A stretch of DNA of 48,166 nucleotides from a virus. Lineage: Duplodnaviria; Heunggongvirae; Uroviricota; Caudoviricetes. Made by a program: the position numbers and the translations under genes. Shown here in pieces: positions 1 through 48,166 of this stretch (positions within the stretch are counted from its first letter, which is position 1; every line of letters starts with the position of its first letter). The notes beneath the pieces are model-generated. The model worked only from the letters and a program-made list of their open reading frames with translations. It was not told the DNA's origin and did no database searches. The stretch lies in the IMG/VR virus record IMGVR_UViG_2639762987_000003. One strand, 5' to 3'.

Positions 1-34
1 TAAAGCACTTTTTATATAAATATATAATTATATA
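1..34. repeat. 34-bp terminal overlap identical to positions 48133-48166 (circular join or terminal redundancy)
   Basis: First 34 nt (taaagcactttttatataaatatataattatata) are identical to the last 34 nt of the window. Confidence 0.9.
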
Positions 35-37
35 ATT

Positions 38-625
38 TTATGCCACTTGCCAGAGAGCATCATGCAACTGGATACCTCCATTGCACTGGTTGCCCCAGCC
101 ATGCCAACCATCAGGTAAATCACCGCGAGAAAACAGCTCAATACGAGGAACATCACCTAACAGCCTTACCAGCTTGTCACGAACCACATCAGGCTTCCGA
201 GAATGCTCCAGACGAGGCGATGTAAACGACTGAATGATCCCCGCATCAAGGCGGGTCGGCAATTTGCCTTTTACCGCAAACAAGCAATCTTCACTGTTTG
301 CACGAGTCATATGCCCCATCCCCATCACCAGCTTATCTGGTTGTCGGCTACCACATTTGTTCCATGTGAAGCCCTTCATGGTCATAAGCCTGAATCCCCA
401 TGCTTTCACCACCAGCAACGCTTCTTCTGGCTGAGTCGGAACCCACCACATGGCCAACAAACACGATTCAGGATTAGCAAGCTGCCAGACAGGAATACGA
501 GCAATATCCTCAGCTTTCATCGTTGGATACTTAAAACCAGCTCCACGATTCCCATCCTTACACTTATCTTTGTATTCCCAGGGGGGATCTGCATAAATCA
601 GATTAAACAATGCAATTGCCTCCAT
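38..625 (-). CDS. DNA N6-adenine methyltransferase, MT-A70-like
   Basis: 195-aa ORF with DPPW motif (LIYADPPWEY) typical of MT-A70/Dam-like phage methyltransferases. Confidence 0.75.
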   Translation of the reverse strand: MEAIALFNLIYADPPWEYKDKCKDGNRGAGFKYPTMKAEDIARIPVWQLANPESCLLAMWWVPTQPEEALLVVKAWGFRLMTMKGFTWNKCGSRQPDKLVMGMGHMTRANSEDCLFAVKGKLPTRLDAGIIQSFTSPRLEHSRKPDVVRDKLVRLLGDVPRIELFSRGDLPDGWHGWGNQCNGGIQLHDALWQVA

Positions 626-933
626 GTTAGTTGTGCCTCCGGCGCTGATCTCCGGCAGTCATAACGCTGGCCAGCTCTACAGCAGACACAACGAAAAGGG
701 CACTAACCAGACTGATTAATGCCCTTGCCTGTTGTGTGCCGGATATCGCCCGACAACGCTGTTTTGGTAACACGGCTACAGTTCCGTGCCGCTCCAGCTT
801 TTACCCCTTTGCGGATAACAGGCCCTGCCTGTAACTTAGCCCCACGTTCGCCCGAAATGCGCACCAGGCACGCATAAAGATGAGCACGAAGGAAGTAACT
901 CCACCGCGCTTATCTTTATGTGTGAGAGTGAAT

Positions 934-1009
934 TGGTGGCCCCTACCGGATTTGAACCGATGACCGTGCGATTATGAGTCGCCTGCTCTAACCACTGAGC
1001 TAAGGGGCC
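934..1009 (-). tRNA. tRNA with CAU anticodon; acceptor, D and anticodon arms resemble E. coli tRNA-Ile2 (ileX-type), elongator tRNA-Met not excluded
   Basis: Reverse complement folds as a 76-nt cloverleaf: 7-bp acceptor stem GGCCCCT/AGGGGCC, D-arm GCTC-AGTGGTTA-GAGC, anticodon loop CTCATAA, T-arm ATCGG-TTCAAAT-CCGGT, terminal CCA encoded. Confidence 0.85.
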
Positions 1010-1150
1010 ATATTTGATCTGTTTGTCTGGTGTGGCGCCGCGCACGAAAATCCCAGCCAATAAATTCAGGATTTTTGGGCGCGGCGGCATATCAGACAAA
1101 CATGGTTGATGCGTGCGCCCATGAGAAAAGCGCATAGAATGTTGTAACTA

Positions 1151-1178
1151 TATATTTATATAATTATAGAAATATATA
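1151..1178. promoter_or_regulatory. AT-rich element containing perfect palindrome TATAATTATA (1159-1168)
   Basis: Member of a dispersed AT-rich motif family; lies between the lysis cassette and the tRNA. Confidence 0.5.
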
Positions 1179-1358
1179 TTACTTGGGGCAGTTGATTTCC
1201 CATGCCCTGTTATGAGCCAGAATATCTTTCTTTGTCTGGCGGTCCATAACATCGATATCGTGATCAGTCAGGTAGATGGGCTTTACCCAATCACAGGCGG
1301 TATCAACCACCACCGGGACGCTTCCACGACTCCCGCAGCTCGCGATCAACATCGTCAT
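1179..1358 (-). CDS. o-spanin (Rz1-like outer-membrane lipoprotein), overlapping the Rz-like gene out of frame
   Basis: Short ORF with lipobox-like LIASC near the N-terminus; overlaps the 3' part of the adjacent ORF in another frame at the end of the lysis cassette. Start chosen at an internal Met of the 1179..1388 track ORF. Confidence 0.5.
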   Translation of the reverse strand: MTMLIASCGSRGSVPVVVDTACDWVKPIYLTDHDIDVMDRQTKKDILAHNRAWEINCPK

Positions 1359-1581
1359 CAGCCATATGGTTAACACTCTGATGTACATTCCCCACCTCTT
1401 TTGTCACTTCTATACGCCGCTCCGCAGTGGCTTTTACGGCGGCTGCATTCTCATTAATGCGCTGCTTTTCAGCTTCATCTTCGGCCTTTTCTCGCCCCTT
1501 CATACGACCAAAACCAAACGCGCCGAATGCAACCAATATAATTGTGCCAATAAATGACAAAACGGCCTTCAAACCAGTCAT
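1303..1581 (-). CDS. i-spanin (Rz-like), N-terminal transmembrane helix and charged periplasmic part
   Basis: 92-aa ORF with N-terminal hydrophobic segment then charged/coiled region; start overlaps the endolysin stop. Confidence 0.55.
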   Translation of the reverse strand: MTGLKAVLSFIGTIILVAFGAFGFGRMKGREKAEDEAEKQRINENAAAVKATAERRIEVTKEVGNVHQSVNHMADDDVDRELRESWKRPGGG

Positions 1582-2120
1582 ACCACCACTCGCTCTTTCA
1601 TCCAGCCGTAGACAAACGACTCATTCGCCTCGCGCTTCTCCGCCAGCTCCAGATAGCGTTCGCCCTGCGTACAGTTCAGCGACGTCAGCATCACCCGTTC
1701 GCCGTCTTTTCCCCGATTCCCAAGATAAGCACGCAGCGCATTAATGGTACGTGGACCGATTCGTCCATCTGCATCCAAATCGGGATACAGCTTCCCACGC
1801 AGATTGAACACATTCAGCCAGCGTTGAAGCATTTTGGACGCCACTGTTGGCCCCATATTCACACCGGTATCACACAGCTCTGCGGCAATATCAGAGGATA
1901 ATGCGGCCACCTGATCAAAGCGTGGTCCGTACCAGTAATCAGCCTCAAGGATTTCCAGTGCCTGTTCGCGGGTTAAATCGCGCATATCGCCACGGTATCC
2001 ATGAGCACGGGCAGTGTTCTGAGTAATGCCCCACTTTGTTGGGCCTCCCTTGTCGTCAGGGTGATCCACATAGCCGCCCTCTTTTCCAAGAACGCTGTTA
2101 AAAATCTCATCTTTGGTCAT
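1578..2120 (-). CDS. Endolysin, GH108-type N-terminal domain with peptidoglycan-binding C-terminal domain
   Basis: Motif EGGYVDHPDDKGGPTKWGIT near the N-terminus is characteristic of GH108 lysozymes; sits between holin-like and spanin genes. Confidence 0.8.
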   Translation of the reverse strand: MTKDEIFNSVLGKEGGYVDHPDDKGGPTKWGITQNTARAHGYRGDMRDLTREQALEILEADYWYGPRFDQVAALSSDIAAELCDTGVNMGPTVASKMLQRWLNVFNLRGKLYPDLDADGRIGPRTINALRAYLGNRGKDGERVMLTSLNCTQGERYLELAEKREANESFVYGWMKERVVV

Positions 2121-2403
2121 GATTAAACCCTAATGCGTCAACTATCCGCGCCAGATTGCCCCTGAAATACAGAACAACGATGCAGATAATCAGATTTCCA
2201 ATAACCACCAGCCAGTGGGATTCTTGATAAAGACCGAACACATAACGGAAGGGAACATTGGCGTATACAATGACGTAAATATAAGCCAGAAAGGAAACAA
2301 ATGGACGATGCCTGGAGTCTTTCCGTCGATAAAGCATCAGCGCCATTACTATTACTGTGCAAAGCACCGCATTAATCAGTGCTGACGGGTCACTGCTTAC
2401 CAT
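2107..2403 (-). CDS. Holin-like or antiholin-like small membrane protein
   Basis: Several hydrophobic segments; located between the holin and the endolysin. Start uncertain (internal Met chosen). Confidence 0.45.
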   Translation of the reverse strand: MVSSDPSALINAVLCTVIVMALMLYRRKDSRHRPFVSFLAYIYVIVYANVPFRYVFGLYQESHWLVVIGNLIICIVVLYFRGNLARIVDALGFNHDQR

Positions 2404-2785
2404 TTGAACCCCCTCCACGTAAGCGGGAAAGCATTCCAAAGATGCTACCGAGATCCTGGCTGTTTACGAACGTGAGGATTTTAATGGTCAATGCAGCCAC
2501 AATAACCGCACCAAGCGCATCCAGAGGACGATCGTTGTAGCTGGTCCATTTAGCAAGAAATGAGCCAACTAACGGCGCTCCAATCACTCCAACAATGAAC
2601 GATGTAAAGAAATAGCCAATCAGCTTGAGACGGCTAATATTCACCGCTGTAGCAACATAGAAAACAGCGCCAGCAAATGCCCCGAATACAACGCCGTAAT
2701 CAATACCAGTTGCAATACCAAAAACGCTGGCACCCATCAGGCCACCAGCAGCAACGGCCGTACCGGAAATTGGTTCTGCTGACAT
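2390..2785 (-). CDS. Holin (multi-pass small membrane protein)
   Basis: 131-aa Gly/Ala-rich hydrophobic protein with charged C-terminus, first gene of the lysis cassette. Confidence 0.55.
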   Translation of the reverse strand: MSAEPISGTAVAAGGLMGASVFGIATGIDYGVVFGAFAGAVFYVATAVNISRLKLIGYFFTSFIVGVIGAPLVGSFLAKWTSYNDRPLDALGAVIVAALTIKILTFVNSQDLGSIFGMLSRLRGGGSNGKQ

Positions 2786-2797
2786 TGAAATCCTCGT

Positions 2798-2830
2798 TAA
2801 AAAAAAAGCCCCGCCGAAAAAGGCAGGGCT
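2798..2830 (-). terminator. Rho-independent terminator immediately upstream of the holin start
   Basis: On the minus strand, 9-bp GC-rich stem (one G-U pair), 6-nt loop, followed by a run of 9 U. Confidence 0.65.
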
Positions 2831-2975
2831 TCATAAAGCAACAAATTACGCGGTAATCGCTTAACGCAGTTTTACTACGTTAAATGAAACACTACACCCA
2901 GTTACCACCTAAAACAAGGTTTCCCCATAAAAAAACCTTCATATCGTGGTTAATCGATCAATAAAAAAGCAATGT

Positions 2976-3167
2976 TCAACTTTTTACCAACTGAACATCC
3001 CGACCAGGACTTCCATAATATTCGCCGATATTCCACTGCTTAAGTTGAGTAATCTTCTCCAACTTAACTCCCACAGAATCCAATTTCTGCCATGTTTTCG
3101 GTTGTATGTGCCTCATTACCCGCTCTGAATATCTAAATACTGCTCGTAGCCTCGCTAAATTGCTCAC
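2976..3167 (-). CDS. Hypothetical small protein
   Basis: 63-aa ORF with GGAGG Shine-Dalgarno 6 nt upstream of a GTG start; overlaps the stop of the upstream gene. Confidence 0.4.
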   Translation of the reverse strand: MSNLARLRAVFRYSERVMRHIQPKTWQKLDSVGVKLEKITQLKQWNIGEYYGSPGRDVQLVKS

Positions 3168-3880
3168 TTGTCGCCTCCTTTACGAATCTGTTCCGCCCAC
3201 TCCTCAAGAGATTTCTCCGCATATTCACCGGACAGGCCATCAATCGGGTGCGGTTCATTAGCCAACTCTTCTTTCGCTGACAAAATCATGCGTGTAACGT
3301 CGAAAACTTCACGCAAAGACTTATTGATAAATCCGTGATTGAACGCAGCAGCAAGACGGCTTGCGGTGTAGTTAATCCCCTCGTTGCGTGCCTCCGCACG
3401 TATTTCAGCCAGGAAAGCATCGGTGGCTGGAATGGGCTTTTGTGGTGATATAGCAATGCGAATTGTCTCAAGGTCTGGAGCTGTTTCCGCTGTTGGCACC
3501 TTGATATAACCCGTCTGCACCCCATTCATGATGAACCTGCGACGGTCATCACATATCGCCTTAAGCCCTGCATTCTCCGCCGCCAGCGCCGCACGACTGG
3601 CCTCCAGTTCAGCAATGCGTTTGCTTTGTGCTTCCCGTTCATTCAGCAACGCCTGCACTACTTCTGGGTTGAAAGCTGCGATATAACGAGCGTTGTTCTC
3701 TGCGTTTTTCTGTCCGTCAAAGCCGGTCCATTTGATAACGTCTTCACATCGTTTATCACCGGGTGTATGCACCGCATATGTACCAGTACCCGACGAAATA
3801 AATGCGACCCATTCGCCTTGTGTTGCCTGTTTTGCTATCTCACGTAGTGCCTGATAGTTAATTGCTGTGCTGTTAGTCAT
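3164..3880 (-). CDS. Ea22/Ead-like lambdoid early-region protein
   Basis: Resembles Ead/Ea22-like proteins by eye (segment YAVHTPGDKRCEDVIKWTGFDG...AAFNPEVVQALL); start set at Met with GGAGG 7 nt upstream. Confidence 0.45.
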   Translation of the reverse strand: MTNSTAINYQALREIAKQATQGEWVAFISSGTGTYAVHTPGDKRCEDVIKWTGFDGQKNAENNARYIAAFNPEVVQALLNEREAQSKRIAELEASRAALAAENAGLKAICDDRRRFIMNGVQTGYIKVPTAETAPDLETIRIAISPQKPIPATDAFLAEIRAEARNEGINYTASRLAAAFNHGFINKSLREVFDVTRMILSAKEELANEPHPIDGLSGEYAEKSLEEWAEQIRKGGDK

Positions 3881-4217
3881 TCCAGGCCTCCAGCTCGTTC
3901 TGAATCTCCTCGTCAACCTCGTCATTGGTGGCGTCTTCGTTCAGATGGTCGCGCGCCTCTTTGAGATACTGTTCACGGCGTTCGTGGTACCAGGCTGAGA
4001 ACTCCGGCGACCATCCTCGATTAGCCCCCTGAAAATCTACCATCGCATTATCCTCGGCCATACGCTCGACCATGCAATCCGCGGTGTTCAGTGCAACCTC
4101 ACGGATGTACCCCCGCAGGTCGCGCTTACGCCAATACGGGCTATATTTTGAGTCGCAGCGGCCTTTAAATTCGACGGTCCAGCGACGGATGCAGCGTGCG
4201 TTAAGTGATTTGCTCAT
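3873..4217 (-). CDS. Hypothetical protein
   Basis: 114-aa ORF in a tightly packed minus-strand operon. Confidence 0.45.
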   Translation of the reverse strand: MSKSLNARCIRRWTVEFKGRCDSKYSPYWRKRDLRGYIREVALNTADCMVERMAEDNAMVDFQGANRGWSPEFSAWYHERREQYLKEARDHLNEDATNDEVDEEIQNELEAWND

Positions 4218-4219
4218 AG

Positions 4220-4831
4220 TTATGCTTCCTTAATACGCTTAAACTCAATTACCCATACCCACGGGTTAGATAGCCAGTTCTCTTGCCCGTAAATACCGCG
4301 CCAGATATCACCAAAGCCAACGCGATAAACAGCTTCCGGCGGTGTAATCTTGTACGTCACCGGAGATGCGCCTTCTGCTTTAGCATCTGCCTCGCTCATG
4401 TCATGCAGCCGCTCCACACGCACGTCGGTAATTTCCAGCAAAATACGCGAAGCCCAGCGCGGCATGTGAATCGACGGGGTCCAGCCCTCAGCTGGCTTGC
4501 TACTATCTGAGTAATCAGCCTTGTAATCACACAGTTCAGAAGCCAGAGAGACACCATCTTTGATTTCCTGAATGACATCGTTATCCAGCCAAAAAGCGTT
4601 GAATGTTTCACGGACCCATATGCGATCACCAACGTTACCGAACGGGCATAAACCATGTTCCAGTGCATCCATAACGTGGGTATAGACACCATTGCGTTTC
4701 TTTGTCGGTTTACGGATAACCAGGCAGTTATCGGCCCTGACATTTTTTACAGGTCGGCGAGTCTGCGTCTTCCTTCCTTCGAGGATGGCCCTAACCATAT
4801 CGTCATTAAAAACAACACCACGTTCTTTCAT
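4220..4831 (-). CDS. Hypothetical phage protein with conserved N-terminal GRKTQTRRP motif
   Basis: 203-aa ORF; motif recalls a conserved phage protein family but the family cannot be named with confidence. Confidence 0.45.
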   Translation of the reverse strand: MKERGVVFNDDMVRAILEGRKTQTRRPVKNVRADNCLVIRKPTKKRNGVYTHVMDALEHGLCPFGNVGDRIWVRETFNAFWLDNDVIQEIKDGVSLASELCDYKADYSDSSKPAEGWTPSIHMPRWASRILLEITDVRVERLHDMSEADAKAEGASPVTYKITPPEAVYRVGFGDIWRGIYGQENWLSNPWVWVIEFKRIKEA

Positions 4832-5082
4832 TTAGAAGCCACCTTGTTCAATTTCCGGCGACAAGACACGCAATCATCAGGACTCTCAAAAGTGTCTGGC
4901 TCACGGTAATCACCAAAATACATCCAACGGCCGCAAATGCTGGTTACTTCACCTTCATTAAAATAATGATGTTTATTCGCCTTCATTGGCCTGACCCATC
5001 CGGCATTTTTCTTGCTCACTTCAACTCCTCCCGACGACGTTCCTGAAGCTCTAGCATTGCGGCTCGGAAATCCTGCCACCAT
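4828..5082 (-). CDS. Hypothetical small Cys-containing protein (true start may be the internal Met at 4986)
   Basis: ORF overlaps the upstream gene by 67 nt unless the internal start is used. Confidence 0.35.
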   Translation of the reverse strand: MVAGFPSRNARASGTSSGGVEVSKKNAGWVRPMKANKHHYFNEGEVTSICGRWMYFGDYREPDTFESPDDCVSCRRKLNKVASK

Positions 5083-5381
5083 TCCTCATCTGCAACGGGG
5101 GTGTTCCGCTCCAGCACCTTGTCCGCATCAGCGATCAGGTTTGCCAGACTCTTGTCTGAAATCTTCGTTACCGGAGTCGTTGGTTGCTCAACCTGCCCGA
5201 TAGGTTTTATCGTGCTCAAAAGGAGGCGACGGCGGGAAAGTGGTGCCCCACAACGACGGCCATCTTCCTTGCGATATGTTTCTTTCGGACCAACACACCA
5301 GGTTGTCGGCGTTTCGCGCAACTTCACTCTTTTCTCACCATCATTGGTAATGATTATTCCGGTATGGGTTTTGATGCTCAT
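5016..5381 (-). CDS. Hypothetical protein
   Basis: 121-aa ORF in operon context. Confidence 0.4.
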   Translation of the reverse strand: MSIKTHTGIIITNDGEKRVKLRETPTTWCVGPKETYRKEDGRRCGAPLSRRRLLLSTIKPIGQVEQPTTPVTKISDKSLANLIADADKVLERNTPVADEEWWQDFRAAMLELQERRREELK

Positions 5382-5680
5382 GCCACAGCCCCTCTCAACG
5401 GCTTAACTTTGGCTAATAAGGTGTTAAACAACATGGAGTTAGGATTCATGCCAAATGGCAATTCCGGTTTAGCGGAGTAGTACAGGCAACCATTTATTTT
5501 CCTGGTTGTTATCTGTCCTTCGGCAACCATGCTTCTCAGTCTGCAACGCATAGAGTTCTGCGACACACCAATGTGCTCCGCGATTACGTCCACTTTTGAA
5601 CATGGGTGATCGGTCAGGAAATTAATCACATCTTGGGGGTTAATAATTTTGCGTTTCATTGTCGAGGCGTCCTTATACAT
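5378..5680 (-). CDS. Hypothetical protein, possible small DNA-binding regulator
   Basis: 100-aa ORF directly downstream of an AT-rich motif and a hairpin terminator. Confidence 0.4.
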   Translation of the reverse strand: MYKDASTMKRKIINPQDVINFLTDHPCSKVDVIAEHIGVSQNSMRCRLRSMVAEGQITTRKINGCLYYSAKPELPFGMNPNSMLFNTLLAKVKPLRGAVA

Positions 5681-5704
5681 TTGTATAAATATATAATTCT
5701 ATAT

Positions 5705-5726
5705 ACGGCGGGAGACGTCCCGCCGT
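5705..5726 (-). terminator. Perfect 9-bp GC-rich hairpin (terminator or RNA stability element)
   Basis: acggcggga-gacg-tcccgccgt, 10 nt after the stop of the 5737..6804 gene; no clean U-run, so termination efficiency is uncertain. Confidence 0.45.
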
Positions 5727-5736
5727 AGGCTTACTG

Positions 5737-6804
5737 TCAGGCTTTCAATAGCGATTCTTTTAGATATCGGGCATCAGCCAGGGCGTTTGGAGTAATCTTG
5801 CGAACCCATGCATTACGGGTTGGACTCCACTTAAAGGCGCGTGATTTAAGCAGCGAACGAATGTTTGCCTCTGGTTTGCCAGGGAAATAAAACAGGATGC
5901 GGTTATCCTCTGGATCTATCTCCATAGAAAAGCCGTCGTATTCTTCGCGCTGTGCTCCTGTTACAGACTTGACCGATTCAAGCTCCTTAATACGGCTCTG
6001 TAGTCGTTTGATTTCGGCGTTATTGTTGCTCAGTGCGTATGAAGGGAATCCGATGTGCCCACAGAAATCTCCGGCCAGTAACTCTTTGGCTTCGCTTTCT
6101 GTAAACCTGAGATCGATTAATGCAGAAAGCTGCTGTATTTGGTCTTTTTTGTATTTGCGAATGGCCTTATTTGCGGCCTTCATTTTGACGTGTGACTTCA
6201 TGCAGCCTTGCAGCTTACGAAGCAACTTAAATAGCGCATCAGGATCATCAGACGAAATTCCATTACGACCAACACCTGCGGCTTTGCTCTCGTAGTGTGA
6301 TGCTTTACTTTCGCATTCAACAAACGCTTTTCTGAATAACGCATCAGCTTTAGACAAACGGCGGCGATGGCCTTTCGCGCTATAATGGTCAACTAAAATC
6401 GGCTGGCCTAACGGGATCACATCCAACAGGTCATGCGCTCGCTTATGCGCTACCGCACCTTCTTTTCTGGCTTTTTCTGCACGAGCAATATATCGGGCAA
6501 GACGCGCGTTCTGGCGTTCCTGATAGGTGTTTACGTAATCATCTCCGCGCTGCTGCTGTTCAAGCCATGCTTTGCGCAGATCTTCTGTTACGTCCACCAG
6601 CTCCGCAGGGATACAACCAGTTTGGGCTTCATAAGAGTAACCATCCTCATAGATACGCCCATCGTCTTCAACAAAGAAAAAGGTTTCGTGCTCATCGCTT
6701 TTGACCATACGACCATTAACATGGCGTAATAGGTAGCCAGTATCAGTGCTTAACAGGCTGTTAGGGTTGTTGATCCAGTCAGAAATAATTACTTGTTTAT
6801 TCAT
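5737..6804 (-). CDS. Hypothetical 355-aa protein, first gene behind promoter cassette A
   Basis: Start set at the ATG 8 nt downstream of the cassette's GGAG; the longer track ORF (from 6858) translates the conserved leader. Confidence 0.6.
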   Translation of the reverse strand: MNKQVIISDWINNPNSLLSTDTGYLLRHVNGRMVKSDEHETFFFVEDDGRIYEDGYSYEAQTGCIPAELVDVTEDLRKAWLEQQQRGDDYVNTYQERQNARLARYIARAEKARKEGAVAHKRAHDLLDVIPLGQPILVDHYSAKGHRRRLSKADALFRKAFVECESKASHYESKAAGVGRNGISSDDPDALFKLLRKLQGCMKSHVKMKAANKAIRKYKKDQIQQLSALIDLRFTESEAKELLAGDFCGHIGFPSYALSNNNAEIKRLQSRIKELESVKSVTGAQREEYDGFSMEIDPEDNRILFYFPGKPEANIRSLLKSRAFKWSPTRNAWVRKITPNALADARYLKESLLKA

Positions 6805-6912
6805 CAGATTTCTCCGGTTTAACCAGGGCGGGTATCGCTCGGTTTCGGGTATAACCATAGGAAATTTTTTCCCACCTGTAAAGCACTTTTTATATAAATC
6901 TATAATTATATA
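6801..6912 (-). promoter_or_regulatory. Promoter-leader cassette copy A: TATAATTATA palindrome, -35 TTTACA, 17-bp spacer, -10 TATGGT, ~45-nt leader, GGAG, ATG
   Basis: Near-identical to 16776-16877 and 48055-48166; lies about 60 bp downstream of the Q-like gene. Confidence 0.6.
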
Positions 6913-6973
6913 TTTATAGATTTTCGATGTTCCCGATGTCTACACACCATCAAAACAGCTCAAAATGACACTT

Positions 6974-7351
6974 TTACTCTCTTCGCTTTTTCAAATAGTC
7001 GACAACATACGCCCTGGCTTTTGCCAGCTTCCGGCGATACTGTCTGAGGCTAAGAGAAAGGGCGTGGGCTTTATCAATATGCGGTGCATTTATGTCGAGG
7101 CCCCGAATCTCCCACGCCCCGTATTCAATTCGGACAACCAGCGCCGCAGTCTCATCAACTACCGTGAGGGCCGTCACCGCTCCCTCTATACTGGTTTCCA
7201 GTGAGTCATTTGGTGCGCCGCCCCCTCCGGTAAACTGGCAGCGCGTAACCATCATCATTTCTAACATCGACGCGAAACCGCTACGGGCGTTGCAGCCATT
7301 GCGCACCCACAGCGCCCATAGCTCAAACAAGCTATCCAGATCGCGTCTCAC
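6974..7351 (-). CDS. Putative Q-like antitermination protein
   Basis: 125-aa protein whose N-terminal pattern (MRRDLDSLFELWALWV) resembles small Q-family antiterminators; gene is followed immediately by promoter cassette A. Confidence 0.45.
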   Translation of the reverse strand: MRRDLDSLFELWALWVRNGCNARSGFASMLEMMMVTRCQFTGGGGAPNDSLETSIEGAVTALTVVDETAALVVRIEYGAWEIRGLDINAPHIDKAHALSLSLRQYRRKLAKARAYVVDYLKKRRE

Positions 7352-7354
7352 TGT

Positions 7355-7687
7355 TCAGATCTCCCGTATCGTGACGGGATAAAGCGCCTCTACCTGCTTT
7401 TTCTTCATGATGTAGACGTCTGTTCGCACACCTTTAGTGTCGACACAATCAATCGTCCCATCGTCATAAAACACCATGAAATCAAGTTTATAAACGACAC
7501 CACCTGGCAGATGAAAAGGCACCTGCATAAGAAACGTCACAACGCGGCCAGCTTTTCTCAGTAGCTTCAGTTCGCAGTAGTAATCAGCCTCTTTTTTGCT
7601 ATCAAAAGCGATATCATCGACAACCGTTTTTTTATTGCCGTATTTGCTTTTCCTTGTCGCTGGTTTGCGAAAGCCGGTATATCTCAT
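7355..7687 (-). CDS. DUF1064-like phage protein
   Basis: Motif SKYGNKKT...FDSKKEADYYCELKLLRKAG typical of the DUF1064 phage family. Confidence 0.55.
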   Translation of the reverse strand: MRYTGFRKPATRKSKYGNKKTVVDDIAFDSKKEADYYCELKLLRKAGRVVTFLMQVPFHLPGGVVYKLDFMVFYDDGTIDCVDTKGVRTDVYIMKKKQVEALYPVTIREI

Positions 7688-8088
7688 TTGGTATCCCCTG
7701 GTACTTCACCAAGACTAAGATCAAACCCAATTTCGTCTTTAACTGACTGCGGCAACAGCTCCCACGTCTGCGCACACAAAAATTCATCTGTGCCATAACG
7801 CTCAACAAAGCGAGCACAATTACTCAGGGGAGGGTGACGAACGGCAATATGCGGAGGCACACGCCCACCACCAGGCACAACACCGCGATGATGTGGTGCG
7901 CACAACCCAAAGCTATGGAAGTGGCAATTCTCATCAACGCTGCCGTAATCAGGATCGTGATGTAGCTCCGTCCACAGCTCTGGATTCTCAATTTCACGGC
8001 CATCAATAATGCAAGCTATGCAACCCACGTGAGTGAGCACCGCTTGTATATAAAGTTTCTCTTTCTTCGTTGGTGTACGTCCGTTCAT
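7684..8088 (-). CDS. Putative zinc-binding/HNH-like nuclease-family protein (NinG- or Ref-like?)
   Basis: Cys/His-rich segment (HHDPDYGSVDENCHFHSFGLCAPHH); family assignment tentative. Confidence 0.3.
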   Translation of the reverse strand: MNGRTPTKKEKLYIQAVLTHVGCIACIIDGREIENPELWTELHHDPDYGSVDENCHFHSFGLCAPHHRGVVPGGGRVPPHIAVRHPPLSNCARFVERYGTDEFLCAQTWELLPQSVKDEIGFDLSLGEVPGDTK

Positions 8089-8321
8089 CAGCGCCCCTTA
8101 CCATTGATAAAGAGGTTGAACTCGTTGATTAACTGGACATACATGCTTCTGGCCGCGTAGTTCTTTGCCAGCTCTTTACGGGATGAGATCCCGCAAAACT
8201 CACGCAGAATCACAGAGGCCTCAGAACTGTTTGAAACGTTCTTCCCTGTTTTACTGGTCAGAAAGCGCCAGAATTGGGGATTCTGGCAATGCATCGCAGC
8301 ACCGCGAACATAACTACTCAT
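8088..8321 (-). CDS. Hypothetical protein
   Basis: 77-aa ORF in the early leftward operon. Confidence 0.4.
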   Translation of the reverse strand: MSSYVRGAAMHCQNPQFWRFLTSKTGKNVSNSSEASVILREFCGISSRKELAKNYAARSMYVQLINEFNLFINGKGR

Positions 8322-8833
8322 TGATGGCCCCCGTCATTTCTGGTGCTTTTCACCGTGCGGCTTCTTAAAAACCTGCCATCACGAACAACAGACACTTCTC
8401 GTTTACCCAACCTCATTTCACGGCGGTAACATTCAGAAAATGCCTCGTCCGGCATCATATAAATGCGACGCTTCGCCTCCGTATCCAGAAGGGAACGGCT
8501 TGGGGTTACATATAAGAACGACTCATCAATAGGGACAAAACCACGAGCAAGAATTGCTGGCAGAATACCAGGAAGAACGCAGAAAACAGCTCCACGATGC
8601 AGCAACATCTGGTACTCCATGACCTCCGTAATCCCCGTAACGACTGTTACGGTGTCACGTCTGTTACGGCTGGCAACCAGTCGCTGCACACCTCCAATTT
8701 TCTGCTCTACAGATAGACGTTTGCTATCGTTATCAATATGATCGATAACAAATCCTTTAATCGTTTGATCAAGGTAGTGCACCACCTGCGATTGAATCTG
8801 GTGATTATCACCAAAGAAGGCCAGAATCATCAT
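8318..8833 (-). CDS. Hypothetical protein
   Basis: 171-aa ORF, stop/start overlaps with neighbours. Confidence 0.45.
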   Translation of the reverse strand: MMILAFFGDNHQIQSQVVHYLDQTIKGFVIDHIDNDSKRLSVEQKIGGVQRLVASRNRRDTVTVVTGITEVMEYQMLLHRGAVFCVLPGILPAILARGFVPIDESFLYVTPSRSLLDTEAKRRIYMMPDEAFSECYRREMRLGKREVSVVRDGRFLRSRTVKSTRNDGGHQ

Positions 8834-9324
8834 TCCTCAAGCCTCCCAAGTGCTGAACGCCGGGCGTTGCTAATCTCCTTATGAATCAGCTCGATATCGC
8901 TGGAATCTTTATTCTTAAGCTCCAGCACGGTAATCGCATCACGAACCTCTGAAACGGTTACGTGTGAGTGTTTCCAGCGAGCAATGAATCGCGGACCGCG
9001 TAGATTGCAACGCTCCGCAGGCATCCCCAGCTCAGAGAAAACCGCTTTCAGCCTTGATAAGCAGTTAACAGGGAGATTCCCTTTGATCTTGTTCTGCCGA
9101 ACCGATGTGCCATCGCTACGCTGGCGCTGACGTTCGGCAAAATCTGCCGCCCATTGCTGGACGTTAATCCGGCCTTCCGAATACGCCACCAGCAGCGTCA
9201 GGTTATCCGCACGAGGGAATCTCTCGAAGCGATACCAGGCACCAATCAGTGATGACGTAAAGCAAAACTTTCTGGCAACACCAATTTGGCCTCCATTTTC
9301 GTCAACCCACTCCTGAAAGGTCAT
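8830..9324 (-). CDS. First gene of the operon divergent from the repressor; possible DNA-binding regulator
   Basis: 164-aa ORF transcribed divergently from the CI-like repressor across an operator-rich region. Confidence 0.4.
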   Translation of the reverse strand: MTFQEWVDENGGQIGVARKFCFTSSLIGAWYRFERFPRADNLTLLVAYSEGRINVQQWAADFAERQRQRSDGTSVRQNKIKGNLPVNCLSRLKAVFSELGMPAERCNLRGPRFIARWKHSHVTVSEVRDAITVLELKNKDSSDIELIHKEISNARRSALGRLEE

Positions 9325-9343
9325 TTAACGAACTCCAGTTAAA

Positions 9344-9461
9344 ACCACGATACGTGGTATTAAAACCACATATCGTGAGTTTTTCAATGGGCGAAACAAA
9401 AAATAACCTTCTATTTGTGGTCCACCTCTCGTCTTACCATGTGAAAACCACTAAATGTGGT
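9344..9461. promoter_or_regulatory. Operator cluster: ACCAC-N5-GTGGT palindromes at 9344-9358 and 9447-9461, imperfect site at 9365-9379
   Basis: Perfect inverted-repeat half-sites with 5-bp spacer in the divergent promoter region; the 9447 site abuts a TATAAA -10-like element before the repressor start. Confidence 0.65.
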
Positions 9462-9498
9462 AATGTATAAATAACCCACCATTCACGATTGATGAGAC

Positions 9499-10155
9499 AT
9501 GAAAAGCAACGACGAGAACATCAAGAAAGAAATAGGTCTGCGCATTCAGACTCTACGGAAACAATCCGGCATGACTGCCGGAGATCTCCAGCAAGTCACT
9601 GGAATAGGCTTAAGCACCTTGCAGAACTATGAGGCCGGATTAAGACAACCATCTATACCTGCCATCAAGAAAATCGCGCACGCCCTGAAAGCATCAGCGC
9701 CTTATATCGCGTGCTTAACAGATAACCCGTTCCCACCCCAGAATACTAACGCTCCTGTTATTCCTGGGCTTGTAGCTATAAAAAATGACATAGCATCGCA
9801 CGCCGGAGAAAAGCCAGTGCTGGCGATAGAACAGGAGATTCTACGAAGCAAGAACATCAACCCATCGTCTCTGTCAGTTCTCCAGAGCAACGATGAGTTA
9901 ATGTCACCAACAATATCCCCAGGCTCCCAAGTCCTGATTAATACAGACGATACAGAGATTCATGAGGGGATCTATGCCCTTGAAGACAGAAATGGCCTGG
10001 TTGTTTTGAGGCACTGTAGAGTCATACCGGGTGACAATGCTGTTATGCTGTCAACCGAAAGGGATGCTGAAATGAACACTAAGCATCTGAATAACGAGGA
10101 ATTTAAGCGTTATAAAGTTCTTGGCCGCGTAGTTAGTGTTGTCAACTGGTTATGA
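9499..10155 (+). CDS. CI-like repressor (N-terminal HTH, C-terminal LexA/S24-like fold)
   Basis: HTH segment (MTAGDLQQVTGIGLSTLQNYEAG) and C-terminal domain alignable by eye to lambda CI; the Ser of the S24 'SM' motif appears replaced (DELMSPT). Confidence 0.7.
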   Translation: MKSNDENIKKEIGLRIQTLRKQSGMTAGDLQQVTGIGLSTLQNYEAGLRQPSIPAIKKIAHALKASAPYIACLTDNPFPPQNTNAPVIPGLVAIKNDIASHAGEKPVLAIEQEILRSKNINPSSLSVLQSNDELMSPTISPGSQVLINTDDTEIHEGIYALEDRNGLVVLRHCRVIPGDNAVMLSTERDAEMNTKHLNNEEFKRYKVLGRVVSVVNWL

Positions 10156-10197
10156 TACACAGCACGGCGAAAGCCGTGCATTTCTACGCTCAAAAAA

Positions 10198-10212
10198 ACC
10201 ACATTTTGTGGT
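10198..10212. promoter_or_regulatory. ACCAC-N5-GTGGT operator site next to a TTGACA -35-like hexamer
   Basis: accacattttgtggt immediately upstream of TTGACA, before the 10248 gene. Confidence 0.55.
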
Positions 10213-10247
10213 TTTGACAACATGTAAAAGTATAAAAGAGGCTACGC

Positions 10248-10622
10248 ATGGAATTACATACAGCCAATAAAAACGAAACTCTGATCACTGCTGGAATCGA
10301 AATCCAAGCGTTGAACATAGCGATTGAGTGTATGTTATGCCAAATCATTGATAATGAGAAAGATATCGACTGGATAGAATCTATCCTTCATCTGGCATCA
10401 GAACAAAAAGTCTGCCTCAAAACGGCCTTACAATACGATGTGCCAGCGGTATCGAAGCTGTGCCAGCCATTGATGGCATATAACAGGGCTATTATTTCTG
10501 TATGCCTCATGATTCTTGATGAAACCCCCCCTCTTAGCGACCGCTCAGAAGCTGCTCTAACCCTCTCACGTAAACAGCGACAGCTAGCAAATCAACTGAT
10601 ATCAACGATAGCTGACCTCTGA
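10248..10622 (+). CDS. Hypothetical protein
   Basis: 124-aa ORF downstream of the repressor, followed by a terminator. Confidence 0.45.
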   Translation: MELHTANKNETLITAGIEIQALNIAIECMLCQIIDNEKDIDWIESILHLASEQKVCLKTALQYDVPAVSKLCQPLMAYNRAIISVCLMILDETPPLSDRSEAALTLSRKQRQLANQLISTIADL

Positions 10623-10627
10623 CTGCA

Positions 10628-10650
10628 AGCGGGCTAACGCCCGCTTATAT
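10628..10650 (+). terminator. Rho-independent terminator-like hairpin
   Basis: agcgggc-taac-gcccgct followed by a T/A-rich stretch just after the 10248..10622 stop. Confidence 0.5.
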
Positions 10651-10750
10651 GATTATAGATTTATATAATTATATAAAACGCTTTTCATCAGCCAAAAAGT
10701 TGGTTATGCTTACCTCGTTCTATAAATATAGATTTATAGAATTATATAAC
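10651..10750. promoter_or_regulatory. Two AT-rich palindrome elements upstream of parA (perfect TATAATTATA at 10664-10673; variant TAGAATTATA at 10737-10746)
   Basis: Same motif family as at 23-32, 1159-1168, 6901-6910, 11429-11438 and 16866-16875. Confidence 0.55.
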
Positions 10751-10772
10751 CAAACACATGGAGCCTCGACAA

Positions 10773-11426
10773 ATGACTATCTCTGTAGGTATTTTCAACG
10801 GAAAAGGCGGCGTAACCAAATCAACAATTGCCCGTGCTTTAGCAGTTGCTTATGCAAAGGCTGGCTGGAATGTATGCCTGATCGATATGGATGTGCTTAA
10901 CGGAACGGTAACGCGTTGGGTACAACGCAGAATGGCCAACAATATCGAACCAGCAATCGCGGCGCAGCCGTGCGGCACACCATCACAAGTCCAGAAAATC
11001 ATCGAATCAGAAGTATACGACCTGGTTATCGTCGATGGCGGTGCCTACGCATCTGAATCAGTACCGAAGCTATCTGAATTTCTGGATATGGTTATTTTGC
11101 CAACCCGATTCTCTACCGATGACCTGGAAACCACCGTTAACACTGCTCACGGCATCGTTAAAAAGGGTGTACCAATCAAGAAAATTTGCATGGTGTTTTC
11201 CGGCGCGGCTGAAAACGAAGCTGACTATATTGAAGCCCAAGAGTACCTGGCTAATACGCCATACTTTGTTGTCGATAAGTACATTCCCCACAAGCCAGCT
11301 CTGAGCAAAGCTCAGGATAAGGGCTTAAGCCTCATTGAGTGCTCATACGTTGCGCCACGCAAAAAGGCAGACGACGTTATTCAGGGGATTATCAACCAGC
11401 TTGAGGCTCTGACTACTGCCGCATAA
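10773..11426 (+). CDS. parA: ParA-family partition ATPase (small type Ib)
   Basis: Deviant Walker A motif GKGGVTKST near the N-terminus; start set at the ATG 9 nt after GGAG. Confidence 0.8.
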   Translation: MTISVGIFNGKGGVTKSTIARALAVAYAKAGWNVCLIDMDVLNGTVTRWVQRRMANNIEPAIAAQPCGTPSQVQKIIESEVYDLVIVDGGAYASESVPKLSEFLDMVILPTRFSTDDLETTVNTAHGIVKKGVPIKKICMVFSGAAENEADYIEAQEYLANTPYFVVDKYIPHKPALSKAQDKGLSLIECSYVAPRKKADDVIQGIINQLEALTTAA

Positions 11427-11457
11427 TATATAATTATAGTTTTATAGATTTATATAA
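11421..11457. promoter_or_regulatory. AT-rich palindrome element (TATAATTATA at 11429-11438) between parA and the small downstream gene
   Basis: Motif family member followed by tatagatttatata. Confidence 0.5.
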
Positions 11458-11469
11458 GAGGGGATACAC

Positions 11470-11718
11470 ATGGCCGCACCATCAAAACCACCAAAGAAGA
11501 ACAGCAAAGGCGTACCGCCATCGATCGAACAACCGCAGGTTTTCGACCCGACTGAAACGCCAACCAGAACCAAATCAGGTGGGGCACAAATGGCGTTTAA
11601 CGTCGACCCTGAATTTAAACGCGAGTACAAAACGTTCGCCAGCTCAATGGATATGTCATTGAAAGAAGTGCTGACAAAGTCTTTTGAGTTACTCAAGGCT
11701 CAATACAACCAGAAGTAA
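11470..11718 (+). CDS. Small ParG-like (putative ribbon-helix-helix) partition partner
   Basis: 82-aa protein with a Pro/Lys-rich flexible N-terminus, directly after parA; fold assignment is inferred from size and position. Confidence 0.45.
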   Translation: MAAPSKPPKKNSKGVPPSIEQPQVFDPTETPTRTKSGGAQMAFNVDPEFKREYKTFASSMDMSLKEVLTKSFELLKAQYNQK

Positions 11719-11780
11719 GAGAAGGTGACGGCCTCCAGCGCCAACTGTTGGCCGTCGCGACACAACAAGGGGAATTTGTT

Positions 11781-11930
11781 ATGTCCGAGCAACAATATAC
11801 ACGGTTACTGAAAACTCGTCTAACCGACCTCAAACGGCTGCAAGCTGGCTGCTTATTTGCCCTGCTATCCACCAGGCCAGAATGGGTACGTGAAGCAGTT
11901 CTGAAAGGCTTAATGCGCTCCAGCGTTTAA
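11781..11930 (+). CDS. Hypothetical small protein
   Basis: ATG preceded by AAGGGGAA; 49 codons. Confidence 0.35.
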   Translation: MSEQQYTRLLKTRLTDLKRLQAGCLFALLSTRPEWVREAVLKGLMRSSV

Positions 11931-11937
11931 ATTCAGC

Positions 11938-11963
11938 CATAAAAAAAGGCCCCCGAAGGGGCC
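11938..11963 (-). terminator. Rho-independent terminator for minus-strand transcription
   Basis: Stem aggcccc/ggggcct with GAA loop, followed on the minus strand by 7 U. Confidence 0.65.
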
Positions 11964-11969
11964 TAATCG

Positions 11970-12092
11970 CTACTTGCTGCTAATGTTTATCGTCACATTC
12001 AGAGCGTTATCAGTAATCTTCCAACCCTCCCCATGTGGCGTAAACAAAGCCCCAGTAACAACGATAAAAATACACATACAGTATTTTTTCAT
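11970..12092 (-). CDS. Candidate 40-aa hydrophobic peptide (possible type I toxin or small secreted peptide)
   Basis: MKKYCMCIFIVVTGALFTPHGEGWKITDNALNVTINISSK; AAGGG 8-12 nt upstream of the ATG; own terminator downstream. Confidence 0.35.
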   Translation of the reverse strand: MKKYCMCIFIVVTGALFTPHGEGWKITDNALNVTINISSK

Positions 12093-12415
12093 TGTATGGC
12101 CCTTACAGGCCGTTTCACGGCATCCCCACCGACGAAAACAACGCGAGAGCAAGCACGGCTGCTTGTGCTTGCATGTACGGCAACGGAGAATCCTCCCCTA
12201 AAGTCGGTGCCCGGGTGCGAATCGGCGGGAAGGTCCACAGGTATTTTACGATTATTTTAAGATTAGTAATAGGAAAGAAATTAAACGAAAAAACTCGTTT
12301 ATTTTCACAAAATCAGTAACCTACCCACAATCTGTGAGTTTGCAGGCACAACAAGAACCACAATTTTTTGAAGCATAATAGTGGACTATTATTACCTTTT
12401 GGGTAAAATTAACTT

Positions 12416-12516
12416 GCTGCTTGTGCTTGCGTGGTTGTTTATACAACAACGTAATGCTGAAAGGACCGCGAATCCGATCAGCACGAAAGAACCGTCCTCA
12501 ATAGGGCGGTTTTTTT
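12416..12516 (+). ncRNA. Candidate ~100-nt sRNA, 5' 15-nt complementary to the leader of the 11970..12092 mRNA
   Basis: TAAAAT -10-like element at 12404-12409; 15-mer gctgcttgtgcttgc at 12416-12430 is identical to 12158-12172; two internal hairpins; terminator 12491-12516. Confidence 0.35.
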
Positions 12517-12535
12517 GTTTCTGCCTACCAATAAA

Positions 12536-12550
12536 CCCACGCTATGTGGT
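12536..12550. promoter_or_regulatory. Operator-like CCAC-N5-GTGG site upstream of the antirepressor leader
   Basis: cccacgctatgtggt, followed by TAAAAT (12560-12565) and TTGACA (12575-12580). Confidence 0.5.
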
Positions 12551-12585
12551 TGTCTCTGTTAAAATCCCGCCGTATTGACATGAAT

Positions 12586-12682
12586 GCGCCATTGGTGGAC
12601 ACTTTCCGAGCCGTAGCAAAATCTACGGTCGGGATTGGAACCCCGTGGACACAATGGCGCATACCGCGTTAGCGGTTTTTTT
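12586..12682 (+). ncRNA. Candidate structured regulatory RNA domain (P1 c4-like antisense RNA analogue)
   Basis: 9-bp closing stem gcgccattg/caatggcgc (12586-12594 with 12652-12660) encloses a hairpin and the element GAUUGGAACC; ends with a short hairpin plus 7 T. Confidence 0.35.
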
Positions 12683-12848
12683 ATGCGTAAAGCACTGCTA
12701 CACCCAAATTATGGTGGGGCGTGCGGGGGAGTCGTAAGACTCGCCGGTTCGTCATTGTGTCCGGTAGTTCCAACCCTGCACGTCTCACCACCCAATGATT
12801 GGAACCTGACGGTGGTGAGTATCCTTAACCTTTAAGGGAATCATCACA

Positions 12849-13040
12849 ATGACAAACCTACCCCATGACTATTACGTCAACCTCGTAAAGATCCTTCTCA
12901 AGAAAGCCTCATACGCCGATAAATTCCGCCTGGCTGAAATCATCGAGCGCGAAGCTATGCGCATCGCCAGCAACGATAACGCTGTTTCTGACGCAAAAAT
13001 CTCCCTCGTAACCAAAGTAGTTATGGGAGGTGCAAAATGA
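12849..13040 (+). CDS. Small protein upstream of and overlapping ant (icd-like position)
   Basis: 63-aa ORF with AAGGGA 9 nt upstream; its stop overlaps the ant start. Confidence 0.4.
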   Translation: MTNLPHDYYVNLVKILLKKASYADKFRLAEIIEREAMRIASNDNAVSDAKISLVTKVVMGGAK

Positions 13041-14179
13041 AAACGCTTCCGACCGTTAACACCCTACAGCCTATCCTGCATAACCAGATCCCCGTTATCA
13101 CTAGTGAACTTCTGGCGCAGTTATACGGAACAAAAATCAAAAACATTTCTGATAACTTTCTGAACAACACGACGCGATTCGTAGCCGGAAAGCATTACTT
13201 TAAAATTGAAAAAAACGAATTACGCGAGTTCAAGAACAGACCCGAAACAATCGGGTTAGTTGGTAAAAATGCCCGCTCCCTAATTCTCTGGACCGAACGC
13301 GGGGCTGCACGTCACGCTAAAATGCTCGAAACCGATCAGGCGTGGGATGTATTCGAACGGCTGGAAGACTGCTACTTCAACCAGAACGCGCAAACGGCCG
13401 CGACCGTAACCGTCTCGCCAAACAATGCTCGTGAGGTTGTCGATACGCTCAACGCCAAACCGATGTTTTACATTAAGGTGTGCAATAACGAGCCACTCAC
13501 AACCTCAGCCGATGTTGCCCAAGCATTCAGCACCACAAACAATTCCATCGTTATGGCCATCGATGCGTTACGCATTCCTCGCACAGCTGCGGCGCGTCAT
13601 TTCTTTAAAGAGCAACGACCGTTGGAAGGAAGCGACCGCGAAATAACAATCTATCGCATGACAAAAGACGGATTTACCTTGCTCATGGAGAGTATCGACG
13701 GTCCAGGCGTGAAAGATATCAAGCTGGCCTACATTGAAGCCTTTAACGCTATCAGCAGCGTGTTAAAAACACAGTACGAGCGTGATCTGGCTAAACGACT
13801 GTACCAGGAAAAAACGATTATCCGCGCGGCAACAGAGCATAATCGGCTATTAACGGAACCGAACTACAGGAAGGAACTAATAAAGGAGTTTGACAAGGCA
13901 ACAGGGAAAACCAAAGCGGCGCTAAATCTGCCAGCAATGACTCAGGAAAATGTGATATCAGCCTTACTTCTTGATCTGCTCAGAAACGCCAGAGCACTTA
14001 TCAGCTTTGACGAAAATCTGAACCCTCAGCTCAAACTACTACCACCGACAGGCAAAGTAGTCGACCAAGCTGATCACAACAGCATACTCAGCGTACTGGA
14101 TGCAAACCTGCCAGCCAGGACACTACAGGAACTGATAAAAATATCTGCGGATAAACTGGCCGCAGGTGCAAAACCATAA
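13037..14179 (+). CDS. Antirepressor (Ant-like)
   Basis: 380-aa protein whose N-terminal region resembles antirepressor N-terminal domains (ITSELLAQLYGTK...RFVAGKHYFKI...LWTERGAARHAKML). Confidence 0.7.
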   Translation: MKTLPTVNTLQPILHNQIPVITSELLAQLYGTKIKNISDNFLNNTTRFVAGKHYFKIEKNELREFKNRPETIGLVGKNARSLILWTERGAARHAKMLETDQAWDVFERLEDCYFNQNAQTAATVTVSPNNAREVVDTLNAKPMFYIKVCNNEPLTTSADVAQAFSTTNNSIVMAIDALRIPRTAAARHFFKEQRPLEGSDREITIYRMTKDGFTLLMESIDGPGVKDIKLAYIEAFNAISSVLKTQYERDLAKRLYQEKTIIRAATEHNRLLTEPNYRKELIKEFDKATGKTKAALNLPAMTQENVISALLLDLLRNARALISFDENLNPQLKLLPPTGKVVDQADHNSILSVLDANLPARTLQELIKISADKLAAGAKP

Positions 14180-14213
14180 AACAAAGCGCCCGATTTGGGC
14201 GCTTCTTCAATTC

Positions 14214-14849
14214 TTAATATTTCGGTGTAATCAGTAGCGATACATGCCCTGATTTGTCACGAGAAACGTAATACTCGCCTCTCTTAGTCTTGAACTCAGC
14301 TTTCTGCATATCAGATTTAACAATCTGCTCTAACTGCGCAATCACGGTGTCTCTTTCACTTGACGCATCCAAGACTTCAACTGCTACGGCCATAGAAAGC
14401 AAGGAATCAGAGTTAGGCTTGGATACTCGCCATAATAACTCAGAAATCTTTCCATCCTTATCAACTCTAGCCCGACCGTTAACAGATGAGTTGATGGCAA
14501 ATTCAACGGTATTGTTACCTTGTTTAACAGACTTAATTCTTATAGTGGAGGTGGCTTTTCCTGATGTAGCGATGCCTTCAAGGTCATCATTATATAACTG
14601 CTTAAACTTATCTACGGTCACACCATCAAAAGCAGCTCCGGTGGTAGCCGTAGTGCTGGAGTCTTCTGGGATCAAGGTCACAGCCGCAAGAGTATTAACA
14701 ACTACAAAAGTAGCAATCCCGAGAAAGCCACTCACTAAAACAGCTTTGAACCTACTACCAGAAGACGAGGCACATTGTTTCCGATATGCGCCACGAACTA
14801 CGAAGAAACACAAAATCAGGCTAATAATAAACGCCACCAGCATCCCCAT
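14214..14849 (-). CDS. Hypothetical membrane-anchored protein (candidate exclusion or defence function)
   Basis: 211-aa ORF with two N-terminal hydrophobic helices and a Ser/Thr-rich extracytoplasmic part. Confidence 0.45.
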   Translation of the reverse strand: MGMLVAFIISLILCFFVVRGAYRKQCASSSGSRFKAVLVSGFLGIATFVVVNTLAAVTLIPEDSSTTATTGAAFDGVTVDKFKQLYNDDLEGIATSGKATSTIRIKSVKQGNNTVEFAINSSVNGRARVDKDGKISELLWRVSKPNSDSLLSMAVAVEVLDASSERDTVIAQLEQIVKSDMQKAEFKTKRGEYYVSRDKSGHVSLLITPKY

Positions 14850-15412
14850 AGAAATCTCCTTTTAGATATAAGGGTAAAGCAATATCGTATTAGATCTTCC
14901 TTTAGACACAACCCCCCCTCCCCCCATACAGGGTGCCCTTTACCGGAGTTCCGGCCCCTTCTCAAAAGCATCAAAAAAAGCTCGAGATCGAGTACCGGAA
15001 CTCATGCCACCAGATAGCTCCACATCGTTTCCAATGCTTCGCCGCCGTGTGCGCCCTGTGGCCCACAATCATGCCATTGGTCGTCTGATATACCTTCTTC
15101 TGCTCATAGAGCACAGGCGAGTTGTCGCACTCCTGCCTTTCTCAGACTCGACTTAGTTTAGATCGCTGTTCCTGGCTTGCGTCAGCACACTTTCCCCTTG
15201 TACGCATACCCGCGCGCCACTTCGCCCAAAAACACCGAACCCAACGAAGTGGCAAAGACAACGACGCGAGCGTGAGTCTGAAATGGGCACCAGTAAAAAA
15301 GGGGTTGCAGGCGCAAAAAGATTTGATTATCTTTAGACGCAAGAAAGCCGCCCCAATCAAGAGGTGTCTTTTTAAATCCAGCCTACCAAGCAAGATTTAA
15401 ATTTCAGACTGA

Positions 15413-15437
15413 AAACCGCCCGGCAAGGCGGTTTTTG
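15413..15437. terminator. Bidirectional rho-independent terminator
   Basis: accgcc-cggcaa-ggcggt flanked by A-run upstream and T-run downstream; follows the minus-strand HTH gene. Confidence 0.65.
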
Positions 15438-15505
15438 TCTTTCTGGCGCTTACATTACACCACCATAAAACGATCCGTAAAGGATCATTTGATCCCTTGT
15501 TCCAA

Positions 15506-15757
15506 TTATGACGACACTTTAACCTTTTCCCATACAAGGGTTTGCAGCCTTAACAGAATCGCATCTTTATCAAGGTGTGAAAGATCCTTAACCATATCGT
15601 CAAACGACAGAACGCGAATGGCCATCTCCATGACACTCGGCGGCCCCCCCTTCTCATATCGCTTATATGTAGCCAACGATATCCCAAACTCTTCGGCGGC
15701 TCGCTCCTGCGTCCAGTTCATCCCACGACGCCATAATTTCAATTCGTAACCCGTCAT
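15506..15757 (-). CDS. HTH (Cro/C1-type) transcriptional regulator
   Basis: 83-aa protein with HTH-like segment (MNWTQERAAEEFGISLATYKRYEKG). Confidence 0.55.
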   Translation of the reverse strand: MTGYELKLWRRGMNWTQERAAEEFGISLATYKRYEKGGPPSVMEMAIRVLSFDDMVKDLSHLDKDAILLRLQTLVWEKVKVSS

Positions 15758-15858
15758 TACATCCTCTACCTTTCCCTAGATATTCAATAAATTAGACATA
15801 GCCACTCACGACAAAATAAGATGTATTAACAATCCAATCTTTAGGCTTTAGGTAAAAA

Positions 15859-16284
15859 ATGAGTTCATCTGCTTTTGTCACCGTGGTCACTGGTGTAAGT
15901 GTTTTTGTTCTAGGCCAACTCATCGTCAAAGGAGCTATTGAGCCTTACATTTCATTCAGGGAACAACTAGGGAAAATATCCAATCTGTTATTGTGTAACC
16001 AAGCAAAAATAGTGAATCCTGGCTCGAACTTAAAGCCAGAAATCATTCATGATCTAAAAGATTCCGCAGCACAGTTAATGGCGAAATATTCCACTTTACC
16101 TTTCTATATCAAAAAGTTACATATCGGCTTTCGTCTTGTTCCATCAGCCACCGAGATTCTTGGTGCAGCTCAAAATTTGAACTATATAGCATCAATACAT
16201 GAAGGTAAGACTGGGGAAAATCCATCTAAGCATCTCGAAGAGATTGGCCATATGCTCAAAATACCAACTACCTATTCAAGCTAA
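15859..16284 (+). CDS. Hypothetical protein with N-terminal transmembrane helix
   Basis: 141-aa ORF in an AT-rich segment; only plus-strand gene in this block. Confidence 0.4.
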   Translation: MSSSAFVTVVTGVSVFVLGQLIVKGAIEPYISFREQLGKISNLLLCNQAKIVNPGSNLKPEIIHDLKDSAAQLMAKYSTLPFYIKKLHIGFRLVPSATEILGAAQNLNYIASIHEGKTGENPSKHLEEIGHMLKIPTTYSS

Positions 16285-16387
16285 CCCAATGTAAGTTATC
16301 GGCTTGCCCCACAATAAGTTATCTATCTTCAAACGCCCCCTATATTAACACTCGCAAAGTGTCAAAATGACACTTTGCGCATTGTGT

Positions 16388-16768
16388 TTACTTAACGAGG
16401 AATAAAAATGGTTTATCGTTCGGCGGTGTAATCGGGGCTGGCTCGCTTTTGCTCATGCGATCAGTGTACCAGGCCAACTCCTTGTCAAAGTAAGCCTGAT
16501 TAAAATAGGCCATGAATGTGGTTTCAAATCCATAACGACCGCTAATACGCAGCATCTGATTGCCGTTCTCTGTTTCCAGATATACCTGGGCACGTTCCTG
16601 ATTCTCCTTCAGCCAGGTTAAAGCCTCATCGCACGAGGACAAACGATACTCATCATCGTAGCCGTCATCGATGCGGCTTGAAGAAGAACGGCAAATCACG
16701 CCAACAGAACCAGCCAGGATAGTTTGAATTTTAAGGAAAGCGTTTTTGCGGATTTTAATCATGCTCAT
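16388..16768 (-). CDS. Hypothetical protein, first gene behind promoter cassette B
   Basis: 126-aa ORF whose ATG lies 8 nt after the cassette's GGAG. Confidence 0.5.
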   Translation of the reverse strand: MSMIKIRKNAFLKIQTILAGSVGVICRSSSSRIDDGYDDEYRLSSCDEALTWLKENQERAQVYLETENGNQMLRISGRYGFETTFMAYFNQAYFDKELAWYTDRMSKSEPAPITPPNDKPFLFLVK

Positions 16769-16775
16769 CGGGTTA

Positions 16776-16877
16776 TCTCCGGTTTAACCAGGGCGGGTAT
16801 CGCTCGGTTTCGGGTATAACCATAGGAAATTTTTTCCCACCTGTAAAGCACTTTTTATATAAATCTATAATTATATA
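16776..16877 (-). promoter_or_regulatory. Promoter-leader cassette copy B (identical to copy A over 102 bp)
   Basis: Same -35 TTTACA / -10 TATGGT / leader / GGAG as copy A; contains TATAATTATA at 16866-16875. Confidence 0.6.
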
Positions 16878-16889
16878 ATTCTATGAGCA

Positions 16890-16916
16890 CAAAAAAGCCC
16901 CTTTGCAACAGGGGCT
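16890..16916 (-). terminator. Rho-independent terminator ending the higBA transcript
   Basis: On the minus strand, stem agcccct/aggggct with 7-nt loop followed by 6 U. Confidence 0.6.
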
Positions 16917-16931
16917 TATCATTCGTTCTGA

Positions 16932-17231
16932 TCAGATGTTAAACGCTATTCGTTTTCCTGTGGGAAGCTCAACATCCAGGCTTAATTTGCCTCCCATAGC
17001 TTCAACGTAACGCTTTAATGTCGCCAGCTTTAAATCATTTCCGCGCTGCTCCAGCTTTGTTACTGCTGGCTGGCTTATACCCATCGCCTCAGCAACCTGT
17101 TTTTGTGATAACTGGAGTTCTTCACGCATCATCTGCAAGCCGACCTCAAGAATCATCTCATCTGCCATTTCTTTAATTCGCGCCTGGCTTTCAGGTGAAC
17201 GGCTGGCAATCACCTCATCTAATGTTCTCAT
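16932..17231 (-). CDS. higA: HigA-like HTH antitoxin
   Basis: 99-aa HTH protein (LSQKQVAEAMGISQPAVTKLEQ) immediately downstream of the toxin gene, 1-nt overlap. Confidence 0.65.
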   Translation of the reverse strand: MRTLDEVIASRSPESQARIKEMADEMILEVGLQMMREELQLSQKQVAEAMGISQPAVTKLEQRGNDLKLATLKRYVEAMGGKLSLDVELPTGKRIAFNI

Positions 17232-17584
17232 TACTTGCTCTCCAGTGTGTTCAGATGTGCTGCAAACTCATCCTCAGCTATACGCACCAGTTTTTCATAA
17301 AACCGTTTATCGTTACTTTTGTCTCCTGCACAAAGAACGATGGCCCGGCGAATCGGATCGAACGCATAAAAGGCTCTGATCGGACGGCCAGAAAACTGAA
17401 CGCGAAGCTCTTTCATATTTTTGTACCGAGAACCTTTTACGGTATCGGCATATGGCCTGGGTAACTCAGGTCCGTAAACCTGTAGCTTTTTCAAATCAGC
17501 CAAAACCTTTTCCTGAAGAGCGTCTTCTTGCTCATTTAGCCAGTCGTCAAATCGCTGGCTAAAAAGTACCGTCCACATGCTCAA
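17231..17584 (-). CDS. higB: HigB/RelE-family toxin (Gp49-like addiction-module killer)
   Basis: 117-aa protein with segments typical of HigB-like toxins (PIRAFYAFDPIRRAIVLCAGDKSNDKRFYEKL); toxin-first gene order. Confidence 0.65.
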   Translation of the reverse strand: MSMWTVLFSQRFDDWLNEQEDALQEKVLADLKKLQVYGPELPRPYADTVKGSRYKNMKELRVQFSGRPIRAFYAFDPIRRAIVLCAGDKSNDKRFYEKLVRIAEDEFAAHLNTLESK

Positions 17585-17587
17585 TCC

Positions 17588-17633
17588 TATAACCTGTAGT
17601 TTATATCACTAACTATATAACCTGTGGGTTATA
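17588..17633. promoter_or_regulatory. Putative higBA operator: direct repeat TATAACCTGT (17588, 17616) with TATAACC/GGTTATA inverted arms
   Basis: Repeats lie directly upstream of the toxin start. Confidence 0.4.
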
Positions 17634-17822
17634 ATTTCAAGAAAAACGGGGCTATTTAACATAATGGACGTTATCGGCACCACCGGATCACCGTTCATTG
17701 TCGGATCTAAAAAATCCGCTCAAAAGATCATGTTTTCCTGGGCGTTTTCCACCGTTTTTTATGTTGCTTATTTGTTAATGAAATCTCGTTTTCAGTTTCG
17801 CCTCATTTTCGACGCGAAAGCC

Positions 17823-18113
17823 CTATTTTTGTGACTTTACTCCTGGCATATGGACTTCCCAGCGACGAATCCCCATAGCTGCGCAAAAATCAGCCACATA
17901 ATTCAATCCCGCCCATTCGCGGATACCACCACGGGCTTTTTCAATGAAAACGGCAATCCCTTTTTTATTGAGAGCAAAAAGCCGCCAGCTTTTTGTCACT
18001 TCGTCCTGGGTAGCCACAACACAAGTGAAAGCTCCCATGCGATACAGGTCCAAGAACTCTTTGCGTGTTTTGCGTACAAGTTCCATAACAAACCTCATAT
18101 TTGCATGTTTCAA
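17823..18113 (-). CDS. Hypothetical protein
   Basis: 96-aa ORF with start/stop overlap to the upstream gene. Confidence 0.4.
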   Translation of the reverse strand: MKHANMRFVMELVRKTRKEFLDLYRMGAFTCVVATQDEVTKSWRLFALNKKGIAVFIEKARGGIREWAGLNYVADFCAAMGIRRWEVHMPGVKSQK

Positions 18114-18409
18114 ACATCTGTTTTGTTATCAATGAAGATTAACCCTAACCCAGCGAAGTAACACAGCAGCGCCCAGGCTGCATACGGAATGCTGGATCTG
18201 GATGTGGACTCCTTTAACATCTGCCAGTTGCGAACATTGCGACTATCTTTTAAGCCTAGTTTTTTGGCCAACTGCGAGCCACTCATTCCGGTGAGGCCAA
18301 TGACTGCCCGAACTTCTCCACATGTAGGAGATTCCCATTCATCCGCTTTTTTTAAACAAGCCGGATTCAACATTTTTAAAACAGTATCTTTATCCATAAC
18401 CATCTCCAT
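18110..18409 (-). CDS. Hypothetical HTH-containing protein
   Basis: 99-aa ORF with HTH-like segment (MSGSQLAKKLGLKDSRNVRNWQ); directly downstream of the origin-like region. Confidence 0.4.
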   Translation of the reverse strand: MEMVMDKDTVLKMLNPACLKKADEWESPTCGEVRAVIGLTGMSGSQLAKKLGLKDSRNVRNWQMLKESTSRSSIPYAAWALLCYFAGLGLIFIDNKTDV

Positions 18410-18779
18410 TTATTATATCTACGATGGTAGGAAATCTTTTCCTATGTGGCAATAGAAATTTACTACATTGCGTATAAGACAAGTTTTCTATGTCTAATAG
18501 GAAATGATGTTTCTTACGTTTTATCGCGTTCTGATGGCTACTGTGTGCGTATTTCTCGACGTTTATTGATAAGGCTCGCCCCTTCCTCCTGCAAAGCCCG
18601 GCCGTAGGCCTTATTTCGGCCTTATATAAATTGATTTTGTATAGTTCGAAACGCGCCGTTTCGAAAAGGATGATCAGGCTGCTCCATGCCTCCGGCAAGT
18701 GCCGGAGGAGGTATATTTGAGCGTAGCGACTCGAACCGGCGCGAGCTTTAGCTCGCTGCAAGGGCGAACATATTCACAG

Positions 18780-19040
18780 GCAAAGCCTGCGTAAGTTAAA
18801 TAAAGAAAGTCTTAATAAAAGAAAGTGATTTTGCATTTATTTGTTTAGTGCATCTATTATAAAAAACCATTTGCATATACATATCAAAACTGTGGATAAC
18901 TTTATTAGCCGATGCCTGTAAAGGCGATATTTTTGCTGTGTTCCGGTTTAGAGAAAATTAATTTAGATTGTTTTTTGAACAGATATTTTATTGCGACGTA
19001 GATAATCCTCCGGTAAAACCGGATTCATCATTCAGGTGGG
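18780..19040. other. Candidate plasmid origin region downstream of repA (AT-rich, DnaA box 18891-18899)
   Basis: TTATCCACA (as tgtggataa on the plus strand), repeated ATTTGCAT motifs and a ccggtaaaaccgg hairpin; GC-rich hairpins follow at 18590-18780. Confidence 0.45.
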
Positions 19041-19889
19041 TTAATGTTGGAGTGATTTCCAGGTCTTTCTTAACCTGTTATAACGCTGCTCAACGAGGGA
19101 TCGTAAATATGCAAGGTCAGCTCCAGGATACATGCCATCAGCAAATTCCTGGCTAACCTCTCTAGTGATTTGATGACGAAGTTCGGCCTCTCCCTTTTCC
19201 CGAACAAGACGCGCAGCTCTCTCCGCTGCTTTCTGTTTTGCCTTTATCTCTCTGGCCGTCTTCCTCTGATGCCATACATTCTCCATCTGCTCCTGAATAA
19301 CAATACGCTTATAATCAGCCTCCGTTATCGCTTTTTTAAGCCGTTCGCTATTCTTCGCATTGAAGTAATTAAGTTTCTGGCTAACCGCACGTCTCCATGC
19401 TTGTTCAGTAATACCAACGGTTTCCAGCAGTTGATCACGAATCTCTATTTTCGCTGGCCAATACTGTTTATTCACCCGATCCCAGCGACGTTCATAATCA
19501 ATAAAACCTAACGCTTTCAGTTGCGACAACGCCCTTGTACAGCGCGTTATAGACTTGTTCCCAGCTTCGGATACGGTAGACAGGCCGCAAAAATCAGCCA
19601 ACGCCTCAGCACTGGCCAGAACCCGCTTAGAAATGATGTTTACATGGTGCAAAATCGCAGCGATCACAGCATTAATCGCCCGACGACGATGCTCGTTTAT
19701 CCGGCGCTTCCGCTCTGACGGTTGATTAACGTAGAACGCAACCTCACACGTAAGATCACGCCCATTAATGCGCTGTAAAGCATCAGATAACACCAGCGGC
19801 AGCTTGTGCGTATGGTGCTTTGGAGGCTGGAACTCCGGCGACAAATTACAAACGTAAGCTGAACGTAGAGACGGCATTGGTCTATCCAT
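19041..19889 (-). CDS. repA: IncFII-type RepA1-like replication initiator
   Basis: Segment KSITRCTRALSQLKALGFIDYE matches the RepA1 core as recalled; start set at Met 44 of the track ORF to give about 282 aa. Confidence 0.75.
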   Translation of the reverse strand: MDRPMPSLRSAYVCNLSPEFQPPKHHTHKLPLVLSDALQRINGRDLTCEVAFYVNQPSERKRRINEHRRRAINAVIAAILHHVNIISKRVLASAEALADFCGLSTVSEAGNKSITRCTRALSQLKALGFIDYERRWDRVNKQYWPAKIEIRDQLLETVGITEQAWRRAVSQKLNYFNAKNSERLKKAITEADYKRIVIQEQMENVWHQRKTAREIKAKQKAAERAARLVREKGEAELRHQITREVSQEFADGMYPGADLAYLRSLVEQRYNRLRKTWKSLQH

Positions 19890-19899
19890 ATGTTCGCTC

Positions 19900-20010
19900 T
19901 TGCGTCCACGGAAAACCAACGTATAATGGGAGTTGTCGAGGCGCCCATGGTTAGTTGTTGGTTTTCCGTGGATGTCGCAAGAAGCCCGCAGATTTATCTG
20001 CGGGCTTTTT
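19900..20010 (+). ncRNA. Candidate CopA-like antisense RNA over the repA leader
   Basis: 15-bp inverted repeat (19906-19920 with 19957-19971) followed by a perfect rho-independent terminator (19983-20010), both on the strand opposite to repA. Confidence 0.35.
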
Positions 20011-20054
20011 GTTTCCATATCTGGTCACTTTCCAACCAGACACCCACAATCATA

Positions 20055-20069
20055 ACCACGTTACGTGGT
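20055..20069. promoter_or_regulatory. ACCAC-N5-GTGGT operator site upstream of the repA leader
   Basis: accacgttacgtggt; same palindrome family as the repressor operators. Confidence 0.55.
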
Positions 20070-20484
20070 TTTAAGAGAACTCTACCACAACACTTTCGGT
20101 CATGCACGAAGTCTCTCACTGATCGAACGATAATCCACCAGTAAAAGGATCTAAATTGGATCTCGTTTTGCGAGCATCATACTACTGGCCTAACTCCAGT
20201 CAATGATTCCCAGCCAGAAACCTGCGGTAAACTCATCGTTCAGCAATATGCTGTCCGGCTTCAAAGATAAGGTGACATCATCCCTTAACAGCGCGGCCAG
20301 TTCAGTTAAAGGGCTGTTCTGATTTAATGCTGGCCACTCATACCTGGTAATAAGTGGTCAGTCTTAACACTCACCATTTGATTGCACCCGTGTTGACGAT
20401 TTGTTACTGGATATCAGACACGCTGGATAGCCAGTAGAAACATACCATTAAAATTATTACAATAATTGGTCACATGATTATCTT

Positions 20485-21048
20485 ATGCTGAATAATAAAG
20501 ATATGAATATTAATGAACTTAAAGACTGTATTCACTATGAAGTAATCGGTAGCGAGCGTCCTTTCTCCTGGCGAAAGGCAATTGTTCGCGCAATAAAACA
20601 TAGAAGGGTTCGTTATTTATTTTGGTGGCGCATAGCCAAATACCTTTTTGATAAAGGCGGATACTGTCGGAAGATTGCGGGAAAAATAGAACGTTTCATT
20701 CTTGATAAATATAATGTAACAGTCCCTTTAACTGTAAATATAGGGAAAGGCTTTGATATTTCTTATCTCAACAGTGTTGTTATCGGTCACAAAGTAACAA
20801 TCGGTGAAAATTGTTCAATTAAGCCCGGAGTAACTATTGGACTTCGCGGGGAATTTAATGATATGGATATTGTTATAGGGCATAATGTGACCATTGGTTG
20901 TAATGCCACCATTCTTGGTGGCAAAGTGCGTATAGGAAACAATGTCACAATAGGTGCTCATGCATTGGTATTGCATGATATTCCTGATGATTCAACATTC
21001 ATCACTAAATTTCAGTCTGAAGTTATCTGCTCGTCCTCCCGAACATAA
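20485..21048 (+). CDS. Hexapeptide-repeat (left-handed beta-helix) acyl/acetyltransferase; candidate moron
   Basis: Repeated [LIV]-G-x-x-x-x hexapeptides ([22 protein letters not shown]...[32 protein letters not shown]); AT-rich segment; converges on the tail-fibre assembly gene. Confidence 0.7.
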
Positions 21049-21629
21049 CCCTGATTCATCAGCTCTGGCCATACGATATCCGGAGCTGTACTGGTGTCAA
21101 TTCTACTCACTAATACTCTGTATTTTCTCCAGGAATCCAGTTGTGAATTTTCCTCGTTTGTTGCTATTTCAAGATTAACTGCATCCTGCAGAATTGCGAT
21201 GTTATCTGTTGCTTCCTGGATCAACCTTGCCTTTTTCTCTTCCGCTTCCCGTATCCGAAACAGTTTTTCTGCTTCCTCATCATTCACCCAGGATACGCCG
21301 TCCCACTTCTGATACTCCCCTGCTGGCGACAACCAGGTGACATTCTCTGGTAGCGGTCCGAGTTCAGAAATAAACAATGCGTCCCCCGACGCCACGTCAT
21401 AGACCGTTTTACCACGATGGTCTTCAACAATATTCCACGATTCATTTTCACTGTTAAAAACTGCCACAAAGCCAGCAGGAATTTCCGGTGGGGCGATATC
21501 TGTAGAATTAGCTGGCAGCCCTGTATGAGGTGGAATATATGCGTCACCTTCACCAATAAACTCATTAGTTCCGGCCAGCAGGTTATAAATTTTTACGGTA
21601 CGTGATTGTTCACTCATTCTGAATGCCAT
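21012..21629 (-). CDS. Tail fibre assembly chaperone
   Basis: 205-aa protein directly downstream of the tail fibre gene, typical Tfa size and position. Confidence 0.7.
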
Positions 21630-24475
21630 TATGCAAGCCTCACAATATAATTAAATGCGATGTTTTTAACGGTGTTTTCCGCGTTACCAGCAGCGTTAAC
21701 GGTGATGGTGTGTCCATGTGAACCAATCTTAACAGAGTGCGTATGAGCGCCAATACCAACAGTGTGTGCATGTGCCCCAGCACTTGTAGCGGTACCTGAT
21801 ACTGAGTGGGTATGTGCGCCAGAAGAAGGCACAGTTCCATTCCCCACCACCGTGCCACTTGATGAACCATCCAGCCAGTCGAAATTCATACCGCCACTGT
21901 TTGGTCTCCTTAATGGAACGGTATGAGTATGTGCGCCAGCACTATTTGCAGTACCAGATACATTGTGGGTATGTGCACCTGTGTTATTCGTTGATTTAGT
22001 ACCGTAATCAAACGACGATGTGGTTTTCGTACCCAAATCCGTACTGGATGCGCTGGCACTGTGGGTGTGCGATTTAATGCCATCCTGTTCCTGAGACAAT
22101 ACGGCCCGACCACTGGCGGGTTTGCCCTTGATTGTCCAGCCGCGCATATCTGGAATAACACCAGAAGGATAGGCAATAGCCAGTTTCGGATATGCTGCCT
22201 TATCAAACGTCTGCCCCTGCATGATTGCATAACCTGCAGGTGGCGTATCTGATGGCCACGGCAGCGGAACACCTGGCGGAAACGCTTCAATATTTGCCGA
22301 GCCGTCAAATTTTACGCCGTTAATTGTCCTTGCCGTTTTCAGCTTTGTTGCTGTAGCAGCATTGCCGGATAGTTCGCCTGAAAGACCACCGCTGAATGTC
22401 TGTTTCGCCATCCATGTCTGAGCTTCGTCGATAATTGGCACACGTCTTGTCGTGATCGTGCGGCTTCCCGGATTTCCTGAAATGCGAACCATAAAAAAGC
22501 GGTAGTTGGCTTTACTTACAGTGCTGCGCCATACATGCATTGAGCGTCCCGAACCAGAATCATCACTCGGACCGACTGAGATGTTTATCAGGTTGCCATC
22601 AATGACGCCCCAGTCCATACCGTCGGGAATATTGGTCATGTTATCAAGCCGAACGGTTATCAGACTGCCCGGCACAAAATCGTAGGTCTGCCAGTCCAGG
22701 CTGGTGAGCTTTGCCACAGCACCGCCGATACCCAGATTCAGGGGAAGTGAATACGAGGTGTAGACTTCCCGCCATTCGCTCCATGAGCTGCCGGTAAAGA
22801 CGCGCTCAAAGGTGCGGCCTTTAAGGGTTGTACCTGTTCCGGCAGTTGTATAACGCTGCCATACATTAACACCATCAAACCGCCTCAACACTTCCAGAAT
22901 GCCGAGTACAGTCACGCCGTTTCCGTCCAGTACTGGACCGTTGGTCGCTTTACCTGTAACGCTGTAAATACCTGGTGAGGTTACATCATTCAAATCACCT
23001 TCGTAATAACGACTCTCTGACTGATGACCGACTCTTAACCACGGTTCCCACTGCGGATTTGATGCATCCCAGCTTGCCGCAAGACAGCGGACATACATAT
23101 TTCCACGGCGAGTGGTATAACGTTGCGTTCTTCCATAATTTCCGCCTTCGAGGATCTCAAGCATCCCCTGAGCAAAGCCGCCTTCCTCTGGATAATTGCG
23201 TTCATATGAAGCTATAGCTGAGCTACTGTTACGCCATAAACCAAGATGCTCGGCGGCTCCAAGCGTATTCAGGTCTATAGTCGTACTCAAAGGGCGGGTA
23301 GCAGATTGAGTGTGACGCCATACGCCCCACGGACCATCAGTGCCATTCCACTTATTGGCGAGTTTACGCATGTATACATTGCCGCCTCCCGTGGTAAAGC
23401 GTTGCGTACCTGCAAAATTGCCGGCAGCAAAAACCTCAAGCACACCGACAGCATTATCTTCCGGGAAATTTTTCTCCAGTGTTGCGTTGGTGGATGTTGC
23501 TTTAGACCAGATACCTGAATAAGCCTTAACAGGACCAAACGTATTCAGATCAGCATCAAGCGGCATTTCGCCATTGTTTTTCATAAACGTCAGGCTGGTA
23601 ACGCCAACATTGTCCAGAAAAGCTGATTTATCCTGGATATCTGCACCGTTCTGATTTTTCGCCAGACGTGAATTTGCGTTGTCATTTGCTGCCTTGACCG
23701 CTTTTGGCGTTGCCGCCTGCGTTTCAGACGTACTGTTAGTGGCACTACTGAGCTGAACTATCCCTTTTTGTGCCGTGGTGGCATTCTGGGCGGTATATTT
23801 TCCGTCAGCCAGGTCATATGCAGCCTTAACAGCCTTAGGCGTCGCTGCGAGCTTTTCAGACGTGCTATTGGTGGCATTACTGAGTTGAACAATGCCTTTT
23901 GATGTTAAAGTTGCATCAGGATGATTACGTGATTGCTCATGTTTTACAATAGCTTGCTTAAGCCGCTTTGCTGAAACAGCCAGGGAATCATCTGTACCTG
24001 CATCAATTTCTTGTTCATTAGCAAATCTTGCTACTCCAACAACAGTTTCGGTTGCGGGAGGGTTAATAAACTCAACATCACCAAATGTAATGTTTTTAGT
24101 ATCAAGATTTTTAATTGCTATATCACTTGATATTAAAGCAATTGTAGAAGATGCTTTATTTATTATTACTTGTTCTTGCGAGTATACAGCAAACAATGTT
24201 CCTTTATTTGTATACAAACCTATTGTATGGACAGCATACTCATCTTTACTATCATCCTTCGCAGTTACATGAATGGTATCAGGAGAAACGACTTTGCCTC
24301 CTATTGTGGTAAGTCGCTTTATTTCATCTGTTATTTTTGTTTGTGTGGTTGATGTGGCATAATATCTACTACCTAAACCAACAGAAACGATCTCAACTTT
24401 ATTTGTTCCAGTCTTGTTGGCATTAACCAGCGCCTTACGCCCGGCGTCAGTCATCGTAAATAATAATTTACTCAC
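21629..24475 (-). CDS. Tail fibre protein
   Basis: 948-aa protein with His-rich GAH(T/A)H(S/T)V repeats at the C-terminus. Confidence 0.8.
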
Positions 24476-24505
24476 GCTTAATTCCTTGGATTAACAAATC
24501 GCAAA

Positions 24506-25087
24506 TTAGCACTCACCAATTAATCGTACATAAGACACAGGCTGGAAAGCACCGACAATACCAACACCACCTGAAACATTGGTTGCTTGCGAAAATGTAA
24601 ATAGTGTTCTTGCCGACTTTGCACTCTTGATACTTCTTAACGTATCCTCCAACATCTCTTTCGAAGGAACAGCACCATCAAAAGAGTTAATCGAAGCAAC
24701 AATTGAGGCTGTATATGGTTCGCCAGGTGGTGATGTTTCAAACCATTCTGTTATGTTTACCTCTCCACCCAAGCTATTTACTACATCTTCAACCGCTGCC
24801 CTTGTACCCTTTATTCGCTTTGTTCGTATTATTGATTTAAAAACAGAACGCTTTAACAATACAGGCCAACTATCCCTCCATGTATCAGCATTCCATTGCC
24901 AAGCTAAATGATCGAGAACAACTGAGTCCAGGTTATCAACAACGCTATATATTTCTGTCTTATATATTAAATTGTTAATTGCTTGTAGTTCATCATCAAT
25001 AGCTTTCGACATAGCTATCACGTTGGGATCGCTAGCTAAGTTAGGAGGTAAAACATCCAACAAGCTAACATTAAAGATATCAGCCAT
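24506..25087 (-). CDS. Baseplate/tail protein, P2 gpI-like
   Basis: 193-aa protein in the gpI position after the gpJ-like gene. Confidence 0.6.
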   Translation of the reverse strand: MADIFNVSLLDVLPPNLASDPNVIAMSKAIDDELQAINNLIYKTEIYSVVDNLDSVVLDHLAWQWNADTWRDSWPVLLKRSVFKSIIRTKRIKGTRAAVEDVVNSLGGEVNITEWFETSPPGEPYTASIVASINSFDGAVPSKEMLEDTLRSIKSAKSARTLFTFSQATNVSGGVGIVGAFQPVSYVRLIGEC

Positions 25088-26204
25088 CCTCTAACCCCGC
25101 ATACTGGCAATTTATATTTCTCTCTCTGGCGACCTGTGTCTCTCCAATCACAGTAAAAACAGGACTTGATATTTCTAATCTTTTAGCCCCAGCATTTTTT
25201 AAACGTTGAATAATTTCATCTGGATTTATATCTCTTCCCATAACCGAACGTTGCCATTGTTTATACTCATCAATAGCTTTCTCAACCTCACTTTGAATTA
25301 AAGTTGTTCTGTTTTTGTCCGATGAGTTAATCCAGTATTTAATTATTATATCGTATTCAATGCTCTCTGGTTTCTTAACAAGAACTTTATCTGTGAATGG
25401 TCGAATATTAGTTGCAGAGAGAACGCTATTTATCTGCTCTAATAGTTCATTAGAAGGTATATCTCCGTTCTCTAACAAAGAACGGATTTCTACAATTCCG
25501 GGCGATGGTGTATATACATTCACATCTTTTATATTCTGATTGGCTGTTCTTGTCCAATATTTATAAGAATCCTCCGGCCCTGCTGTAGACAGTTTTTCCG
25601 GCGACAGTTTTATTCTTTCAGCATAATTATCATCTGACTCCGTATCAGCACCAGAATTAGATGTTGTTACATTCCTTACGCTGGAAACATACGGCAACGG
25701 AGTCACCAACTCATTTATTTGCCCTGGTAAAAAGCCATTCCCAGATAAACCAGGTATAACAGCATATCCTGAGACTGTACCAACTGTTTTCCCAGCAGGT
25801 ATTTCCAACAAAATATCTGTTTGGAAAATAACACCATTTCCAGTTGAAACTTGAGTGCCAGCAGGTATTGTATATATCCCCGATAATTTTGTTGACAGAT
25901 TAAACTCAAATGTAGTCAAGGCAGATTGAGCTTCCAGCCTAGGCGTATCCGTCAGATAGCCTATATGGTCGAGATATTCACCTTCACCATATGTAAGAAG
26001 GTTTTGTTTTGCAGAAAAATCGATAGCTTTTCTTTGCTGTATAATAATCTCACACAATGATAAGATGAATAATCTACGTGGATCAGCAGGTGCTAATGTT
26101 TCACCTGTTATACTCTCAAAAGCCCTGATTGAACGAGTTGTTATATCAGTCGGGTTAGAATCTGCGAAAGTAATATCTGGCAAACCACCACGCGGCAACG
26201 TCAT
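25080..26204 (-). CDS. Baseplate protein, gpJ-like
   Basis: 374-aa protein in the W-J-I order typical of P2/Mu-like baseplates. Confidence 0.65.
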   Translation of the reverse strand: MTLPRGGLPDITFADSNPTDITTRSIRAFESITGETLAPADPRRLFILSLCEIIIQQRKAIDFSAKQNLLTYGEGEYLDHIGYLTDTPRLEAQSALTTFEFNLSTKLSGIYTIPAGTQVSTGNGVIFQTDILLEIPAGKTVGTVSGYAVIPGLSGNGFLPGQINELVTPLPYVSSVRNVTTSNSGADTESDDNYAERIKLSPEKLSTAGPEDSYKYWTRTANQNIKDVNVYTPSPGIVEIRSLLENGDIPSNELLEQINSVLSATNIRPFTDKVLVKKPESIEYDIIIKYWINSSDKNRTTLIQSEVEKAIDEYKQWQRSVMGRDINPDEIIQRLKNAGAKRLEISSPVFTVIGETQVARERNINCQYAGLEDG

Positions 26205-26521
26205 TCTCTAACTCCTATCACAAGTTTTGGCCTAATAAAACCATCAGAAACGTCCGTTCTTTCAAAAGTAACAGAATGGATAATCGCTCTAGGCTCAAAC
26301 TCACTAATTTTTTGAATTATTTCTCGTGTTGCTGTAGCAATAAAAATTGGACTAGGGCTATCAACAAGACTTGAATTAATTCCTAATTTTCTGGCATATG
26401 GTACAGTGCCAATTTGAGTATTAATAATAGTAGAGACATTTTGCAAAACTTCTTCTACAACTGTTTTGGGCGACCAATCAATCGAGTAAGAAGGTGATGA
26501 TATGGTAAACGTATTATTCAT
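26201..26521 (-). CDS. Baseplate assembly protein, gpW/gp25-like
   Basis: 106-aa protein between the V-like and J-like genes. Confidence 0.6.
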   Translation of the reverse strand: MNNTFTISSPSYSIDWSPKTVVEEVLQNVSTIINTQIGTVPYARKLGINSSLVDSPSPIFIATATREIIQKISEFEPRAIIHSVTFERTDVSDGFIRPKLVIGVRE

Positions 26522-26985
26522 AATAATTTACCTAACGCACTTCTAGTTTTTGACTCTATATTGCCAGCAATATCAACTAATGCTTCTTTCAGAGAGGTCT
26601 GTCCGACTTCCTGTAATTTAATGCCGACGATAATCACTCGTGGATTCCCAGTTGGACCGAAATAAGTCCATGATTCCTCTATATCTGTAATTATAAAATT
26701 ACCAAAATACTGAATACCAATTACAACAGGATTTACTTCCTGAATTGATTGCATTGTCCTAAGTAATGAAAGCGCAGCCAATGGAACAATGCCAAGTGTT
26801 GTATCCAACCGCATATTAAAACTAACTTCATCCAGATCTGGACCTATATCCTCCAGAACAGGTTTAAGCCCAATAACATCATGGCGCGCTACACGACGCT
26901 TTGACGTCCTTTTAAAATTGTTGAACGTATTCACCACTATTGATGAGGCAACAAAAGGCATTGTACCAAGCATACCCACAATCAT
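26518..26985 (-). CDS. Putative baseplate component
   Basis: 155-aa ORF inside the baseplate gene block. Confidence 0.45.
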   Translation of the reverse strand: MIVGMLGTMPFVASSIVVNTFNNFKRTSKRRVARHDVIGLKPVLEDIGPDLDEVSFNMRLDTTLGIVPLAALSLLRTMQSIQEVNPVVIGIQYFGNFIITDIEESWTYFGPTGNPRVIIVGIKLQEVGQTSLKEALVDIAGNIESKTRSALGKLL

Positions 26986-27602
26986 GCCTGAGCCTCCGTT
27001 GTCGGAGCGTATTCCCCCTGAGCTGTGTGATGGTGGCCTTTAGATTTAATCCCATCAACATCTATATCACCACCAACAACCTTAACATTCCCAGAAATTG
27101 TAGCTGCAACACCTCCAGCAGAAGATCCTTTCATTCCACCTTTGAAGGTTAGTAATCCTTCAACTGTAGCATTTCCGGTAATGATGGTTTCTGGAGCATC
27201 AATAGTTACGGTTCCTGTAGCCTTAATGGTTACATCTCCGACAGCATCAACAAGGAGTAAATTAGATTCTCTGTCTATCTCAATACGAGTTCCGTTATTA
27301 AATCTAATGACGCGTTTATTAACAGTATTAGATGGCGGCTTCTGTGTTTCATCATAAAAACTACCAAGAATAAAACCTTGTTGCGGCCCCGCGGGATGAA
27401 AGATACACAAAACTTGCTCACCAATATCTGGCATCCAGTAATCAGCATTCTTATCTGTATTTTTCACAATAACTGATAACTTTGCCGAAGTGACGTTATC
27501 CTGATCATCGAAAGTAACTCTTGCTGTAACATCACCATCATCAATATCAGAAACAACGCCAACTCTTATAGTCTGACGTAATAATGTTTCTAAATCATTC
27601 AT
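26982..27602 (-). CDS. Baseplate spike/assembly protein, gpV-like
   Basis: 206-aa protein with beta-rich repeats and a C-terminal Gly/His-rich tip. Confidence 0.7.
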   Translation of the reverse strand: MNDLETLLRQTIRVGVVSDIDDGDVTARVTFDDQDNVTSAKLSVIVKNTDKNADYWMPDIGEQVLCIFHPAGPQQGFILGSFYDETQKPPSNTVNKRVIRFNNGTRIEIDRESNLLLVDAVGDVTIKATGTVTIDAPETIITGNATVEGLLTFKGGMKGSSAGGVAATISGNVKVVGGDIDVDGIKSKGHHHTAQGEYAPTTEAQA

Positions 27603-27604
27603 AA

Positions 27605-28606
27605 TTAATACCCATTAATTACTCTTCGGACATCAATCGAGGTGGTATAACCACTAGTCCCAATTGAATGCACAGCTTTCGATATAAGATATTTTCCAGA
27701 AAATGAACCGAATCCCTCCAGATTTATAGTTACACCAGCTACCAATCTGGTGTCTCCAACCAATACTAAAGATCCGGTATTTTGATATCTATTTTTAAGC
27801 CGCAAAGCAGCCTTTGCCTTACGTTTTGCTTCATCTAAATTAGCTACCAGTTTTCTTATCTTAAGATTCGACCCTTCTTCTACGGATGGATCTACCCAAG
27901 TATACGAAAGCGACTTTCTTTTTTTAGGTACGCGATATTTGCACGTGCAACTTTTATACAAATCTGTAGATTGTGTGCTAAAGCTATATCTGATTATCTC
28001 ATCAATACCTAACGTAAGCGTAGCGATAGGATCTTTTTGCTCAAACATCTCTTGAGCAAATATTATTAATTGGCTATCAGTGACCTTTAACGACAACCCT
28101 TCATCCTGGCAAAGTCGATGGAGAAATTTTAAATCGCTTTCCTCCATTTGATCTTCACGTGCATAATATGGATTACTATCACCATCAATAAGAAACAACA
28201 GTTCAAGGTTAGCTAATTTAGCTATAGAAGTTGCTATATCTTTAAGAGTTGTTTTTTCCCATGCATTACTTTTTAAATCACGTCTAATGCCTGATGAAAT
28301 AGGAACAGAAACAGCAGTTACCTCAACCACAGAAGGTGGTCCAGAGCAAGTTATGCCATCTACCTGGAATTTCCCGCACTCAAGGACGATTTGATTTATA
28401 GGCTTAAAGCTCAAATCAATAAAATCACCCTTTTTAGGTGTCCAGTCTCCAGACCATTTCCCATCATCATTTTTTAATATAATAGAAATATCATCGACCT
28501 GACCATCTTCATTATCTGTATAAGACATTGACAAAACATCAGGTGACATATGAGCGGTAATATTTACATTCTGATATATAACATCAAAAAGCGTTTTACG
28601 TAACAC
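27605..28606 (-). CDS. Tail protein, P2 gpD-like
   Basis: 333-aa protein immediately after the tape measure and X-like genes. Confidence 0.55.
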   Translation of the reverse strand: MLRKTLFDVIYQNVNITAHMSPDVLSMSYTDNEDGQVDDISIILKNDDGKWSGDWTPKKGDFIDLSFKPINQIVLECGKFQVDGITCSGPPSVVEVTAVSVPISSGIRRDLKSNAWEKTTLKDIATSIAKLANLELLFLIDGDSNPYYAREDQMEESDLKFLHRLCQDEGLSLKVTDSQLIIFAQEMFEQKDPIATLTLGIDEIIRYSFSTQSTDLYKSCTCKYRVPKKRKSLSYTWVDPSVEEGSNLKIRKLVANLDEAKRKAKAALRLKNRYQNTGSLVLVGDTRLVAGVTINLEGFGSFSGKYLISKAVHSIGTSGYTTSIDVRRVINGY

Positions 28607-28814
28607 TATTGCGTCTCCACGGAGGAAAATTGTTTACTGATATTGGCATAACCGGAGCATCAGGAACTTTAAGAATAATTCCCGCAGAAAAAAGCACCGT
28701 AAAGCGGTGCTCAGTATTAGCATCAATAAGAAGATAAGACAGGTACTCATTACCATACAACTTTAAAGCGATACTATCCCATGAGTCCCCTTGAACCGTT
28801 CTATAATCATCCAA
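28596..28814 (-). CDS. Tail protein X-like (possible LysM-like fold)
   Basis: 72-aa ORF between tape measure and gpD-like gene. Confidence 0.45.
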   Translation of the reverse strand: MDDYRTVQGDSWDSIALKLYGNEYLSYLLIDANTEHRFTVLFSAGIILKVPDAPVMPISVNNFPPWRRNSVT

Positions 28815-31599
28815 AACTTAATCTCCGTTGTTGGAACATATGAGCACTCAATTTCTTCTCAAAATCAGAATATCCCGCATCTAATGCTCTTTTAGCTGCC
28901 GCCTCAGTTTCCTTTGGTGAACCAGCCGGAAGATTGATTACAGGTGAATAGGTTATTCCACCAGTCACAGCGTTAACGTTCTGGCGAGGTCCAGAAGTCC
29001 CGGCGGCAGATATCCCGTGAGGTGATAAATTTGATTGCCCGAACTTGCTTGCTATTGCATTCTGTAAGCTGTTATTCCTGCTAACACCTGATGCCAGAGT
29101 AGTCATTATTGCACCACCTGACTTTGTTAGCTGTGAGAATGGACCTTTTTTCGCGTCAGAGAACGGTAAATACTCACGTACAGAAGAAAAAACGCCTTTC
29201 ACTTCATTAATTAAAGCATTTGCTTTTGATTTTATCCCAGTGATTAACGTCTCAATTATTTTTGCGCCTGACTCACTCCAGTTTATTCCAGATAAATAAG
29301 TCGTTACAGATTGGAATGCTCTTATAAAGAGTCCAACTGGTGAAAAACGCATAAAAACAGATACCAGTGTATCTATGATTTTCTTTCCTGTTTCGCTCCA
29401 GTTAATGCCAGAAAGGTAATTTGTTGTAATTTTAAATGCTTTAATTAAGAACGGAAGCGGAGACATCCATTTAAAAGCACTAATTAATGTACTGTAAATT
29501 CTTACACCTGCCGAACTCCAGTTTATGTTGGAAAGATAATCCCATGCTTTACCAAACATAGATATAATCCATCCATTGAGGTCAAAGTTTAAGATAAAGT
29601 TTTTTATAGCCTCAAATGATTTAACTGTATATTCCTTAACAGAAGGCCAAACTCTGACAGCATAATCTCTGATCTTATCCCAATTCTGATAGAGCAATAT
29701 TCCTGCGGCAACCAGCGCAGATATAGCCATCTGAATCCACCCGAAGGGTGTTAGCTTTGTCGCTACAGATAAAGCCAGCATAGCTACCCTACACGCTATA
29801 ACCACACTTTTCATGGTTAGAAACGCACCTGCCGCCATCACTATCTGAGACACAAAATTGGGGTTGTTAGCTACAAATTCACTAATTTTTGTAATCAGCG
29901 GAACCAAAACACTAAGCGCGGCATTCAAAGCAGGTTGCAAGGCCTGACCAAAACTTAATGATGCATTGCTAGCCTGAATACGTAATTGTTTCAATCGCTC
30001 CGCATTATCTTTCGTTATGTTGGCAAAATCGCGGTCAATAACAGCACTTCCAGCTCCAAGAGATGTTGCTTTGATTCTCTGGTATTCCTTCCAGTTTTGA
30101 ATCATCGGACGAACAAAGTTCTGAACCTGCATATCGCCAAATAGTTCACCAAGTAACTTCTGATCTCCGTTCTTAGTCATTTTCATGACAGAATGCATTG
30201 CAGCTTCGAATGGATTCTTCCCTTTTTTCTGCGCTGTTGTAACAATTTTATATAAATCTACACCGAAATTTTTCTTTGCTTTTTTTAGTGTTTCAGGGGA
30301 AAGTATTTTTGCCAAAAAGTTGTTCATATTATTAGCAGCCTCATCCGAAGTTGCAGCCCCCTTGCGAGCTATCTGCAAAGCTGCACCCATCGTCGCGGCT
30401 GCTTCTTTACCTCCCATTTTTAATGCCTGGAACTGAGCACCAAGCACAGGAAGATTTTTGGCCATATCTTTAAATTCAAAGTTCCCCTCTTTCCCTGCCT
30501 GAACCAGAATCCCCATTGCAGACTTCATTTGAGATGGATCAATCTTCAATGAGTCACTTAATGTAAATGATGCTTTCGAGACATCGAGGATATCAGAGCC
30601 AGTAGCTGTAGCTGTTCGCCCAATAGTTAGTAGATTCGCCTGAGCCTCTTTATAATCCTGCCCAGCAGCGACGAGAAAACCCTGAGCGGCCTGAATATCA
30701 GATGCAAACTGGTTGGTAGCCGTTCCGGTAACAAGCATCGCCTGCCCCATCGCCTGAACTTCTTCCGGCTTCATATCTGCCGTAAGACCAATCATTTTGT
30801 TTTCACGATTGAAATTTGCTGCATTGTTAGCAGCAGCAAATGCACCAGCCGCTACAGCACCAGTTTGTAATCCTGACCTTACAAGTTGACTCTTTGCCTC
30901 ACCAAGATGCTCTCGCTTCAATTCACGCTGCCTTTCCAACGCGCGGTTTAACTCCTCCTGAGCACGTTTTACTGCAAGAACATTTTTCCGTGCTTCAGCC
31001 AACGCATTTTTATAGCTGTTAATTTTATCAATACGTTGTTTTTCTAATGCCCGGTTAAGTTCCTCCTGCTGTTTTTTCACTTGCTGAACATTTGCTCTGG
31101 CTAAAGCCAAAGCCGTTCTGTAGCGGTTAACCTGCTCAACGCTACGGGCCTGAGCCTCACGATTACGATCAATGCTGGCTTTAAGCTCTTTCTCTCTTGA
31201 GGCCAAAGCTCTGGCAGATGTATCAGCTCCCTGATAGGCAGACTTTAAAGCGGCCAGTTCTTCACGCTGAGAACGTAGTGATGCTCGTAAATTCGATGAA
31301 TGTGTTTTTGCCTTCTCAAAGTCACGAAGCATCGCTCTGGTTGGATTGGCCGTGTTTTTTATTTGCTTCTGTAACTCTTCAACGCGAGCGGCAGCTTTAT
31401 GATATTCGAGGGCAGTCTGTCCAACCTTTACTTTTACAGATTGTAGCTTTTGAATTTCCCCATGTTCTTTCGTTAATCCAGCAAGCTCGGCATTTAATTT
31501 AGCAACAGCCTGATTAGCTGTAGTAAAACTTTTGGGGAGAGAGGCGGCAACTTTGCCGCCAATTTCAAAAGCCAGCTTAAAGTTCTTATTGCTGGCCAT
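28807..31599 (-). CDS. Tail tape measure protein
   Basis: 930-aa protein with long coiled-coil N-terminal part and three SGINWSE(S/T)G...II(D/E)TL repeats. Confidence 0.85.
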   Translation of the reverse strand: MASNKNFKLAFEIGGKVAASLPKSFTTANQAVAKLNAELAGLTKEHGEIQKLQSVKVKVGQTALEYHKAAARVEELQKQIKNTANPTRAMLRDFEKAKTHSSNLRASLRSQREELAALKSAYQGADTSARALASREKELKASIDRNREAQARSVEQVNRYRTALALARANVQQVKKQQEELNRALEKQRIDKINSYKNALAEARKNVLAVKRAQEELNRALERQRELKREHLGEAKSQLVRSGLQTGAVAAGAFAAANNAANFNRENKMIGLTADMKPEEVQAMGQAMLVTGTATNQFASDIQAAQGFLVAAGQDYKEAQANLLTIGRTATATGSDILDVSKASFTLSDSLKIDPSQMKSAMGILVQAGKEGNFEFKDMAKNLPVLGAQFQALKMGGKEAAATMGAALQIARKGAATSDEAANNMNNFLAKILSPETLKKAKKNFGVDLYKIVTTAQKKGKNPFEAAMHSVMKMTKNGDQKLLGELFGDMQVQNFVRPMIQNWKEYQRIKATSLGAGSAVIDRDFANITKDNAERLKQLRIQASNASLSFGQALQPALNAALSVLVPLITKISEFVANNPNFVSQIVMAAGAFLTMKSVVIACRVAMLALSVATKLTPFGWIQMAISALVAAGILLYQNWDKIRDYAVRVWPSVKEYTVKSFEAIKNFILNFDLNGWIISMFGKAWDYLSNINWSSAGVRIYSTLISAFKWMSPLPFLIKAFKITTNYLSGINWSETGKKIIDTLVSVFMRFSPVGLFIRAFQSVTTYLSGINWSESGAKIIETLITGIKSKANALINEVKGVFSSVREYLPFSDAKKGPFSQLTKSGGAIMTTLASGVSRNNSLQNAIASKFGQSNLSPHGISAAGTSGPRQNVNAVTGGITYSPVINLPAGSPKETEAAAKRALDAGYSDFEKKLSAHMFQQRRLSFG

Positions 31600-31604
31600 T
31601 AGTA

Positions 31605-31787
31605 TTAATCCTCATTAAACACGTCAATCCATGCGACGATTCGCCTCAACCGAAGCGAAAGCCAGTAGGATATAGGTGTTGATTGAGATGATTGAGATAG
31701 AGAACTCGCGGCCCTCATTATTTGCTTATCAATAGGTTTTTGCTCATCAAAACCTACGAGAGCAAAAAATTCTGTACCTTTTGACAA
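31605..31787 (-). CDS. Frameshift-extension ORF of the tail assembly chaperone (-1 frame)
   Basis: Overlaps the 3' end of the 31754..32035 ORF in the -1 frame; slippery heptamer T-TTT-TTG at 31763-31769. Confidence 0.55.
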   Translation of the reverse strand: MSKGTEFFALVGFDEQKPIDKQIMRAASSLSQSSQSTPISYWLSLRLRRIVAWIDVFNED

Positions 31788-32035
31788 ACTTTAACAAAGT
31801 CTTTCGCTGGTAATCCATTCAGATACTCTATTGGACGACCAATACAGCGAGCAGCCAAGGCTGCATGGACTTTATTATCAAGTGATGTTTGAACTGAAAC
31901 ATGCCCTTGAGATTGCAGTAAGTCCGATACCTCTAAAATATCACTGCCTTTTAGGTTGTCTAAATCAAGGTTGAGTTCAGTCACTGGCTCAAAGTCTTCA
32001 AAACGATATTCTTTACTTAATTTAACGGTTTCCAT
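31754..32035 (-). CDS. Tail assembly chaperone (gpG/gpE-like)
   Basis: 93-aa acidic protein between tail tube and tape measure genes. Confidence 0.6.
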   Translation of the reverse strand: METVKLSKEYRFEDFEPVTELNLDLDNLKGSDILEVSDLLQSQGHVSVQTSLDNKVHAALAARCIGRPIEYLNGLPAKDFVKVCQKVQNFLLS

Positions 32036-32044
32036 TTTTTCACC

Positions 32045-32566
32045 TTATAAACCTAAATCATCACGAACAGTTTTTAATATATCTTCGCCATCAAAGATAC
32101 AAATAAAGTTCAACTTATCAATTTCTAAGACTTCTTTCCCATCAATAAATAATTTGATATAGAGAACTTCGAATTCATTTTCTGAATCAGTGGCCTTTGC
32201 TACCTGTAGCGAACCCAAATCCAGTTTTTTAGGATTTAGCTTCATTGAAGCTCGAATAGGAACCGTTTTATATTTTCCTGTTCCGGCATCATAAACCTGC
32301 TGGCTACCGCGAAAATCTACCTGATGCGATGAGGATAGAAATAATTTTGTACCAGCAGAGGTCAGAGTTCGCCATTTAAGAGAGACAGTCATTGGTTTGA
32401 AATGCCCCAGCGTTCCGCTATCAAGCTCTCCAGCGATACCTGCACCACTAACAGTTTCTGTCATCATCTCAATTGATGGCAGCTTTGCGTCAGCAACACC
32501 GATAATACGGTTTCCCTCACCGTATACTGTAAAGTTAATAAGTCTCTCAGGAATTTGATTGCTCAA
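32045..32566 (-). CDS. Tail tube protein
   Basis: 173-aa protein directly downstream of the sheath gene. Confidence 0.7.
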   Translation of the reverse strand: MSNQIPERLINFTVYGEGNRIIGVADAKLPSIEMMTETVSGAGIAGELDSGTLGHFKPMTVSLKWRTLTSAGTKLFLSSSHQVDFRGSQQVYDAGTGKYKTVPIRASMKLNPKKLDLGSLQVAKATDSENEFEVLYIKLFIDGKEVLEIDKLNFICIFDGEDILKTVRDDLGL

Positions 32567-32582
32567 AGCAACCTCCTATTAT

Positions 32583-34046
32583 TTATTCAGAAAACAAGTT
32601 CAGCAGATAATCAGGATTATATTCCATGACGAACTCTATATCTCTGGCAGGTGAGAATGGTGTCATTTTTACATGGAATTTAACAATCCCGTCCATCAAT
32701 GACGTAATCGTGTTTTCAGACTGATCAAAGGTAACAACACCACCTGCAATATCCTGATTACCTGTGAGGCCGTTAAGCCAAATATTCGCACTTGTAACAA
32801 TCGATTCAATTAATCGACGGTTTGCAGGATTGTCTATTTTTGACCAATGCGAAAGAATTAACGTATTACCCACCCAGTTAAACATACGTCGGCAAACACG
32901 AAATGCGTCTTTGGGGTCTGTAGATGTTGGATAAATAGCATTACGGTTTCCCCATGATTTCCAACCATCAAAATTAAGGCTTGTTACAATCCCCTGTCCA
33001 TTTAAGTAGTTTGCCTGGCTAATGTTAAGCCATACTTCACTGCCATCTTTACGTACAGCACCGTCCATCTGTAGTTTTATATTTGACGGAGAACGTGATG
33101 GAATATCGCCATACTGACTATCCAGCAAGCATGTTGCGGCCGCTAAATGGGTTGAGTGATGGTAAATATTGTCACCAAGTTTCACCATCGGCCAGCACAC
33201 TGTCTGGTTAGCGGCCATGTGATTATTGTTCTGTTTCCATTCAGGAACAGCCGAGTAATCACTGATAGTAGATTTATCGGTCGGTGCATCAGTTATGGCT
33301 TCTGCTTTGAACAATTCACTAATCAACGCGGCTTTAGCCGCCATTAGCTGACCAACTTCACTATCAGAACTAAATCCAGGCGCAATCACTTGTCCAGGAA
33401 CCAACTTGAAGCGGGGATACACATCAGACAGTAACTCAAGCCCTGTATTGGCTTTAGTGTTGGAATCCACACCACCGATAATGTCATTTTTAGTTACGGC
33501 ACCGGGATCAAGATGTGTATAACTAACCTTAAGAGTAGCGTCTTTTTCGGTAATTTTTCCTCCGCTAATAGCGGTAATGACCGTATAGCCATTATCATCC
33601 AGCGCCAGCACATAATCGGTATCAACCGTTAACCCTGCCGAATCACCATCTGCTTTTTTCACAACAACAGATTTATATAAGACACCATCGTTAGAGAGCG
33701 TACCTTTCCCGCCAGAAAGTTTTACTACCTCATCAGTTACGTCTTTCTTATGCTTTGCTGGATCAAGCACATTGATAAATACAACTGGCGCAACACCATA
33801 TATTCCAAATGCGACTTTAATTACTTCGCTTAAAGTATATTTCTCGAAGTTTGTGCTATATCCTATTTTAGATACGGCCTCTGCGTATGTATAAGCAATG
33901 ATAGGTTTATTTACCGCTGAGGCTGGATCTTCTAACTGATTAACAGGAGCTGTACCAAATGCGACAATCAACCCAGCACTAACTTGTACTGGAGGAGTTA
34001 TAGATGTAGCCAGCTCAGATATATAAATACCGTGGCGATATCCCAT
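32583..34046 (-). CDS. Contractile tail sheath protein
   Basis: 487-aa protein at the head of the sheath-tube-chaperone-tape measure block. Confidence 0.8.
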   Translation of the reverse strand: MGYRHGIYISELATSITPPVQVSAGLIVAFGTAPVNQLEDPASAVNKPIIAYTYAEAVSKIGYSTNFEKYTLSEVIKVAFGIYGVAPVVFINVLDPAKHKKDVTDEVVKLSGGKGTLSNDGVLYKSVVVKKADGDSAGLTVDTDYVLALDDNGYTVITAISGGKITEKDATLKVSYTHLDPGAVTKNDIIGGVDSNTKANTGLELLSDVYPRFKLVPGQVIAPGFSSDSEVGQLMAAKAALISELFKAEAITDAPTDKSTISDYSAVPEWKQNNNHMAANQTVCWPMVKLGDNIYHHSTHLAAATCLLDSQYGDIPSRSPSNIKLQMDGAVRKDGSEVWLNISQANYLNGQGIVTSLNFDGWKSWGNRNAIYPTSTDPKDAFRVCRRMFNWVGNTLILSHWSKIDNPANRRLIESIVTSANIWLNGLTGNQDIAGGVVTFDQSENTITSLMDGIVKFHVKMTPFSPARDIEFVMEYNPDYLLNLFSE

Positions 34047-34336
34047 TATTTAATCTCCATGATAGAAGAAGAAACTCTAGAGTACATTACATACTCGACA
34101 CTGGTTTTATCAGAAAGTCTTTTTTCTGCATCTGCAAAATCACTGGTTGCCACAAACAAACACTTTGCACCAGGAATATGTGATATTAATTTTTCACACT
34201 CTGGAGATAAGCCATTCTTAAATAGTTTATGCTTCAAAATTGAGAGTTGAGGGATTGTTGGTCCTATATATACAAATGTTTGAGCAACATCTTCCTTCTT
34301 TTCTATATCTTCTTTACTACTTTTCTTATTAGCCAT
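34046..34336 (-). CDS. Hypothetical virion/neck protein
   Basis: 96-aa ORF between head and tail modules. Confidence 0.4.
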   Translation of the reverse strand: MANKKSSKEDIEKKEDVAQTFVYIGPTIPQLSILKHKLFKNGLSPECEKLISHIPGAKCLFVATSDFADAEKRLSDKTSVEYVMYSRVSSSIMEIK

Positions 34337-34822
34337 TTAGATAAACTCCTGAGACTGAATATTCTGAGGCTTTAATACTAGCCACGTTCCAGTTGCTTCC
34401 GTTATCCAATATGGATATGGTTGATCATCAAACATTCGCCATCTGATATCACCCTGAAAGAGAAATTTCTCTTCAAGTAAAGGCTTCTCCTGAAAATGAA
34501 ACATCATCCTTTCAAGAAGAGCCATTACCCATTCATACCCAGTATGGTCCTCACAAAAACCACCTAGAAGAAACTTAACCTTAACTTCATCCGTTTCAGG
34601 CTGCATTCCTCCTTCCGTGGGTCTGATAATCACATGAGGAAATTCTGGCGGTTTATCTGGAGATGGTTGTGATTTAGGAGGCAAGTACCCTTTAAATATT
34701 GTTGGAACAAACAATTTAATATCGCTGTCTGTTTCATCATAAGGAGGCCCCTGCACTAATAAATCATGGAAAACCTCATGTTCCAACCGATTTTTTATTG
34801 CATCTATCAAAAGATTAATCAA
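34337..34822 (-). CDS. Putative tail completion/neck protein
   Basis: 161-aa ORF between head and tail modules. Confidence 0.4.
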   Translation of the reverse strand: MINLLIDAIKNRLEHEVFHDLLVQGPPYDETDSDIKLFVPTIFKGYLPPKSQPSPDKPPEFPHVIIRPTEGGMQPETDEVKVKFLLGGFCEDHTGYEWVMALLERMMFHFQEKPLLEEKFLFQGDIRWRMFDDQPYPYWITEATGTWLVLKPQNIQSQEFI

Positions 34823-35163
34823 ATCGGCATTCCTCTGTTAGTATTAACAGTGAGAGTTATTTCCAATACACCAACATTATCTGATACTTCATCAACAATA
34901 TAACTTTTACCGTTGATTTTCATTGACTGGTCTTTGACAGGGAGAACAGGAAAATCTTTTCTTGAAACAAATAATATTATTTGCCCCTGATTTATTCCCT
35001 CTGCAAACTCAGCATATGAGCGTTTATTACGCTCATGAATAAGGTCTGTATCAATAACGGCAAGGATATCCTTGCCGTCTATGTTATATGTATCGGCAAA
35101 CTCTTTTTCATTGAGGAATATTGCAGAAATATCTTGCGCTATAACCTCTTTGAAGGAGTTCAT
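34819..35163 (-). CDS. Putative head-tail connector/head completion protein
   Basis: 114-aa ORF following the capsid block. Confidence 0.4.
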   Translation of the reverse strand: MNSFKEVIAQDISAIFLNEKEFADTYNIDGKDILAVIDTDLIHERNKRSYAEFAEGINQGQIILFVSRKDFPVLPVKDQSMKINGKSYIVDEVSDNVGVLEITLTVNTNRGMPI

Positions 35164-35555
35164 TACTTCTTATTACCTTTTTTTTGCGTTGATTTTTTCG
35201 CATTACTGGTATCAGAAGTAGCTACAGACTCAGATGAATCATCAGCAACCATTTCCTCATTGCCGCCATCATCCTCAAACTCAACCTCGAATACACAGCT
35301 ACCCGCCTCCGTTCGCGTAATCAACCCTGCGTCCACAGCATCATTAACAGCAGATGCGTATCCATGCTCAAAAGCTAACTTAGCAGCATCATAGCCCCCA
35401 GCCGATGCCAAATCACCATCCTCTTCGGTGGCAATAGCATGTCCTGACGCAATCAGTTCGGCAATTCTGGAGTTATCCATTAGCCCATTAAGCAAACGGC
35501 CCGCTTTTAGCGAGCCGTGGCTTATCGTATCAATGTTTTTAATCAGTCTGGCCAT
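35163..35555 (-). CDS. Hypothetical acidic protein downstream of the capsid gene
   Basis: 130-aa ORF with acidic stretch and Lys-rich C-terminus. Confidence 0.4.
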   Translation of the reverse strand: MARLIKNIDTISHGSLKAGRLLNGLMDNSRIAELIASGHAIATEEDGDLASAGGYDAAKLAFEHGYASAVNDAVDAGLITRTEAGSCVFEVEFEDDGGNEEMVADDSSESVATSDTSNAKKSTQKKGNKK

Positions 35556-36599
35556 TTAAACCACCTTAGCCACCAGATAGGCATCAGCCACACCAGGATT
35601 AGGCAGTGGAGATGACTTCATGGCAACATAACGGCCAGCCGGCTTACGAGTTACCCAGGTGTCTGGAACTCGTGGCGACTCAACAATCGTTAGAGTCTTT
35701 TCGGCGTCATCTACAAGCTCTACAGCACCATACAGCATCGTTCCTCGACCAGGAGAGCCAAAGAGGATCTTATCTTCCGGTACTAATGGTTCTGGTTTTC
35801 CTGTTTTATCATTGCGAATAAGTTCGTCGTAACCATAAAAATCGACACCTTCAAGATTGCCATAATGAGTTACGCCTTCTTCTAACTCCTTAGGCTCAAT
35901 ATACCCAAGCTCTTTTCGGCGATTATCAAGATATTTAGTTACTGCTTCATTTTTAACGAAGGCATCAACAACTTTTGCGCCCATTACGGCAACACGAGGT
36001 GTAAAACCTGAAGTTAGTGATACCCGACGTTTCCAGTTGCGAACATTGACCAACGGATCTGATTTTGCTGCACTCCATAAATCATCACCTGTCAGTTCAA
36101 GATATGGTTTATCTCCTTCCTCTTCAGGCCAAAAATAAACTGTGTCATCCACTCCTTCACCAACAATATCAACCTGCCCCGTAAACAAGACTTGTGCACA
36201 CATCCATTCTTCACGGCGGTTAACCATTTCATCAAGCTCAAGCAAATCTTTACCTAATTGCTCGGCGGCTCGTTCTTCTGGCGATTTTGCGTTGTAAATA
36301 TTCTCACCCGGAAGCCTGTTTAAAAGCAGCTCGGCTGTTGTTACCAAATCAGGTGCAACAAGTGGTGGCTCCAGAGTTCTCGTTACAAAGCCGCGTCGCT
36401 CAACGGTTTTTGAGCCAAAACCTTTACCAACAAACGGAGCCATAGTACGGCCCCCGCGAACAAAATCCAGATCAACTTTCTTTGTATTAAAGGTCTGAAC
36501 ACCAGGAAAAAAGGTACGAAGAAGAAAACGACGAGCCTTGAAATTCTGAATAACAGGCTCAAGCATTGTACGTCGTTCAAAAATATCAATATTCGGCAT
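35556..36599 (-). CDS. Major capsid protein, lambda gpE-like
   Basis: 347-aa protein with lambda E-like pattern (N-terminal LRTFFP; C-terminal PDTWVTRKPAGR resembling lambda PKNWVTTGDPARE). Confidence 0.8.
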   Translation of the reverse strand: MPNIDIFERRTMLEPVIQNFKARRFLLRTFFPGVQTFNTKKVDLDFVRGGRTMAPFVGKGFGSKTVERRGFVTRTLEPPLVAPDLVTTAELLLNRLPGENIYNAKSPEERAAEQLGKDLLELDEMVNRREEWMCAQVLFTGQVDIVGEGVDDTVYFWPEEEGDKPYLELTGDDLWSAAKSDPLVNVRNWKRRVSLTSGFTPRVAVMGAKVVDAFVKNEAVTKYLDNRRKELGYIEPKELEEGVTHYGNLEGVDFYGYDELIRNDKTGKPEPLVPEDKILFGSPGRGTMLYGAVELVDDAEKTLTIVESPRVPDTWVTRKPAGRYVAMKSSPLPNPGVADAYLVAKVV

Positions 36600-36619
36600 A
36601 AAAATACGACCTCTTTATA

Positions 36620-37003
36620 TTATGCAGATGGATTTTGTTGTGCGGTATTAAGGAATATCCCAACCTTCCGGCAAGCCAGATATACATCGGCAATCTTTGC
36701 TGATTCAGGAAGGATAACCGCATGTGCATTGAACATTCCGGTCAGCCATGCTGTTCCAACTTGCGCTGAATCAGTCGCATCAATATTGTGTTGAGCGATA
36801 CAATACGGTTCTTTTGCCTCCCCTTCACCAGAGAGATTTATTGGCGCCACAGTGACAACATTTGTTGTCTGATCAATACTGACAAAAGCAAGTAACTCAC
36901 CCCGTTTTACTTTACCGCTGGCAAGTTTAATACTTGTTGGAATTGCTGGCATACCACCAGAAATAATCAGATTATCTGGTTCAAATGAAAAAGACTCTCG
37001 CAT
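36620..37003 (-). CDS. Head decoration protein, gpD-like
   Basis: 127-aa protein between protease/scaffold and capsid genes. Confidence 0.55.
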   Translation of the reverse strand: MRESFSFEPDNLIISGGMPAIPTSIKLASGKVKRGELLAFVSIDQTTNVVTVAPINLSGEGEAKEPYCIAQHNIDATDSAQVGTAWLTGMFNAHAVILPESAKIADVYLACRKVGIFLNTAQQNPSA

Positions 37004-37012
37004 AAACTCACC

Positions 37013-38101
37013 TTAATTTTTATCGCGGTTTTTAAATACTGACCCAATAACATTTTTTACTGCTTCAGCCTGTTTGTTGCCGTTGTTTTCTGGTTGATTA
37101 ACATCAACTGAATCATTCACCTCACTTGCGTCTTCTTGCCGTTGATTAAGAAAGTTTTTGTTACGCGCTCGCTCTGCATTCATAATTTCCAAAGCAAGTT
37201 CAGCCGCAGAAACTCCTGTTTTGAATTTTGCATTCTTAACCAGGTCGTCATGACCAGGAATCACGCTATTCTCGATTGTTTCAATGCGCTCGCGTTCTGA
37301 TTTAACGCCCTCGTCTTTACCAGCATTAAAAACCTGATTGTATAATTCTGGATATTTATTTTTTAATTCATCAAGAGTCACAATATCGTCCTCATTTTGT
37401 TCATTTGATTCAGTAGATAACTCATTTTTATTTTGCGGCAACTTTGCGAGTGAATCAGGTAATTTTGAAAACCTTGATGCTTCAAAAGTTATTCCATTAA
37501 GCGAAAGCATCCCTTCCTTTATAGAAGCGGATAAGCGTATTGGTTTTTCAACTTCGTCAGCAAATCCAAGCTCTACAGCCTCTTCTGCATTTAGCCATGT
37601 TTCCTGATCCATTAGTTCAATTAATTTATCCTCAGAAAGCCCTGTTTTCTCCTTATATGCAGATAAAATACTATTGCGTATCTTATCCATCATCTCAGCA
37701 ATATCACGCAATTCATCCGCATCGCCAGCAGCAAATGTCCACGGATTATGGATCATCATCATAGCATTAGATGGGATAATAATTTTATCACCCGCCATTG
37801 CAATAATAGTTGCAGCCGATGCAGCAATCCCGTCGATATAAACCGTAATATTCGCCTTATGACGCTTTAATGATGAAAGAATAGCTTGAGCAGTAAAAAC
37901 AGAACCACCATAACTATTAATTTTTACGTTGATAGTATTTGATGAAATATCCTTTAATTTATTAACTATGTCAGAAGAAGAAACCTCATCAAATTCACCA
38001 ATATACCCGTAAATTAAAAGTTCAGCCGGAGAGTCATCTTCACCCGTGCTATTTTTTATTTCCCACCAATTAGGCATCATCAGTCTCCATATTTTGTTCA
38101 T
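37013..38101 (-). CDS. Prohead protease (ClpP-like) with C-terminal scaffold-like region, lambda gpC-like
   Basis: ClpP-like core (INSYGGSVFTAQAI...GIAASAATIIAMAGD) followed by long charged C-terminal part. Confidence 0.75.
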   Translation of the reverse strand: MNKIWRLMMPNWWEIKNSTGEDDSPAELLIYGYIGEFDEVSSSDIVNKLKDISSNTINVKINSYGGSVFTAQAILSSLKRHKANITVYIDGIAASAATIIAMAGDKIIIPSNAMMMIHNPWTFAAGDADELRDIAEMMDKIRNSILSAYKEKTGLSEDKLIELMDQETWLNAEEAVELGFADEVEKPIRLSASIKEGMLSLNGITFEASRFSKLPDSLAKLPQNKNELSTESNEQNEDDIVTLDELKNKYPELYNQVFNAGKDEGVKSERERIETIENSVIPGHDDLVKNAKFKTGVSAAELALEIMNAERARNKNFLNQRQEDASEVNDSVDVNQPENNGNKQAEAVKNVIGSVFKNRDKN

Positions 38102-39644
38102 TTACCTCAGAAACAGGAGGTGTAATAAGCCCCAACTCACGGCGAGCATTCTCTTCTCTGCCACAGATTTGTGCGGTTTCTTCCCAGTTAAGACCTGACA
38201 TTTCAGCCGCTTCTTTTTCACGGGTAGAGAATGTTTCCTCAACACGCAGTTTTGCAGCTTTGACTTCTTTAAGGGGATCTAATTGGCCTTGTGATGGGCC
38301 ATACCATTGAGCGCCACTCCATGCAGCGCGATATTCAGGCCCATAAAAAAAACCAGGGGCAATAACACGACCTTTAGCAACGGCTTCGGCCAACCATTCC
38401 TCATAGATCGGTTGGCAAAATGACTGAACCATCCAGTCACGTCGCATACGGAACATTTTCCAGGCTTCAAGTAATGCGGCCCTGCTTGCGCTATAACTTG
38501 CTGTAAAATGCTTTACCAAGAGTTCGTAAGGGAGTTCTAAAGCAGCCCCAATTTGACGGCATATGGCGACAACAAAACCATCAAATGCCGTATTTGGTCG
38601 CCCGGGATTTGCTGTATCTATCGACTCACCTTCACCCAAACTTACTATGGAGCCATTCCCCATTTCTTGGGTGTTATCATCATGGTTATCGATCTGCTCG
38701 TACTGAGGGATACCCGATTCACCGACTGGCCCATCAGGAGCGTCTGTTTTAATAAAGACAGTAAACATCCCTGACACAACCGCAGCAACCAATTCAGCAT
38801 CGGTGTATCGTCCTAACTGCTTCAATGCTTCAATTACAGGAGCAAGGACAGGAACGCCACGGCGTTGCCCAGGCCTTTCAAAATCCTGCATGACATGCAG
38901 AATATTTCTTCTTCCTGTTTTACTCCCATATGCGGGAATACGTTCCCACTTGCGGGTTACAAAACCAGAAGTCCCGGCTGGGTGATGTTTTGCAACCCAG
39001 TACGCCACAGGCTCGCTAAATTCACCAACCTCTACGCCACCGTAAAGATTTGGTATAAAACGATCCTCTGGATTGCAAACACGATCACCTTCAATTAAAT
39101 AGACGCACAAATCATATATAACACCCTTACGCTTAATAACTGGTAGCGCAGCAAATATATCGCCAGATGTTAACGCAGATATTTGGACCAATGATTGCAA
39201 TTGTCCAAAAGTACACATTCTTGATGCATCACAATTTGGAGAATCAGCCCATAATCTAAACTCACGCTCAACATGCTTTTCCCATGCTCGCGCTTCTTCC
39301 TGCGTCATCCCCAAGAAATCGGCATCAATGTTCGCATTTAGTTTTAAACCGGAACCAACAACGTTTGTCCTGATAGTTTTTATTGCGCCAACCGATAGCG
39401 GGTTTCCCATGAAGAGATCACGAGAACGCTCACGCAATTTATCTATATTTTTAACAATATCATCATCAGGAGAACCAGCTTTACTAAACCAACCCCTTAA
39501 TGATTTTTTATGAGTGCTTGCACCATGACGTGAATATCCAAGGTTATTAATACCTTCAAGTGCTTCTAACCGTTTTCTTGCCAAAGCTCGATTTAATGAC
39601 CTCTGAGGTGAAAACGGCGCAATAACTCGATCAAGAATATTCAT
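38070..39644 (-). CDS. Portal protein, lambda gpB-like
   Basis: 524-aa protein between gpW-like and protease genes. Confidence 0.8.
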   Translation of the reverse strand: MNILDRVIAPFSPQRSLNRALARKRLEALEGINNLGYSRHGASTHKKSLRGWFSKAGSPDDDIVKNIDKLRERSRDLFMGNPLSVGAIKTIRTNVVGSGLKLNANIDADFLGMTQEEARAWEKHVEREFRLWADSPNCDASRMCTFGQLQSLVQISALTSGDIFAALPVIKRKGVIYDLCVYLIEGDRVCNPEDRFIPNLYGGVEVGEFSEPVAYWVAKHHPAGTSGFVTRKWERIPAYGSKTGRRNILHVMQDFERPGQRRGVPVLAPVIEALKQLGRYTDAELVAAVVSGMFTVFIKTDAPDGPVGESGIPQYEQIDNHDDNTQEMGNGSIVSLGEGESIDTANPGRPNTAFDGFVVAICRQIGAALELPYELLVKHFTASYSASRAALLEAWKMFRMRRDWMVQSFCQPIYEEWLAEAVAKGRVIAPGFFYGPEYRAAWSGAQWYGPSQGQLDPLKEVKAAKLRVEETFSTREKEAAEMSGLNWEETAQICGREENARRELGLITPPVSEVNEQNMETDDA

Positions 39645-39880
39645 AAATCTCTTATCACCACTCGTTTAATTCGTGGGCCTCGGCGTATACCTGCTGATAA
39701 TCTTTCTACTTCATTACGCCAGTAATCCATCTCTTTTCTGACTTCTGATAAATCCGCACGAGTTAACTGCCGCGTACCAAATTTATATGACTGACCGCCA
39801 ATAGCAATAGCGCGATATGCTTCCCGCCAGACAGATAACATCTCTCTGGCTTCAGTCAGAGAAAATGCTTCATTGTTCAT
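39641..39880 (-). CDS. Head-tail joining protein, gpW-like
   Basis: 79-aa ORF between terminase large subunit and portal, as in lambda. Confidence 0.5.
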   Translation of the reverse strand: MNNEAFSLTEAREMLSVWREAYRAIAIGGQSYKFGTRQLTRADLSEVRKEMDYWRNEVERLSAGIRRGPRIKRVVIRDL

Positions 39881-39891
39881 TTATATTTCCT

Positions 39892-41748
39892 CTATATGGT
39901 TACGCCTTTACTTATAACTCTACGGCGTCTTCTACGTATACCTGACGAGTTCTGCACATACACATTACCTCGCATTTCCTGTTCGGCAAGCCAGTTAAAA
40001 TTAGGGTTCAGAATTTCCATCGCGGCAGTTGCATAGTTACGGCAATCAAGAGGCTCGTTACGCTCGTAGACTTTTACCCACTTTTCTTTTGTCTGCCCAT
40101 TTTTATATTCAAATATTTTCTTCTCTGATAATAATCCTTTAAAGTATTCGGTATCATATCCTCTGTCAGAATCTAATGGGAAATGCATATAACCAGGACC
40201 AGGATCATGTAGTTTAATTCTTGCCATGATGGTCCCTTTACCATCATCAACCCCCAAATTAAACAACATAGCACCCACACGGTTATTATTACTTGGCTTT
40301 CCTATAAACGGTAAACCTACCCCACCACGCCCCCTGATAGAGTATATTCGCCTTGATTCTCTCGGCTTAGTAAAGCGATATACCTCTGTCGTAAAATGCC
40401 CACCAGAGTCAATACAAACGGAAGAAATCTGTAATTTTCGACCGTCACGGAATGACCAGCTACGGAGTAAGTATTCATCAAGTTGTTTCCAGACAACATC
40501 TTGTGCGGGATCACCTGGGAATATTTTATATTCTATCCCCCATGACTCCTTACCTTTTCCCCAACCGACCAATTCACAAACTAAATACGTGTCCTGTACG
40601 TCAACACCAGCACTTAACAATAAAACATCATCTGGTAAAAACTCTTCAAACCTTATTCTGCGTTGCAACAAGTATTCAGGATCGATATCGTCTTTAGCAT
40701 CCTCTTTCCATGGCTCACCCAGCTTAAGGTTAATAAACTCCATTAATCCATTTTTATCGCGGTTTCTGGTTGCTTCCGTAAATTCTTCAACCAGCTCTGA
40801 CAATGCAACCCACGGGGAGTAAAGACTGTTAATATGAAAACCAACAATACCTTTAACTCCAGTATGTTCAGCTATCCATACCCCCTTCGCCAACCAATCA
40901 ACGTCTGGTTTACCAGATCCGCGCATAATCCCGCCGCACTCACAGCACTCATATCTGGCCGTTTCCGGTAACGCCTCACCTGAATCGCTCTTATCCCATC
41001 TGACTTGCGACCATTTCATCACCTGCATGGTGCCACAACATGGGCAAGGAACATGGTAGTAACGCTGATCGGAGAGCTTAAACCACTTGTGGATTTTGCT
41101 CGTTTCCTCCAAAACAGGAGTAGAAACAAAAACTTTCTTACGATTATGAAAGTTGGTAGTACGCTGAATACCTAGTTTTAGTGGGTCGCCCTCCTGCGTC
41201 ACACCGTAACGATCAATCTCATCAGCTAACAGTATTCGAATTGGCCTGGATGCAAGACCTGCTGGGGAATTAGCACCAACAAGTGCTATATATCCACCAG
41301 CGTAATGCTTCATACGTATAGTCGTGCTGGACTTTTTGGCTGCACCGCGCCCCTCTTTCCCTTCATGCAGCTTGTGTTTCAAACCAGGGGAATATTTGAA
41401 CGTCGGATCAATACGCTCCTTTGAAAAAGCCTCAGCCGCCTCTACCGTTGGATAAATCATCAACTGAGGAGATGGCTCCTGATCTGCAAAGTAACCCATA
41501 ACATTTAGCTGTAATTCGGATTTACCAATTTGCGAGCTACATTGCATCACTACTGTTTCTGTATCAGCGTCACCAATAACATCCATTGGTTCACGCAAAT
41601 ATGGCACTCGGCTTGTACGCCACGGCCCTGGCTCTGGAGACGTTCCCGGCGCTACATGACGATACTTATCAGCCCATTCGGAAACAGTTAGCCGTGATTT
41701 AGGGCGAAGCGCACGGAAAAAAGCGGTGCTCCATACTGTTTCGCCCAT
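39892..41748 (-). CDS. Terminase large subunit, lambda gpA-like
   Basis: 618-aa protein; N-terminal region resembles the gpA terminase family (TVSEWADKYR...). Confidence 0.85.
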   Translation of the reverse strand: MGETVWSTAFFRALRPKSRLTVSEWADKYRHVAPGTSPEPGPWRTSRVPYLREPMDVIGDADTETVVMQCSSQIGKSELQLNVMGYFADQEPSPQLMIYPTVEAAEAFSKERIDPTFKYSPGLKHKLHEGKEGRGAAKKSSTTIRMKHYAGGYIALVGANSPAGLASRPIRILLADEIDRYGVTQEGDPLKLGIQRTTNFHNRKKVFVSTPVLEETSKIHKWFKLSDQRYYHVPCPCCGTMQVMKWSQVRWDKSDSGEALPETARYECCECGGIMRGSGKPDVDWLAKGVWIAEHTGVKGIVGFHINSLYSPWVALSELVEEFTEATRNRDKNGLMEFINLKLGEPWKEDAKDDIDPEYLLQRRIRFEEFLPDDVLLLSAGVDVQDTYLVCELVGWGKGKESWGIEYKIFPGDPAQDVVWKQLDEYLLRSWSFRDGRKLQISSVCIDSGGHFTTEVYRFTKPRESRRIYSIRGRGGVGLPFIGKPSNNNRVGAMLFNLGVDDGKGTIMARIKLHDPGPGYMHFPLDSDRGYDTEYFKGLLSEKKIFEYKNGQTKEKWVKVYERNEPLDCRNYATAAMEILNPNFNWLAEQEMRGNVYVQNSSGIRRRRRRVISKGVTI

Positions 41749-41753
41749 GAGGT

Positions 41754-42305
41754 TTATTCTTCCTGCTTAATAAATCGGGATTCCTGGAGCGCCTGAAGCG
41801 CAAAATTAATCTCGTCTTCAATAATGCGTTCGATCTCCCTGGCTGTTTTGCCTTCACAACGGGGAGCTGCTCTTGGAGCAATACTAAATAAGCGGCTACG
41901 CAATTCATTAGCTGCCAGAAATGCATCATCCCTGACCGCATCTTTAGCGATGAGAGAGCCTTCCTTTTCTTCAAATTCAAGGCGTTTCAGCTTTGCCTGA
42001 TAAATTTTTTCTGCGGTCTTAGCCTTGTTGAATTGCACCGCAACACCGGAAGTACCACCAGCTAATCCGGCATCATCAGCGGGTAACTCTGGTTGTTCCG
42101 AAGATATCCCATGCCCTCTTTTTCCATTTTCAGCAGATACCCCACGACCAACCTGTCGGCTCGCTTCATAAGCCGCACTGGCTTTATCAAAATCCAGCTT
42201 GCCGCTTTTCAGCACTGGAATGCGACCGGAACGACAGAGCTTCGTAACCATTGCCGGAGAAATACCTTTCCGGCGGGCAAACTCTGACTTACTGACGATG
42301 GCCAT
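41754..42305 (-). CDS. Terminase small subunit, Nu1-like (N-terminal HTH)
   Basis: N-terminal HTH-like segment (SKSEFARRKGISPAMVTKLCRSGRIP); start overlaps the upstream stop (TAATG). Confidence 0.6.
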   Translation of the reverse strand: MAIVSKSEFARRKGISPAMVTKLCRSGRIPVLKSGKLDFDKASAAYEASRQVGRGVSAENGKRGHGISSEQPELPADDAGLAGGTSGVAVQFNKAKTAEKIYQAKLKRLEFEEKEGSLIAKDAVRDDAFLAANELRSRLFSIAPRAAPRCEGKTAREIERIIEDEINFALQALQESRFIKQEE

Positions 42306-42895
42306 TACTTGCAACCATTAGCAAGATACTGAACAAATCCCTCATGCGTTTCATGCGCGTCGTGGTACTGACGATAAACATCCAGCAACAATGCAATTTC
42401 CATATCCGTCGCGGGAATACGTTCTTTATCAATAGCCAGGTACTTAATTTGAACAACAGGGGAAGAATTATCGTCTTCTTCCTGCGGCTGTTCATCGCTT
42501 AACATTTCGTCAAGCTCTGCATCATTAAACCCAAGCAGATCAATATCAAAATCATCATCCATTAACTCTTTGACTTCTTCGGCCAGAAGCTGCATATCCC
42601 AGCCAGCATTTAAGGCCAGCTTGTTATCTGCAATCCTGTACGCCTTCTTCTGTTTTTCAGAAAGGTTACTCAACCGAATCGCCGGAACTTTATCCATTTC
42701 CAGAATTTCGGCTGCTGCAAGCCGCCCATGCCCCGCAATCAGTTCATTCTTTTCATCGATCAGCACAGGATTAGTGAAACCGAACTCACGGATACTGTTC
42801 ACCAACTGTTCAACTTGCTCATCTGAATGAGTCCGTGAATTTTTGGCATATCTGAGCAGCTTACCGACTGGTAAATATTCGATTTTTAGAGCCAT
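42305..42895 (-). CDS. ParB N-terminal (nuclease-like) domain protein
   Basis: 196-aa protein; paralogous by eye to 45562..46185 (shared GHGR and KKAYR(I/L)ADN...LNAGWD segments). Confidence 0.65.
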   Translation of the reverse strand: MALKIEYLPVGKLLRYAKNSRTHSDEQVEQLVNSIREFGFTNPVLIDEKNELIAGHGRLAAAEILEMDKVPAIRLSNLSEKQKKAYRIADNKLALNAGWDMQLLAEEVKELMDDDFDIDLLGFNDAELDEMLSDEQPQEEDDNSSPVVQIKYLAIDKERIPATDMEIALLLDVYRQYHDAHETHEGFVQYLANGCK

Positions 42896-43452
42896 TTTTT
42901 AACCGCCATAACACAACAGGTTAAAGAAAAATGTTTAACTTATTGATACTAAAAGAGAAAAATGACGATCTTTTTACTCATAAAAAATCACACAAACCAG
43001 CATAATTATCTGGTTTTATTAAGTTTTTATAAGTAAAAAGGATCTTCCGATGGTGTTTTGGTTAAAAGATTGGATGTATTTGCATGATTTATAAAGATTT
43101 TTATCAAAACAGCCTTGCATTGGTTAAAGATCTGCGCGTATCTTGATGATCTAAAAGAAAATTCTCTACTTTCTTTTCACCATCACAAGCACAGCAAAAA
43201 ATCACGTTTTCCCAATATTTTTCAATGAGATGGGTAAATTTCTTTTACCGCAACTTTTAACCTAACTTTTTTCACGTTTAGCTAGCCGAACATCGGGGTT
43301 CGAATGACCCGCATCCAACGCTTTTGGCCAGAAGGACCCAATTCTGCCGGACGATGAAACGATGCTCGTGCCCACCCACAGACAGCCAGCGAGCGACGCT
43401 ACAGAACACAGTGAATACACTCTGCATAACAACACCATCAACCACACGATGA
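42896..43452. other. Long intergenic region upstream of the packaging genes; candidate packaging or regulatory site
   Basis: About 555 bp without convincing ORF; AT-rich half contains four GATC sites (about 42969, 43041, 43128, 43152). Confidence 0.3.
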
Positions 43453-44172
43453 TTAACGAGAGAAAGTCTTAGAAAGAATGTCATCAATAGCCTTTGTGAC
43501 TTCATCAGCAAACGCATCCTCACCAGCACGCAGCGCCACGCCATGCCAATCAAGACGCTGCGAATAGTTAGGTTGCTGGATAAACGTAAGGATCAACGTA
43601 GGACGCCGCCCAACGCGCTGCCAGACGCCTGGTTGAAGCGGGTTACTTGTACCAGGTCGAACAACAAAAAACTCCGTAGGCTTGCCCTGACGGCGATTTT
43701 GATGCGCATCTCGCTGAACTCTTAGGCCAGATAAGACCTGCTGTAATTGCCCCCGCGAAATATTCCCGTATTTGTCCAGCTTTGCACCGGGACCAGGAGC
43801 AAGCTGCCAGCCGTTAGGCAAATATCCACCAGCCCTTAGCGCCCCTTCTGAGCGTTTGTACTGTCGTTGTCCACCTTCGATTTGCGGAGTCAACGTTACA
43901 GGGGCTGGCGTTCCTCCCCATTCACGAGCATACACAATGGCTGTAGGATCACTCTTCTTTGCGGCCAAAACGTAAGTAGAGTTCTGAATCCACGGCGTGG
44001 GCCTGTCAAATACCCGATTAATTTCATTCTTAATCGCAGCCTGAGAAGCCTTTGCCGTTCTGGTTGCCGCAAGCGCCATTGCGAACGGCAATTCGCGTTC
44101 TTCAAGGCGCTGGAGTTGTCGTTGAATATCCTGAGAAGAAAAATCCATCTTTATCTCAATTCTGTCAGCCAC
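43453..44172 (-). CDS. Hypothetical protein
   Basis: 239-aa ORF between the methyltransferase fusion and the intergenic region. Confidence 0.45.
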   Translation of the reverse strand: MADRIEIKMDFSSQDIQRQLQRLEERELPFAMALAATRTAKASQAAIKNEINRVFDRPTPWIQNSTYVLAAKKSDPTAIVYAREWGGTPAPVTLTPQIEGGQRQYKRSEGALRAGGYLPNGWQLAPGPGAKLDKYGNISRGQLQQVLSGLRVQRDAHQNRRQGKPTEFFVVRPGTSNPLQPGVWQRVGRRPTLILTFIQQPNYSQRLDWHGVALRAGEDAFADEVTKAIDDILSKTFSR

Positions 44173-44188
44173 CAGCGCCTCCTACACA

Positions 44189-45568
44189 CTACTTAATCAA
44201 CGGCCGGAAAGCCGCCAGCACATCATCAGATCGTCCGATTGTTGAACCACCAGGCAACGGCAACTCAAACTCAAAACGAACAGCTTTCTCCAGACTCGCC
44301 CAACTAAGGGAATCATCGTTAATGACGTGCAAATACCAGCTCTTACAGTTGAATATTGACCGCTTAATCCTGAAACCATGTACACGACACAACTGCTTCA
44401 CTTCATCATCAGAGTGAAACTTCTGGTAAAACCAGTGCCCCTTCCGGTACAACGCGGTAAAACCGTTATGATCAATAAAATAAAGCCGGCTTTTGGAACT
44501 CGCCGCTTGTGTTTGTTTCAGGACGGTTTCCAGCTCTCCACGGCTACGGCCAGAAAAGAATATTGACCCACCAGCTTTACACAAGCCTTTCAGAACCGTC
44601 AGAACGGACCATTCAGCCTCGACACTATCGACCGAGTTCAAAACGCTATCGCAAATCACGTAGTCGTAACGCCCTCGCGTTTTTAAGTCGTCCACCAGCG
44701 TATCAATCATCCGGTTTGTTGCGGTCCTATCCAGAGTGTTTCCAGCGCCCTTACGGCGGAAAAGCTCGAGATCATGCAGGTTATATCCCTTTGCCCTGAG
44801 CATTCGCGCGTAGTCTCCCTGCCCCGAACCAAAATCAATTCCTCTTGGCGTCTTGGCAATGATCGGGAGGATCAACGACTCATACAGGTTTGATTTCAGG
44901 CTGCCACCATTACGCAACCGCATAAGCTGCGCATACGTCTGGATGTATGTTGTTTTCTCCAGATGAGAATACTCAAATACACCATAAGTTTTATTCAGAT
45001 AACTTTGGTATTTTTCCTTCTCAACATCAGGGATCACAAACACCGTTAGCGGTGTGCGCGTCATCTTCGCTGCTAATGCATACTGAGCACAGTGAATAAC
45101 CTCGCCAGACTGAGTAGCAACACAACCACCCCACGGACCATACTTGATAACCAGTTCCGCTATGTTCTTTCGAACATATGCCATTTTCGCGCGCATATTG
45201 CCTGAGATCTGGCTTGCCGATACCTGAACAAAACCATGCTTATCTTCCAGACCGGACACCCTGCAACGCTCATCTCCGCTATCAAAATCCGTTCCGTTAT
45301 GCAGTTGGTTAAACCGTACTTCGTCGTATACCGTCGTTTCACAGGGCAACACATACACCGCAGCACGCGTTATTCCCAACTTACGTAGCGCCTTCGTCCT
45401 TTGGTGTCCCGCCACCAGCAAATCGCCGCGCACTATCAATGGCTTCACAAGCCCCAGCTCCCTGACGCTTTCCGCCAGCCTCGCAAGATCATCCTCACCG
45501 ATAAAACGCGGGTTATATTCCGCGCCGCGTAGGTGCGTTATGTCGTAATTGAGGTGAAGCATCAGCAC
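44189..45568 (-). CDS. ParB-like N-terminal domain fused to class I SAM-dependent methyltransferase
   Basis: N-terminal ParB-like segment (LVAGHQR) and methyltransferase motif I (IDFGSGQGDYARML). Confidence 0.65.
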   Translation of the reverse strand: MLMLHLNYDITHLRGAEYNPRFIGEDDLARLAESVRELGLVKPLIVRGDLLVAGHQRTKALRKLGITRAAVYVLPCETTVYDEVRFNQLHNGTDFDSGDERCRVSGLEDKHGFVQVSASQISGNMRAKMAYVRKNIAELVIKYGPWGGCVATQSGEVIHCAQYALAAKMTRTPLTVFVIPDVEKEKYQSYLNKTYGVFEYSHLEKTTYIQTYAQLMRLRNGGSLKSNLYESLILPIIAKTPRGIDFGSGQGDYARMLRAKGYNLHDLELFRRKGAGNTLDRTATNRMIDTLVDDLKTRGRYDYVICDSVLNSVDSVEAEWSVLTVLKGLCKAGGSIFFSGRSRGELETVLKQTQAASSKSRLYFIDHNGFTALYRKGHWFYQKFHSDDEVKQLCRVHGFRIKRSIFNCKSWYLHVINDDSLSWASLEKAVRFEFELPLPGGSTIGRSDDVLAAFRPLIK

Positions 45569-46185
45569 ACCTCCCCAGCCAGCAATGCGGATACAAATCC
45601 GATATAGCTGCCATTATCATCAACATAACGAGACACCGCGCAGTCAAAACGATCCGCTTCCTCATCCGTTGCCGGGATTTTATGACCTCCAAATGACAGG
45701 TACTGAACTTTTACGCCTGATTTGGCCTCATCCTTCTCAAATGGGATATCCATACCCTCTGTGTCATCGTAGACCGCCGCACTCAATAAGTTATCCAGTT
45801 CGCGCTGAGTAAAACCAATTGAGTCCAGAGCAAAATCATCGGCCGCAAGATCTGCAAGCTCCGCGCTTAACAACTCTTCATCCCAACCAGCATTCAGCGG
45901 AATACGGTTGTCGGCCAGACGATATGCCTTCTTCTGATTCTCCGTTAGCCCTTCCAGAACAATGCAGGGAACCTCATCCATCCCCAACTGAGTGGCCGCA
46001 GCAATTCGACCATGACCAGCAATTACAACGTTGTTCTCGTCTATCAGGATCGGATTAGTCCATCCGTACTCCTGTATGCTGGCAACAATCTGATCTACCT
46101 GCTCCACGGAGTGTGTGCGAGCGTTCTTTTCATAACCAATCAACACAGAAAGTGGTAAAGAAACCACATTAAGATGTTTTGTCAT
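45562..46185 (-). CDS. ParB N-terminal (nuclease-like) domain protein, paralogue of 42305..42895
   Basis: 207-aa protein with the same conserved segments as 42305..42895. Confidence 0.65.
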   Translation of the reverse strand: MTKHLNVVSLPLSVLIGYEKNARTHSVEQVDQIVASIQEYGWTNPILIDENNVVIAGHGRIAAATQLGMDEVPCIVLEGLTENQKKAYRLADNRIPLNAGWDEELLSAELADLAADDFALDSIGFTQRELDNLLSAAVYDDTEGMDIPFEKDEAKSGVKVQYLSFGGHKIPATDEEADRFDCAVSRYVDDNGSYIGFVSALLAGEVC

Positions 46186-46419
46186 GCCGTTTATCCGCTA
46201 AAATCCCCTCGCTTGTGCAAGCAAGTGGGCCTCGGTTTGTATCCACGGCACCCTGTGGGTATGAATGACTGTCGTCAGGTCGCAACTGACGGCGGTCGCC
46301 CACCTTCCAGTAATAAAAAAGCCACCAGCATTAACTCCACAGCGAGCTGGAGTTAATGAGGCAGCTTTGGTTTGCGCATTATCGCAGCCCCTGATAAGCA
46401 CAAGAGCTGCTGTAATGCG

Positions 46420-46749
46420 TTACGCAGGGATCAAACGGATGCGGCCGTTATTTACCTCAATACGAGAGTATTCCGGCTTACCATCAACGATTCCGGTAAT
46501 GACAAGTTCGCCATCAGACGAGCATTCTTCTTTGTCGTCTTCAAGTACCGCGCCTTCTGGCAAATCAACACAGGCAAAAACAGGGCAGCCTGGATAACGA
46601 TCATCTTCCATCGCAATCAACATCGATTCACCGAACCACTCTGTGGTAGCACGACCATCAGCCGCCTGATAGTGAATCAAATACTGGTTTTCGCCATTTG
46701 CATACTGAGCACGGGCTTGTACTTCTCCCCACTCTTCACTGATACGCAT
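46420..46749 (-). CDS. Hypothetical protein
   Basis: 109-aa ORF between a terminator and the ParB-like gene. Confidence 0.45.
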   Translation of the reverse strand: MRISEEWGEVQARAQYANGENQYLIHYQAADGRATTEWFGESMLIAMEDDRYPGCPVFACVDLPEGAVLEDDKEECSSDGELVITGIVDGKPEYSRIEVNNGRIRLIPA

Positions 46750-46840
46750 TGTTACCAGTTGGGATCATTCAAACTTAAACGGAACAGACTCTGCACCAAT
46801 GGCAATCGGTTTATCTTCTTTCTTTTCCATAACATCACCT

Positions 46841-46870
46841 GAAAATAAAAGCCCCGCGACACCGCGAGGC
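46841..46870 (-). terminator. Rho-independent terminator after the cassette-C proximal genes
   Basis: On the minus strand, 8-bp GC stem (one G-U) with 4-nt loop followed by UUUUAUUUU. Confidence 0.6.
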
Positions 46871-46878
46871 TGTAAGAG

Positions 46879-47043
46879 TTACTTTCGATAGAAATCAAGG
46901 CGCATTTGCTCCCGCTTAAGCCGAAAAGCTCTCTGCGCCACTAAGATGCGCCACAGGACACCAGCAATAACCACCAGCGAGATACAAAAACACACGGCCA
47001 CAATCATCAGAAAAATGCCAAGACCATTCATGAAACTATCCAT
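46879..47043 (-). CDS. Candidate 52-aa small membrane protein (below the ORF-track cutoff)
   Basis: Hand-translated MDSFMNGLGIFLMIVAVCFCISLVVIAGVLWRILVAQRAFRLKREQMRLDFYRK; GGAGG 13 nt upstream; overlaps 47028..47240 by 16 nt. Confidence 0.3.
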   Translation of the reverse strand: MDSFMNGLGIFLMIVAVCFCISLVVIAGVLWRILVAQRAFRLKREQMRLDFYRK

Positions 47044-47240
47044 TTTTCAATGAATACCTCCAGTAATATCAAGAGATACGCCGTACCCAGCGCGGTTCCT
47101 ACCGATATAGCTAAGACAAACCTCAAAGATAACGAGGTGTCTTTCGCTTTTCTCCAGACGTAAGCGCCAGCCAGAAATACCAACAAATCTCTTATTGGAA
47201 GCGGAAACCAGAACAAATCACTCGGCATAAGCACGATCAT
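47028..47240 (-). CDS. Small membrane protein
   Basis: 70-aa hydrophobic ORF with start overlapping the upstream stop. Confidence 0.4.
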   Translation of the reverse strand: MIVLMPSDLFWFPLPIRDLLVFLAGAYVWRKAKDTSLSLRFVLAISVGTALGTAYLLILLEVFIEKWIVS

Positions 47241-47517
47241 CTTCCGCTGCTGATTTACACGCCGCAGTTACTGATATATTGATAACCGGTGCGCTAATCG
47301 TGATGGACGACTCTGTCGGTTGACGCGATATAACTGAACGATGGTTATCAATGAAGTCCACAATCTCATTCAGGCATTCTTTAGCTGCCTCATCGTGACT
47401 TTTTCCGTATGCTTCACGGAGGACTTTCATCCTCATCATTGCTCCGTCACATATAGTCGAAAGCGCGTAAAGCACATCACTAACCGCCATTTCTTTTTTG
47501 GTGCTTGTCGAAGGCAT
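47218..47517 (-). CDS. Hypothetical protein
   Basis: 99-aa ORF in the cassette-C proximal operon. Confidence 0.45.
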   Translation of the reverse strand: MPSTSTKKEMAVSDVLYALSTICDGAMMRMKVLREAYGKSHDEAAKECLNEIVDFIDNHRSVISRQPTESSITISAPVINISVTAACKSAAEDDRAYAE

Positions 47518-47591
47518 CCCATGTTCTCCTTTGTCTGGATGTAAAAAAGCCCCGGCAATTGCCGAGGCTCGTTGTTCGTTATCGTTACGGT

Positions 47592-47792
47592 TTAATGCTC
47601 GCGTCGTCCGGCGACAACTTCGGATTTGTATTTCAGGTCGCCCAGCAAGAATTGCAGTTTAAGCATCTTTGCCGCCGTGTAGTTCCCTGATTCCACAACC
47701 TCTTTCATGAGGTCATAAACGGCCGCAACATCATCAGCCAGGAACTCTTTGCGTTGCTGCTCAGTCGCACGTTTGAAGGAAATACGCATCAC
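47592..47792 (-). CDS. Hypothetical small protein
   Basis: 66-aa ORF, start overlaps the upstream stop. Confidence 0.4.
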   Translation of the reverse strand: MMRISFKRATEQQRKEFLADDVAAVYDLMKEVVESGNYTAAKMLKLQFLLGDLKYKSEVVAGRREH

Positions 47793-48058
47793 TCATCATC
47801 TCCTGCCGCACATACAACCTCACAAAAAAAATCAGCAGAATGTTTCTCCTTGAACGAATGACGCTCAAAACCGCACTCAATATCAGGCGCAAAAACATCC
47901 ACCACATACGGTCTTTCAGAATGTTTGTTTTCCCAACGATAAACCGTAGTGACGTTGAAATGTTTTAACGCTTCACGGAACTCAACGCTGCCCGTCAGGT
48001 TTTTTGAGGTCAGGTATTGCAGGAGGTTTTTTACTACTTCACGGTCTTGTACTTTCAT
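47789..48058 (-). CDS. Hypothetical protein, first gene behind promoter cassette C
   Basis: Start set at the ATG 8 nt after the cassette's GGAG (MKVQDREVV...); the longer track ORF translates the leader. Confidence 0.5.
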   Translation of the reverse strand: MKVQDREVVKNLLQYLTSKNLTGSVEFREALKHFNVTTVYRWENKHSERPYVVDVFAPDIECGFERHSFKEKHSADFFCEVVCAAGDDE

Positions 48059-48166
48059 CAGATTTCTCCGGTTTAACCAGGGCGGGTATCGCTCGGTTTC
48101 GGGTATAACCATAGGAAATTTTTTCCCACCTGTAAAGCACTTTTTATATAAATATATAATTATATA
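48055..48166 (-). promoter_or_regulatory. Promoter-leader cassette copy C (continues across the circular join into positions 1-34)
   Basis: Same -35 TTTACA (48136-48131) / -10 TATGGT (48113-48108) / leader / GGAG as copies A and B; one mismatch in the AT-rich end; TATAATTATA at 48155-48164. Confidence 0.6.

Follow-up and report, generated by a model that had tools for sequence, protein, structure and literature searches.

The prophage of the myovirus P1 persists as a circular low-copy plasmid that encodes partition and addiction functions. In its immI region, a C4 antisense RNA keeps a small open reading frame (ORF) and the downstream antirepressor from being translated, and the operators of its repressor are dispersed around the genome. 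In N15, centromere sites are scattered among regulatory regions and the prophage repressor acts on the replication gene. We analysed a 48,166-nt stretch of DNA, hereafter the window, that we consider, at a probability of roughly 0.88, to be the complete genome of a temperate phage-plasmid, a myovirus maintained in its prophage state as a circular plasmid of low copy number.

The window resembles P1 as a low-copy plasmid myovirus with partition and addiction genes, a C4-antirepressor immI module and dispersed repressor operators. However, it is half the size of P1, its head and tail genes are unrelated, and it carries an IncFII-superfamily RepA (P1 RepA has iterons), a type Ib ParA with a small partner (P1 has ParA/ParB/parS), a host Xer site instead of Cre/lox, and a lambda CI-like rather than C1-like repressor. 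N15 is the nearest precedent for the dispersed repeat arrays and for an operator in the repA leader, but it is a linear siphovirus with a protelomerase, SopAB (type Ia) and a different replicase; no protelomerase was found in the window.

Like the IncFII plasmids R1 and R100, the window has a PF02387 RepA, a DnaA-box origin downstream of repA, and a long leader with a hairpin that is the predicted target of a countertranscript with a terminator. The loop of this countertranscript reads UUGUCG, whereas that of the CopA/Inc RNA family is UUGGCG. Type Ib partition systems whose adaptor is a ribbon-helix-helix protein (TP228 ParF/ParG; omega of pSM19035) share with the window a ParA of ~215 aa that has no DNA-binding domain at its N terminus, a small partner whose tail is flexible and basic and whose C terminus is helical, and tandem short repeats over the par promoter; the arrays at other promoters in the window resemble the omega-like spread of par repeats. 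Unlike in those systems, the repeat unit, a candidate binding site, is an 8-bp AT-only palindrome.

Closure of the circle and its relatives

The first and last 34 nt of the window, TAAAGCACTTTTTATATAAATATATAATTATATA, match exactly, as the earlier note had observed. Comparison of the window's prefix and suffix gave no overlap longer than 34 nt between the ends, and the likelihood of this identity arising by chance is negligible. The window is one circular copy, of 48,132 bp after removal of one end copy (1-34 = 48133-48166). The end 34-mer sits within a 121-nt promoter/5′-end cassette (48046-48166, minus strand) that occurs three times, each copy with an 8-bp array, TTTACA-17-TATGGT, a ribosome-binding site and a start codon. 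As the other two copies (6792-6912 and 16757-16877) are just 88% and 95% identical to it across the 42-nt register, the exact 34-mer is confined to the window's two ends.

On sequence, a mis-join within this three-copy repeat is excluded only by collinearity with long closed records. We assembled a 4,000-nt junction sequence from the last 2,000 nt and nt 35-2034. It aligned full length to the closed circular plasmids NZ_CP040921.1 (99.975%) and CP125027.1 (99.95%), and the Yersinia phage vB_YpM_39 was also collinear across the join. Moreover, plasmid p853EC2 minus its IS2 insertion covers the entire window, so there are no host flanks at either end.

The note had attributed the identical ends to circular assembly or terminal redundancy. 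The former stands, with the join contiguous in closed plasmids; replicating or concatemeric phage DNA could be another source of a circular assembly. Identical ends would also be expected of a linear virion genome with a true 34-bp direct repeat at its termini, but the ends of the window lie in a promoter cassette ~5 kb from the terminase/packaging region, and closed plasmid records hold a single copy of the 34-mer, contiguous on both sides. In addition, the window's head/packaging genes are lambda-type, and phages with such genes normally package from a cos site. The deposited vB_YpM_39 genome ends not at the window's ends but at 43309/43310, in a record marked circular whose start point may be arbitrary; a GC-rich near-palindrome, CGGGGTTCGAATGACCCGC, at 43294-43312 is tentatively a possible cos region. 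We regard a terminal repeat as very improbable: the 34-nt overlap is assembly closure and not terminal redundancy.

Among 5,426 complete E. coli genomes, 72 had the structural module; 82 of its places were on plasmids and one was on a chromosome. Carriers include the reference strain ATCC 25922 (plasmid of 48,488 bp, NZ_CP009073.1), and 42 plasmids in PLSDB match 80% or more of the structural half, with identities of 98-100%. The phages vB_YpM_39/41/44 (OR545053-55; recorded host Y. pestis EV76) are 97-98% identical. Together, these phages and a 46-52 kb E. coli/Salmonella family (p853EC2, NZ_CP040921.1; pKFS-D13_3, CP125027.1; the ATCC 25922 plasmid) share 97-100% DNA identity with the window over nearly the whole circle, along with gene order, regulatory motifs and the Xer site. 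We found no published name for this E. coli/Salmonella family. The window lacks the IS2 of p853EC2 and differs from the family in its accessory region at 14.2-16.8 kb.

The Serratia plasmid pJSRIV006_2 (NZ_CP074139.1) and IMG/VR contigs L020-L025 have the plasmid/early backbone in common with the window: an IncFII-superfamily RepA with a countertranscript, an Xer-like site, a toxin-antitoxin pair, C4 and a Rha antirepressor, a CI-like repressor, ParA and its partner, a Ref nuclease, DUF1064 and a similar lysis cassette. In contrast, pJSRIV006_2 has a lambda-like non-contractile tail and a different head, its proteins are just 25-67% identical to those of the window, and its repeat motif and operators differ.

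Domain and profile searches of the window revealed no recombinase domain in any ORF of at least 150 aa on either strand, in agreement with the note's statement that integrase is absent. That the window is an integrated prophage, cut from a chromosome by the window boundaries, has no direct support beyond the one chromosomal place in 83. Each base aligns to closed circular plasmids, leaving no room for host flanks, the two ends share 34 nt at a join contiguous in three independent records, and there is no integrase; we give this reading almost no credence. The note's reading of a complete circular phage-plasmid is upheld: the circle closes, its full length matches closed plasmids, genes for plasmid replication, partition and addiction lie beside an intact phage set, integrase is absent, and 82 of 83 family places in complete E. 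coli genomes are on plasmids.

The note had also reported no att-like signal, which is not quite right. A dif-like XerC/XerD site, GGTGCCGATAA-CGTCCA-TTATGTTAAAT (17654-17681, minus strand), has two mismatches in 22 specified bases, a perfect XerD arm and a 6-bp spacer. It is kept in the E. coli, Yersinia-phage and Salmonella relatives and is syntenic but degenerate in Serratia. Conceivably, XerCD could use this near-consensus, family-conserved site to insert the element at chromosomal dif, as IMEX elements do, in addition to its life as a plasmid, and one chromosomal place exists. However, the other 82 places are on plasmids, where Xer sites for multimer resolution are common, and the 94-kb plasmid of one ATCC 25922 record has the size of a dimer, in keeping with a need for such resolution. 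We consider facultative integration quite unlikely; the most likely role of the site is host-mediated multimer resolution.

Replication, partition and addiction

The initiator gene repA (19041-19889, minus strand) matches Pfam PF02387 (1.2e-43) and NCBIfam NF040977 (231.7 bits against a cut-off of 70; model positions 1-266 on residues 14-275), but falls below the canonical incFII equivalog TIGR03474 (77.9 bits against 446.9). On these scores RepA belongs to the IncFII superfamily and is not canonical IncFII, which narrows the earlier description of an IncFII-type repA with a DnaA-box region; the box itself is present. The true start is likely 19889 (282 aa), and a 325-aa ORF reaching 20018 is probably over-extended; RepA is annotated at 277-278 aa in relatives. 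The oriR-like region 3′ of repA (18760-19040, minus strand) contains a single consensus DnaA box, TTATCCACA (18891-18899), ~140 nt beyond the repA stop codon, and then an AT-rich stretch.

Opposite the repA leader lies a candidate countertranscript (19899-20014, plus strand) with a −35 element (CTTGCGT, 19899-19905), a −10 element (TATAAT, within 19920-19932), an apical hairpin (GGGAGTTGTCGAGGCGCCC, 19928-19946) and a terminator (19981-20014). This architecture is conserved in relatives, with compensated changes in seven of 21 predicted consensus pairs, six of them in the terminator stem, and is consistent with antisense control. There was no Rfam match to CopA or any related family, and no CopB homologue was identified. 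A candidate repA promoter, TTGACT-16-TATGAT (20176-20203, minus strand), matches 10 of 12 consensus positions.

The parA plus small partner and the HigBA-like addiction module described earlier were both borne out. ParA (10770-11426, plus strand) is a 218-aa small Walker-type partition ATPase of type Ib size that matches Pfam CbiA/ParA/MipZ and, under that model's cut-off, NCBIfam ParA_partition. Its 82-aa partner (11470-11718, plus strand) has a basic, disordered tail at its N terminus and two helices at its C terminus. We suspect a ParG-like ribbon-helix-helix fold; neither sequence nor fold comparison gave a significant match of the partner to ParG or any ribbon-helix-helix family. Directly upstream of parA, two arrays of 8-bp repeats of the TTATATAA / TTATAGAT type (10645-10749) form a candidate centromere/operator. 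Sister arrays lie at 12-35, 1148-1179, 5673-5704, 6890-6913, 11426-11457 and 16855-16886; arrays occurred at eight sites in the window and at none in 100 shuffles. Motif and positions are identical in the Salmonella relative, while the Serratia relative has a different 8-bp motif.

The toxin-first HigBA-type pair (16932-17584, minus strand) consists of a Gp49/HigB toxin (17231-17584; PF05973, 5.7e-23) and an HTH antitoxin (16932-17231; HTH_3, 3.9e-10). A ryfA-family RNA, a timP-type small-toxin locus (11942-12238, minus strand; Rfam RF00126, 141.8 bits against a gathering threshold of 80), contains a 40-codon hydrophobic ORF, MKKYCMCIFIVVTGALF....

Virion genes and accessory regions

The full virion and lysis gene set reported earlier was confirmed, with head, tail, holins and endolysin all present on the minus strand. 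The lambda-type head/packaging genes (34046-42314; PHROGs and RefSeq names) include capsid E (35556-36599), TerL (39892-41748), connector proteins, decoration protein D, a ClpP-like protease, portal, a W-like protein and a putative small terminase, and a ParB/Srx-domain protein (42305-42895) heads the packaging operon. The P2-type contractile tail and baseplate genes (24506-34046), assigned by PHROGs and Pfam Tail_P2_I, Phage_P2_GpU and Phage_base_V, encode I, J, W-like, U, V, D, X, tape measure, chaperone, tube and sheath. The lysis cassette (1303-2785), named after RefSeq annotation of near-identical plasmids, has two holins (2390-2785 and about 2107-2403), a GH108-type endolysin (1578-2120; NCBIfam holin-associated muramidase, below cut-off) and a downstream 92-aa ORF (1303-1581) that is spanin-like by position.

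The combination of lambda-like head and P2/Mu-like tail, earlier called a notable mosaic, is not one. Vibrio phage vB_VpaM_XM1 has the same order (ParB-like nuclease, terminase subunits, W-like adaptor, portal, Clp protease, decoration protein and capsid E, then sheath, tube, tape measure, X, D, V, J, I and fibre), so this unit is old. The XM1 capsid is 45% identical to that of the window. Unlike the window, XM1 has two integrase-family genes and lacks plasmid replication and partition genes. Annotation notes for XM1 cite genes of X29, phi 2 and Rostov7.

A 948-aa tail fibre and its assembly protein are encoded at 21012-24475 (minus strand); the DNA for the middle of the fibre shares 92-97% identity with P2-like Peduovirus fibres. 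Where the phages and many plasmids carry a fibre segment that can be inverted and a Hin-type invertase, which adjoins repA in close relatives, the window has the P2-like fibre and, in the invertase's place, a hexapeptide-repeat acetyltransferase (20485-21048, plus strand). With its swapped P2-like fibre and no invertase, this copy is only putatively infectious. The exchanged fibre region and missing invertase, together with insertion sequences in tail or terminase genes of other family members, could mean that the window is a domesticated or defective plasmid that no longer yields infectious particles. We think this unlikely, as its structural, packaging and lysis ORFs are all full length, with sizes matching the deposited phage, and the fibre and assembly protein are intact.

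Elsewhere, we identified an MT-A70 family DNA methyltransferase (38-625, minus strand; PF05063, 1.4e-22; PADLOC MTase_II), a tRNA-Met (CAT) (934-1009, minus strand) and leftward early/accessory operons (3164-9324, minus strand) encoding Ea22-like, DUF3560 (5737-6804), DUF1064, Ref-family nuclease and hypothetical proteins. A 239-aa ORF and two ParB/methyltransferase-type genes (ParB_N+methyltransferase, 44189-45568; ParB/Srx+MTase-like, 45562-46185) occupy 43453-46185 (minus strand). The variable accessory region (14214-16768), with a 211-aa ORF, an 83-aa HTH protein and 141-aa and 126-aa ORFs, gave no family or defence-system match and is replaced in other family members.

Immunity and the proposed life cycle

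The CI-like repressor gene (9499-10155, plus strand; HTH_3 and, at its C terminus, an S24-like domain below threshold) and the early operon are divergently oriented, and the region between them contains ACCAC-N5-GTGGT palindromes (9344-9358 and 9447-9461) that are candidate CI operators. The motif recurs at 10198-10212, immediately 5′ of the immI promoter (12536-12550, one mismatch) and in the repA leader (20055-20069). The motif has eight matches against 0.59 expected, and the Yersinia phage and Salmonella relative have syntenic copies. The pairing of regulatory proteins with motifs is predicted.

The P1-type immI module (12575-14179, plus strand) comprises a promoter (TTGACA-17-GACACT, 12575-12603), an isrK-like leader (12610-12682; Rfam, 65.8 bits against a gathering threshold of 50), a C4 antisense RNA (12707-12795; Rfam, 77.8 bits against 45), a 63-aa icd-like ORF (12849-13040) and an ORF6N+Rha antirepressor (13037-14179; Pfam). 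The C4 segment CATTGTGT is complementary to CACAATG spanning the icd-like start codon, and GTTCCAA is complementary to TTGGAAC at 12799-12805. C4 is retained in all relatives.

If the window is the genome of a temperate phage-plasmid, RepA would fire the origin, with its synthesis limited by the countertranscript to the repA leader. ParA and its partner would segregate copies via the 8-bp repeat arrays, host XerCD would resolve multimers at the dif-like site, and HigBA, perhaps with the small-toxin locus, would kill plasmid-free cells. The CI-like repressor, bound at ACCAC-N5-GTGGT operators, would hold down the early and immI operons and possibly repA, and lifting of C4 repression would allow synthesis of the antirepressor and thus induction. 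The lambda-like terminase would then package DNA, and holin-endolysin lysis would free contractile-tailed virions. The element adds one more member to an abundant phage-plasmid family that has been sequenced dozens of times, and is ordinary rather than new.

Closure of the circle and the family to which it belongs

The window opens and closes with the same 34 nt, which the earlier note had taken as a mark of a complete circular phage-plasmid, and no longer overlap was found. The 34-mer is contained in a 121-nt repeat with three copies (6792-6912, 16757-16877, and 48046-48166, the last running on into 1-34), and the exact 34-mer is confined to the two window ends because the remaining two copies match it just 88% and 95% (over a 42-nt register). 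Each copy is a cassette of an 8-bp repeat array, a TTTACA-17-TATGGT promoter, a ribosome-binding site, and an ATG with the first codons; the three cassettes head a DUF3560 gene, a 126-aa ORF, and an 89-aa ORF that opens the long operon at the rightward end. The assembly break falls within one of these copies.

To query the junction, we joined the final 2,000 nt of the window to nt 35-2034. This 4,000-nt query aligned over its full length to two closed circular E. coli plasmids, p853EC2 (NZ_CP040921.1, 99.975%) and pKFS-D13_3 (CP125027.1, 99.95%). p853EC2 covers the entire window as three collinear pieces, interrupted solely by an IS2 insertion of its own, and the deposited genome of the Yersinia phage vB_YpM_39 is collinear across the join. 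The window is therefore a closed 48,132-bp circle without host flanks, which supports the earlier reading. An end overlap of this kind could also reflect terminal redundancy, which the earlier note left as an alternative to circular assembly. With the join contiguous in the closed plasmids and vB_YpM_39 running through it, the comparison of sequences identifies the overlap as assembly closure and speaks against redundancy.

The absence of an integrase also held: no integrase, serine recombinase, transposase, or protelomerase domain was found in any ORF of at least 150 aa on either strand. The structural module is present in 72 of 5,426 complete E. coli genomes (about 1.3%), where 82 of the 83 places are on plasmids and one is chromosomal; the hits listed for these genomes did not show the chromosomal one. 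Closure, plasmid location, and lack of a recombinase domain together describe an extrachromosomal replicon. NZ_OZ282456.1, considered as a chromosomal carrier, was rejected, as the record is a plasmid.

Close relatives are numerous. In PLSDB, 42 plasmids span at least 80% of the structural half at 98-100% identity, and IMG/VR holds further copies of the element together with more distant relatives. Several assemblies of the quality-control strain ATCC 25922 carry a family member as a 48,488-bp plasmid (records NZ_CP009073.1 and NZ_CP032086.1 belong to this strain); in one assembly the record is 94,204 bp long and holds the element twice, which is due either to a dimer or to an artefact of assembly. 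Three genomes deposited as phages, vB_YpM_39, vB_YpM_41, and vB_YpM_44, with Yersinia pestis EV76 as the recorded host, are 97-98% identical over most of the circle. These Yersinia phages and two predicted E. coli prophage fragments were the only phage records to cover more than 11% of either window half; the remaining phage matches among those listed were to the P2-like fibre, at about 6% coverage or less.

The element did not prove related to the named phage-plasmid types P1, N15, SSU5/pHCM2, pSLy3, pKpn, pMT1, pCAV, AB_1, and cp32. Published papers place pSLy3 in the SSU5 supergroup. Membership in the pSLy3/SSU5 phage-plasmids was considered and rejected, since searches of phage collections returned no such element. 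The current phage-plasmid typing tool recognises ten types, and no accession of this family turned up in those of its supplements that were searched; nor did we find a published name or description of the family in the literature, including the supplements of phage-plasmid papers. These results support assignment of the element to an abundant, apparently unnamed family of E. coli phage-plasmids, of which it is a further member.

Virion genes and what is exchanged

As the earlier note had proposed, the element carries a full virion and lysis gene set, and all of the head, packaging, tail, and lysis ORFs are full length. The head and packaging genes are of the lambda type (large terminase, W-like protein, portal, ClpP-like protease, decoration protein D, and capsid E), and the contractile tail is of the P2 type (sheath, tube, tape measure, the baseplate and other tail proteins X, D, V, U, J, and I, the fibre, and a fibre assembly protein). 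Lysis is represented by two holins and a GH108-type endolysin.

The same note had called this combination of head and tail, on an IncFII-like replicon, a notable mosaic, a description that did not survive comparison with the Vibrio phage vB_VpaM_XM1. The morphogenetic genes of this phage are arranged in the same order, with a ParB-like nuclease followed by lambda-type head genes and then a P2-type tail; the capsid proteins are 45% identical. The lambda-type head and P2-type tail are thus an old, conserved unit. vB_VpaM_XM1 encodes integrases and lacks the plasmid genes; it is the lysogeny module that is variable. The Serratia plasmid pJSRIV006_2 (NZ_CP074139.1) shares the plasmid and early backbone but has a lambda-like, non-contractile siphovirus tail and a different head. 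In the wider group that includes pJSRIV006_2, it is the virion module that is exchanged, against a conserved plasmid module. We regard the element neither as a new kind nor as a notable mosaic.

The sole recent exchange within the window affects the fibre (20232-24475 region). The middle part of the fibre is 92-97% identical to the fibres of P2-like Peduovirus phages, an acetyltransferase takes the place of the Hin-type invertase that relatives carry at the fibre end, and a 170-nt remnant (20232-20400) matches a gene annotated 'phage tail protein' in more than 1,300 E. coli chromosomes.

Three proteins have ParB/Srx domains (42305-42895, 44189-45568, and 45562-46185). The first opens the packaging operon, as in the Vibrio relative, and the other two are fused to, or lie beside, methyltransferase domains. 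Counting an MT-A70 enzyme (38-625) as well, the element has several DNA methyltransferases, and a scan of the accessory ORFs for defence systems returned only methyltransferase matches. The deposited ends of vB_YpM_39 fall in a GC-rich near-palindrome (43294-43312) surrounded by AT-rich intergenic DNA, which makes the near-palindrome a possible cos site.

Replication, partition, and maintenance

The element encodes both a replication initiator and a partition system. The earlier note had described the initiator as an IncFII-type RepA, which holds for the superfamily (1.2e-43 to Pfam IncFII_repA, PF02387; 231.7 bits to NCBIfam NF040977, cut-off 70) and fails for the canonical R1/R100 equivalog, where RepA scores well below the models (77.9 vs 446.9 bits for TIGR03474; 81 vs 478 for PRK13750). 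The predicted DnaA-box region was confirmed: 140 nt downstream of repA, on the repA strand and followed by AT-rich DNA, is a perfect box, TTATCCACA (18891-18899), the sole perfect copy among the five matches in the window to a looser DnaA-box pattern. This arrangement is that of an IncFII origin and resembles oriR of R1.

In the public annotation, repA is a 325-aa ORF from 20018, which probably starts 43 codons too early: the annotated lengths in relatives are 277-278 aa, and on a 282-aa RepA starting at 19889 the NCBIfam model first aligns at residue 14. The extra codons (19890-20018, -) correspond to hairpins of the leader. A candidate repA promoter, TTGACT-16-TATGAT (20203-20176), would give a leader of about 290 nt.

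Opposite this leader lies a candidate countertranscript (19899-20014, +) with a conserved -35/-10 pair, a small apical hairpin (19928-19946), and a strong terminator (19981-20014). This architecture is shared by the Yersinia phage, the plasmids of Salmonella and Serratia, and IMG/VR relatives; the sequences of the lower stem and terminator are wholly different in relatives, with pairing retained. Seven of the 21 predicted consensus pairs show compensated changes, six of them within the terminator stem. No Rfam family matched at the gathering score or at E<=1. By its layout, the candidate looks like a CopA/Inc-RNA type of regulator.

The partition genes noted earlier, parA and a small partner, were verified as a 218-aa ParA (10770-11426, +) followed by an 82-aa partner (11470-11718, +). 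As in type Ib systems, ParA is small and without an N-terminal DNA-binding domain, its Walker domain starting at residue 6-12, and tandem short repeats lie at the par promoter. These repeats are three to five tandem AT-only 8-bp units (TTATATAA, ATCTATAA, and TTATAGAT), and they form arrays at eight intergenic sites, each before a transcription unit (12-35, 1148-1179, 5673-5704, 6890-6913, 10645-10676, 10718-10749, 11426-11457, and 16855-16886); none arose in 100 shuffles. Two four-unit arrays precede parA by 20 and 93 nt, with the nearer one overlying the likely -10, and another lies between parA and the partner gene. Three stand at a fixed spacing upstream of the promoter in the triplicated 121-nt cassette, and two further arrays precede other transcription units.

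We compared the arrays between lineages. In the Salmonella relative, the partner is 91% identical and the same array motif occupies the same places. In the Serratia relative, where the partner is 38% identical, the arrays have another 8-bp motif, of the TTTAAATA type, and are found upstream of parA and at four more intergenic sites. Further lineage-specific variants occur at equivalent places in IMG/VR relatives. Such lineage-specific motifs imply that one element-encoded protein reads the arrays.

The best candidate for this reader is the ParA partner, because its position fits, 8-bp boxes in tandem are typical of ribbon-helix-helix proteins, and its layout is ParG-like. In an AlphaFold model, the partner is predicted to have a disordered basic tail and two helices at pLDDT about 80, a layout resembling that of ParG. 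A ribbon-helix-helix fold received no significant match from PDB sequences, profiles, Pfam (E<=10), AlphaFold with Foldseek, or hhalign against ParG; the last placed partner residues 40-72 on the ParG ribbon-helix-helix domain at 1% probability. The block of cI, parA, and the partner gene co-evolves as a unit, so the assignment of the arrays to the partner is tentative; among the relatives compared, there was no case of the CI-like protein and the partner diverging independently. A scan of genome contigs for ParA relatives gave nothing useful.

Between HigB and the ORFs adjoining the origin is a dif-like XerC/XerD site, GGTGCCGATAA-CGTCCA-TTATGTTAAAT (17654-17681, -), with 11-nt arms and a 6-bp spacer, within the 6-8 nt usual for such sites. 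Its XerD arm is perfect and its XerC arm has two mismatches, compared with five mismatches in the next best candidate in the window. The site is kept across the family and is syntenic in Serratia. It would most simply account for multimer resolution by a plasmid without a recombinase of its own.

The HigBA-like addiction module of the earlier note was also recovered: a Gp49/HigB toxin gene (PF05973, 5.7e-23) comes first and overlaps by 1 nt the gene for an HTH antitoxin (HTH_3, 3.9e-10). Elsewhere, a ryfA-family RNA (11942-12238, -; 141.8 bits) contains a 40-codon hydrophobic ORF, which, by analogy with timP/timR, is a type I toxin candidate. The ryfA locus is absent from the Salmonella and Serratia relatives, and it is possibly a second, type I, addiction module.

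Lysogeny control and its possible coupling to plasmid maintenance

A CI-like repressor (9499-10155), whose gene diverges from the leftward early operon, has an HTH_3 domain and a sub-threshold S24-like domain (Pfam 18.4 vs a cut-off of 23.3). By eye, the S24-like domain seems to be missing the catalytic Ser and Lys, so induction would depend on an antirepressor. Nothing convincing was found as a LexA box; the one CTGT-N8-ACAG in the window, within a structural gene, is at chance level.

An antirepressor is encoded downstream of the par genes in a module of the P1 immI type (12575-14179, +) that comprises a promoter, an isrK-like leader, a C4 antisense RNA, a 63-aa ORF, and an ORF6N+Rha antirepressor. 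The C4 RNA scores 77.8 bits to RF01695 (gathering score 45) and was found in all three relatives searched. As in P1, C4 could pair through two short complementary segments with the mRNA at the beginning of the small ORF: CATTGTGT (12753-12760) with CACAATG (12845-51), which includes the ATG at 12849, and GTTCCAA (12767-73) with TTGGAAC (12799-805). A second C4 target pair lies upstream (12635-56), and the ORF6N+Rha protein follows the small ORF.

ACCAC-N5-GTGGT palindromes, with eight matches in the window versus 0.59 expected, occur in the cI/early-operon intergenic region, downstream of cI, directly before the immI promoter, and within the repA leader (9344-9358, 9447-9461, 10198-10212, 12536-12550, and 20055-20069). 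They are probable operators of the CI-like repressor. The palindromes of the repA and cI regions are syntenic in the Yersinia phage and Salmonella. The placements in the repA leader and before the C4/antirepressor promoter are kept in relatives.

The apical loop of the repA countertranscript is invariant, and its sense complement, CCTCGACAA, forms a second motif. Exactly three copies are present in the window, where a sequence of this length would be expected about 0.4 times. One copy lies within the repA leader; the other two abut the start codons of parA and of a 93-aa ORF at 5659. Motif positions are 19933-19941 (-), 10764-10772 (+), 5659-5667 (-), and 47505-47513 (-). All relatives have (C/T)(C/T)TCGACAA where parA begins and also where one or two other genes begin, and it is kept at the parA start although ParA is only 52-55% and RepA 29-35% identical in relatives. 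Either the copy-number RNA acts in trans on the messages that bear the motif, or these messages share a 5' cassette that is read by something else. Covariation cannot test pairing in trans, because CCTCGACAA is nearly invariant.

Taken jointly, these elements raise the possibility that plasmid maintenance and phage control are wired together by three shared cis-elements, a proposal to which, with all its parts, we give roughly one chance in four. The partner may bind the arrays at the par promoter and before at least five other transcription units; it would then be a global regulator inside a phage, by analogy with omega of pSM19035 or KorB of RK2. The prophage repressor may act on the operator in the repA leader. 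Finally, the invariant loop of the countertranscript, UUGUCGAGG, may pair in trans with the CCUCGACAA sequences at the parA start codon and at those of one or two further genes. If so, translation of parA and the other targets would follow copy number. This wiring, which we infer, is the only part of the element with some novelty.

As a discovery the element carries little weight: public records already include closed plasmids and phage genomes that are nearly identical to it, and phage-plasmids are well described. Its practical value lies in the prevalence of the family, found in about one in 75 complete E. coli genomes and in a quality-control strain. The family is routinely annotated as a cryptic, non-mobilizable plasmid and falls outside the types that the current tool recognises, so plasmid surveys can miss viral spread. 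Its compact regulatory layout, consisting of two sets of motifs plus a countertranscript and a host Xer site, lends itself to studying how plasmid copy control, segregation, and the choice between lysis and lysogeny are coupled in a phage.

Follow-up and report, generated by a model that had tools for sequence, protein, structure and literature searches.

The 48,166 nucleotides analysed here (the window) carry a set of lysis genes directly behind a strong terminator on the same strand, with a tRNA gene of anticodon CAU after them. How does polymerase reach the lysis genes, and what does the tRNA contribute? The account that we consider likely as a whole is that of a phage-plasmid whose lysis genes are gated by the terminator, and whose tRNA-Ile2 belongs to a separate module for the supply of AUA decoding. 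Its newest part is the unexplained conserved leader in front of the terminator; the tRNA (P1 trnI, T4-like phages) and the terminator gating (lambda-like) are of known kinds, and current understanding is not overturned by any of these findings.

The element and its lysis genes

The window is a temperate myovirus of ~48.1 kb that is kept as a plasmid in E. coli, that is, a phage-plasmid. Profile matches revealed a ParA-like protein, a CI-like repressor and an antirepressor, and the window encodes terminase, portal, capsid, sheath, tape-measure, baseplate and tail-fibre genes. No integrase match turned up among the genes that were compared with Pfam or PHROG; the element has ParA-type partition genes. 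The segment 900-3200, which runs from the lysis genes to the tRNA, matches 118 plasmid records in PLSDB and also three Yersinia phages. The best 40 of the 118 plasmid matches are 47-52 kb in length with one exception of 94 kb; one of the PLSDB matches is the 48.5-kb plasmid of E. coli ATCC 25922, a reference strain, and others are plasmids of Klebsiella, Salmonella, Enterobacter and Shigella. A literature search on this plasmid family and the three Yersinia phages returned nothing relevant; the family is common, yet essentially uncharacterized. We compared three lineages: that of the window, a Salmonella lineage (L009/L010) and L015. Coding DNA of the window is 70-74% identical to that of the other two, whose lysis cassettes are non-homologous to the one in the window.

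Between positions 934 and 2832, the terminator, two holin-family genes, a GH108 endolysin gene, the Rz/Rz1 pair and tRNA-CAU occur in that order, all on the minus strand (Table 1). All of the lysis genes named in the initial annotation (two holin-like genes, a GH108 endolysin and overlapping spanins) were recovered with Pfam or PHROG matches. Both holin-family proteins have multiple hydrophobic segments, about four in the case of the 131-aa protein as judged by hydropathy, and their genes lie directly upstream of the gene for the muralytic enzyme. For the second of these genes, the ORF caller chose a TTG start at 2439, whereas the annotations of RefSeq and GenBank relatives have the 297-nt form; its product may serve as an antiholin or as a partner of the holin. 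Hydropathy analysis of the endolysin detected no signal or SAR segment and no hydrophobic stretch, and that of the Rz-like protein placed a transmembrane domain at its N terminus (residues 1-27). The Rz1 gene overlaps the Rz gene by 86 nt in another frame and runs past its end. We conclude that this is a canonical set of a known kind: holin, holin-family protein, soluble GH108 endolysin and overlapping spanins. Gene order, a soluble muramidase-type endolysin, an i-spanin with a transmembrane domain and an out-of-frame o-spanin gene extending beyond it are all as in canonical Gram-negative cassettes with overlapped spanins, a layout that corresponds to the P2 lysB/lysC-type architecture. Nothing of substance differs from such cassettes; the two holin-family genes of the window belong to different Pfam families. 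The cassette sits at the end of the early-right gene block.

Table 1. Features of the lysis region and its flanks, in the direction of transcription.
Feature	Position	Strand	Basis and remarks
Basic ORF, 63 aa	3167..2976	-	PHROG 9594 (function unknown); ends just before the lysis leader
Structured leader	2975..2833	-	SL1, GU-rich stretch, SL2, variable SL3
Intrinsic terminator	2832..2799	-	GAAGCCCTGCC-TTTTTC-GGCGGGGCTTT, then T run
Holin, 131 aa	2785..2390	-	PF16931 Phage_holin_8, E 1.7e-37
Second holin-family protein, 98 aa	2403..2107	-	PF05449 Phage_holin_3_7, E 1.2e-17
Soluble endolysin, GH108 catalytic domain and PG_binding_3	2120..1578	-	PF05838 Glyco_hydro_108, E 6e-27; PF09374, E 8.9e-27
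i-spanin, Rz-like	1581..1303	-	PHROG 1026, E 1.3e-31
o-spanin, Rz1-like lipoprotein	1388..1179	-	PHROG 1275, E 1.3e-32; lipobox I-A-S-C
AT-rich element, 8-bp periodicity (TATA-N4 repeats)	1186..1137	-	Promoter/operator-like; copy B of eight
Long imperfect hairpin	1102..1020	-	34-nt arms; 10 nt upstream of the tRNA
tRNA-Ile2, anticodon CAU, 3' CCA encoded	1009..934	-	ARAGORN; Rfam tRNA, 67 bits, full length
Terminator-like hairpin	726..696	-	14 pairs, tail TTCGTTGTGT; between tRNA and MT-A70 gene
MT-A70 family DNA methyltransferase	625..38	-	PF05063, E 1.4e-22; downstream of the tRNA slot

The terminator and leader before the holin gene

A strong terminator had been claimed upstream of the lysis genes and on their strand, which was left unnamed; we located it on the minus strand. 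Its stem (2832..2805; -21.9 kcal/mol) has 11 pairs, seven of them G-C, and its run of nine T residues occupies 2807..2799, with three of the nine counted in the stem. Its hairpin energy places it in the top three of the hairpin-plus-T-run sites of the window, and its T run is the longest; on the opposite strand, no T tract follows the hairpin. The holin SD sequence (GAGGA, 2795..2791) comes 3 nt after the T9 run. Since nothing fits between the two, we infer that transcription of the lysis genes would have to read through the terminator. All three lineages have a terminator at this place; between them, one compensatory pair and two wobble shifts are seen, and the loops differ. The Salmonella and L015 lineages, with their other lysis cassette, have the same leader core followed by a terminator that differs in loop and inner-stem sequence. 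On its way to the structural genes, transcription would meet further strong terminators on the same strand, with T runs at 47548 and 46320, and the Salmonella relative has candidate counterparts at corresponding gene boundaries. The recurrence of strong terminators and candidate counterparts along this path suggests that late transcription may use processive antitermination.

The leader consists of SL1 (2950..2904), a GU-rich single-stranded stretch (2903..2883), SL2 (2883..2861) and a variable SL3. Across the three lineages, a 57-nt core (2919..2863), made up of the GU-rich single strand and a hairpin whose short loop is rich in A, is nearly invariant. Identity of the leader to the Salmonella and L015 lineages is 85-88%, as compared with 70-74% for coding DNA, and its fold has a z-score of -4.3. 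Alignment and RNAalifold analysis of the three lineages identified three compensatory pairs in SL1 and an invariant SL2. An exact scan of species-representative genomes for a 20-mer of the core gave no match, a scan of IMG/VR gave 10 loci that all fall within the same three lineages, and a protein-based search with the 63-aa ORF added no loci beyond the contigs already matched by the 20-mer scan. The covariation evidence is limited to three lineages, since no more distant copies of the core were found.

The motif ACCAC-N5-GAAGGTT (2950..2934) forms part of SL1, and its ACCAC pairs in the RNA with a downstream GGUGG. We asked whether the motif might be a shared operator. The window has two copies, one in the leader and the other in the immunity region, and the Salmonella relative has it in the leader only. 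We also considered the leader as a member of the GcvB family (RF00022). GcvB likewise has a 5' stem-loop, a GU-rich single strand and a U-rich terminal terminator, and Rfam aligns the leader with it end to end; however, much of the Rfam score stems from the terminator, and the scores of 34.3 bits for the window and 28.4 bits for L015, with no match for L009, are below the gathering score of 42. Hence, we rejected this assignment.

A promoter belonging to the lysis genes themselves would count against dependence on read-through. A consensus scan of 2833-2975 on the minus strand detected no sigma-70 promoter, inspection of the alignment by eye detected no promoter hexamer pair conserved across the three lineages, and there is no room for a promoter after the terminator. 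A scan of this type leaves room for an activator-dependent promoter in the leader. Given the lack of a sigma-70 consensus promoter there, the polymerase that reads through may simply come from the upstream operon.

In the mechanism that we propose, a conserved leader of ~140 nt ends in the terminator, ahead of a cassette with no promoter of its own, and regulated antitermination similar to that at lambda tR' would most likely switch the lysis genes on late in the lytic cycle. Termination would yield a short, structured RNA with a U tail, and accumulation of holin would determine the exact moment of lysis. In characterized systems, read-through sets the start of late transcription and the holin sets the moment of lysis. 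Of the initial proposal that read-through sets lysis timing, the requirement for read-through is supported by inference, from the 3-nt spacing and the conserved position of the terminator, whereas the timing itself would fall to the holin.

The lambda pR'-qut-tR'/Q arrangement likewise closes the early-right block with a strong terminator immediately before the lysis genes, and has no promoter between terminator and holin gene. The lambda terminator is hundreds of nucleotides before S, whereas that of the window is only 3 nt from the SD sequence. The window also differs in that our scans detected neither a Q-family protein nor a recognizable sigma-70 promoter resembling pR', and in that its conserved part is a 57-nt RNA-like core with a basic 63-aa ORF as its upstream neighbour. 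A short, structured, U-tailed by-product of termination is a feature of lambda-type control that would be expected for the window too; examples are 6S RNA and, in Stx phages, StxS (PMC7547250).

A homologous lysis cassette occurs, in the same layout, in the lambdoid Q-type phage SaltyDalty, where a Q-like gene, a promoter and four terminators precede it; the last terminator is ~50 nt before the holin gene. We searched for an antiterminator of this type. For the Q family, the seven genes of 2976-5680 gave nothing informative in Pfam, PHROG or NCBIfam, and the Q-like protein of SaltyDalty, used as a tblastn query, found no homologue. Since lysis is gated by a terminator and there is no recognizable Q, the family probably uses an undescribed antitermination factor or RNA, and the conserved leader marks where to look for it. 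The 63-aa protein is a weak candidate for a leader-specific factor. A homologue with 52-97% amino acid identity is encoded immediately upstream of the leader at 11 of the 12 relative loci searched, in all three lineages, the exception being the searched part of L017, where we found none; the protein has no Pfam, NCBIfam or PDB sequence match. Tentatively, we suggest that the leader core and the 63-aa protein form an undescribed processive antitermination system similar to nut or put, and that alternatively, or in addition, the terminated leader is a trans-acting sRNA of the phage-plasmid, a proposal that we regard as possible but doubtful. A nut- or put-like system would allow polymerase to pass the T9 terminator and transcribe the lysis genes; it might act likewise at the remaining conserved terminators on the late path. 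An sRNA would use a GU-rich seed similar to that of GcvB or DapZ, and would act on host mRNAs in the plasmid state.

A simpler arrangement would have no antiterminator: the hairpin and U tract could be the end of the early-right operon, or the 3' end of an sRNA derived from a 3' UTR, with constitutive low-level leakage into the lysis genes and timing entirely by holin and antiholin. The negative searches for a promoter and an antiterminator are consistent with this, as are the presence of two holin-family genes and the build of the leader, which resembles that of an Hfq-type sRNA (stem-loops, a conserved GU-rich single strand, and a long U tail after the terminator hairpin). However, a T9 terminator of this hairpin energy would pass little polymerase, and the homologous cassette of SaltyDalty is under the control of a Q-like system. 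Moreover, purely passive leakage is hard to reconcile with the additional strong terminators inside the late path, which have candidate counterparts in a relative as diverged as the Salmonella lineage. We therefore consider passive leakage unlikely, and favour regulated antitermination.

The CAU tRNA and its neighbourhood

The tRNA had been described as resembling the AUA-decoding tRNA-Ile2, and detailed comparison bears this out. It forms a standard cloverleaf and is 89.5% identical to E. coli ileX and 94.7% identical to P1-type trnI, but only 74% identical to the elongator metT/metU and 61% identical to the initiator metZ. Its acceptor stem (GGCCCCU/AGGGGCC) is that of ileX, where metT has GGCUACG, and its D arm is also as in ileX. 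The differences from ileX are confined to positions 43, 44 and 59 and to five positions of the T stem that keep pairing. The two acceptor-stem pairs that serve E. coli TilS as major identity elements, 4:69 and 5:68 (PMC11947777), are C4:G69 and C5:G68 in the tRNA of the window. In the anticodon arm, positions 27-42 are those of ileX. Position 43 is A rather than U, a change shared with P1-type trnI, such that the 27:43 combination is G:A instead of G:U. Since anticodon-stem changes can impair E. coli TilS (PMC11947777), efficient lysidinylation is uncertain.

ARAGORN and the GenBank records of the Yersinia phages label this gene tRNA-Met, from the anticodon alone. By contrast, PGAP/RefSeq labels the identical sequence on NZ_CP032259.1 tRNA-Ile, and the ileX-type sequence is annotated as tRNA-Ile in all 5426 E. 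coli genomes. T4-like phages all carry a CAU tRNA of the lysidine type that software calls Met, so this kind of mis-annotation is documented (PMC1524935). Together with the higher similarity to ileX and the ileX-type acceptor stem, these observations make a methionine tRNA extremely improbable, and support identification as an ileX-type tRNA-Ile2, a known kind. The "tRNA-Met" of the GenBank phage records is thereby corrected.

P1 trnI and the tRNA-Ile2 genes of T4-like phages share with the tRNA described here the CAU anticodon, the ileX-like acceptor stem and anticodon arm, and a phage that is richer in AUA than its host. The P1-type plasmid tRNA-Ile is flanked by an SPFH-domain gene and a dnaB-family helicase gene, which correspond to plp and ban of P1. 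The ileZ gene of the Stx phage 933W is another phage-encoded tRNA-Ile2 of the lysidine type. In contrast to these known cases, the tRNA of the window belongs to a different phage-plasmid family and occupies a variable slot between the lysis cassette and the MT-A70 gene, behind an AT-rich repeat and a hairpin. It is also a single tRNA, with no companion tRNA-Arg despite over-use of AGA and AGG, whereas Stx2 phages have a "tRNA-Met" and two tRNA-Arg genes beside their late genes (PMC7946995).

The initial annotation described the lysis cassette as bracketed by terminator and tRNA. This is correct as to position, but the bracketed genes are not one unit: the AT-rich element and the long hairpin stand between the Rz1 stop codon and the tRNA, and the Salmonella lineage keeps these and all other parts without a tRNA, from which we conclude that the tRNA stands outside the lysis unit. 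In the L015 lineage, the slot holds a different CAU tRNA and ~300 nt of extra sequence. In the L009 and L015 lineages too, the AT-rich element follows the lysis cassette, and the MT-A70 gene is conserved in all three lineages. Within the window, TATA-N4-TATA-N4-TATA occurs at only eight intergenic sites, each of them oriented with the downstream gene, and the copy at hand looks like a promoter/operator-like boundary between the lysis genes and a tRNA/methylase unit. The 82-aa gene after parA has no PDB sequence match and no Pfam or NCBIfam family; our guess is that it encodes a ParG/omega-like binder of the AT-rich repeats. The consensus helix of the long hairpin comprises 28 pairs (alignment columns 86-166), three of which have compensatory changes, in three lineages including the one without the tRNA; the hairpin may act in RNA processing or stability. 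The AT-rich element, the long hairpin, the tRNA and the MT-A70 gene constitute a separate module downstream of the lysis genes.

Codon use and the purpose of the tRNA

A comparison of AUA use between late genes and host was carried out as the initial annotation had suggested. The frequency of AUA per 1000 codons is 16.9 for the element overall and 20.6 for its structural genes (31% of Ile codons), about eight times that in a host sample of 42 E. coli K-12 genes (2.4 per 1000; 4.2% of Ile). With a GC3 of 0.33, the late structural genes are rich in AT. AUA is rare in E. coli; with 255 occurrences, it is the most over-used rare codon of the element. The difference between structural genes and host sample supports the codon-supply idea computationally. 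The tRNA is a diverged copy of the host tRNA-Ile2. Host TilS would convert C34 to lysidine and IleRS would charge the tRNA, which would then read AUA, such that the extra gene would relieve an AUA bottleneck in the head, tail and baseplate genes.

Several observations count against codon supply. AGA and AGG, too, are strongly over-represented (10.5 and 6.4 per 1000, as compared with 1.2 and 0.7), with no tRNA-Arg carried; the major capsid gene has no AUA codons and the lysis genes have only five in 565 codons. Moreover, the tRNA-less Salmonella relative copes with 14.0 AUA per 1000 in its structural genes (GC3 0.44).

The tRNA could have been kept for another reason: to replace a host tRNA lost to tRNA-targeting defence or to host shut-off, as a leftover of recombination or integration, or as cargo that helps the host with AUA-rich acquired genes. 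The variability of the slot, with no tRNA in one lineage and a different one in another, is consistent with this. The promoter-like element before the tRNA also serves plasmid-maintenance genes, and hence the tRNA may be expressed in the plasmid state. We rejected an attP remnant specifically: the gene is complete with an encoded CCA and, unlike an attP fragment, has its differences from ileX spread along its length, and the element has partition genes and, in the genes compared with Pfam or PHROG, no integrase match. Since the tRNA also reads the very codon that the element over-uses most, and AUA use is higher in the lineage with the tRNA than in the one without it, we consider these other reasons quite improbable and prefer codon supply. 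The tRNA-bearing and tRNA-less lineages, with 20.6 and 14.0 AUA per 1000 in their structural genes, provide a clean natural pair for testing codon compensation by phage tRNAs.

An isoleucine-type CAU tRNA and its codons

In an alignment with the E. coli K-12 tRNAs, the CAU tRNA downstream of the lysis genes is identical to ileX, the AUA-decoding tRNA-Ile2 gene (in K-12, the tRNA-Ile gene adjoining mug), throughout the acceptor stem, the D arm and anticodon-arm positions 27-42. The eight differences fall at positions 43 and 44, at T-loop position 59 and at five T-stem positions, and all T-stem pairs are preserved (49:65, 50:64, 51:63). Overall identity is 89.5% to E. coli ileX and 94.7% to the tRNA-Ile of a P1-type plasmid, but 74% to elongator metT/metU and 61% to initiator metZ. 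The 4:69 and 5:68 pairs are major identity elements in E. coli for TilS, the enzyme that makes lysidine at C34 (PMC11947777). Both pairs are C:G in the window tRNA, as opposed to U:A and A:U in metT. According to work by Nureki and co-workers in 1994, A73, U12:A23, C29:G41, A37 and A38 reportedly also matter for IleRS identity; every one of these is found in the window tRNA. A caveat is that its 27:43 pair is G:A instead of G:U, as it is in the P1-type tRNA. The ileX-type sequence is called tRNA-Ile in all 5426 of 5426 complete E. coli genomes, and an identical tRNA on the 49.9-kb plasmid NZ_CP032259.1 is labelled tRNA-Ile by PGAP. The label "tRNA-Met" given by ARAGORN and by GenBank phage records is based on the anticodon alone, and the same mislabelling is on record for T4-like phages (PMC1524935). 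Given the match to ileX, the C:G pairs at the TilS positions and the PGAP call, the initial annotation was largely right in likening this molecule to tRNA-Ile2.

Sequence data, as far as they go, support the further proposal that AT-rich late genes are served by the tRNA: structural genes of the window use AUA at 20.6 per 1000 codons as opposed to 2.4 in a K-12 sample, an excess that is four- to eight-fold because AUA genome-wide in E. coli is nearer 4-5 per 1000. G+C content is 44.5% in the window versus 52% in a 50-kb K-12 stretch. AUA is the most abundant of the host-rare codons in the element and peaks at 48-62 per 1000 in some baseplate and head-completion genes; AGA and AGG are also enriched, about nine-fold, and the element has no matching tRNA-Arg. 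None of the nine Ile codons of the major capsid gene (35556-36599, minus strand) is AUA, while neighbouring structural genes reach 62 per 1000, which fits selection against the rare codon in the late gene of highest expression. Judged from codon usage, the adjoining lysis genes would not be served by the tRNA.

AUA usage by gene set
Gene set	AUA per 1000 codons	AUA share of Ile codons	GC3
Window, 85 greedy ORFs	16.9 (255 codons)	25.9%	
Window, structural	20.6	31%	0.33
Window, immunity/plasmid	16.5	22.4%	0.47
Window, early	8.3	14.9%	0.50
Window, lysis	8.8 (5 codons)	13.2%	0.50
K-12, 42 annotated genes	2.4	4.2%	
Salmonella relative (no tRNA), structural	14.0	22.7%	0.44

Lysis region and tRNA slot

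The terminator, holin-like genes, GH108 endolysin, spanins and CAU tRNA of the initial annotation are all real and all on the minus strand. Their treatment as a single unit was wrong, the tRNA being a separate, variable module. Lacking any hydrophobic segment, the endolysin is holin-dependent.

Positions of the main features
Feature	Position	Strand	Comment
63-aa ORF	3167..2976	minus	first in transcription order
Non-coding leader	2975..2833	minus	143 nt, between 63-aa ORF and terminator
Intrinsic terminator	stem 2832..2805; T9 2807..2799	minus	11 pairs; 3 T counted in stem
Holin SD	2795..2791	minus	GAGGA; holin ATG at 2785
Holin	2785..2390	minus	PF16931
Holin-family gene	2403..2107	minus	PF05449
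Endolysin	2120..1578	minus	GH108 + PG_binding_3
i-spanin, Rz-like	1581..1303	minus	N-terminal hydrophobic segment
o-spanin, Rz1-like	1388..1179	minus	lipobox IASC
AT-rich repeat element	1186..1137	minus	followed by small hairpin
Long hairpin	1102..1020	minus	34-nt arms; 3' of small hairpin
CAU tRNA	1009..934	minus	starts 10 nt past long hairpin
Terminator-like hairpin	726..696	minus	between tRNA and MT-A70 gene
MT-A70 methyltransferase gene	625..38	minus	
All AT-rich copies	48131-48166/1-42, 1137-1186, 5662-5703, 6879-6920, 10634-10675, 10707-10748, 11425-11470, 16844-16885		
Palindrome sites	9344-9358, 9365-9379, 9405-9421, 9447-9461, 10198-10212, 20055-20069, 46142-46177		
CI-like repressor	9499..10155		immunity function
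ParA-like partition protein	10758..11426		plasmid function
ryfA	11942-12238	minus	Rfam 141.8 bits, above gathering score
isrK	12610-12682	plus	Rfam 65.8 bits, above gathering score
C4 antisense RNA	12707-12795	plus	Rfam 77.8 bits, above gathering score
Antirepressor	13037..14179		immunity function

In the Salmonella lineage (L009, L010 and L028), the AT-rich element and long hairpin are kept past the lysis cassette at 77.6% identity and lead into the MT-A70 region; no tRNA was found across the whole 47-kb plasmid. L015, representing a third lineage, has roughly 300 nt of additional sequence beyond element and hairpin and then, in the same slot, a different CAU tRNA (6491-6566), which has the acceptor stem of ileX and an anticodon stem altered by compensatory substitutions (AGCGC/GCGCC versus GGCGA/UCGCA). 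In the consensus fold the long hairpin forms a helix of 28 pairs, three of which show compensatory changes. Since the lineages vary past the element and hairpin, the tRNA sits in a cargo slot heading the methylase unit. Its transcripts may start at its own AT-rich element, reach it by read-through out of the lysis genes, or arise in both ways. Directly 5' of the MT-A70 start codon, at the same spot in all three lineages, are weak rydB-like Rfam matches (22-29 bits, below the gathering score of 50; window 628-683, minus strand; L009 6137-6200; L015 6932-6991), and a small conserved hairpin there may act in translation or as a leader.

The AT-rich element has the form TATA-N4-TATA-N4-TATA with an 8-bp period (approximately TATAATTATAGATTTATATAA in the direction of transcription) and occurs window-wide at only eight intergenic sites. 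Every copy points with its downstream gene, and several lie directly 3' of terminator-like hairpins; one separates the Rz1 stop codon from the tRNA, and three lie around parA and the 82-aa gene that follows parA. The elements, which are kept in the Salmonella relative, look like operon-start promoters or operators or, alternatively, like scattered centromere-like sites that a small ParG/omega-type protein would bind. A 121-nt block, in which an AT-rich element is joined to a common 5' leader some 85 nt long, is present at 6792-6912, 16757-16877 and 48046-48166 (88-97% mutual identity), preceding three unrelated genes: a DUF3560/primase-like gene, a 126-aa ORF and the first gene of the late-direction block. 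Between lineages with coding DNA at 70-74% identity, the block stays at 87-89%; its shared leader folds with z = -3.0, and the block may serve as a common leader for regulation or antitermination.

The terminator before the holin and its leader

Of all hairpin-plus-T-run sites across the 48-kb window, the pre-holin terminator ranks among the top three by hairpin energy and has the longest T run. Only 3 nt separate its U tract from the holin SD, so no promoter fits between them, and any lysis mRNA therefore needs polymerase that has passed the terminator. The lysis cassettes of the Salmonella lineage and L015 are non-homologous to that of the window, with a different holin, a lysozyme-family endolysin bearing an N-terminal hydrophobic segment, and an o-spanin gene inside the i-spanin gene. 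The upstream layout is unchanged (a homologue of the 63-aa ORF, then the leader, then a terminator whose loop and inner stem differ), and RNAalifold finds one compensatory pair and two wobble shifts in the terminator across lineages.

The closest known system for terminator-gated lysis is the lambda pR'-tR' module, in which, in Stx phages, the short terminated RNA works as the small RNA StxS (PMC7547250). The window departs from that module on two counts, the Q protein and the sigma-70 promoter: we found no Q-type or other known antiterminator in the genes upstream of the leader, and no conserved sigma-70 promoter in the leader itself. Polymerase might pass the terminator by leakage or by regulated antitermination. 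The lambdoid phage SaltyDalty has a homologous cassette (70% DNA identity), and upstream of it stand a Q-like gene, a promoter and four terminators, of which the final one is some 50 nt from the holin. Strong intrinsic terminators also stand in the late-direction path on the minus strand, with T runs that begin at 47548 and 46320. They lie after the first small genes and before the ParB/Srx-like genes upstream of the terminase, and L028 has candidate counterparts at 744, 46207 and 46474, at corresponding gene boundaries, which suggests a need for processive antitermination throughout late transcription. The strength of the terminator, the further late-path terminators and the SaltyDalty layout favour regulated antitermination over leakage. 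The reading of the terminator in the initial annotation is plausible. Holins are lysis clocks, so read-through would set the start of late transcription and not the moment of lysis.

In an alignment of 12 sequences, a 57-nt core of the leader (2919..2863) is nearly invariant, with three variable positions, while backbone coding DNA in the same lineage comparisons is only 70-74% identical. RNAalifold predicts, in order, a stem-loop SL1, for which the Salmonella lineage shows three compensatory pairs, a GU-rich single-stranded stretch (2903..2883), an invariant SL2 (2883..2861) and a variable SL3, then the terminator. The leader fold beats 200 of 200 shuffled versions (z = -4.3). GcvB was rejected as an identity for the leader, the Rfam score being sub-threshold and inconsistent across lineages. 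The tRNA and the terminator-gated lysis genes both belong to already known kinds; the leader core and its putative read-through factor are the sole piece lacking a ready explanation, and it is in this core and the dispersed AT-rich elements that further work might find novelty.

Palindromes of the form ACCAC-N5-GTGGT, perfect or near-perfect, cluster where the CI-like repressor gene and the early operon diverge, with other copies in or beside intergenic regions, and are probably repressor operators. The window has just two copies of an asymmetric variant, ACCAC-N5-GAAGGTT: one at 9421..9405, the other within the leader of the lysis genes (2950..2934).

The replicon and its distribution

Positions 1-34 exactly repeat 48133-48166, so the molecule is circular and recorded with a terminal overlap, its true unit being about 48,132 bp. 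The window is thus a complete circular replicon, with a complete contractile-tail virion module on the minus strand (21-42 kb), within which the baseplate and tail genes lie at 24.5-35 kb. isrK and C4 RNA directly precede a 63-aa ORF (12849..13040) and then the antirepressor gene, a layout that is that of the P1/P7-type immI region (c4-icd-ant). In PLSDB, the segment from lysis genes to tRNA (900-3200) is matched by 118 plasmid records, chiefly from E. coli (including the 48.5-kb plasmid of ATCC 25922) and also from Klebsiella, Salmonella, Enterobacter and Shigella; the best 40 of the 118 are 47-52 kb in size, save one 94-kb record. Yersinia phages vB_YpM_39, 41 and 44 likewise match this segment. 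A literature search found no paper on the lysis region or tRNA of this phage-plasmid family. Direct repeats with a 120-nt period in the tape-measure gene (29258-29539), and repeats spaced 132-159 nt in the tail-fibre gene (21758-21979 and 23681-23900), are internal repeats typical of such proteins.

Follow-up and report, generated by a model that had tools for sequence, protein, structure and literature searches.

Several plasmid and phage systems combine functions that meet at the locus described here. KorB of RK2 and omega of pSM19035 serve both as global regulators of their plasmids and as partition proteins, and in the phage-plasmid N15 the partition proteins are coupled to phage gene expression, with dispersed SopB sites IR2 and IR3 that reportedly lie beside gene Q and the late promoter p52. 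The sites recognised by the partition protein ParG consist of tetramer boxes 4 bp apart (PMC3130281). Published Aca proteins are dimeric repressors that act on inverted repeats overlapping the -35 and -10 elements of promoters (PMC12658196; PMC9638941) and, for Aca11, two near-identical promoters are controlled by one Aca protein (PMC12658196). Promoters responding to AlpA carry an element, GGGACG, located at -25 to -20 (PMC9371919).

Here we describe a family of near-identical promoter repeats in a stretch of DNA of 48,166 nucleotides (the window). We estimate a probability of about 55% that the repeats represent a single composite cassette in three copies and that they belong to a four-promoter regulon under an Aca-like autorepressor, with short and lineage-variable cargo.

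A repeat family on a phage-plasmid

Bases 1-34 of the window repeat bases 48133-48166 and it is therefore circular, constituting a phage-plasmid (plasmid-prophage) of ~48.1 kb. A repeat search of the window yielded a single family with three direct copies of 121 nt at 6792-6912, 16757-16877 and 48046-48166 (A, B and C), with values of 88% for B and 97% for C over the whole frame. Between the array and GGAG, both included, the copies show no difference or a single-base one, which bears out the initial annotation of three near-identical cassettes. Each copy reads, on the minus strand, AT-rich array, TTTACA, 17 nt, TATGGT, a leader of ~45 nt, GGAG and ATG, with the start codons of minus-strand genes at 6804, 16768 and 48058. 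The distance of 8 nt given earlier between the cassette end and the ATG applies to B, whereas it is 7 nt in A and C. Copy C overruns the end of the window and its array resumes at 35-42 across the circular junction.

6792..6922, minus strand: the entire cassette A, from array, promoter and operator to 5'UTR, SD and the start codon of the DUF3560 gene; SD GGAG at 6812-6815, ATG at 6802-6804
16757..16887, minus strand: cassette B as a whole, after the terminator of a higA-like gene and predicted to drive the 126-aa gene; SD at 16777-16780, ATG at 16766-16768
48046..48166 and on into 35-42, minus strand: cassette C as a whole, predicted to drive the 89-aa and 66-aa genes; SD at 48066-48069, ATG at 48056-48058
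5737..6804, minus strand: cargo of A, a DUF3560 protein whose C-terminus is primase-like; a GC-rich hairpin follows at 5704-5727
16388..16768, minus strand: cargo of B, a 126-aa protein, followed by a 12-bp hairpin at 16353-16379
47592..48058, minus strand: cargo of C, 89-aa and 66-aa proteins
47547..47570, minus strand: canonical intrinsic terminator at the end of the first unit of C, with a second at 46850-46871

The phage-plasmid was found in 65 PLSDB plasmid records and in 74 complete E. coli genomes, with a median of three cassette places per genome, and a chance origin of the repeats is excluded because every related plasmid has these three copies. Many E. coli strains carry it, among them the reference strain ATCC 25922 (plasmid NZ_CP009073), and the same phage-plasmid infects Yersinia pestis as phages vB_YpM_39/41/44; a search of the literature on these phages found no mention. 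The pSLy3 group was also considered as the same element and was rejected, pSLy3 being a member of the ~100-kb SSU5 supergroup.

Serratia plasmid pJSRIV006_2 carries three cassettes together with the fourth promoter described below, and further copies occur in metagenomic contigs L028 and L033 and in Yersinia L032. In relatives from Salmonella, Serratia, Yersinia and metagenomes the cassette comprises four parts, namely the array, a sigma-70 promoter, a palindrome, and a 5'-UTR hairpin followed by the RBS, and this architecture is kept where the cassette sequence is otherwise unalignable. The cassette is ~88% identical to that of the Salmonella relative and the remaining genome ~74%. Clade-specific substitutions are common to all three copies within a genome, and SD-ATG spacers have been exchanged between copies, which together indicate that gene conversion among the copies is active.

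Each transcription unit closes with a hairpin of -19 to -21 kcal/mol, those of A and B being without U-tracts, and the cargo varies between lineages. A cassette with its one or two lineage-variable genes and the closing hairpin or terminator is thus predicted to be a moron-like unit. Comparison of the cargo proteins with Pfam, PHROGs, NCBIfam, PADLOC and the PDB gave nothing informative and no known defence or anti-defence family, and no functional work was found in the literature on PA0613 and DUF3560.

Core promoter, operator and candidate regulators

6854..6882, minus strand: core promoter A, -35 TTTACA (6877-6882), 17-nt spacer, -10 TATGGT (6854-6859)
16819-16847 and 48108-48136, minus strand: core promoters B and C
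6858..6874, no strand: operator O_pal, TGGGAAAAAATTTCCTA, in the spacer, its final TA forming the first two bases of the -10; further copies at 16823-16839, 48112-48128 and 18428-18444
18424..18452, minus strand: fourth O_pal promoter, TTGCCA-17-TACCAT, without array and without hairpin leader
18110..18409, minus strand: p99, an Aca-like HTH protein of 99 aa that is the candidate repressor at O_pal; translation probably starts at 18397, giving 95 aa as in PGAP
6974..7351, minus strand: gene of the 125-aa "Q-like" protein, at the end of the early operon under CI control

Each cassette is predicted to contain a good sigma-70 promoter. The layout proposed initially, TTTACA-17-TATGGT with leader and GGAG, recurs in all three copies, although the hexamers by themselves are not significant, with 9 of 12 matches, a level reached at chance frequency. 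Across ~40 copies the -35 is invariant and the -10 conforms to TAnnGT, which is its only conserved part, relatives having TAAGGT, TAGTGT or TATTGT. The -35 is immediately preceded by an A-tract. The weak -10 elements of E. coli (TATGGT, TAAGGT) would also fit an activator-dependent promoter. An ATG inside the -10, which lengthens the open reading frames in copies A and C, was rejected as a start codon because it is lost in relatives (TAAGGT) and a stop occurs in copy B.

O_pal is a 17-bp dyad, T(A/G)GGA-N7-TCCTA. In every copy and lineage it covers the spacer and takes in the first two -10 bases, and from one lineage to another its half-sites change together (GGAAA/TTTCC, GGAAT/ATTCC and GGAC/GTCC). 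Both L003 and L029 retain the fourth O_pal promoter immediately before their p99 homologue, such that a p99 gene follows it in each of the three complete lineages, the window included. In these three, p99 and O_pal are jointly present and in L026, L030 and L031 they are jointly absent, whereas the Q-like gene is present in all six, a comparison that amounts to about four independent lineages. Direct control by CI was rejected because none of the CI operators of the window (ACCAC-N5-GTGGT at 9344, 9365, 9447, 10198 and 20055) lies within a cassette.

A profile of p99 matched the HTH/Aca domain of AcrIF24 (E 6.7e-8) and Aca3 (E 0.005) in the PDB, and Foldseek, with an AF2 model of pLDDT 82.6, ranked AcrIF24 first (TM 0.68, 31% identity) followed by Aca1 bound to palindromic DNA, Aca2 also being found. 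p99 shares with the Aca class HTH homology, an inverted repeat over the core promoter and, judged from position alone, an operator-bearing promoter of its own. The Aca-like p99, and not the Q-like protein, is most likely to control the cassette promoters.

The protein-site assignments made throughout are ones that we infer. A p99 dimer would bind O_pal and, because the p99 gene lies under the fourth O_pal promoter, p99 would repress itself, with the four O_pal promoters forming one small regulon. The promoters would fire when repressor is lacking, as when the element has just entered a new cell, and be throttled as p99 builds up, while selection on the shared operators and inter-copy gene conversion would keep the copies near-identical.

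The initial annotation had proposed Q-dependent late promoters, with the conserved leader as a possible Q-loading or pause element. On this reading the 125-aa Q21/AlpA-like protein binds the spacer site and loads on RNA polymerase paused near the promoter, leading to readthrough of terminators into lysis and structural genes; we consider it rather unlikely, though it could operate jointly with repression by p99. The Q-like gene does adjoin cassette A, with its stop ~50-60 bp upstream, but this holds for A only, B and C being without such a neighbour, and the gene also occurs in lineages that lack the O_pal cassette. Its product shows similarity, with weak scores only, to a sigma-region-4/Q21/AlpA-like fold; a Pfam search gave no match to it (Q families PF03589, PF06530 and similar), a single one of its 23 homologues touches PF06530 (E 0.07), and its profile found no Q protein among solved structures. 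A 125-aa gene after NinH in Serratia (L029, 34152..34529) was rejected as a homologue, the real one being located at 25427-25792. The left half-site of O_pal, GGGAAA, occupies the position of the AlpA element GGGACG, -25 to -20 (PMC9371919), and cassette C is followed by canonical terminators ~490 and ~1190 nt downstream, after two and five small genes. Against this, inspection of the aligned leaders revealed no conserved nAnnnT/TAnnnT between +1 and the SD in any lineage, and hence no -10-like pause element, no terminator was seen in the leader, and the spacer element is a co-varying dyad the presence of which follows p99, not the Q-like protein.

The dedicated activator site offered initially as an alternative survives in that O_pal is a dedicated site, but the evidence favours a repressor. 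It is improbable that a dimeric activator, either p99 or the 125-aa protein, acts at ~-19 to offset a weak -10, as at the late promoters of phage P1. The -10 is indeed weak and variable in E. coli (TATGGT, TAAGGT, TAGTGT) and the dyad centre lies near -19/-20, a position presumably similar to that of the P1 Lpa box. However, the -35 elements are good and the 17-bp spacing is optimal, while the -10 elements of Serratia, Yersinia and L028 are near consensus (TAATAT, TATTAT), so that no activator is needed. Moreover, a dyad extending over the first two -10 bases has the geometry of occlusion, and among characterised proteins those closest to p99 all act as repressors.

It is very improbable that regulation is not shared at all and that the identity stems from recent duplication or gene conversion of a handy promoter-RBS segment, or from a recombination "linker" at module boundaries, since, despite the concerted evolution and swapped SD-ATG spacers that signal active gene conversion and the differing cargo and upstream context among relatives (e.g., L022), the cassette is better conserved between clades (~88%) than the genome as a whole (~74%) and gene conversion alone is insufficient where the four-part architecture, with co-varying dyad and hairpin, persists in otherwise unalignable cassettes.

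Box arrays, partition proteins and the leader hairpin

The palindrome TATAATTATA, earlier noted in each cassette, proved to be not a discrete site but part of an array of boxes with 8-bp periodicity that recurs at parA and elsewhere.

6892..6922, no strand: box array of cassette A, TATA/TAGA boxes, 8-bp period
16857-16885 and 48146-48166 (with 35-42): equivalent arrays of B and C
10634..10748, no strand: two arrays upstream of parA, putative par operator/centromere
11428-11470, 5662-5703 and 1137-1186: other arrays
10773..11426, plus strand: ParA-type ATPase (Pfam CbiA, ParA, MipZ; PHROG ParA-like)
11470..11718, plus strand: 82-aa ParG-like protein, candidate array binder
6821..6844, minus strand: two-tier hairpin of the 5'UTR, AACCG-A-GCG-AUACC-CGC-CC-UGGUU; copies at 16786-16809 and 48075-48098

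The arrays consist of 4-bp boxes at 8-bp spacing. Within each lineage those of the cassettes match those upstream of parA, the box type varying between lineages, and arrays in the 8-bp register also precede the par operon in L026, L028, L029 and L004. A profile of the 82-aa protein gave a single match in the PDB, to the RHH region of ParG (1P94), with a non-significant E of 0.58, and a homologue showed a weak HicB-RHH match; a Pfam search with the 82-aa protein gave no ParG match. By tblastn against plasmids the protein, which is too short to reach the 24-kb plasmids, recovered its own family and Serratia only. A 24-kb T4SS plasmid encodes homologues of ParA and of the small protein and carries similar arrays, including arrays within its virB cluster. 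The cassette arrays are probably bound by the ParG-like partner of ParA. Coating of the upstream arrays by this predicted RHH protein would tie the promoters to the partition system or provide extra centromere-like sites.

In the hairpin alignment six shared pairs are 100% paired, these being the only ones common to the hand and MAFFT registers, which lie one column apart. Three of the six show compensatory changes across three lineages, the structure having been derived from those same sequences. The folding energy is unremarkable (z -1.2 to -2.0), and the hairpin is absent from the Yersinia copy. A role of the leader as attenuator or terminator was rejected, there being no U-tract and weak folding, and a direct repeat in the leader, ATACCCG occurring twice, was dropped because it is not conserved in Salmonella. 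An Rfam scan of the whole window at gathering thresholds detected ryfA, C4, isrK and one tRNA only, none of them in the cassettes. More tentatively, the 5' hairpin, ending a few bases before the SD, may act as a stabiliser or provide a context for translation initiation.

A doubtful, more elaborate possibility is a promoter with three inputs, in which the ParG-like protein on the array would report the plasmid state, the Aca-like protein on the core would report the time since entry, and the neighbouring Q21/AlpA-like protein would load at the spacer element, leading to readthrough of downstream terminators in lytic growth. If true, one portable module would set the accessory and late units for either the plasmid or the virus lifestyle, and the ParG-like protein would act as a global regulator in the manner of KorB, shared by small T4SS conjugative plasmids.

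Comparison with described systems

Regulation of this phage-plasmid, although the element is common in E. coli, has so far been unannotated, and the preferred reading provides a concrete candidate regulon in which four promoters are combined with a single Aca-like repressor and an array of the partition type. The predicted Aca-type control would be widened from anti-CRISPR loci to dispersed cargo of a plasmid-prophage, and the three cargo gene sets, being under the proposed control, become candidates for establishment or anti-defence functions.

In common with Aca systems, the locus encodes a small XRE-type HTH protein, expected to be a dimer and significantly similar to the C-terminal domain of AcrIF24 and to Aca3, and an inverted repeat overlies core elements of a strong promoter, as for Aca1, Aca2, Aca3, Aca7 and Aca11, with the regulator's own gene downstream of such a promoter. 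As for Aca11, a single regulator is proposed for several near-identical promoters (PMC12658196). In contrast to acr-aca loci, where the aca gene comes last after the acr genes, the aca-like gene here opens an operon of its own that includes a higBA-like pair, four promoters are scattered over a 48-kb phage-plasmid, and partition-type box arrays and a conserved 5'UTR hairpin are added. In the databases compared above, no cargo protein could be likened to a known Acr or matched to a known defence or anti-defence family, and the analogy so far ends at the regulator.

With the PR'-qut regions of lambda, 21 and 82 and the AlpR-AlpA-PalpB system of P. aeruginosa the locus shares a LexA/CI-like cleavable repressor controlling an operon that ends in a small protein, the weak-scoring sigma-region-4/Q21/AlpA-like fold of that last protein, and a promoter just downstream with a conserved element in the -35/-10 spacer and intrinsic terminators further on. 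It differs in that the Q-like protein lacks sequence homology to any Q family, in having no recognisable sigma-dependent pause element and no terminator before the first gene, and in that the spacer element is a dyad tracking another protein and present in three to four promoter copies, compared with one.

As in the type Ib ParF-ParG/parH/OF system of TP228, the gene of a ParA-type ATPase precedes that of a small protein, which here has a disordered N-tail and a predicted RHH, and direct and inverted 4-bp boxes at 8-bp period lie upstream of the operon (PMC3130281); as there, the arrays are predicted to be able to double as operator and centromere. The boxes here are TATA/TAGA in pure AT, those of TP228 being ACTC, and the arrays occur at ~8 dispersed genome sites, three of them upstream of unrelated promoters; the homology of the 82-aa protein to TP228 ParG is not significant.

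Like N15, the element is a plasmid-prophage with dispersed, here putative, partition-protein sites beside a Q-type gene and lytic promoters, whereas the SopAB system of N15 is of type Ia and uses inverted repeats of 16 bp, and the present locus has type Ib-like arrays of short boxes and, in addition, an Aca-like operator. Putative sites of a type Ib partition protein at phage and T4SS promoters suggest a second example, after N15, of coupling between partition and expression. The likeness to KorB and omega is one seen from sequence alone and, for KorB, involves a different protein family; it lies in the many putative operator copies distributed across the replicon at promoters of unrelated operons and in the arrays inside the virB cluster of the related 24-kb T4SS plasmid.

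The replicon and its three cassettes

Annotation of the window by PGAP, together with family scans, revealed plasmid genes (RepA, a HigB/HigA-like pair and ParA) and phage genes side by side, and the replicon is therefore a phage-plasmid. The rest of the gene set comprises an XRE/S24 CI-like repressor, an early operon divergent from it (a Ref nuclease and DUF1064 are among its products, as is the 125-aa protein considered below), holins, endolysin, a tRNA, an MT-A70 methylase, terminase, three ParB/Srx proteins, and the genes of an HK97-type head and of a P2-like tail. Since the ends overlap by 34 identical bases (1-34 = 48133-48166), the contig is circular, yielding a replicon of 48,132 bp. 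It is 99.5% identical to Yersinia phages vB_YpM_39/41/44 and belongs to a family of non-mobilizable plasmids of about 47-50 kb, with members in 65 PLSDB records and in 74 complete genomes of E. coli, ATCC 25922 among them.

In a repeat search of the window the cassettes formed one family of three direct 121-nt copies, which bears out the near-identical repeats of the initial annotation; its reading of them as promoter plus leader is also correct. On the minus strand each carries, in order, an AT-rich tract, TTTACA, 17 nt, TATGGT, a leader of about 45 nt, GGAG and ATG, and copy C spans the circle junction, running on into bases 35-42. Nearly all family members carry three copies.

6792-6912, minus strand: cassette A; start codon at 6804, 355-aa DUF3560 protein
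16757-16877, minus strand: cassette B; start codon at 16768, 126-aa protein
48046-48166, minus strand: cassette C; start codon at 48058, 89-aa protein
5704-5727, 16353-16379 and 47547-47570: stable hairpins closing the units, the last a canonical terminator
46850-46871: second terminator

These cargo genes vary by lineage and none of those in the window has a Serratia homologue; the exception to this turnover is the 126-aa protein, an orthologue of which follows the cassette of a metagenomic relative, L033. Family, profile and structure-database searches yielded no informative match to the cargo proteins.

Other features of the replicon were observed. The ParB/Srx proteins (207, 459 and 196 aa; 42305-46185, minus strand), which may act in packaging or late-gene control, are encoded upstream of the small terminase and around an AT-rich noncoding gap of about 550 bp (42896-43452). 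A Hin/Gin-type invertase (20485-21048, plus strand) adjoins tail-fibre and tail-fibre-assembly genes (21012-24475, minus strand). Alternative fibre segments occur inverted in related plasmids, an indication of a host-range switch. The tape-measure gene contains three 42-nt repeats at exactly 120-bp spacing (29258-29539), and such in-frame periodicity is typical of tape-measure proteins.

The promoter dyad and its candidate binder

Between -35 and -10 lies a dyad, TGGGAAAAAATTTCCTA, whose final TA opens the -10. Elsewhere the sequence is TAGGAAAATATTTCCTA (Salmonella), TAGGAATAAAATTCCTA (a Yersinia MAG), TAGGACTAAAAGTCCTA (the metagenomic loci L028 and L033) or TAGGAAAAAAAGTCCTA (Serratia); a change in one half is matched by one in the other, which marks the predicted binder as two-fold symmetric. 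A fourth dyad promoter (18424-18452, TTGCCA-17-TACCAT) is conserved in Salmonella. Serratia plasmid pJSRIV006_2 has its maintenance and early backbone in common with the window, but its structural genes are lambda-like. It carries three complete cassettes, each made up of array, -35, dyad, -10, hairpin leader, AAACCGGAGA and ATG, plus a fourth promoter that bears the dyad alone.

p99, a 99-aa protein, is the product of the gene that comes first under the fourth promoter. Its family profile matched the HTH/Aca domain of AcrIF24 (E 6.7e-8) and Aca3 (E 0.005), and its AF2 model (pLDDT 82.6) comes nearest to AcrIF24 (TM 0.68, 31% identity), followed by Aca1 in complex with palindromic DNA, Aca2, and controller and HipB/HigA HTH proteins. 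Of six loci spanning the RepA-ParA region, three (the window, L003 and the Serratia plasmid) have p99 as well as the dyad, and three (L026, L030 and L031) have neither. Published Aca proteins act as dimers that repress strong promoters through inverted repeats overlapping -35/-10; two near-identical promoters are under Aca11, and Aca2 also binds 5'UTR RNA (PMC12658196; PMC9638941). From these matches, the co-occurrence and the published behaviour of Aca proteins, we infer that p99 binds the dyad as an autorepressor.

Arrays, leader hairpin and likeness of the copies

The AT-rich motif, first taken for a discrete palindrome, proved to be a box array with copies offset by 8 bp. Further arrays, all intergenic, occur at:

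1137-1186, upstream of a tRNA gene (937-1009, minus strand)
5662-5703
10634-10675 and 10707-10748, preceding parA
11428-11470, filling the space that separates parA from an 82-aa gene

The 99-aa ORF at 836..1135, overlapping the tRNA, is probably spurious. A full-length ryfA match (141.8 bits; 11942-12238, minus strand) adjoins the par genes and could represent a maintenance element of the small-toxin or sRNA type.

Diverged relatives keep the arrays with different boxes, GATATAAA/GATATATT in L028 and TAAATAAA/TATTTAAT in L026, L029 (the Serratia plasmid) and L030, and within each genome promoter-associated arrays match those near parA. The small proteins of these lineages are homologous and differ in a predicted beta-strand; their profile matched a single PDB entry, ParG of TP228, over its RHH (E 0.58). 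ParG sites are tetramer boxes 4 bp apart, in both orientations, serving as operator and centromere (PMC3130281). The ParG-like protein thus presumably binds the arrays. Similar arrays occur in a 24-kb conjugative T4SS plasmid (L004, NZ_CP101202) whose ParA and small protein are homologous. They lie at its par genes and, in TATA-box form, in intergenic gaps of its virB cluster (11200-11234 and 12973-13007), where one array stops 10 nt short of virB10, suggesting a role for the ParG-like protein in the regulation of transfer genes. Several unrelated genes, including a MarR-like 100-aa gene and parA, have a short and conserved translation-initiation segment, GG(A)nnCCTCGACA(A)ATG, directly after an array (window 5681-5703 and 10749-10775; L028 6360-6390; L029 27700-27730), constituting a second, smaller portable module of array and RBS.

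CI operators, ACCAC-N5-GTGGT, are distinct from the boxes, and a search of the window found none inside the cassettes. They lie in the cI/early intergenic region (9344-9461), before the 124-aa/parA operon (10198-10212) and just upstream of repA (20055-20069), suggesting that genes for plasmid replication and partition are under the phage repressor as well. A near-perfect copy occurs at 12536-12550. Rfam located isrK (12610-12682) and C4 antisense RNA (12707-12795) on the plus strand; a 63-aa ORF and an ORF6N/Rha anti-repressor (13037-14179, plus strand) follow closely downstream, and the whole is a P1 immI-like c4-icd-ant module.

From about +1, E. coli and Salmonella leaders share GAAACCGAGCGATA(CC/GT)CGCCCTGGTTAAACCGGAG, part of this set having been gathered with a pattern fixing these same bases. 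They fold into a two-tier hairpin with a 5-nt loop and unremarkable energy (-9 to -10 kcal/mol, z -1.2 to -2.0), and leaders of Serratia, L028 and L033 take the same shape with different bases. At the six pairs common to both alignment registers all cells are paired, with compensatory changes in three (AA/UU to GG/CC, G-C to A-U), and the G-U pairs are compatible with sense RNA only. Even inside one genome the loop sequence varies, which speaks against a protein recognising it specifically. The hairpin is missing from the Yersinia copy, and Rfam had no match to the leader. With low confidence, the hairpin is taken to act as a 5' stabiliser or translation context.

Constraint contributes to the likeness of the copies: when the E. 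coli and Salmonella types are compared, cassette identity is about 88%, against about 74% genome-wide. Gene conversion contributes as well, judging from substitutions particular to a clade (C to A, CC to GT, and G to A within the dyad) present in all three copies of a genome and from two SD-ATG spacers, AAATCTG and ATAACCCG, swapped among copies in different plasmids.

Possible dependence on a Q-type factor

The initial annotation read the position of cassette A as that of a Q-dependent late promoter, the leader perhaps being a Q-loading or pause element, with a dedicated activator site as an alternative. Such dependence is possible and is not the best-supported reading. In its favour are the position of the 125-aa gene (6974..7351, minus strand), the terminators after cassette C, and the likeness of GGGAAA/AGGAC to the AlpA element GGGACG, located at -25 to -20; the AlpA system, too, is triggered through a LexA-like repressor (PMC9371919). 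Against it, inspection of the aligned leaders showed neither pause element nor terminator, and the spacer element is a dyad. Moreover, the 125-aa protein occurs in all six RepA-ParA loci, so that the phyletic pattern favours p99, and one cassette and the fourth promoter sit among maintenance genes. The 125-aa family is narrow (31 clusters); a Pfam scan of the protein found no domain, and weak hints came from Sigma70_r4_2 (5/23 members), PF06530 (1/23) and a full-length, sub-threshold match to the NCBIfam PA0613 family. As Q21 resembles ECF sigma region 4 (10.1101/651190), this fold evidence is compatible with a Q-type factor without being discriminating.

A separate candidate target for the 125-aa protein is a noncoding island (2800-2990, minus strand) immediately before the holin gene, 85% identical to Salmonella against 74% genome-wide and closed by a strong terminator (2805-2832), an arrangement likened to lambda PR'-tR'. 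L026 has a unit of promoter, array, leader and terminator about 700 nt past its Q-like gene.

Most likely, the cassettes belong to a regulon of four promoters governed by an Aca-like autorepressor; they also bear arrays of partition type and a 5'UTR hairpin that is conserved, p99 and the ParG-like protein being the putative occupants of their sites. These are known kinds of regulation in a new variant, carried by an unstudied yet widespread phage-plasmid.

Follow-up and report, generated by a model that had tools for sequence, protein, structure and literature searches.

We propose that the ACCAC-N5-GTGGT sites conserved in a family of enterobacterial phage-plasmids are operators of the CI-like repressor, which would shut the repA promoter P2 in the lysogen until the antirepressor Ant reopens it, a reading to which we assign a probability of roughly 70%. 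The half-sites of this motif are under selection, occur far above chance and lie at conserved promoter-like elements; we infer which protein binds there, where the promoters start and how copy number responds. One switch thereby probably couples lysogeny to plasmid copy control.

The window, i.e. the whole stretch of 48,166 bp that was analysed, is approximately a complete phage-plasmid, with 99.9% identity to the E. coli plasmid p853EC2 over the 4.5 kb tested and ~96% identity to the Yersinia phage vB_YpM_39. PLSDB holds ~60 near-identical plasmids of 46-50 kb that are circular and non-mobilizable, one of them in E. coli ATCC 25922, and the phage-plasmid family is widespread in clinical E. 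coli and extends to Salmonella, Enterobacter, Citrobacter, Yokenella and Serratia. A pSLy3-like identity of the element was considered and dropped, as the pSLy3 group belongs to the SSU5 supergroup and hence to another family. Nearly all lytic genes (early, lysis, terminase, head and contractile tail) read leftward from 9324, and a minus-strand tRNA-Met (CAT) gene at 934-1009 is located among them. The region of ~9,500-20,200 forms a lysogeny and plasmid block that contains the CI-like gene, orf124, parA and a small partner gene with their own AT-rich repeats, a ryfA-like RNA, the isrK/C4 RNAs with the antirepressor, a HigB-type toxin-antitoxin pair and an IncFII-family repA. The closer relatives used for comparison were a Salmonella Weltevreden plasmid (L003, CI 65% identity), a Yokenella-type contig (L016, CI 62%), Enterobacter cloacae (L024) and Citrobacter amalonaticus (L026), and the distant ones were Serratia and related contigs (L004, L005 and L017-L020, CI ~30-36% identity). 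Profile searches of genome contigs with the CI alignment and with the alignment of the lytic gene orf164 returned zero relatives; when viral contigs were scanned with the pattern of the conserved motif in the repA leader, a single true relative emerged.

Without mismatch, ACCAC-N5-GTGGT occurs five times in the window (9344, 9447, 10198, 20055 and 28326) against 0.04 expected, a count reached in 0 of 100 shuffles, and a search allowing one mismatch adds 12536, 23102 and 46142. The extended form of the operator is AAAACCAC-N5-GTGGTTTT. Six sites are kept at matching places in the relatives, except that Oant is missing in Salmonella and Serratia; they are given here together with one further perfect match:

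9344..9358, no strand: O1, perfect operator ACCACGATACGTGGT, where leftward lytic transcription is predicted to start
9365..9379, no strand: O2, imperfect operator ACCACATATCGTGAG, 21 bp from O1
9447..9461, no strand: O3, perfect operator ACCACTAAATGTGGT, overlapping the predicted cI promoter element
10198..10212, no strand: Od, perfect operator between the cI terminator and orf124
12536..12550, no strand: Oant, CCCACGCTATGTGGT, one mismatch (CCCAC), upstream of the isrK/C4/ant promoter
20055..20069, no strand: Orep, perfect operator (ACCACGTAACGTGGT in repA sense), at ~+4 to +18 of predicted P2
28326..28340, no strand: perfect match in a tail gene, outside the system

A preliminary description of this DNA had listed the first six of these, and its site coordinates were all correct on re-scan. 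The six are indeed conserved, and the fifth perfect match, at 28326-28340, had been overlooked. The sites around cI had been called perfect or near-perfect, which holds for 9344, 9447 and 10198, all perfect, and is generous for 9365, as O2 has two mismatches (GTGAG), yet is conserved in position.

When the six sites were compared among the E. coli, Salmonella, Yokenella, Enterobacter and Citrobacter lineages, 4/60 half-site columns were variable versus 23/30 spacer columns (Fisher p = 1.5e-11). Variation thus falls mainly in the spacer and rarely in the half-sites, which is the pattern expected for the binding site of a dimer. All family members, down to a CI identity of 30%, have the immunity-region sites, in the order O1-O3 with an extra half-site, then Od after cI. 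Relatives of the Serratia type have half-palindromes only, AACCACA with a weak partner, and the binding mode may differ there.

The other matches to the motif are read as chance, because they lie in coding DNA and their half-sites are lost in close relatives. At 28326, the Yersinia phage has ACAAC and Salmonella no longer has the site, the match at 23102 is gone even in p853EC2, and the pair at 46142/46163 shows the 21-bp spacing of O1/O2, but lies within the ParB/Srx coding sequence and decays in Salmonella. There is no such site near the second HTH gene of the module (15506-15757).

In the divergent region between cI and the lytic operon (9325-9498), O1, O2, O3 and the half-site are conserved in all relatives. 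The features that surround these sites and Od are as follows:

8830..9324, minus strand: orf164 (phrog_7452), first gene of the leftward lytic operon
9382-9387 (-35 TTGAAA) and 9359-9364 (-10 TTTAAT), minus strand: putative leftward promoter, hexamers read from the sequence
9407..9421, no strand: extra half-site (CCTTCTATTTGTGGT), within a block CCT(T/C)CT.TT(T/C)GTGGT conserved in five lineages
9499..10155, plus strand: CI-like repressor of 218 aa, with HTH_3 and a LexA-like C-terminal domain
10162..10179, plus strand: terminator hairpin after cI, read from the sequence; conserved, with a T-run in relatives
10248..10622, plus strand: orf124, with its own terminator at 10623-10645

O1 is conserved in all lineages compared and varies in the spacer only, and the right half of O2 is imperfect throughout (GTGAG or GTGGG). 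O2 and two further bases make up the whole 17-bp spacer of the putative leftward promoter, and the TTG of its -35 element recurs with the same spacing in L003, L016, L024 and L026; the Serratia counterpart, TTGTCG-17-TATTTT, is placed around that group's own O2. The -10 element TTTAAT lacks an A at position 2 and is a weak match to the consensus. The half-site at 9407..9421 may be a weak fourth site. The right half of O3 overlaps a conserved extended -10 element, TGgTAATGT (9458-9466, plus strand), ahead of cI, which reads TGgTAA(T/A/G)GT across lineages, and this overlap suggests autorepression of cI. Ahead of orf124 there is a conserved TGtAAAAGT element (10223-10231), whose -35 position falls within Od. 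The leftward, cI and orf124 promoters are predictions with weak consensus matches, read from the letters themselves, and a simple consensus promoter scan listed neither these immunity-region promoters nor P2.

The only gene within reach of control by Od is orf124. A separate terminator closes orf124, and parA is served by a repeat-rich promoter region of its own, so that Od cannot regulate partition. Arrays of an AT-rich repeat with an 8-bp period (TTATAGATTTATATAA) flank parA at 10645-10757 and 11426-11465, and likely represent the partition site and an autoregulated par promoter, independent of the CI operators.

The CI-like protein has an HTH_3 domain (Pfam E 4.5e-11) and is the preferred candidate to read these sites. 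Its match to the S24 family (E 0.0018) is below the Pfam cut-off and BLASTP against lambda CI was uninformative; a MAFFT alignment was used instead, in which the C-terminus, ending in G.V...W(L), aligns with LexA and lambda CI. In the catalytic columns of the four family CIs aligned, the Ser corresponding to LexA S119 and lambda S149 is replaced by Leu and the Lys by Arg, which makes RecA-driven self-cleavage unlikely, and the protein is probably not RecA-cleavable. No LexA box was found near ant or cI. Induction probably proceeds via the antirepressor instead, and a CI without the S24 dyad on an element that carries an Ant/C4 module fits such a scheme. All relatives found, down to 31% identity, have an unchanged recognition helix, STLQNYEAG, so that repressor specificity appears constant within the sample; in keeping with this, the AACCAC half-site survives even in Serratia, with its weak second half.

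The sites could also be real and be read, all of them or the distant ones, by a protein other than CI, namely a Cro-like orf164, either by itself or sharing them with CI, with the distant sites serving a lytic-phase regulator. In all relatives orf164 is the first lytic gene and borders directly on O1; it is an equally well-placed candidate binder. Its AlphaFold model (pLDDT 87) consists of a Cro/XRE-like N-terminal part of ~60 aa and a helical C-terminal domain, and the top Foldseek matches of the N-terminus are Xfaso-1 Cro, N15 Cro, P22 Cro and C.Esp1396I, with a probability of up to 0.96, but with E > 0.7, i.e. not significant. A weak YdaS-family match and the conservation of the putative HTH residues point in the same direction; a Pfam search at normal thresholds gave no domain and no HTH match. 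The model is thus suggestive only, and orf164 may be a Cro analogue that shares the same operators. However, the Cro proteins of phiKO2 and PY54 bind one operator only and not the repA sites (PMC4997575), and it is CI that has a clear HTH_3 and a dimerisation domain, which suit a 15-bp palindrome. We therefore regard a reader other than CI as unlikely and continue with CI as the preferred binder. PDB sequence searches with CI, orf164 and orf124 found no close solved homologue.

The surroundings of Orep contain the following features:

19041..19889, minus strand: repA, IncFII RepA family (Pfam PF02387, E 1.2e-43)
19900..20012, plus strand: putative antisense (CopA-like) RNA unit, with promoter TTGCGT-16-TATAAT at 19900-19927 and a predicted transcript of ~19934-20012
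20079..20087, minus strand: predicted repA promoter P2, extended -10 TGgTAGAGT, from sequence conservation
20176..20203, minus strand: upstream repA promoter P1, TTGACT-16-TATGAT, from the promoter scan; conserved

The half-sites of Orep are identical to those of O1, O3 and Od, and the TG.TAGAGT element directly upstream of it is invariant in five lineages. The site is perfect in E. coli, Salmonella (L003), Enterobacter (L024) and Citrobacter (L026), with the spacers GTAAC, GTTGT and GATGT, and the tally over lineages is four perfect and two partial. In Serratia one half is kept, and on the other strand the site reads AAAACCACATTTCGGGGT, which is the form of that group's own operators. RepA itself is 45% identical between E. 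coli and Salmonella, and the Serratia RepA was undetected by tblastn; Orep is still kept. Together with the conserved places of the sites and the spacer-biased substitution, the retention of Orep supports the earlier proposal of one operator family shared by the immunity region, ant and repA.

The putative antisense unit covers the repA leader on the opposite strand and comprises two hairpins and a strong terminator (fold -39.2 kcal/mol, z -6). Its promoter is kept in all lineages, and an Rfam search gave no CopA match for the unit. The annotated RepA ORF of 325 aa starts at 20018, inside the terminator hairpin of the antisense RNA. Only from residue 52 onward does the ORF match the Pfam family, and in the Salmonella homologue an ATG is missing at the position of the long start, so that the true start of repA probably lies ~130-140 nt downstream of 20018, near 19889 or 19877.

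The IncFII plasmids R1 and R100 have a CopA antisense RNA and CopB (RepA2), a repressor of the inner repA promoter. For the window, it had been noted previously that the repA region is without a CopB-like ORF, and this is borne out: the stretch from P1 to repA contains no ORF of at least 42 aa on the repA strand, the longest upstream of repA being 41 aa and hence not CopB-sized, and P1 and P2 are only ~100 bp apart, which leaves the region without CopB. Orep lies where the CopB-controlled promoter would be. Within PLSDB, the DNA of this control region was found in this phage-plasmid family only.

Between P1 and P2, a pair of GATC sequences (gatccaatttagatcc, ~20125-20145, minus strand) is conserved in every lineage despite drifting surroundings, and is found at the corresponding place in L003, L004, L005 and L024. 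This pair may give Dam/SeqA-sensitive control of repA transcription.

It is conceivable that only O1-O3 and Od are functional, and that Orep and Oant are kept as an RNA hairpin, as a DnaA-box-like element or as mere hitch-hikers. Overall conservation of the repA leader is high (~78% between E. coli and Salmonella), in transcripts from P1 the palindrome could form a 5-bp hairpin, AACCACA is similar to the CCACA core of the DnaA box, and Oant is missing in several lineages. At Orep, however, the spacer has changed at 4/5 columns, and all 10 half-site bases are identical to those of the immunity operators. A hairpin would tolerate compensatory changes, of which none is seen, and in Serratia the hairpin is broken, yet the GTGGTTTT half is kept. 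The DnaA-box reading was rejected, as the sites are symmetric and the DnaA box is an asymmetric 9-mer (TTATNCACA), to which most sites match at 5-6/9 positions. In addition, the 24-bp offset of Oant from the -35 element is identical in relatives despite differing DNA between them. A function confined to the immunity region is, on this evidence, very unlikely, and we retain the reading of Orep and Oant as CI operators.

Upstream of the antirepressor gene, the elements to which Oant has to be related are the following:

12575-12580, plus strand: -35 element TTGACA of the isrK/C4/ant promoter, 24 bp downstream of Oant
12610..14179, plus strand: antirepressor operon, from Rfam and Pfam matches
12610-12682, plus strand: isrK RNA (Rfam, 65.8 bits)
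12707-12795, plus strand: C4 RNA (Rfam RF01695, 77.8 bits)
12849-13040, plus strand: 63-aa ORF, overlapping the start of ant
13037-14179, plus strand: Ant (Pfam ORF6N and Phage_pRha)

Oant is the weakest of the six sites. One mismatch is always present: the E. coli type has CCCAC, and L016, L024 and L026 have GTGAT. In these three relatives the 24-bp distance of Oant to the -35 element is retained exactly; the site is absent in the Salmonella relative L003, which has a degraded ant locus, and could not be recognised in the Serratia groups. Being centred near -67, i.e. ~67 bp upstream of the start of the main ant promoter, Oant does not overlap this promoter, which would thus not be occluded. 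By analogy, it could control a weak upstream promoter or act cooperatively; in P1, the operator Op51 reportedly controls a weak upstream promoter, P51a, of a C4/ant operon that also has a constitutive promoter.

As a side observation, isrK, C4 and the 63-aa ORF (12610-13040) make up a control cassette for the antirepressor that is like immI of P1, and L018 shows an additional match to the c4-a1b1 target model. In the most distant relatives, a perfect palindrome of a different sequence, ACAAC-N5-GTTGT, is conserved downstream of the ant region (L018 13605-13619, L019 6845-6859 and L020 13463-13477), and may be the site of another regulator.

Instead of controlling promoters, the distant sites might be architectural, with CI oligomers bridging Od, Oant or Orep with O1-O3 by looping, plasmid pairing or handcuffing, so as to tighten lytic repression or to limit replication. 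There is no convincing promoter over Od or Oant, Od and O3 are inverted copies that flank cI at a distance of 736 bp, like lambda OL-OR, and the phiKO2 repressor CB forms tetramers, perhaps octamers (PMC4997575). However, a distance of 10 kb separates Orep from the immunity region, and Orep immediately follows a conserved -10 element, where simple occlusion suffices; we hold a purely architectural role to be quite unlikely.

In the mechanism that we favour, CI would act as a dimeric HTH protein without self-cleavage that occupies the six sites in the lysogen. At O1 and O2 it would shut off the leftward promoter and with it the entire lytic programme, at O3 it would cover the cI promoter and thereby regulate its own synthesis, at Od it would limit orf124 through the promoter region of that gene, and from Oant, upstream of isrK/C4/ant, it could influence ant. 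At Orep, CI would perform the job that CopB has in R1/R100: P2 would be closed, and repA would be expressed from P1 only, with the antisense RNA as a brake. Once Ant inactivates CI, P2 and the lytic promoter would open together.

Going one step further, the prophage repressor could have taken over the CopB role altogether, making the IncFII-type replicon a low-copy replicon in the presence of CI and a lytic runaway replicon once P2 opens; this extension is tentative, and we lean somewhat against it. Here we also speculate that derepressed RepA may drive lytic replication. The genome shows no second recognisable replication initiator, only a weak primase-like PHROG match on a DUF3560 protein.

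The closest precedent is N15/phiKO2, whose prophage repressor CB, with the operators OR1-3 and OL1-2, binds two OL operators that overlap the repA promoter and lowers the copy number of the prophage (PMC4997575). This repressor is likewise without LexA-type cleavage motifs, induction occurs through an antirepressor, and the operator of N15 is a 16-bp T-A-N10-T-A motif (PMC4997575). The window element resembles N15/phiKO2 in having an immunity-type operator at a repA promoter, here a predicted one, in the absence of cleavage motifs and in the presence of an antirepressor. In contrast to N15, a linear telomere plasmid with another kind of RepA and with operators beside the immunity region, it is a circular myovirus (the related records are circular) with an IncFII-type PF02387 replicon, a putative antisense RNA, an operator 10 kb away and a different motif.

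In P1, C1 binds 22 dispersed operators and controls the lytic replicon, and its operator is asymmetric, 17 bp long, with the consensus ATTGCTCTAATAAATTT (PMC8546580). Dispersed operators on a plasmid prophage, one of them upstream of a C4-RNA/antirepressor operon, are common to P1 and the window element. However, C1 is unrelated to the HTH_3 CI-like protein, its asymmetric 17-bp operator differs from the 15-bp palindrome, and it controls the lytic replicon repL and not the plasmid repA.

With R1/R100 the window element shares a PF02387 RepA, two predicted tandem promoters and a predicted repressor site at the inner promoter, and it has a putative countertranscript of the leader, but it has no copB ORF, carries a prophage operator at the inner promoter, and its antisense RNA has no Rfam CopA match. 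Lambda is similar in the order of lytic operon, O1/O2, O3, cI, terminator and further operator, and in palindromic operators two helical turns (21 bp) apart; it differs in that the window CI is without the catalytic Ser/Lys, the Cro candidate is a two-domain protein of 164 aa, and the element is an extrachromosomal plasmid.

Given the N15/phiKO2 CB and P1 C1 precedents, the principle is already known. The literature searched contained no paper on the operators of this phage-plasmid family, and a link between a prophage repressor and repA on a CopB-less IncFII-type replicon, 10 kb from the immunity region, was not found there. Phage-plasmids must reconcile stable low-copy inheritance with burst replication, and the link found in N15 is a prophage repressor acting on repA. 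The family studied here appears to reach the N15 solution on an unrelated IncFII-type replicon, with an immunity operator at the place of CopB. If confirmed, this would provide a simple, testable model that couples prophage induction to plasmid copy number, would account for the ways in which such elements are linked by incompatibility and immunity, and would imply that copy-control modules can be rewired through the swap of a single operator.

Two further observations concern the lysogeny and plasmid block as a whole. Between the par genes and the ant operon, a strong match to the ryfA RNA (11942-12238, minus strand; 141.8 bits versus a gathering score of 80) is conserved in L016 (12437-12732). 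In enterobacteria, ryfA-type loci encode small toxic peptides, and by analogy this locus may be a type I toxin-antitoxin addiction module. In addition, the cI-orf124-parA-ant-repA module is combined with P2-like myovirus genes in the window and in L004, and with lambda-like siphovirus structural genes in a plasmid of Serratia sp. JSRIV006 (L005). The occurrence of the same module in myovirus and siphovirus genomes points to a lysogeny and plasmid cassette that has been exchanged between phage types.

Follow-up and report, generated by a model that had tools for sequence, protein, structure and literature searches.

A CI-like repressor of an Escherichia coli phage-plasmid that appears to lack the determinants of S24 self-cleavage and may be inactivated in trans

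The CI-like repressor encoded at 9499..10155 raises the question of how an immunity repressor with an apparently dead peptidase domain would be inactivated when its element is induced. The initial annotation, which aligned the protein to lambda CI by eye, had noted that the nucleophile Ser of the "SM" motif seemed to be replaced (DELMSPT against GNSMTAP in lambda) and that Arg/His seemed to occupy the position of the catalytic Lys, and it had proposed that induction proceeds not by RecA-stimulated autocleavage but through an antirepressor encoded at 13037..14179. If the repressor cannot sense RecA directly, induction by DNA-damaging antibiotics, and the spread of the element, would not be predictable from the lambda model. 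Annotation alone can mislead on inducibility, since labels such as "HTH + S24-like" or "XRE family regulator" are silent on catalytic state. The explanation that we favor, and to which we assign a probability of roughly 0.7, is that the repressor keeps the CI/LexA fold without the catalytic Ser, the catalytic Lys, or the cleavage loop and is inactivated in trans, with an Ant protein gated by c4 RNA as the candidate inactivator.

The window, by which we mean the whole stretch of 48,166 nucleotides that was analyzed, repeats its positions 1-34 at 48133-48166, an assembly overlap indicating that it represents a complete circular replicon of 48,132 bp. It encodes phage head, tail, and lysis genes together with an IncFII RepA and a ParA, and we therefore regard the element as a phage-plasmid. 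A 2.7-kb stretch around the repressor gene is 100% identical to E. coli plasmid p142_C and 99% identical to the Yersinia pestis phages vB_YpM_39, 41, and 44, which were isolated as free phages. The same stretch is at least 95% identical in at least 58 plasmids, nearly all from E. coli and all typed as non-mobilizable (57 from Escherichia, E. albertii included, and 1 from Klebsiella), many of which come from human clinical samples. The phage-plasmids range in size from ~47 to 49 kb. A literature search found no paper on Yersinia phage vB_YpM_39, and the pSLy3 group, considered as the same element, was rejected as SSU5-like.

Several further features of the replicon deserve mention in their own right. 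A tRNA gene with the anticodon CAU lies at 937-1009 (minus strand, 67 bits), and a hexapeptide-repeat (acetyltransferase-like) gene that is probably accessory cargo adjoins repA at 20485-21048 (plus strand). At 16932-17584 (minus strand), a Gp49 (DUF891) gene is followed by an HTH_3/HTH_37 gene, a pair that is kept in relatives and is typical of HigB/HigA-like toxin-antitoxin modules. A full-length homologue of the ryfA RNA (11942-12238, minus strand, 141.8 bits) overlaps ORF 11970..12152(-), within which lies a short hydrophobic reading frame (MKKYCMCIFIVVTGALF...). Because the product of ryfA is a small toxic (TimP-like) peptide, the locus is a possible type I toxin-antitoxin or addiction module. 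The AT-rich 15-mer TATAAATATATAATT, counted with its variants, is present 21 times where 0.26 would be expected. It clusters between genes, on both sides of parA among other places, and might act as a centromere-like repeat, as a promoter element, or as a binding site for a regulator:

15-40, 1146-1168, 5684-5698, 6893-6918, 10651-10738, 11432-11446, and 16858-16883: clusters of the AT-rich 15-mer

The repressor gene and the parts of its product on which the argument turns are as follows:

9499..10155, plus strand: CI-like, two-domain immunity repressor gene (ORF of 218 aa; PHROG_4; 12 orthologues)
9544..9705, plus strand: N-terminal HTH_3 domain, residues 16-69 (Pfam PF01381, E 4.5e-11; pLDDT >90)
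9766..9828, plus strand: shortened linker/cleavage-loop region, residues 90-110 (from length and A-G comparison with relatives)
9820..10152, plus strand: C-terminal domain of predicted S24 fold without catalytic residues, residues 108-218
9898..9900, plus strand: codon TTA for Leu134, at the Ser-nucleophile position (from alignments; invariant in 12 orthologues)
10009..10011, plus strand: codon AGG for Arg171, at the general-base Lys position (from alignments; invariant in 12 orthologues)

The 218-aa product is 100% identical to an annotated CDS in p142_C and in vB_YpM_39/41/44, and its NCBI label is helix-turn-helix or XRE regulator only. It combines the Cro/C1-type HTH and the full-length repressor-profile match that define a two-domain CI-like repressor: PHROG_4 "transcriptional repressor," a large CI-type family, covers residues 4-217 (E 9.6e-27), and the "CI-like repressor" family phrog_6201 covers residues 110-214 (E 2.9e-9). 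We found 12 full-length orthologues, 60-67% identical, in Citrobacter, Klebsiella, Yokenella, Salmonella, and metagenomes, across which the HTH domain is almost invariant. The Pfam Peptidase_S24 profile (PF00717) matches residues 113-212 below its gathering score (18.4 bits against 23.3; E 0.0018), and for all 13 family members the precomputed Pfam annotation names no families other than HTH ones.

Direct searches against solved structures failed: phmmer with the C-terminal domain found no match in the PDB, and a profile of the 12 orthologues gave matches to the HTH domain only. We therefore used a HMMER profile of the C-terminal domain against 1.84 billion cluster representatives, which recovered 558 relatives at E <= 0.001. 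In the alignment of the best 150 of these 558, the query segment D132-E133-L134-M135-S-P-T sits on the S24 motif G-D-S-M-x-P-T, with Leu134 in a column that holds Ser in 120/163 aligned rows. For the Lys, HMMER left an uncertainty of one residue, between L170 and R171, since some relatives align as "KR" and others as "xKR" and the query reads L170-R171-H172; no Lys occurs among repressor residues 157-186. A MAFFT alignment of 148 full-length proteins, made independently, settled this register at R171. Of its 136 non-family rows, 110 have Ser opposite L134, 106 have Lys opposite R171, and 118 have Arg opposite H172.

When reference sequences were added, after being checked against PDB entries 1jhc (E. 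coli LexA, S119A) and 8gmu (lambda CI, K192A), L134 aligned with S119 of LexA and S149 of lambda CI, and R171 with K156 of LexA and K192 of lambda CI. Both substitutions read by eye thus reappear in the alignments, with Leu in the Ser column by HMMER and MAFFT and with R171 opposite Lys and H172 opposite Arg by MAFFT, and the profile alignment to S24 relatives that the initial annotation had named as a check restored no Ser/Lys dyad. The UmuD counterparts are presumably S60 (for L134) and K97 (for R171). A comparison by hhalign of the small family profile with a 6-sequence S24 alignment gave a probability of 1.8% with a register off by one and was judged unreliable.

All 12 orthologues share L134, R171, H172, C173, and R174 without exception. 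Their C-terminal domains have no invariant Lys at any position, and neither Ser nor Lys is invariant at or beside the active-site positions. As possible substitute catalytic residues, S136, which adjoins M135, was rejected as not conserved (it is Ala in 10/12 orthologues), and T138 was rejected as part of the ordinary M-x-P-T motif; a role for His172/Cys173 as a substitute catalytic pair is speculation.

The cleavage loop has changed along with the dyad. Between the anchor columns that correspond to query residues 90-110, the segment is 20-21 aa long in the query family, against a median of 31 residues in relatives keeping Ser and Lys (A-G in 72/100) and of 21 residues in relatives with neither (A-G in 5/20). 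Ala102-Gly103 is present in ~4/12 orthologues, and the family does not retain the Ala-Gly (or Cys-Gly) scissile bond in the pre-core loop by which S24 proteins are recognized. In these alignments, Ser, Lys, and scissile loop are lost together, the loop being ~10 residues shorter. Since no sequence determinant of S24 autocleavage is left, RecA-stimulated self-cleavage is very unlikely. The by-eye observation is thus confirmed at the level of sequence and is extended by the loss of the cleavage loop.

Structure prediction gave a compatible picture. With the 12-sequence alignment as input, AlphaFold2 modeled the C-terminal domain at pLDDT <50; with the 148-sequence alignment, the same domain reached pLDDT 92.6, and Foldseek ranked a lambda-186 hybrid repressor, LexA, and 186 CI at the top for the predicted model. 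In that model strand 168-176 has R171 at its midpoint, and L134 falls in the loop that follows strand 125-129, which puts both residues where the Lys and the Ser would be expected, with an active-site geometry that we infer from the model. The C-terminal domain is thus predicted to be a pseudo-peptidase with the beta-rich S24 fold of the LexA, lambda CI, and UmuD type.

Loss of the dyad is not confined to this family. Among 149 non-family relatives, 110 have both Ser and Lys, 22 have neither, and 10 and 7 are mixed, so that Ser loss and Lys loss are strongly associated (Fisher p = 5e-13); about 1/7 of the 150 nearest cluster representatives are without both catalytic residues. The nearest non-family relatives among those without Ser and Lys, P0016 and P0019, share the gene order of the window (early operon, divergent repressor, small ORF, ParA, 81-aa ORF), and one of these two loci then carries an ORF6N protein. 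The occurrence of dyad-less repressors in the same gene order suggests that dyad loss is old within the phage-plasmid lineage. Between the window and two orthologues, dN/dS was 0.11-0.21 for the C-terminal domain and 0.04-0.07 for the HTH domain, ratios that are approximate because dS is saturated, and the linker is fast-evolving. Purifying selection acts on the C-terminal domain, which, to judge from lambda and 186 CI, is probably kept for dimerization or oligomerization and is perhaps also a docking surface.

What the repressor is likely to control is suggested by a palindrome that recurs across the element. Allowing one mismatch, ACCAC-N5-GTGGT has 8 matches against 0.59 expected, and six intergenic sites fit the extended 19-bp palindrome AAACCAC-N5-GTGGTTT:

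8830..9324, minus strand: first gene of the divergent early (lytic) operon, 164 aa (phrog_7452; syntenic in all relatives)
9342..9360: operator-like palindrome AAACCAC-N5-GTGGTAT beside the start of the leftward early operon (found at the same position in L002, L003, and L004, where the spacer varies)
9363..9381: second such site, with 2 mismatches, in the divergent region
9445..9463: third operator-like site, upstream of the repressor gene
10196..10214: perfect operator-like site AAACCAC-ATTTT-GTGGTTT, after the repressor gene and ahead of the ORF124-parA operon
12534..12552: operator-like site with 2 mismatches; the isrK-like/c4 transcript has its 5' end 76 bp downstream (same spacing in L002)
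20053..20071: operator-like site upstream of IncFII repA (19041..20018, minus strand), with a counterpart before repA in L002

Relatives in Citrobacter and Klebsiella have sites at the same positions in which the half-sites are conserved and the 5-bp spacers differ, a pattern typical of a protein-binding site. From position and conservation, we infer that the six palindromes are operators of the repressor, and the near-invariant HTH domain fits a specificity common to the relatives. The HTH domain would then bind three sites at the divergent promoter and single ones before ORF124-parA, immI, and IncFII repA; through the last of these the repressor may also control plasmid replication. The site at 12534..12552 has its center ~67 bp before the presumed start of the transcript and lies clear of the promoter. 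As in CI-like systems, the repressor gene is divergent from the early lytic operon, with three predicted operators between them (9342-9463), and its product would serve this E. coli phage-plasmid as its primary immunity repressor.

The leftward early operon carries genes for a Ref nuclease, DUF1064, and DUF3560 and continues to the lysis genes. The first of these (7684-8088, minus strand) codes for a protein homologous to Ref, the RecA-dependent nuclease of P1; its p142_C counterpart is labeled Ref family, and those of relatives are labeled PF16786. On the other side of the repressor gene, directly after the perfect operator-like site and before parA, lies a gene for a conserved 124-aa protein (phrog_7632; 10248-10622, plus strand), and a small ORF of 88-126 aa occupies this position in every relative examined, distant ones included.

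A repressor that cannot cleave itself on activated RecA would have to be inactivated by a factor acting in trans, and the best candidate encoded in the element is the Ant protein, which lies in a cassette resembling immI of P1:

12610..12682, plus strand: isrK-like leader RNA with upstream copies of c4 targets (Rfam RF01394, 65.8 bits)
12707..12795, plus strand: c4 antisense RNA (Rfam RF01695, 77.8 bits against a gathering score of 45; also in L002)
12849..13040, plus strand: 63-codon leader ORF at the position of P1 icd, with its start codon inside a c4 target and its stop overlapping the ant ATG
13037..14179, plus strand: Ant-type antirepressor, 380 aa, with ORF6N, pRha, and a conserved C-terminal region (Pfam; PHROG)

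That this last gene encodes an antirepressor, as had been proposed, is well supported: the protein matches Pfam ORF6N and Phage_pRha and PHROG "anti-repressor" families down to E 1.4e-66, and over residues 6-116 it shares 88% identity with the Ant protein of an Stx2a phage. Across elements, the pRha domain and the C-terminal region of Ant are conserved and the N-terminal domain is variable. The isrK-like and c4 RNAs both score above their Rfam gathering scores. In the second c4 hairpin, the loop (GTCATTGTG) has a 9-nt complement in CACAATGAC, a stretch that covers the ATG at 12849, and the single-stranded c4 segment GTTCCAA has a 7-nt complement in TTGGAAC at 12799; copies of the c4 targets are found in the isrK-like element, TTGGAAC at 12635 and GGACACAATG at 12647. 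The leader ORF, whose only PHROG match is phrog_7886, is 90-98% conserved in L001 (p142_C), L002, and L005, and in all three its stop codon (13038-13040 in the window) overlaps the ant ATG at 13037 as ATGA, an overlap from which translational coupling of ant to the leader ORF would follow. In L001, the ant homologue (24235-25434) appears in RefSeq as a 238-aa "Rha family regulator" from an internal start codon; the ORF is actually 399 aa, from the ATG overlapping the leader-ORF stop codon.

In immI of P1 and P7, c4 blocks translation of icd, and expression of ant is coupled to icd translation. Ant synthesis here would be gated in the same manner, with c4 RNA pairing around the start of the leader ORF and translation of ant depending on that of the leader, and c4 RNA should keep Ant off in lysogens. 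We found no near-consensus LexA box in 11700-13040 and no convincing intergenic LexA box in the whole element, so that no connection to the SOS response is visible. CTGT-N8-ACAG occurs just once in the element (CTGTTAGTATTAACAG, 34835-34850), within a late structural gene where ORFs 34337..34822 and 34819..35163 meet, and is probably there by chance; LexA control of ant was rejected with this sole core match inside a late gene.

The cassette is also unevenly distributed. The c4-leader-ant arrangement is present in L001, L002, and L005 and is missing at the syntenic position in 2/5 related elements: in L004 (K. aerogenes; 10212-10899), both the cassette and ryfA are missing, and in L006 (10226-11780) the cassette is reduced to an unrelated pRha fragment. 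L005 and L006 have an identical repressor, and only L005 has ant. Given its absence from L004 and L006, Ant cannot be the universal inactivator of the dyad-less repressor family. Of the proposal that induction proceeds without autocleavage and through Ant, the first half is supported and the second is possible at most, Ant being c4-gated, free of a LexA box, and absent from 2/5 elements; a role for Ant as an accessory inactivator of the repressor is plausible.

Three other accounts of the locus have to be set against this one. That the repressor is still proteolysed, either through an alternative nucleophile or base or in trans by a host S24 protein, Lon, ClpXP, or an ImmA-like metalloprotease, would make sense of an S24 fold predicted to be intact, of an invariant His172-Cys173 pair at the former Lys site, and of a vestigial Ala102-Gly103 that in the window protein sits roughly at the expected scissile-bond position. 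The same Ala-Gly recurs in only ~4/12 orthologues, in a loop that is ~10 residues shorter, and the active site has no invariant Ser or Lys to offer, S136 being Ala in 10/12; no COG2856/ImmA-like gene lies beside the repressor gene or among the neighbors scanned. We consider continued proteolysis highly improbable. An account in which the protein is mainly a plasmid-maintenance regulator of the ORF124-parA-parG-like operon and of repA, rather than a lysis-lysogeny switch, draws on the operator-like sites before ORF124-parA and before repA and on the order of repressor, small ORF, ParA, and ~81-82-aa ORF, which is kept in the distant dyad-less relatives L007 and L008. Yet three operator-like sites face the early operon with its Ref nuclease, DUF1064, and DUF3560 genes and the lysis genes beyond them, and the protein matches a CI-repressor PHROG over its full length. 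The two roles are mutually compatible, and maintenance as the main one seems to us improbable.

More weight attaches to the possibility that induction runs through a different inactivator or signal, such as a small Coi/Tum/AntC-like protein, loss of plasmid copy number, or instability of the repressor, and that Ant serves anti-immunity at infection or superinfection only, as in P1 and N15. The absence of the ant cassette from 2/5 elements with the same repressor family speaks for it, as do the expected silencing of ant by c4 RNA in lysogens and the lack of a LexA box at ant; in N15, moreover, the SOS-linked AntC is separate from the RNA-controlled immA locus (PMC4488713). Against it, no other antirepressor-like gene was seen among the ORFs scanned, PHROG scans of the ORFs in 15-19 kb included, and the element has no convincing intergenic LexA box. 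Many small ORFs carry no functional assignment, so the missing second antirepressor is weak evidence. We regard this account as doubtful and nevertheless as the one among the three that deserves most attention, and we retain as our preferred reading a noncleavable repressor inactivated in trans, with c4-gated Ant as the candidate.

A broader and quite tentative idea, which we think unlikely, is that dyad-less S24-fold repressors are an old separate lineage on one phage-plasmid backbone (repressor, small ORF, ParA, ParG-like). Their dead protease domain would serve as an input surface for non-SOS signals, whether c4-gated Ant or another factor, and one repressor would coordinate the lytic genes, partition, and the IncFII replicon via dispersed operators as a single switch between plasmid and phage lifestyles.

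Comparison with known systems places the locus between several of them. Lambda CI, P22 C2, LexA, and UmuD are catalytic, whereas the repressor described here has Leu134 and Arg171, a shortened loop, and a sub-threshold Pfam S24 match. The cassette is like P1/P7 immI in having an RNA of the c4 family, two complementary c4 segments at the start of the leader ORF, upstream decoy copies, and a short leader ORF coupled to ant, in a plasmid prophage with dispersed (here predicted) operators. Unlike that of P1, the Ant protein here is an ORF6N and pRha mosaic whose N-terminal domain resembles Ant of Stx phages. The C1 repressor of P1 belongs to an unrelated family, and the RNA-gated Ant of P1 acts in anti-immunity and not as an SOS sensor.

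The principle of a noncleavable repressor with an antirepressor is already established by 186, N15, P1, and the Gifsy phages. The closest analogue is coliphage 186 CI, which has a noncleaved C-terminal domain with the same fold according to Foldseek and the predicted model used here, at a sequence identity of only ~13-15%; 186 Tum is a small LexA-controlled protein, whereas the candidate here is a large, c4-gated Ant with no LexA box. The window thus shares with 186, N15, and Gifsy phages a repressor without autocleavage determinants but not the LexA box before an antirepressor gene. Noncleavable CI-like repressors inactivated by antirepressors have been described for 186, N15, and Gifsy phages (PMC3121763), and DicA is a similar noncleavable CI-like repressor (PMC10448788). 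N15 has a CI-like primary repressor, CB, which is induced through an antirepressor, and an immA locus controlled by a small processed RNA; its RNA-gated antirepressor acts in anti-immunity, and a separate protein, AntC, is linked to SOS (PMC4488713). Our element is likewise a phage-plasmid with a CI-like primary repressor and an RNA-controlled antirepressor locus, but N15 is linear with its inducing antirepressor in the SOS regulon, whereas this replicon is circular and no LexA-controlled gene was found in it. The Gifsy repressors GfoR and GtgR and E. coli DicA, at ~135 aa, have no C-terminal domain, whereas the repressor described here appears to retain a full S24-fold domain that is catalytically dead.

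Follow-up and report, generated by a model that had tools for sequence, protein, structure and literature searches.

The DNA analyzed here, a stretch of 48,166 nucleotides referred to as the window, is as judged from its sequence a circular E. coli phage-plasmid of ~48.1 kb. Bases 1-34 are identical to bases 48133-48166 over all 34 positions, which marks an assembly overlap, so that the true circle measures 48,132 bp. The window shares >99% identity with ~48-kb E. coli plasmids (NZ_CP040921, NZ_CP020497 and the ATCC 25922 plasmid) and ~97% identity with the Yersinia phages vB_YpM_39, 41 and 44. There are 62 to 65 records of this ~48-kb type in the plasmid collection, with kin in Salmonella, Klebsiella and Yersinia phages. 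Membership of the pSLy3 phage-plasmid group was considered and dropped, as the literature places pSLy3 in the SSU5 supergroup. A literature search returned no paper on partition or regulation in this phage-plasmid family, and the motif described below and the Yersinia phage names retrieved nothing relevant.

Phage functions are represented by P2-like contractile-tail and head genes and by lysis genes, and maintenance functions by repA, a RelE/HTH toxin-antitoxin pair, a cI-like HTH+S24 repressor gene, and parA with a small gene downstream (Table 1). A 124-aa protein without a detectable domain is encoded between the cI-like gene and parA. Its gene always occupies this place in the phage-plasmid relatives; the protein is 60% identical in Salmonella, and similar-sized genes lie at the same position in a viral contig (L015) and a Serratia plasmid (L019). 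The tRNA-Met gene makes the overlapping 99-aa ORF 836-1135 probably spurious. Upstream of the terminase genes the minus strand encodes an MT-A70 DNA methyltransferase and three ParB/Srx-domain proteins (38-625 and 42305-46185). These genes lie downstream of the third promoter cassette and are unrelated to the ParA partner; one of the three ParB/Srx-domain genes is annotated as methyltransferase-fused in Salmonella.

ParA matched the Pfam families CbiA, ParA and MipZ, and its copies in relatives are annotated as ParA family. Residues 5-206 align to positions 2-200 of the 203-position NF041546 ParA_partition profile, with a score of 78.6 bits that is below the curated cut-off of 180. The 82-aa protein encoded just downstream has a basic N-terminal tail (residues 1-40) followed by the ribbon QMAFNV and two helices. 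In the AlphaFold2 prediction residues 1-46 are without secondary structure and helices span residues 47-59 and 64-80; a model built from a deeper alignment gave pLDDT >90 for residues 41-80. In a Foldseek comparison of the predicted structure with the PDB, about 40 of the top 50 matches were ribbon-helix-helix (RHH) proteins, including CdbA, StnY, AmrZ, CopG, ParD, Arc and MatP (TM 0.65-0.87, rmsd 1-2 Å, E = 0.6-5).

The 82-aa sequence by itself matched nothing in PDB, Pfam or NCBIfam. A word-indexed homologue search found close relatives only, and an exhaustive search reached the wider family. Pfam RHH_10 was matched by 17 of the 48 family members, and the family profile aligned in register with ParG (1p94) at E = 0.58. 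Pfam ParG was not matched by the window protein, which at this profile E value lies outside the ParG sequence family, and Omega_Repress was matched neither by the window protein nor by any of the 48 family members. These scores are individually weak and jointly concordant, and the protein is predicted to have an RHH fold of the ParG/omega type. By analogy it would work like ParG without being a ParG sequence member. The layout is typical of a type Ib partition system, with a small ParA, a small RHH-type protein encoded directly downstream, and repeat arrays at the par promoter.

Eight intergenic arrays of four 8-bp units

The preliminary description of this DNA reported a perfect 10-bp palindrome, TATAATTATA, at six loci, together with two near-variants. 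All coordinates were correct: exact copies start at 23, 1159, 6901, 10664, 11429, 16866 and 48155, the first and last being a single site on the circle, and the variants TATAATTCTA and TAGAATTATA are present at 5692 and 10737. The enrichment check against shuffled sequence that had been proposed was run. The seven exact matches compare with 0.09 expected from dinucleotide shuffles, none of 100 shuffles reached seven, and 20 matches were found against 2.05 expected when up to one mismatch was allowed. AT-richness, which had been suspected of inflating the expected frequency, is not the cause of the excess since the GC content of the window is ~45% (range 38-50%).

The copies of the palindrome are real, but the element is larger than a lone 10-bp palindrome. 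Every locus consists of four contiguous 8-bp units, 32 bp in all, each unit combining a TATA, TAGA or TATG box with four mostly A/T bases. TATA-N4-TATA is present 28 times in the window, where a Markov-3 model predicts 1.2, and every one of these matches falls inside the same eight loci; 8/8 loci are intergenic. As a control each 150-bp segment of the window was used as a k-mer query, for which only clusters with at least 12 hits were used because a low threshold was noisy; several strong matches elsewhere were obtained only with segments that overlap an array or a cassette.

Table 1. Positions of the arrays, promoters and genes discussed in the text (window coordinates)
Feature	Position	Strand	Description
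Array, cassette 3	15..46, across join; 48147-48166 same DNA		Units TATAAATA TATAATTA TATAATTT TATGCCAC
tRNA-Met	934-1009	-	Anticodon CAT; between lysis genes and MT-A70 methyltransferase
Array, tRNA-Met	1151..1182		Upstream on minus strand; units TATATTTA TATAATTA TAGAAATA TATATTAC
Array, gene 5680-5378	5676..5707		Units TACATTTG TATAAATA TATAATTC TATATACG
Promoter cassette 1	6811..6882	-	TTTACA-17-TATGGT; drives DUF3560 gene (6804-5737)
Array, cassette 1	6893..6924		Upstream of cassette; units TATAAATC TATAATTA TATATTTA TAGATTTT
124-aa gene	10248-10622	+	Between cI-like gene and parA
Array U-par	10646..10677		Units TATATGAT TATAGATT TATATAAT TATATAAA
Inferred parA promoter	10682..10710	+	TTTTCA-17-TATGCT, read from sequence; below scan threshold
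Array D-par	10721..10752		Units TATAAATA TAGATTTA TAGAATTA TATAACCA
parA	10773..11426	+	217-aa Walker-type partition ATPase, without N-terminal DNA-binding domain (type Ib)
Array, parA/RHH gap	11427..11458		Units TATATAAT TATAGTTT TATAGATT TATATAAG
Candidate centromere-binding protein gene	11470..11718	+	82 aa; basic tail and ribbon-helix-helix (RHH)
Promoter cassette 2	16776..16847	-	Identical to cassette 1; drives 126-aa gene 16768-16388
Array, cassette 2	16858..16889		Upstream of cassette; units TATAAATC TATAATTA TATAATTC TATGAGCA
Promoter cassette 3	48065..48136	-	Identical to cassettes 1 and 2; drives gene 48058-47789
ACCAC-N5-GTGGT copies	9344-9358, 9447-9461, 10198-10212, 20055-20069, 28326-28340; 1-mismatch 12536, 23102, 46142		

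The association of the sites with parA, the promoter cassettes and a tRNA, also noted in the preliminary description, was borne out: two arrays lie upstream of parA and one between parA and its small partner, the cassettes are minus-strand TTTACA-17-TATGGT promoters, and the tRNA is the tRNA-Met of Table 1. Five arrays abut -35 hexamers or precede transcription units. The other three, each running up to a Shine-Dalgarno sequence, lie in leaders (10721-10752, 11427-11458 and 5676-5707). A terminator hairpin immediately precedes several of the arrays. The U-par array follows the hairpin 10628-10647 directly, and 4 bp separate it from the inferred parA -35 downstream of it, a placement conserved in Salmonella. 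The D-par array is part of the 5' leader, downstream of the promoter and ahead of the Shine-Dalgarno sequence of parA, and the array in the parA/RHH gap fills the stretch from the parA stop codon to the Shine-Dalgarno sequence of the RHH gene. The array at gene 5680-5378 is located between the hairpin 5706-5723 and the Shine-Dalgarno/ATG of that gene (minus strand), and the array of cassette 2 is just downstream of a minus-strand terminator at 16917-16895.

The three cassettes are of the sigma-70 type and identical over ~110 bp, the identity reaching past the promoter. Their leader of 43 nt ends in GGAGA, 6-7 nt before the ATG, and is conserved even in Serratia and L015. The arrays of the cassettes are located 6 bp upstream of the -35. 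The leftward block driven by cassette 3 runs into the ParB/Srx, terminase and structural genes. The inferred parA promoter has the geometry of the cassette promoters and similar hexamers, and the distance from array to -35 is about the same at parA and at the cassettes. Its Salmonella equivalent is TTCCAA-17-TATCAT in the same place. Another candidate, TTGGTT/15-bp spacer/TATAAA, was rejected because it is not conserved in Salmonella, while TTTTCA-17-TATGCT fits the cassette geometry.

Two further features of these leaders were observed. The spacer between -35 and -10 of the cassettes carries an inverted repeat, GGAAA-N3-TTTCC, which reads AGGAAA-ATA-TTTCCT in Salmonella and AGGAAAAAAAGTCCT in Serratia; a fourth copy occurs at 18430. 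Together with the conserved leader it points to a second operator or to structure in the leader RNA. In addition, parA and gene 5680-5378 have a cctcgacaATG translation-initiation region in common. The longer string GGA.C.TCGACAATG precedes parA (10760-10775) and the first gene of the 5680-3164 block (5677-5692, minus strand), and it recurs in the relatives L019 (27713-27727) and L015 (about 3255-3270). An array is found just before each copy, an arrangement conserved in distant relatives, and it appears that the leader module and its array were duplicated jointly.

Conservation and co-variation in relatives

The par locus of Salmonella relatives is ~80% identical to that of the window. These relatives have exactly eight TATA-N4-TATA loci in the same syntenic places, with unit order and spacers changed. 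Divergence in the par leader affects the core promoter between the arrays, whereas arrays, terminator and translation start have been retained. The parA/RHH gap is array-occupied in Salmonella as well as in the conjugative plasmid L022 described below. Syntenic arrays are also found at the tRNA-Met gene in Salmonella, and at gene 5680-5378 in Salmonella, L015 and Serratia.

More distant relatives keep the layout of the arrays at the par promoter with other boxes. In L015, with identities to the window of 46% for the RHH protein, 52% for ParA and 32% for cI, the order of cI, small gene, terminator, array, promoter, array, parA and RHH gene is as in the window, and all arrays consist of AATCTTTA units with a CTTTA box. 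Such CTTTA arrays also precede the gene homologous to 5680, as well as homologous cassettes in which the leader ...AACCGGAGA is shared. In the Serratia plasmid L019 (NZ_CP074139) this maintenance module is combined with lambda-like structural genes, and the RHH protein is 40% identical to that of the window. Here the par promoter has units of TTTAAATA or TATTTAAATA, and so do the regions in front of three homologous cassettes and of a cctcgacaATG leader. Two other relatives, L017 and L018, show the same array behavior with units of their own.

Arrays were further found in a conjugative cfr plasmid of 28.5 kb, NZ_CP037908 (L022). This plasmid has neither a cI/S24 homologue nor a homologue of the 124-aa gene. 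Its ParA is 45% identical to that of the window, and its member of the RHH family is 77 aa long (hhalign probability 98.9%). TATA-type arrays precede parA, separate it from the RHH gene, and recur within the type IV secretion cluster, where TATAATTATATTTTTATAG arrays at 11994-12014 and 13756-13794 fill two intergenic gaps, that of virB10/virB9 and the next one. A cassette fragment with an array adjoins IS26 at 1465-1496. The arrays among the type IV secretion genes suggest that the same RHH family may also touch conjugation genes; these two arrays lie inside an operon, and a function as extra centromere or roadblock sites fits as well as one as operators.

The box type follows the start of the ribbon. 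TATA-box proteins (window, Salmonella and L022) begin the ribbon with A-Q, even though the RHH protein of L022 is just 36% identical to that of the window, whereas proteins of the CTTTA and TTTAAATA types begin it with K-L, K-P, K-A or R-P, although that of L015 is 46% identical to the window protein. Among the few lineages compared this correlation of box type with ribbon-start residues rather than with overall identity is suggestive. The co-variation of the boxes is with the maintenance module as a whole, which in phage-plasmids also carries the cI-like and 124-aa genes, and one replicon, L022, separates the RHH gene from these two. In L022 the arrays go with ParA-RHH and not with the repressor, which supports the same assignment for the family. 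Across all array-bearing replicons, ParA and the RHH protein are the only proteins in common.

A candidate reader of the arrays

We consider it likely that the 82-aa RHH protein encoded just downstream of parA binds the eight arrays, whose units would be its iterated sites. The main support is comparative. A joint change of the boxes at the par promoter and at non-homologous dispersed sites points to a trans-acting reader encoded in the module that changes along with them. The arrays are read as RHH iterons because only ParA and the RHH protein are common to the replicons, because the 8-bp register is that of ParG and MetJ, and because the four-unit length agrees with the four-repeat minimum of omega. 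The preliminary description had likened the sites around parA and its small partner to centromere repeats. That comparison gains from the present data: the small partner is of the RHH class, ParG/omega type, the arrays bracket the par promoter, and the boxes co-vary with the par/RHH module in relatives.

Under this proposal one RHH dimer would occupy each TATA/TAGA box and read it through the beta-ribbon. The 4-bp A/T spacers would give a centre-to-centre spacing of 8 bp, and four dimers would coat the 32-bp array cooperatively, in the manner of ParG on its ACTC boxes. The three par arrays together would form the centromere and an autoregulatory operator, while ParA would be contacted and stimulated by the protein's basic N-terminal tail, which is conserved (KPPKK..KG.PP). 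Through the remaining five arrays the RHH protein would reach the three identical cassettes, the tRNA-Met gene and gene 5378-5680, which would make the partition protein a plasmid-wide regulator of phage operons as well; the dispersed arrays may also add centromere valency. By analogy with ParG, omega and KorB the protein would most likely act as a repressor or damper. The upstream arrays, at ~-44 to -75, are located where activator sites or UP elements are more usual than repressor sites, and would suit activation too. The shared array-to--35 distance, and an adjacency that is kept where the repressors are ~30% identical, favor a regulatory role over tolerated placement.

The proposed arrangement is closest in its parts to ParF/ParG of TP228. 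ParG recognizes tetramer boxes with regular 4-bp AT-rich spacers, one dimer per box, and the TP228 sites serve both as centromere (parH) and as operator (OF) (PMC3130281). Both modules encode a small Walker ParA followed by a protein of ~80 aa with a flexible N-terminal tail and an RHH domain, and both have 4-bp boxes with 4-bp AT-rich spacers in an 8-bp register, in arrays by or over the par promoter. They differ in that the boxes are ACTC in TP228 and TATA/TAGA in the window, that TP228 has 8 + 12 units in one region whereas the window has four per array at eight loci, and that the window element is a phage-plasmid. ParG has no significant sequence similarity to the window protein, as the profile E value given above indicates.

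The omega/delta system of pSM19035 shares other properties. Omega has six parS arrays overlapping three promoters, and at least four contiguous repeats are needed to activate ParA (PMC9499535). As in the window, separate short tandem-repeat arrays are found at the promoters of different operons. Omega couples partition with other plasmid functions, as the window protein would, and its functional unit of at least four repeats compares with the four units of the window arrays. On the other hand, omega sites on this Firmicute plasmid are 7-bp WATCACW heptads in runs of 7-10, unlike the 8-bp TATA units found here in fours, and the omega regulon comprises copy control, partition and toxin-antitoxin genes whereas the candidate targets in the window are phage cassettes, a tRNA and early genes. 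No sequence homology between omega and the window protein was detected. The shortness of the four-unit arrays relative to parH (12 boxes) or omega parS (7-10 heptads) counts against RHH binding.

The Sop system of the phage-plasmid N15 reportedly also influences late gene expression, a result ascribed to Ravin, Rech and Lane (J Bacteriol, 2008). N15 has four natural inverted-repeat centromere sites scattered through its genome (PMC7205306). The window resembles it as a phage-plasmid whose partition sites would be scattered and not clustered. However, N15 is of type Ia with a large helix-turn-helix SopB and 16-bp palindromes, whereas the window is of type Ib with an 82-aa RHH protein and has tandem 8-bp units abutting promoters instead of isolated palindromes. 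For MetJ, RHH dimers bind cooperatively to 2-5 tandem 8-bp met boxes. The tandem 8-bp units are alike, but MetJ, a chromosomal repressor of metabolism that works with a corepressor, plays no part in partition and recognizes an unrelated box.

An alternative is that the arrays bind another factor, either an element-encoded regulator (the 124-aa protein or one so far unrecognised) or a host nucleoid protein with a preference for TpA-rich DNA (H-NS, Fis or IHF), that silences or bends DNA at phage promoters, with the RHH protein using some of the sites or none. The 124-aa gene, always beside parA in the phage-plasmids and without a known domain, would be a candidate, and every box variant is A/T-rich, as host nucleoid proteins favor. 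Against this, L022 has TATA arrays, ParA and the RHH protein without a homologue of either the 124-aa or the cI protein, and the 8-bp tandem register is a documented mode of an RHH partition protein (PMC3130281). Lineage-specific boxes in a strict 8-bp register would be unexpected for proteins common to E. coli, Salmonella and Serratia, and a generic DNA-bending protein, which the preliminary description had suggested, leaves these boxes unexplained in hosts with the same nucleoid proteins. The cI-like repressor, for its part, probably has operators of its own. We therefore regard a different reader as unlikely.

The cI-like repressor was rejected as the array binder on the same grounds: its region carries a different palindrome, and L022 lacks cI. 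This second dispersed palindrome, ACCAC-N5-GTGGT, has 8 matches including 1-mismatch copies, against 0.59 expected. Copies are located in the divergent region by the cI-like gene, in the gap separating that gene from the 124-aa gene, and a short distance upstream of repA. The palindrome probably represents the operators of the cI-like repressor, in which case repA would be under immunity control. RepA iterons were rejected as well, as there is no array near repA.

It is still less probable, and in our view quite improbable, that the arrays are cis-acting promoter elements without a dedicated protein, either a TATAAT -10 on one or the other strand or a UP-like A/T tract. Each half of the motif does contain TATAAT, a promoter scan finds TTGGCT-16-TATAAT (10695-10668, minus strand) and GTGGCA-16-TATATT (46-19), and five arrays are at UP-element positions adjoining an A-tract (TATAAAAAGTGC-TTTACA). 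However, these were the 2 motif copies paired in the scan, and most arrays have no -35 partner at 16-18 bp. Three arrays are in 5' leaders directly before a Shine-Dalgarno sequence, and the syntenic boxes of relatives are CTTTA or TTTAAATA whereas the host sigma-70 consensus is unchanged. A joint change at par and dispersed sites, moreover, requires a trans-acting reader. The bidirectional -10 elements of the preliminary description can be set aside for related reasons: at five loci the arrays are upstream of a -35, and the CTTTA/TTTAAATA boxes of relatives are not -10-like.

That the repeat is a functionless by-product of cassette duplication or gene conversion, or low-complexity chance, is hardly credible: three sites do lie in cassettes identical over ~110 bp, and cassette fragments also occur beside IS26 in other plasmids, but the arrays at 1151, 5676, 10646, 10721 and 11427 have the same unit and four-unit length without the cassette promoter-leader, positions are conserved at ~80% identity with turnover of units, and the enrichment is far above that in shuffles.

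As a set, the arrays are well-supported cis-elements, and the concept of a partition protein with dispersed sites was anticipated by omega, KorB and SopB of N15. Binding of the RHH protein to them would supply a function for an unnamed 82-aa gene family and for eight intergenic elements per genome. The natural series of matched proteins and operators (TATA, CTTTA and TTTAAATA) could help in the study of RHH specificity or serve as a source of orthogonal repressors. If the partition protein sets the activity of the cassettes, this would be a concrete and testable link between plasmid maintenance and the lysis-lysogeny programme in a phage-plasmid type that is frequent among clinical and animal E. 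coli.

More tentatively, and at somewhat under even confidence, we propose that an uncharacterised RHH partition family functions alongside the cI-like repressor as another master regulator in an enterobacterial phage-plasmid supergroup and some conjugative plasmids, with operator arrays that co-evolve with the ribbon residues. The arrays would then stand at a fixed distance upstream of a duplicated cassette that heads early, accessory and late-proximal operons, and the choice between TATA boxes and CTTTA or TTTAAATA boxes would be set by a simple recognition code, an A-Q or a K-x ribbon. If this is true, a single protein would connect partition, copy state and the lytic programme.
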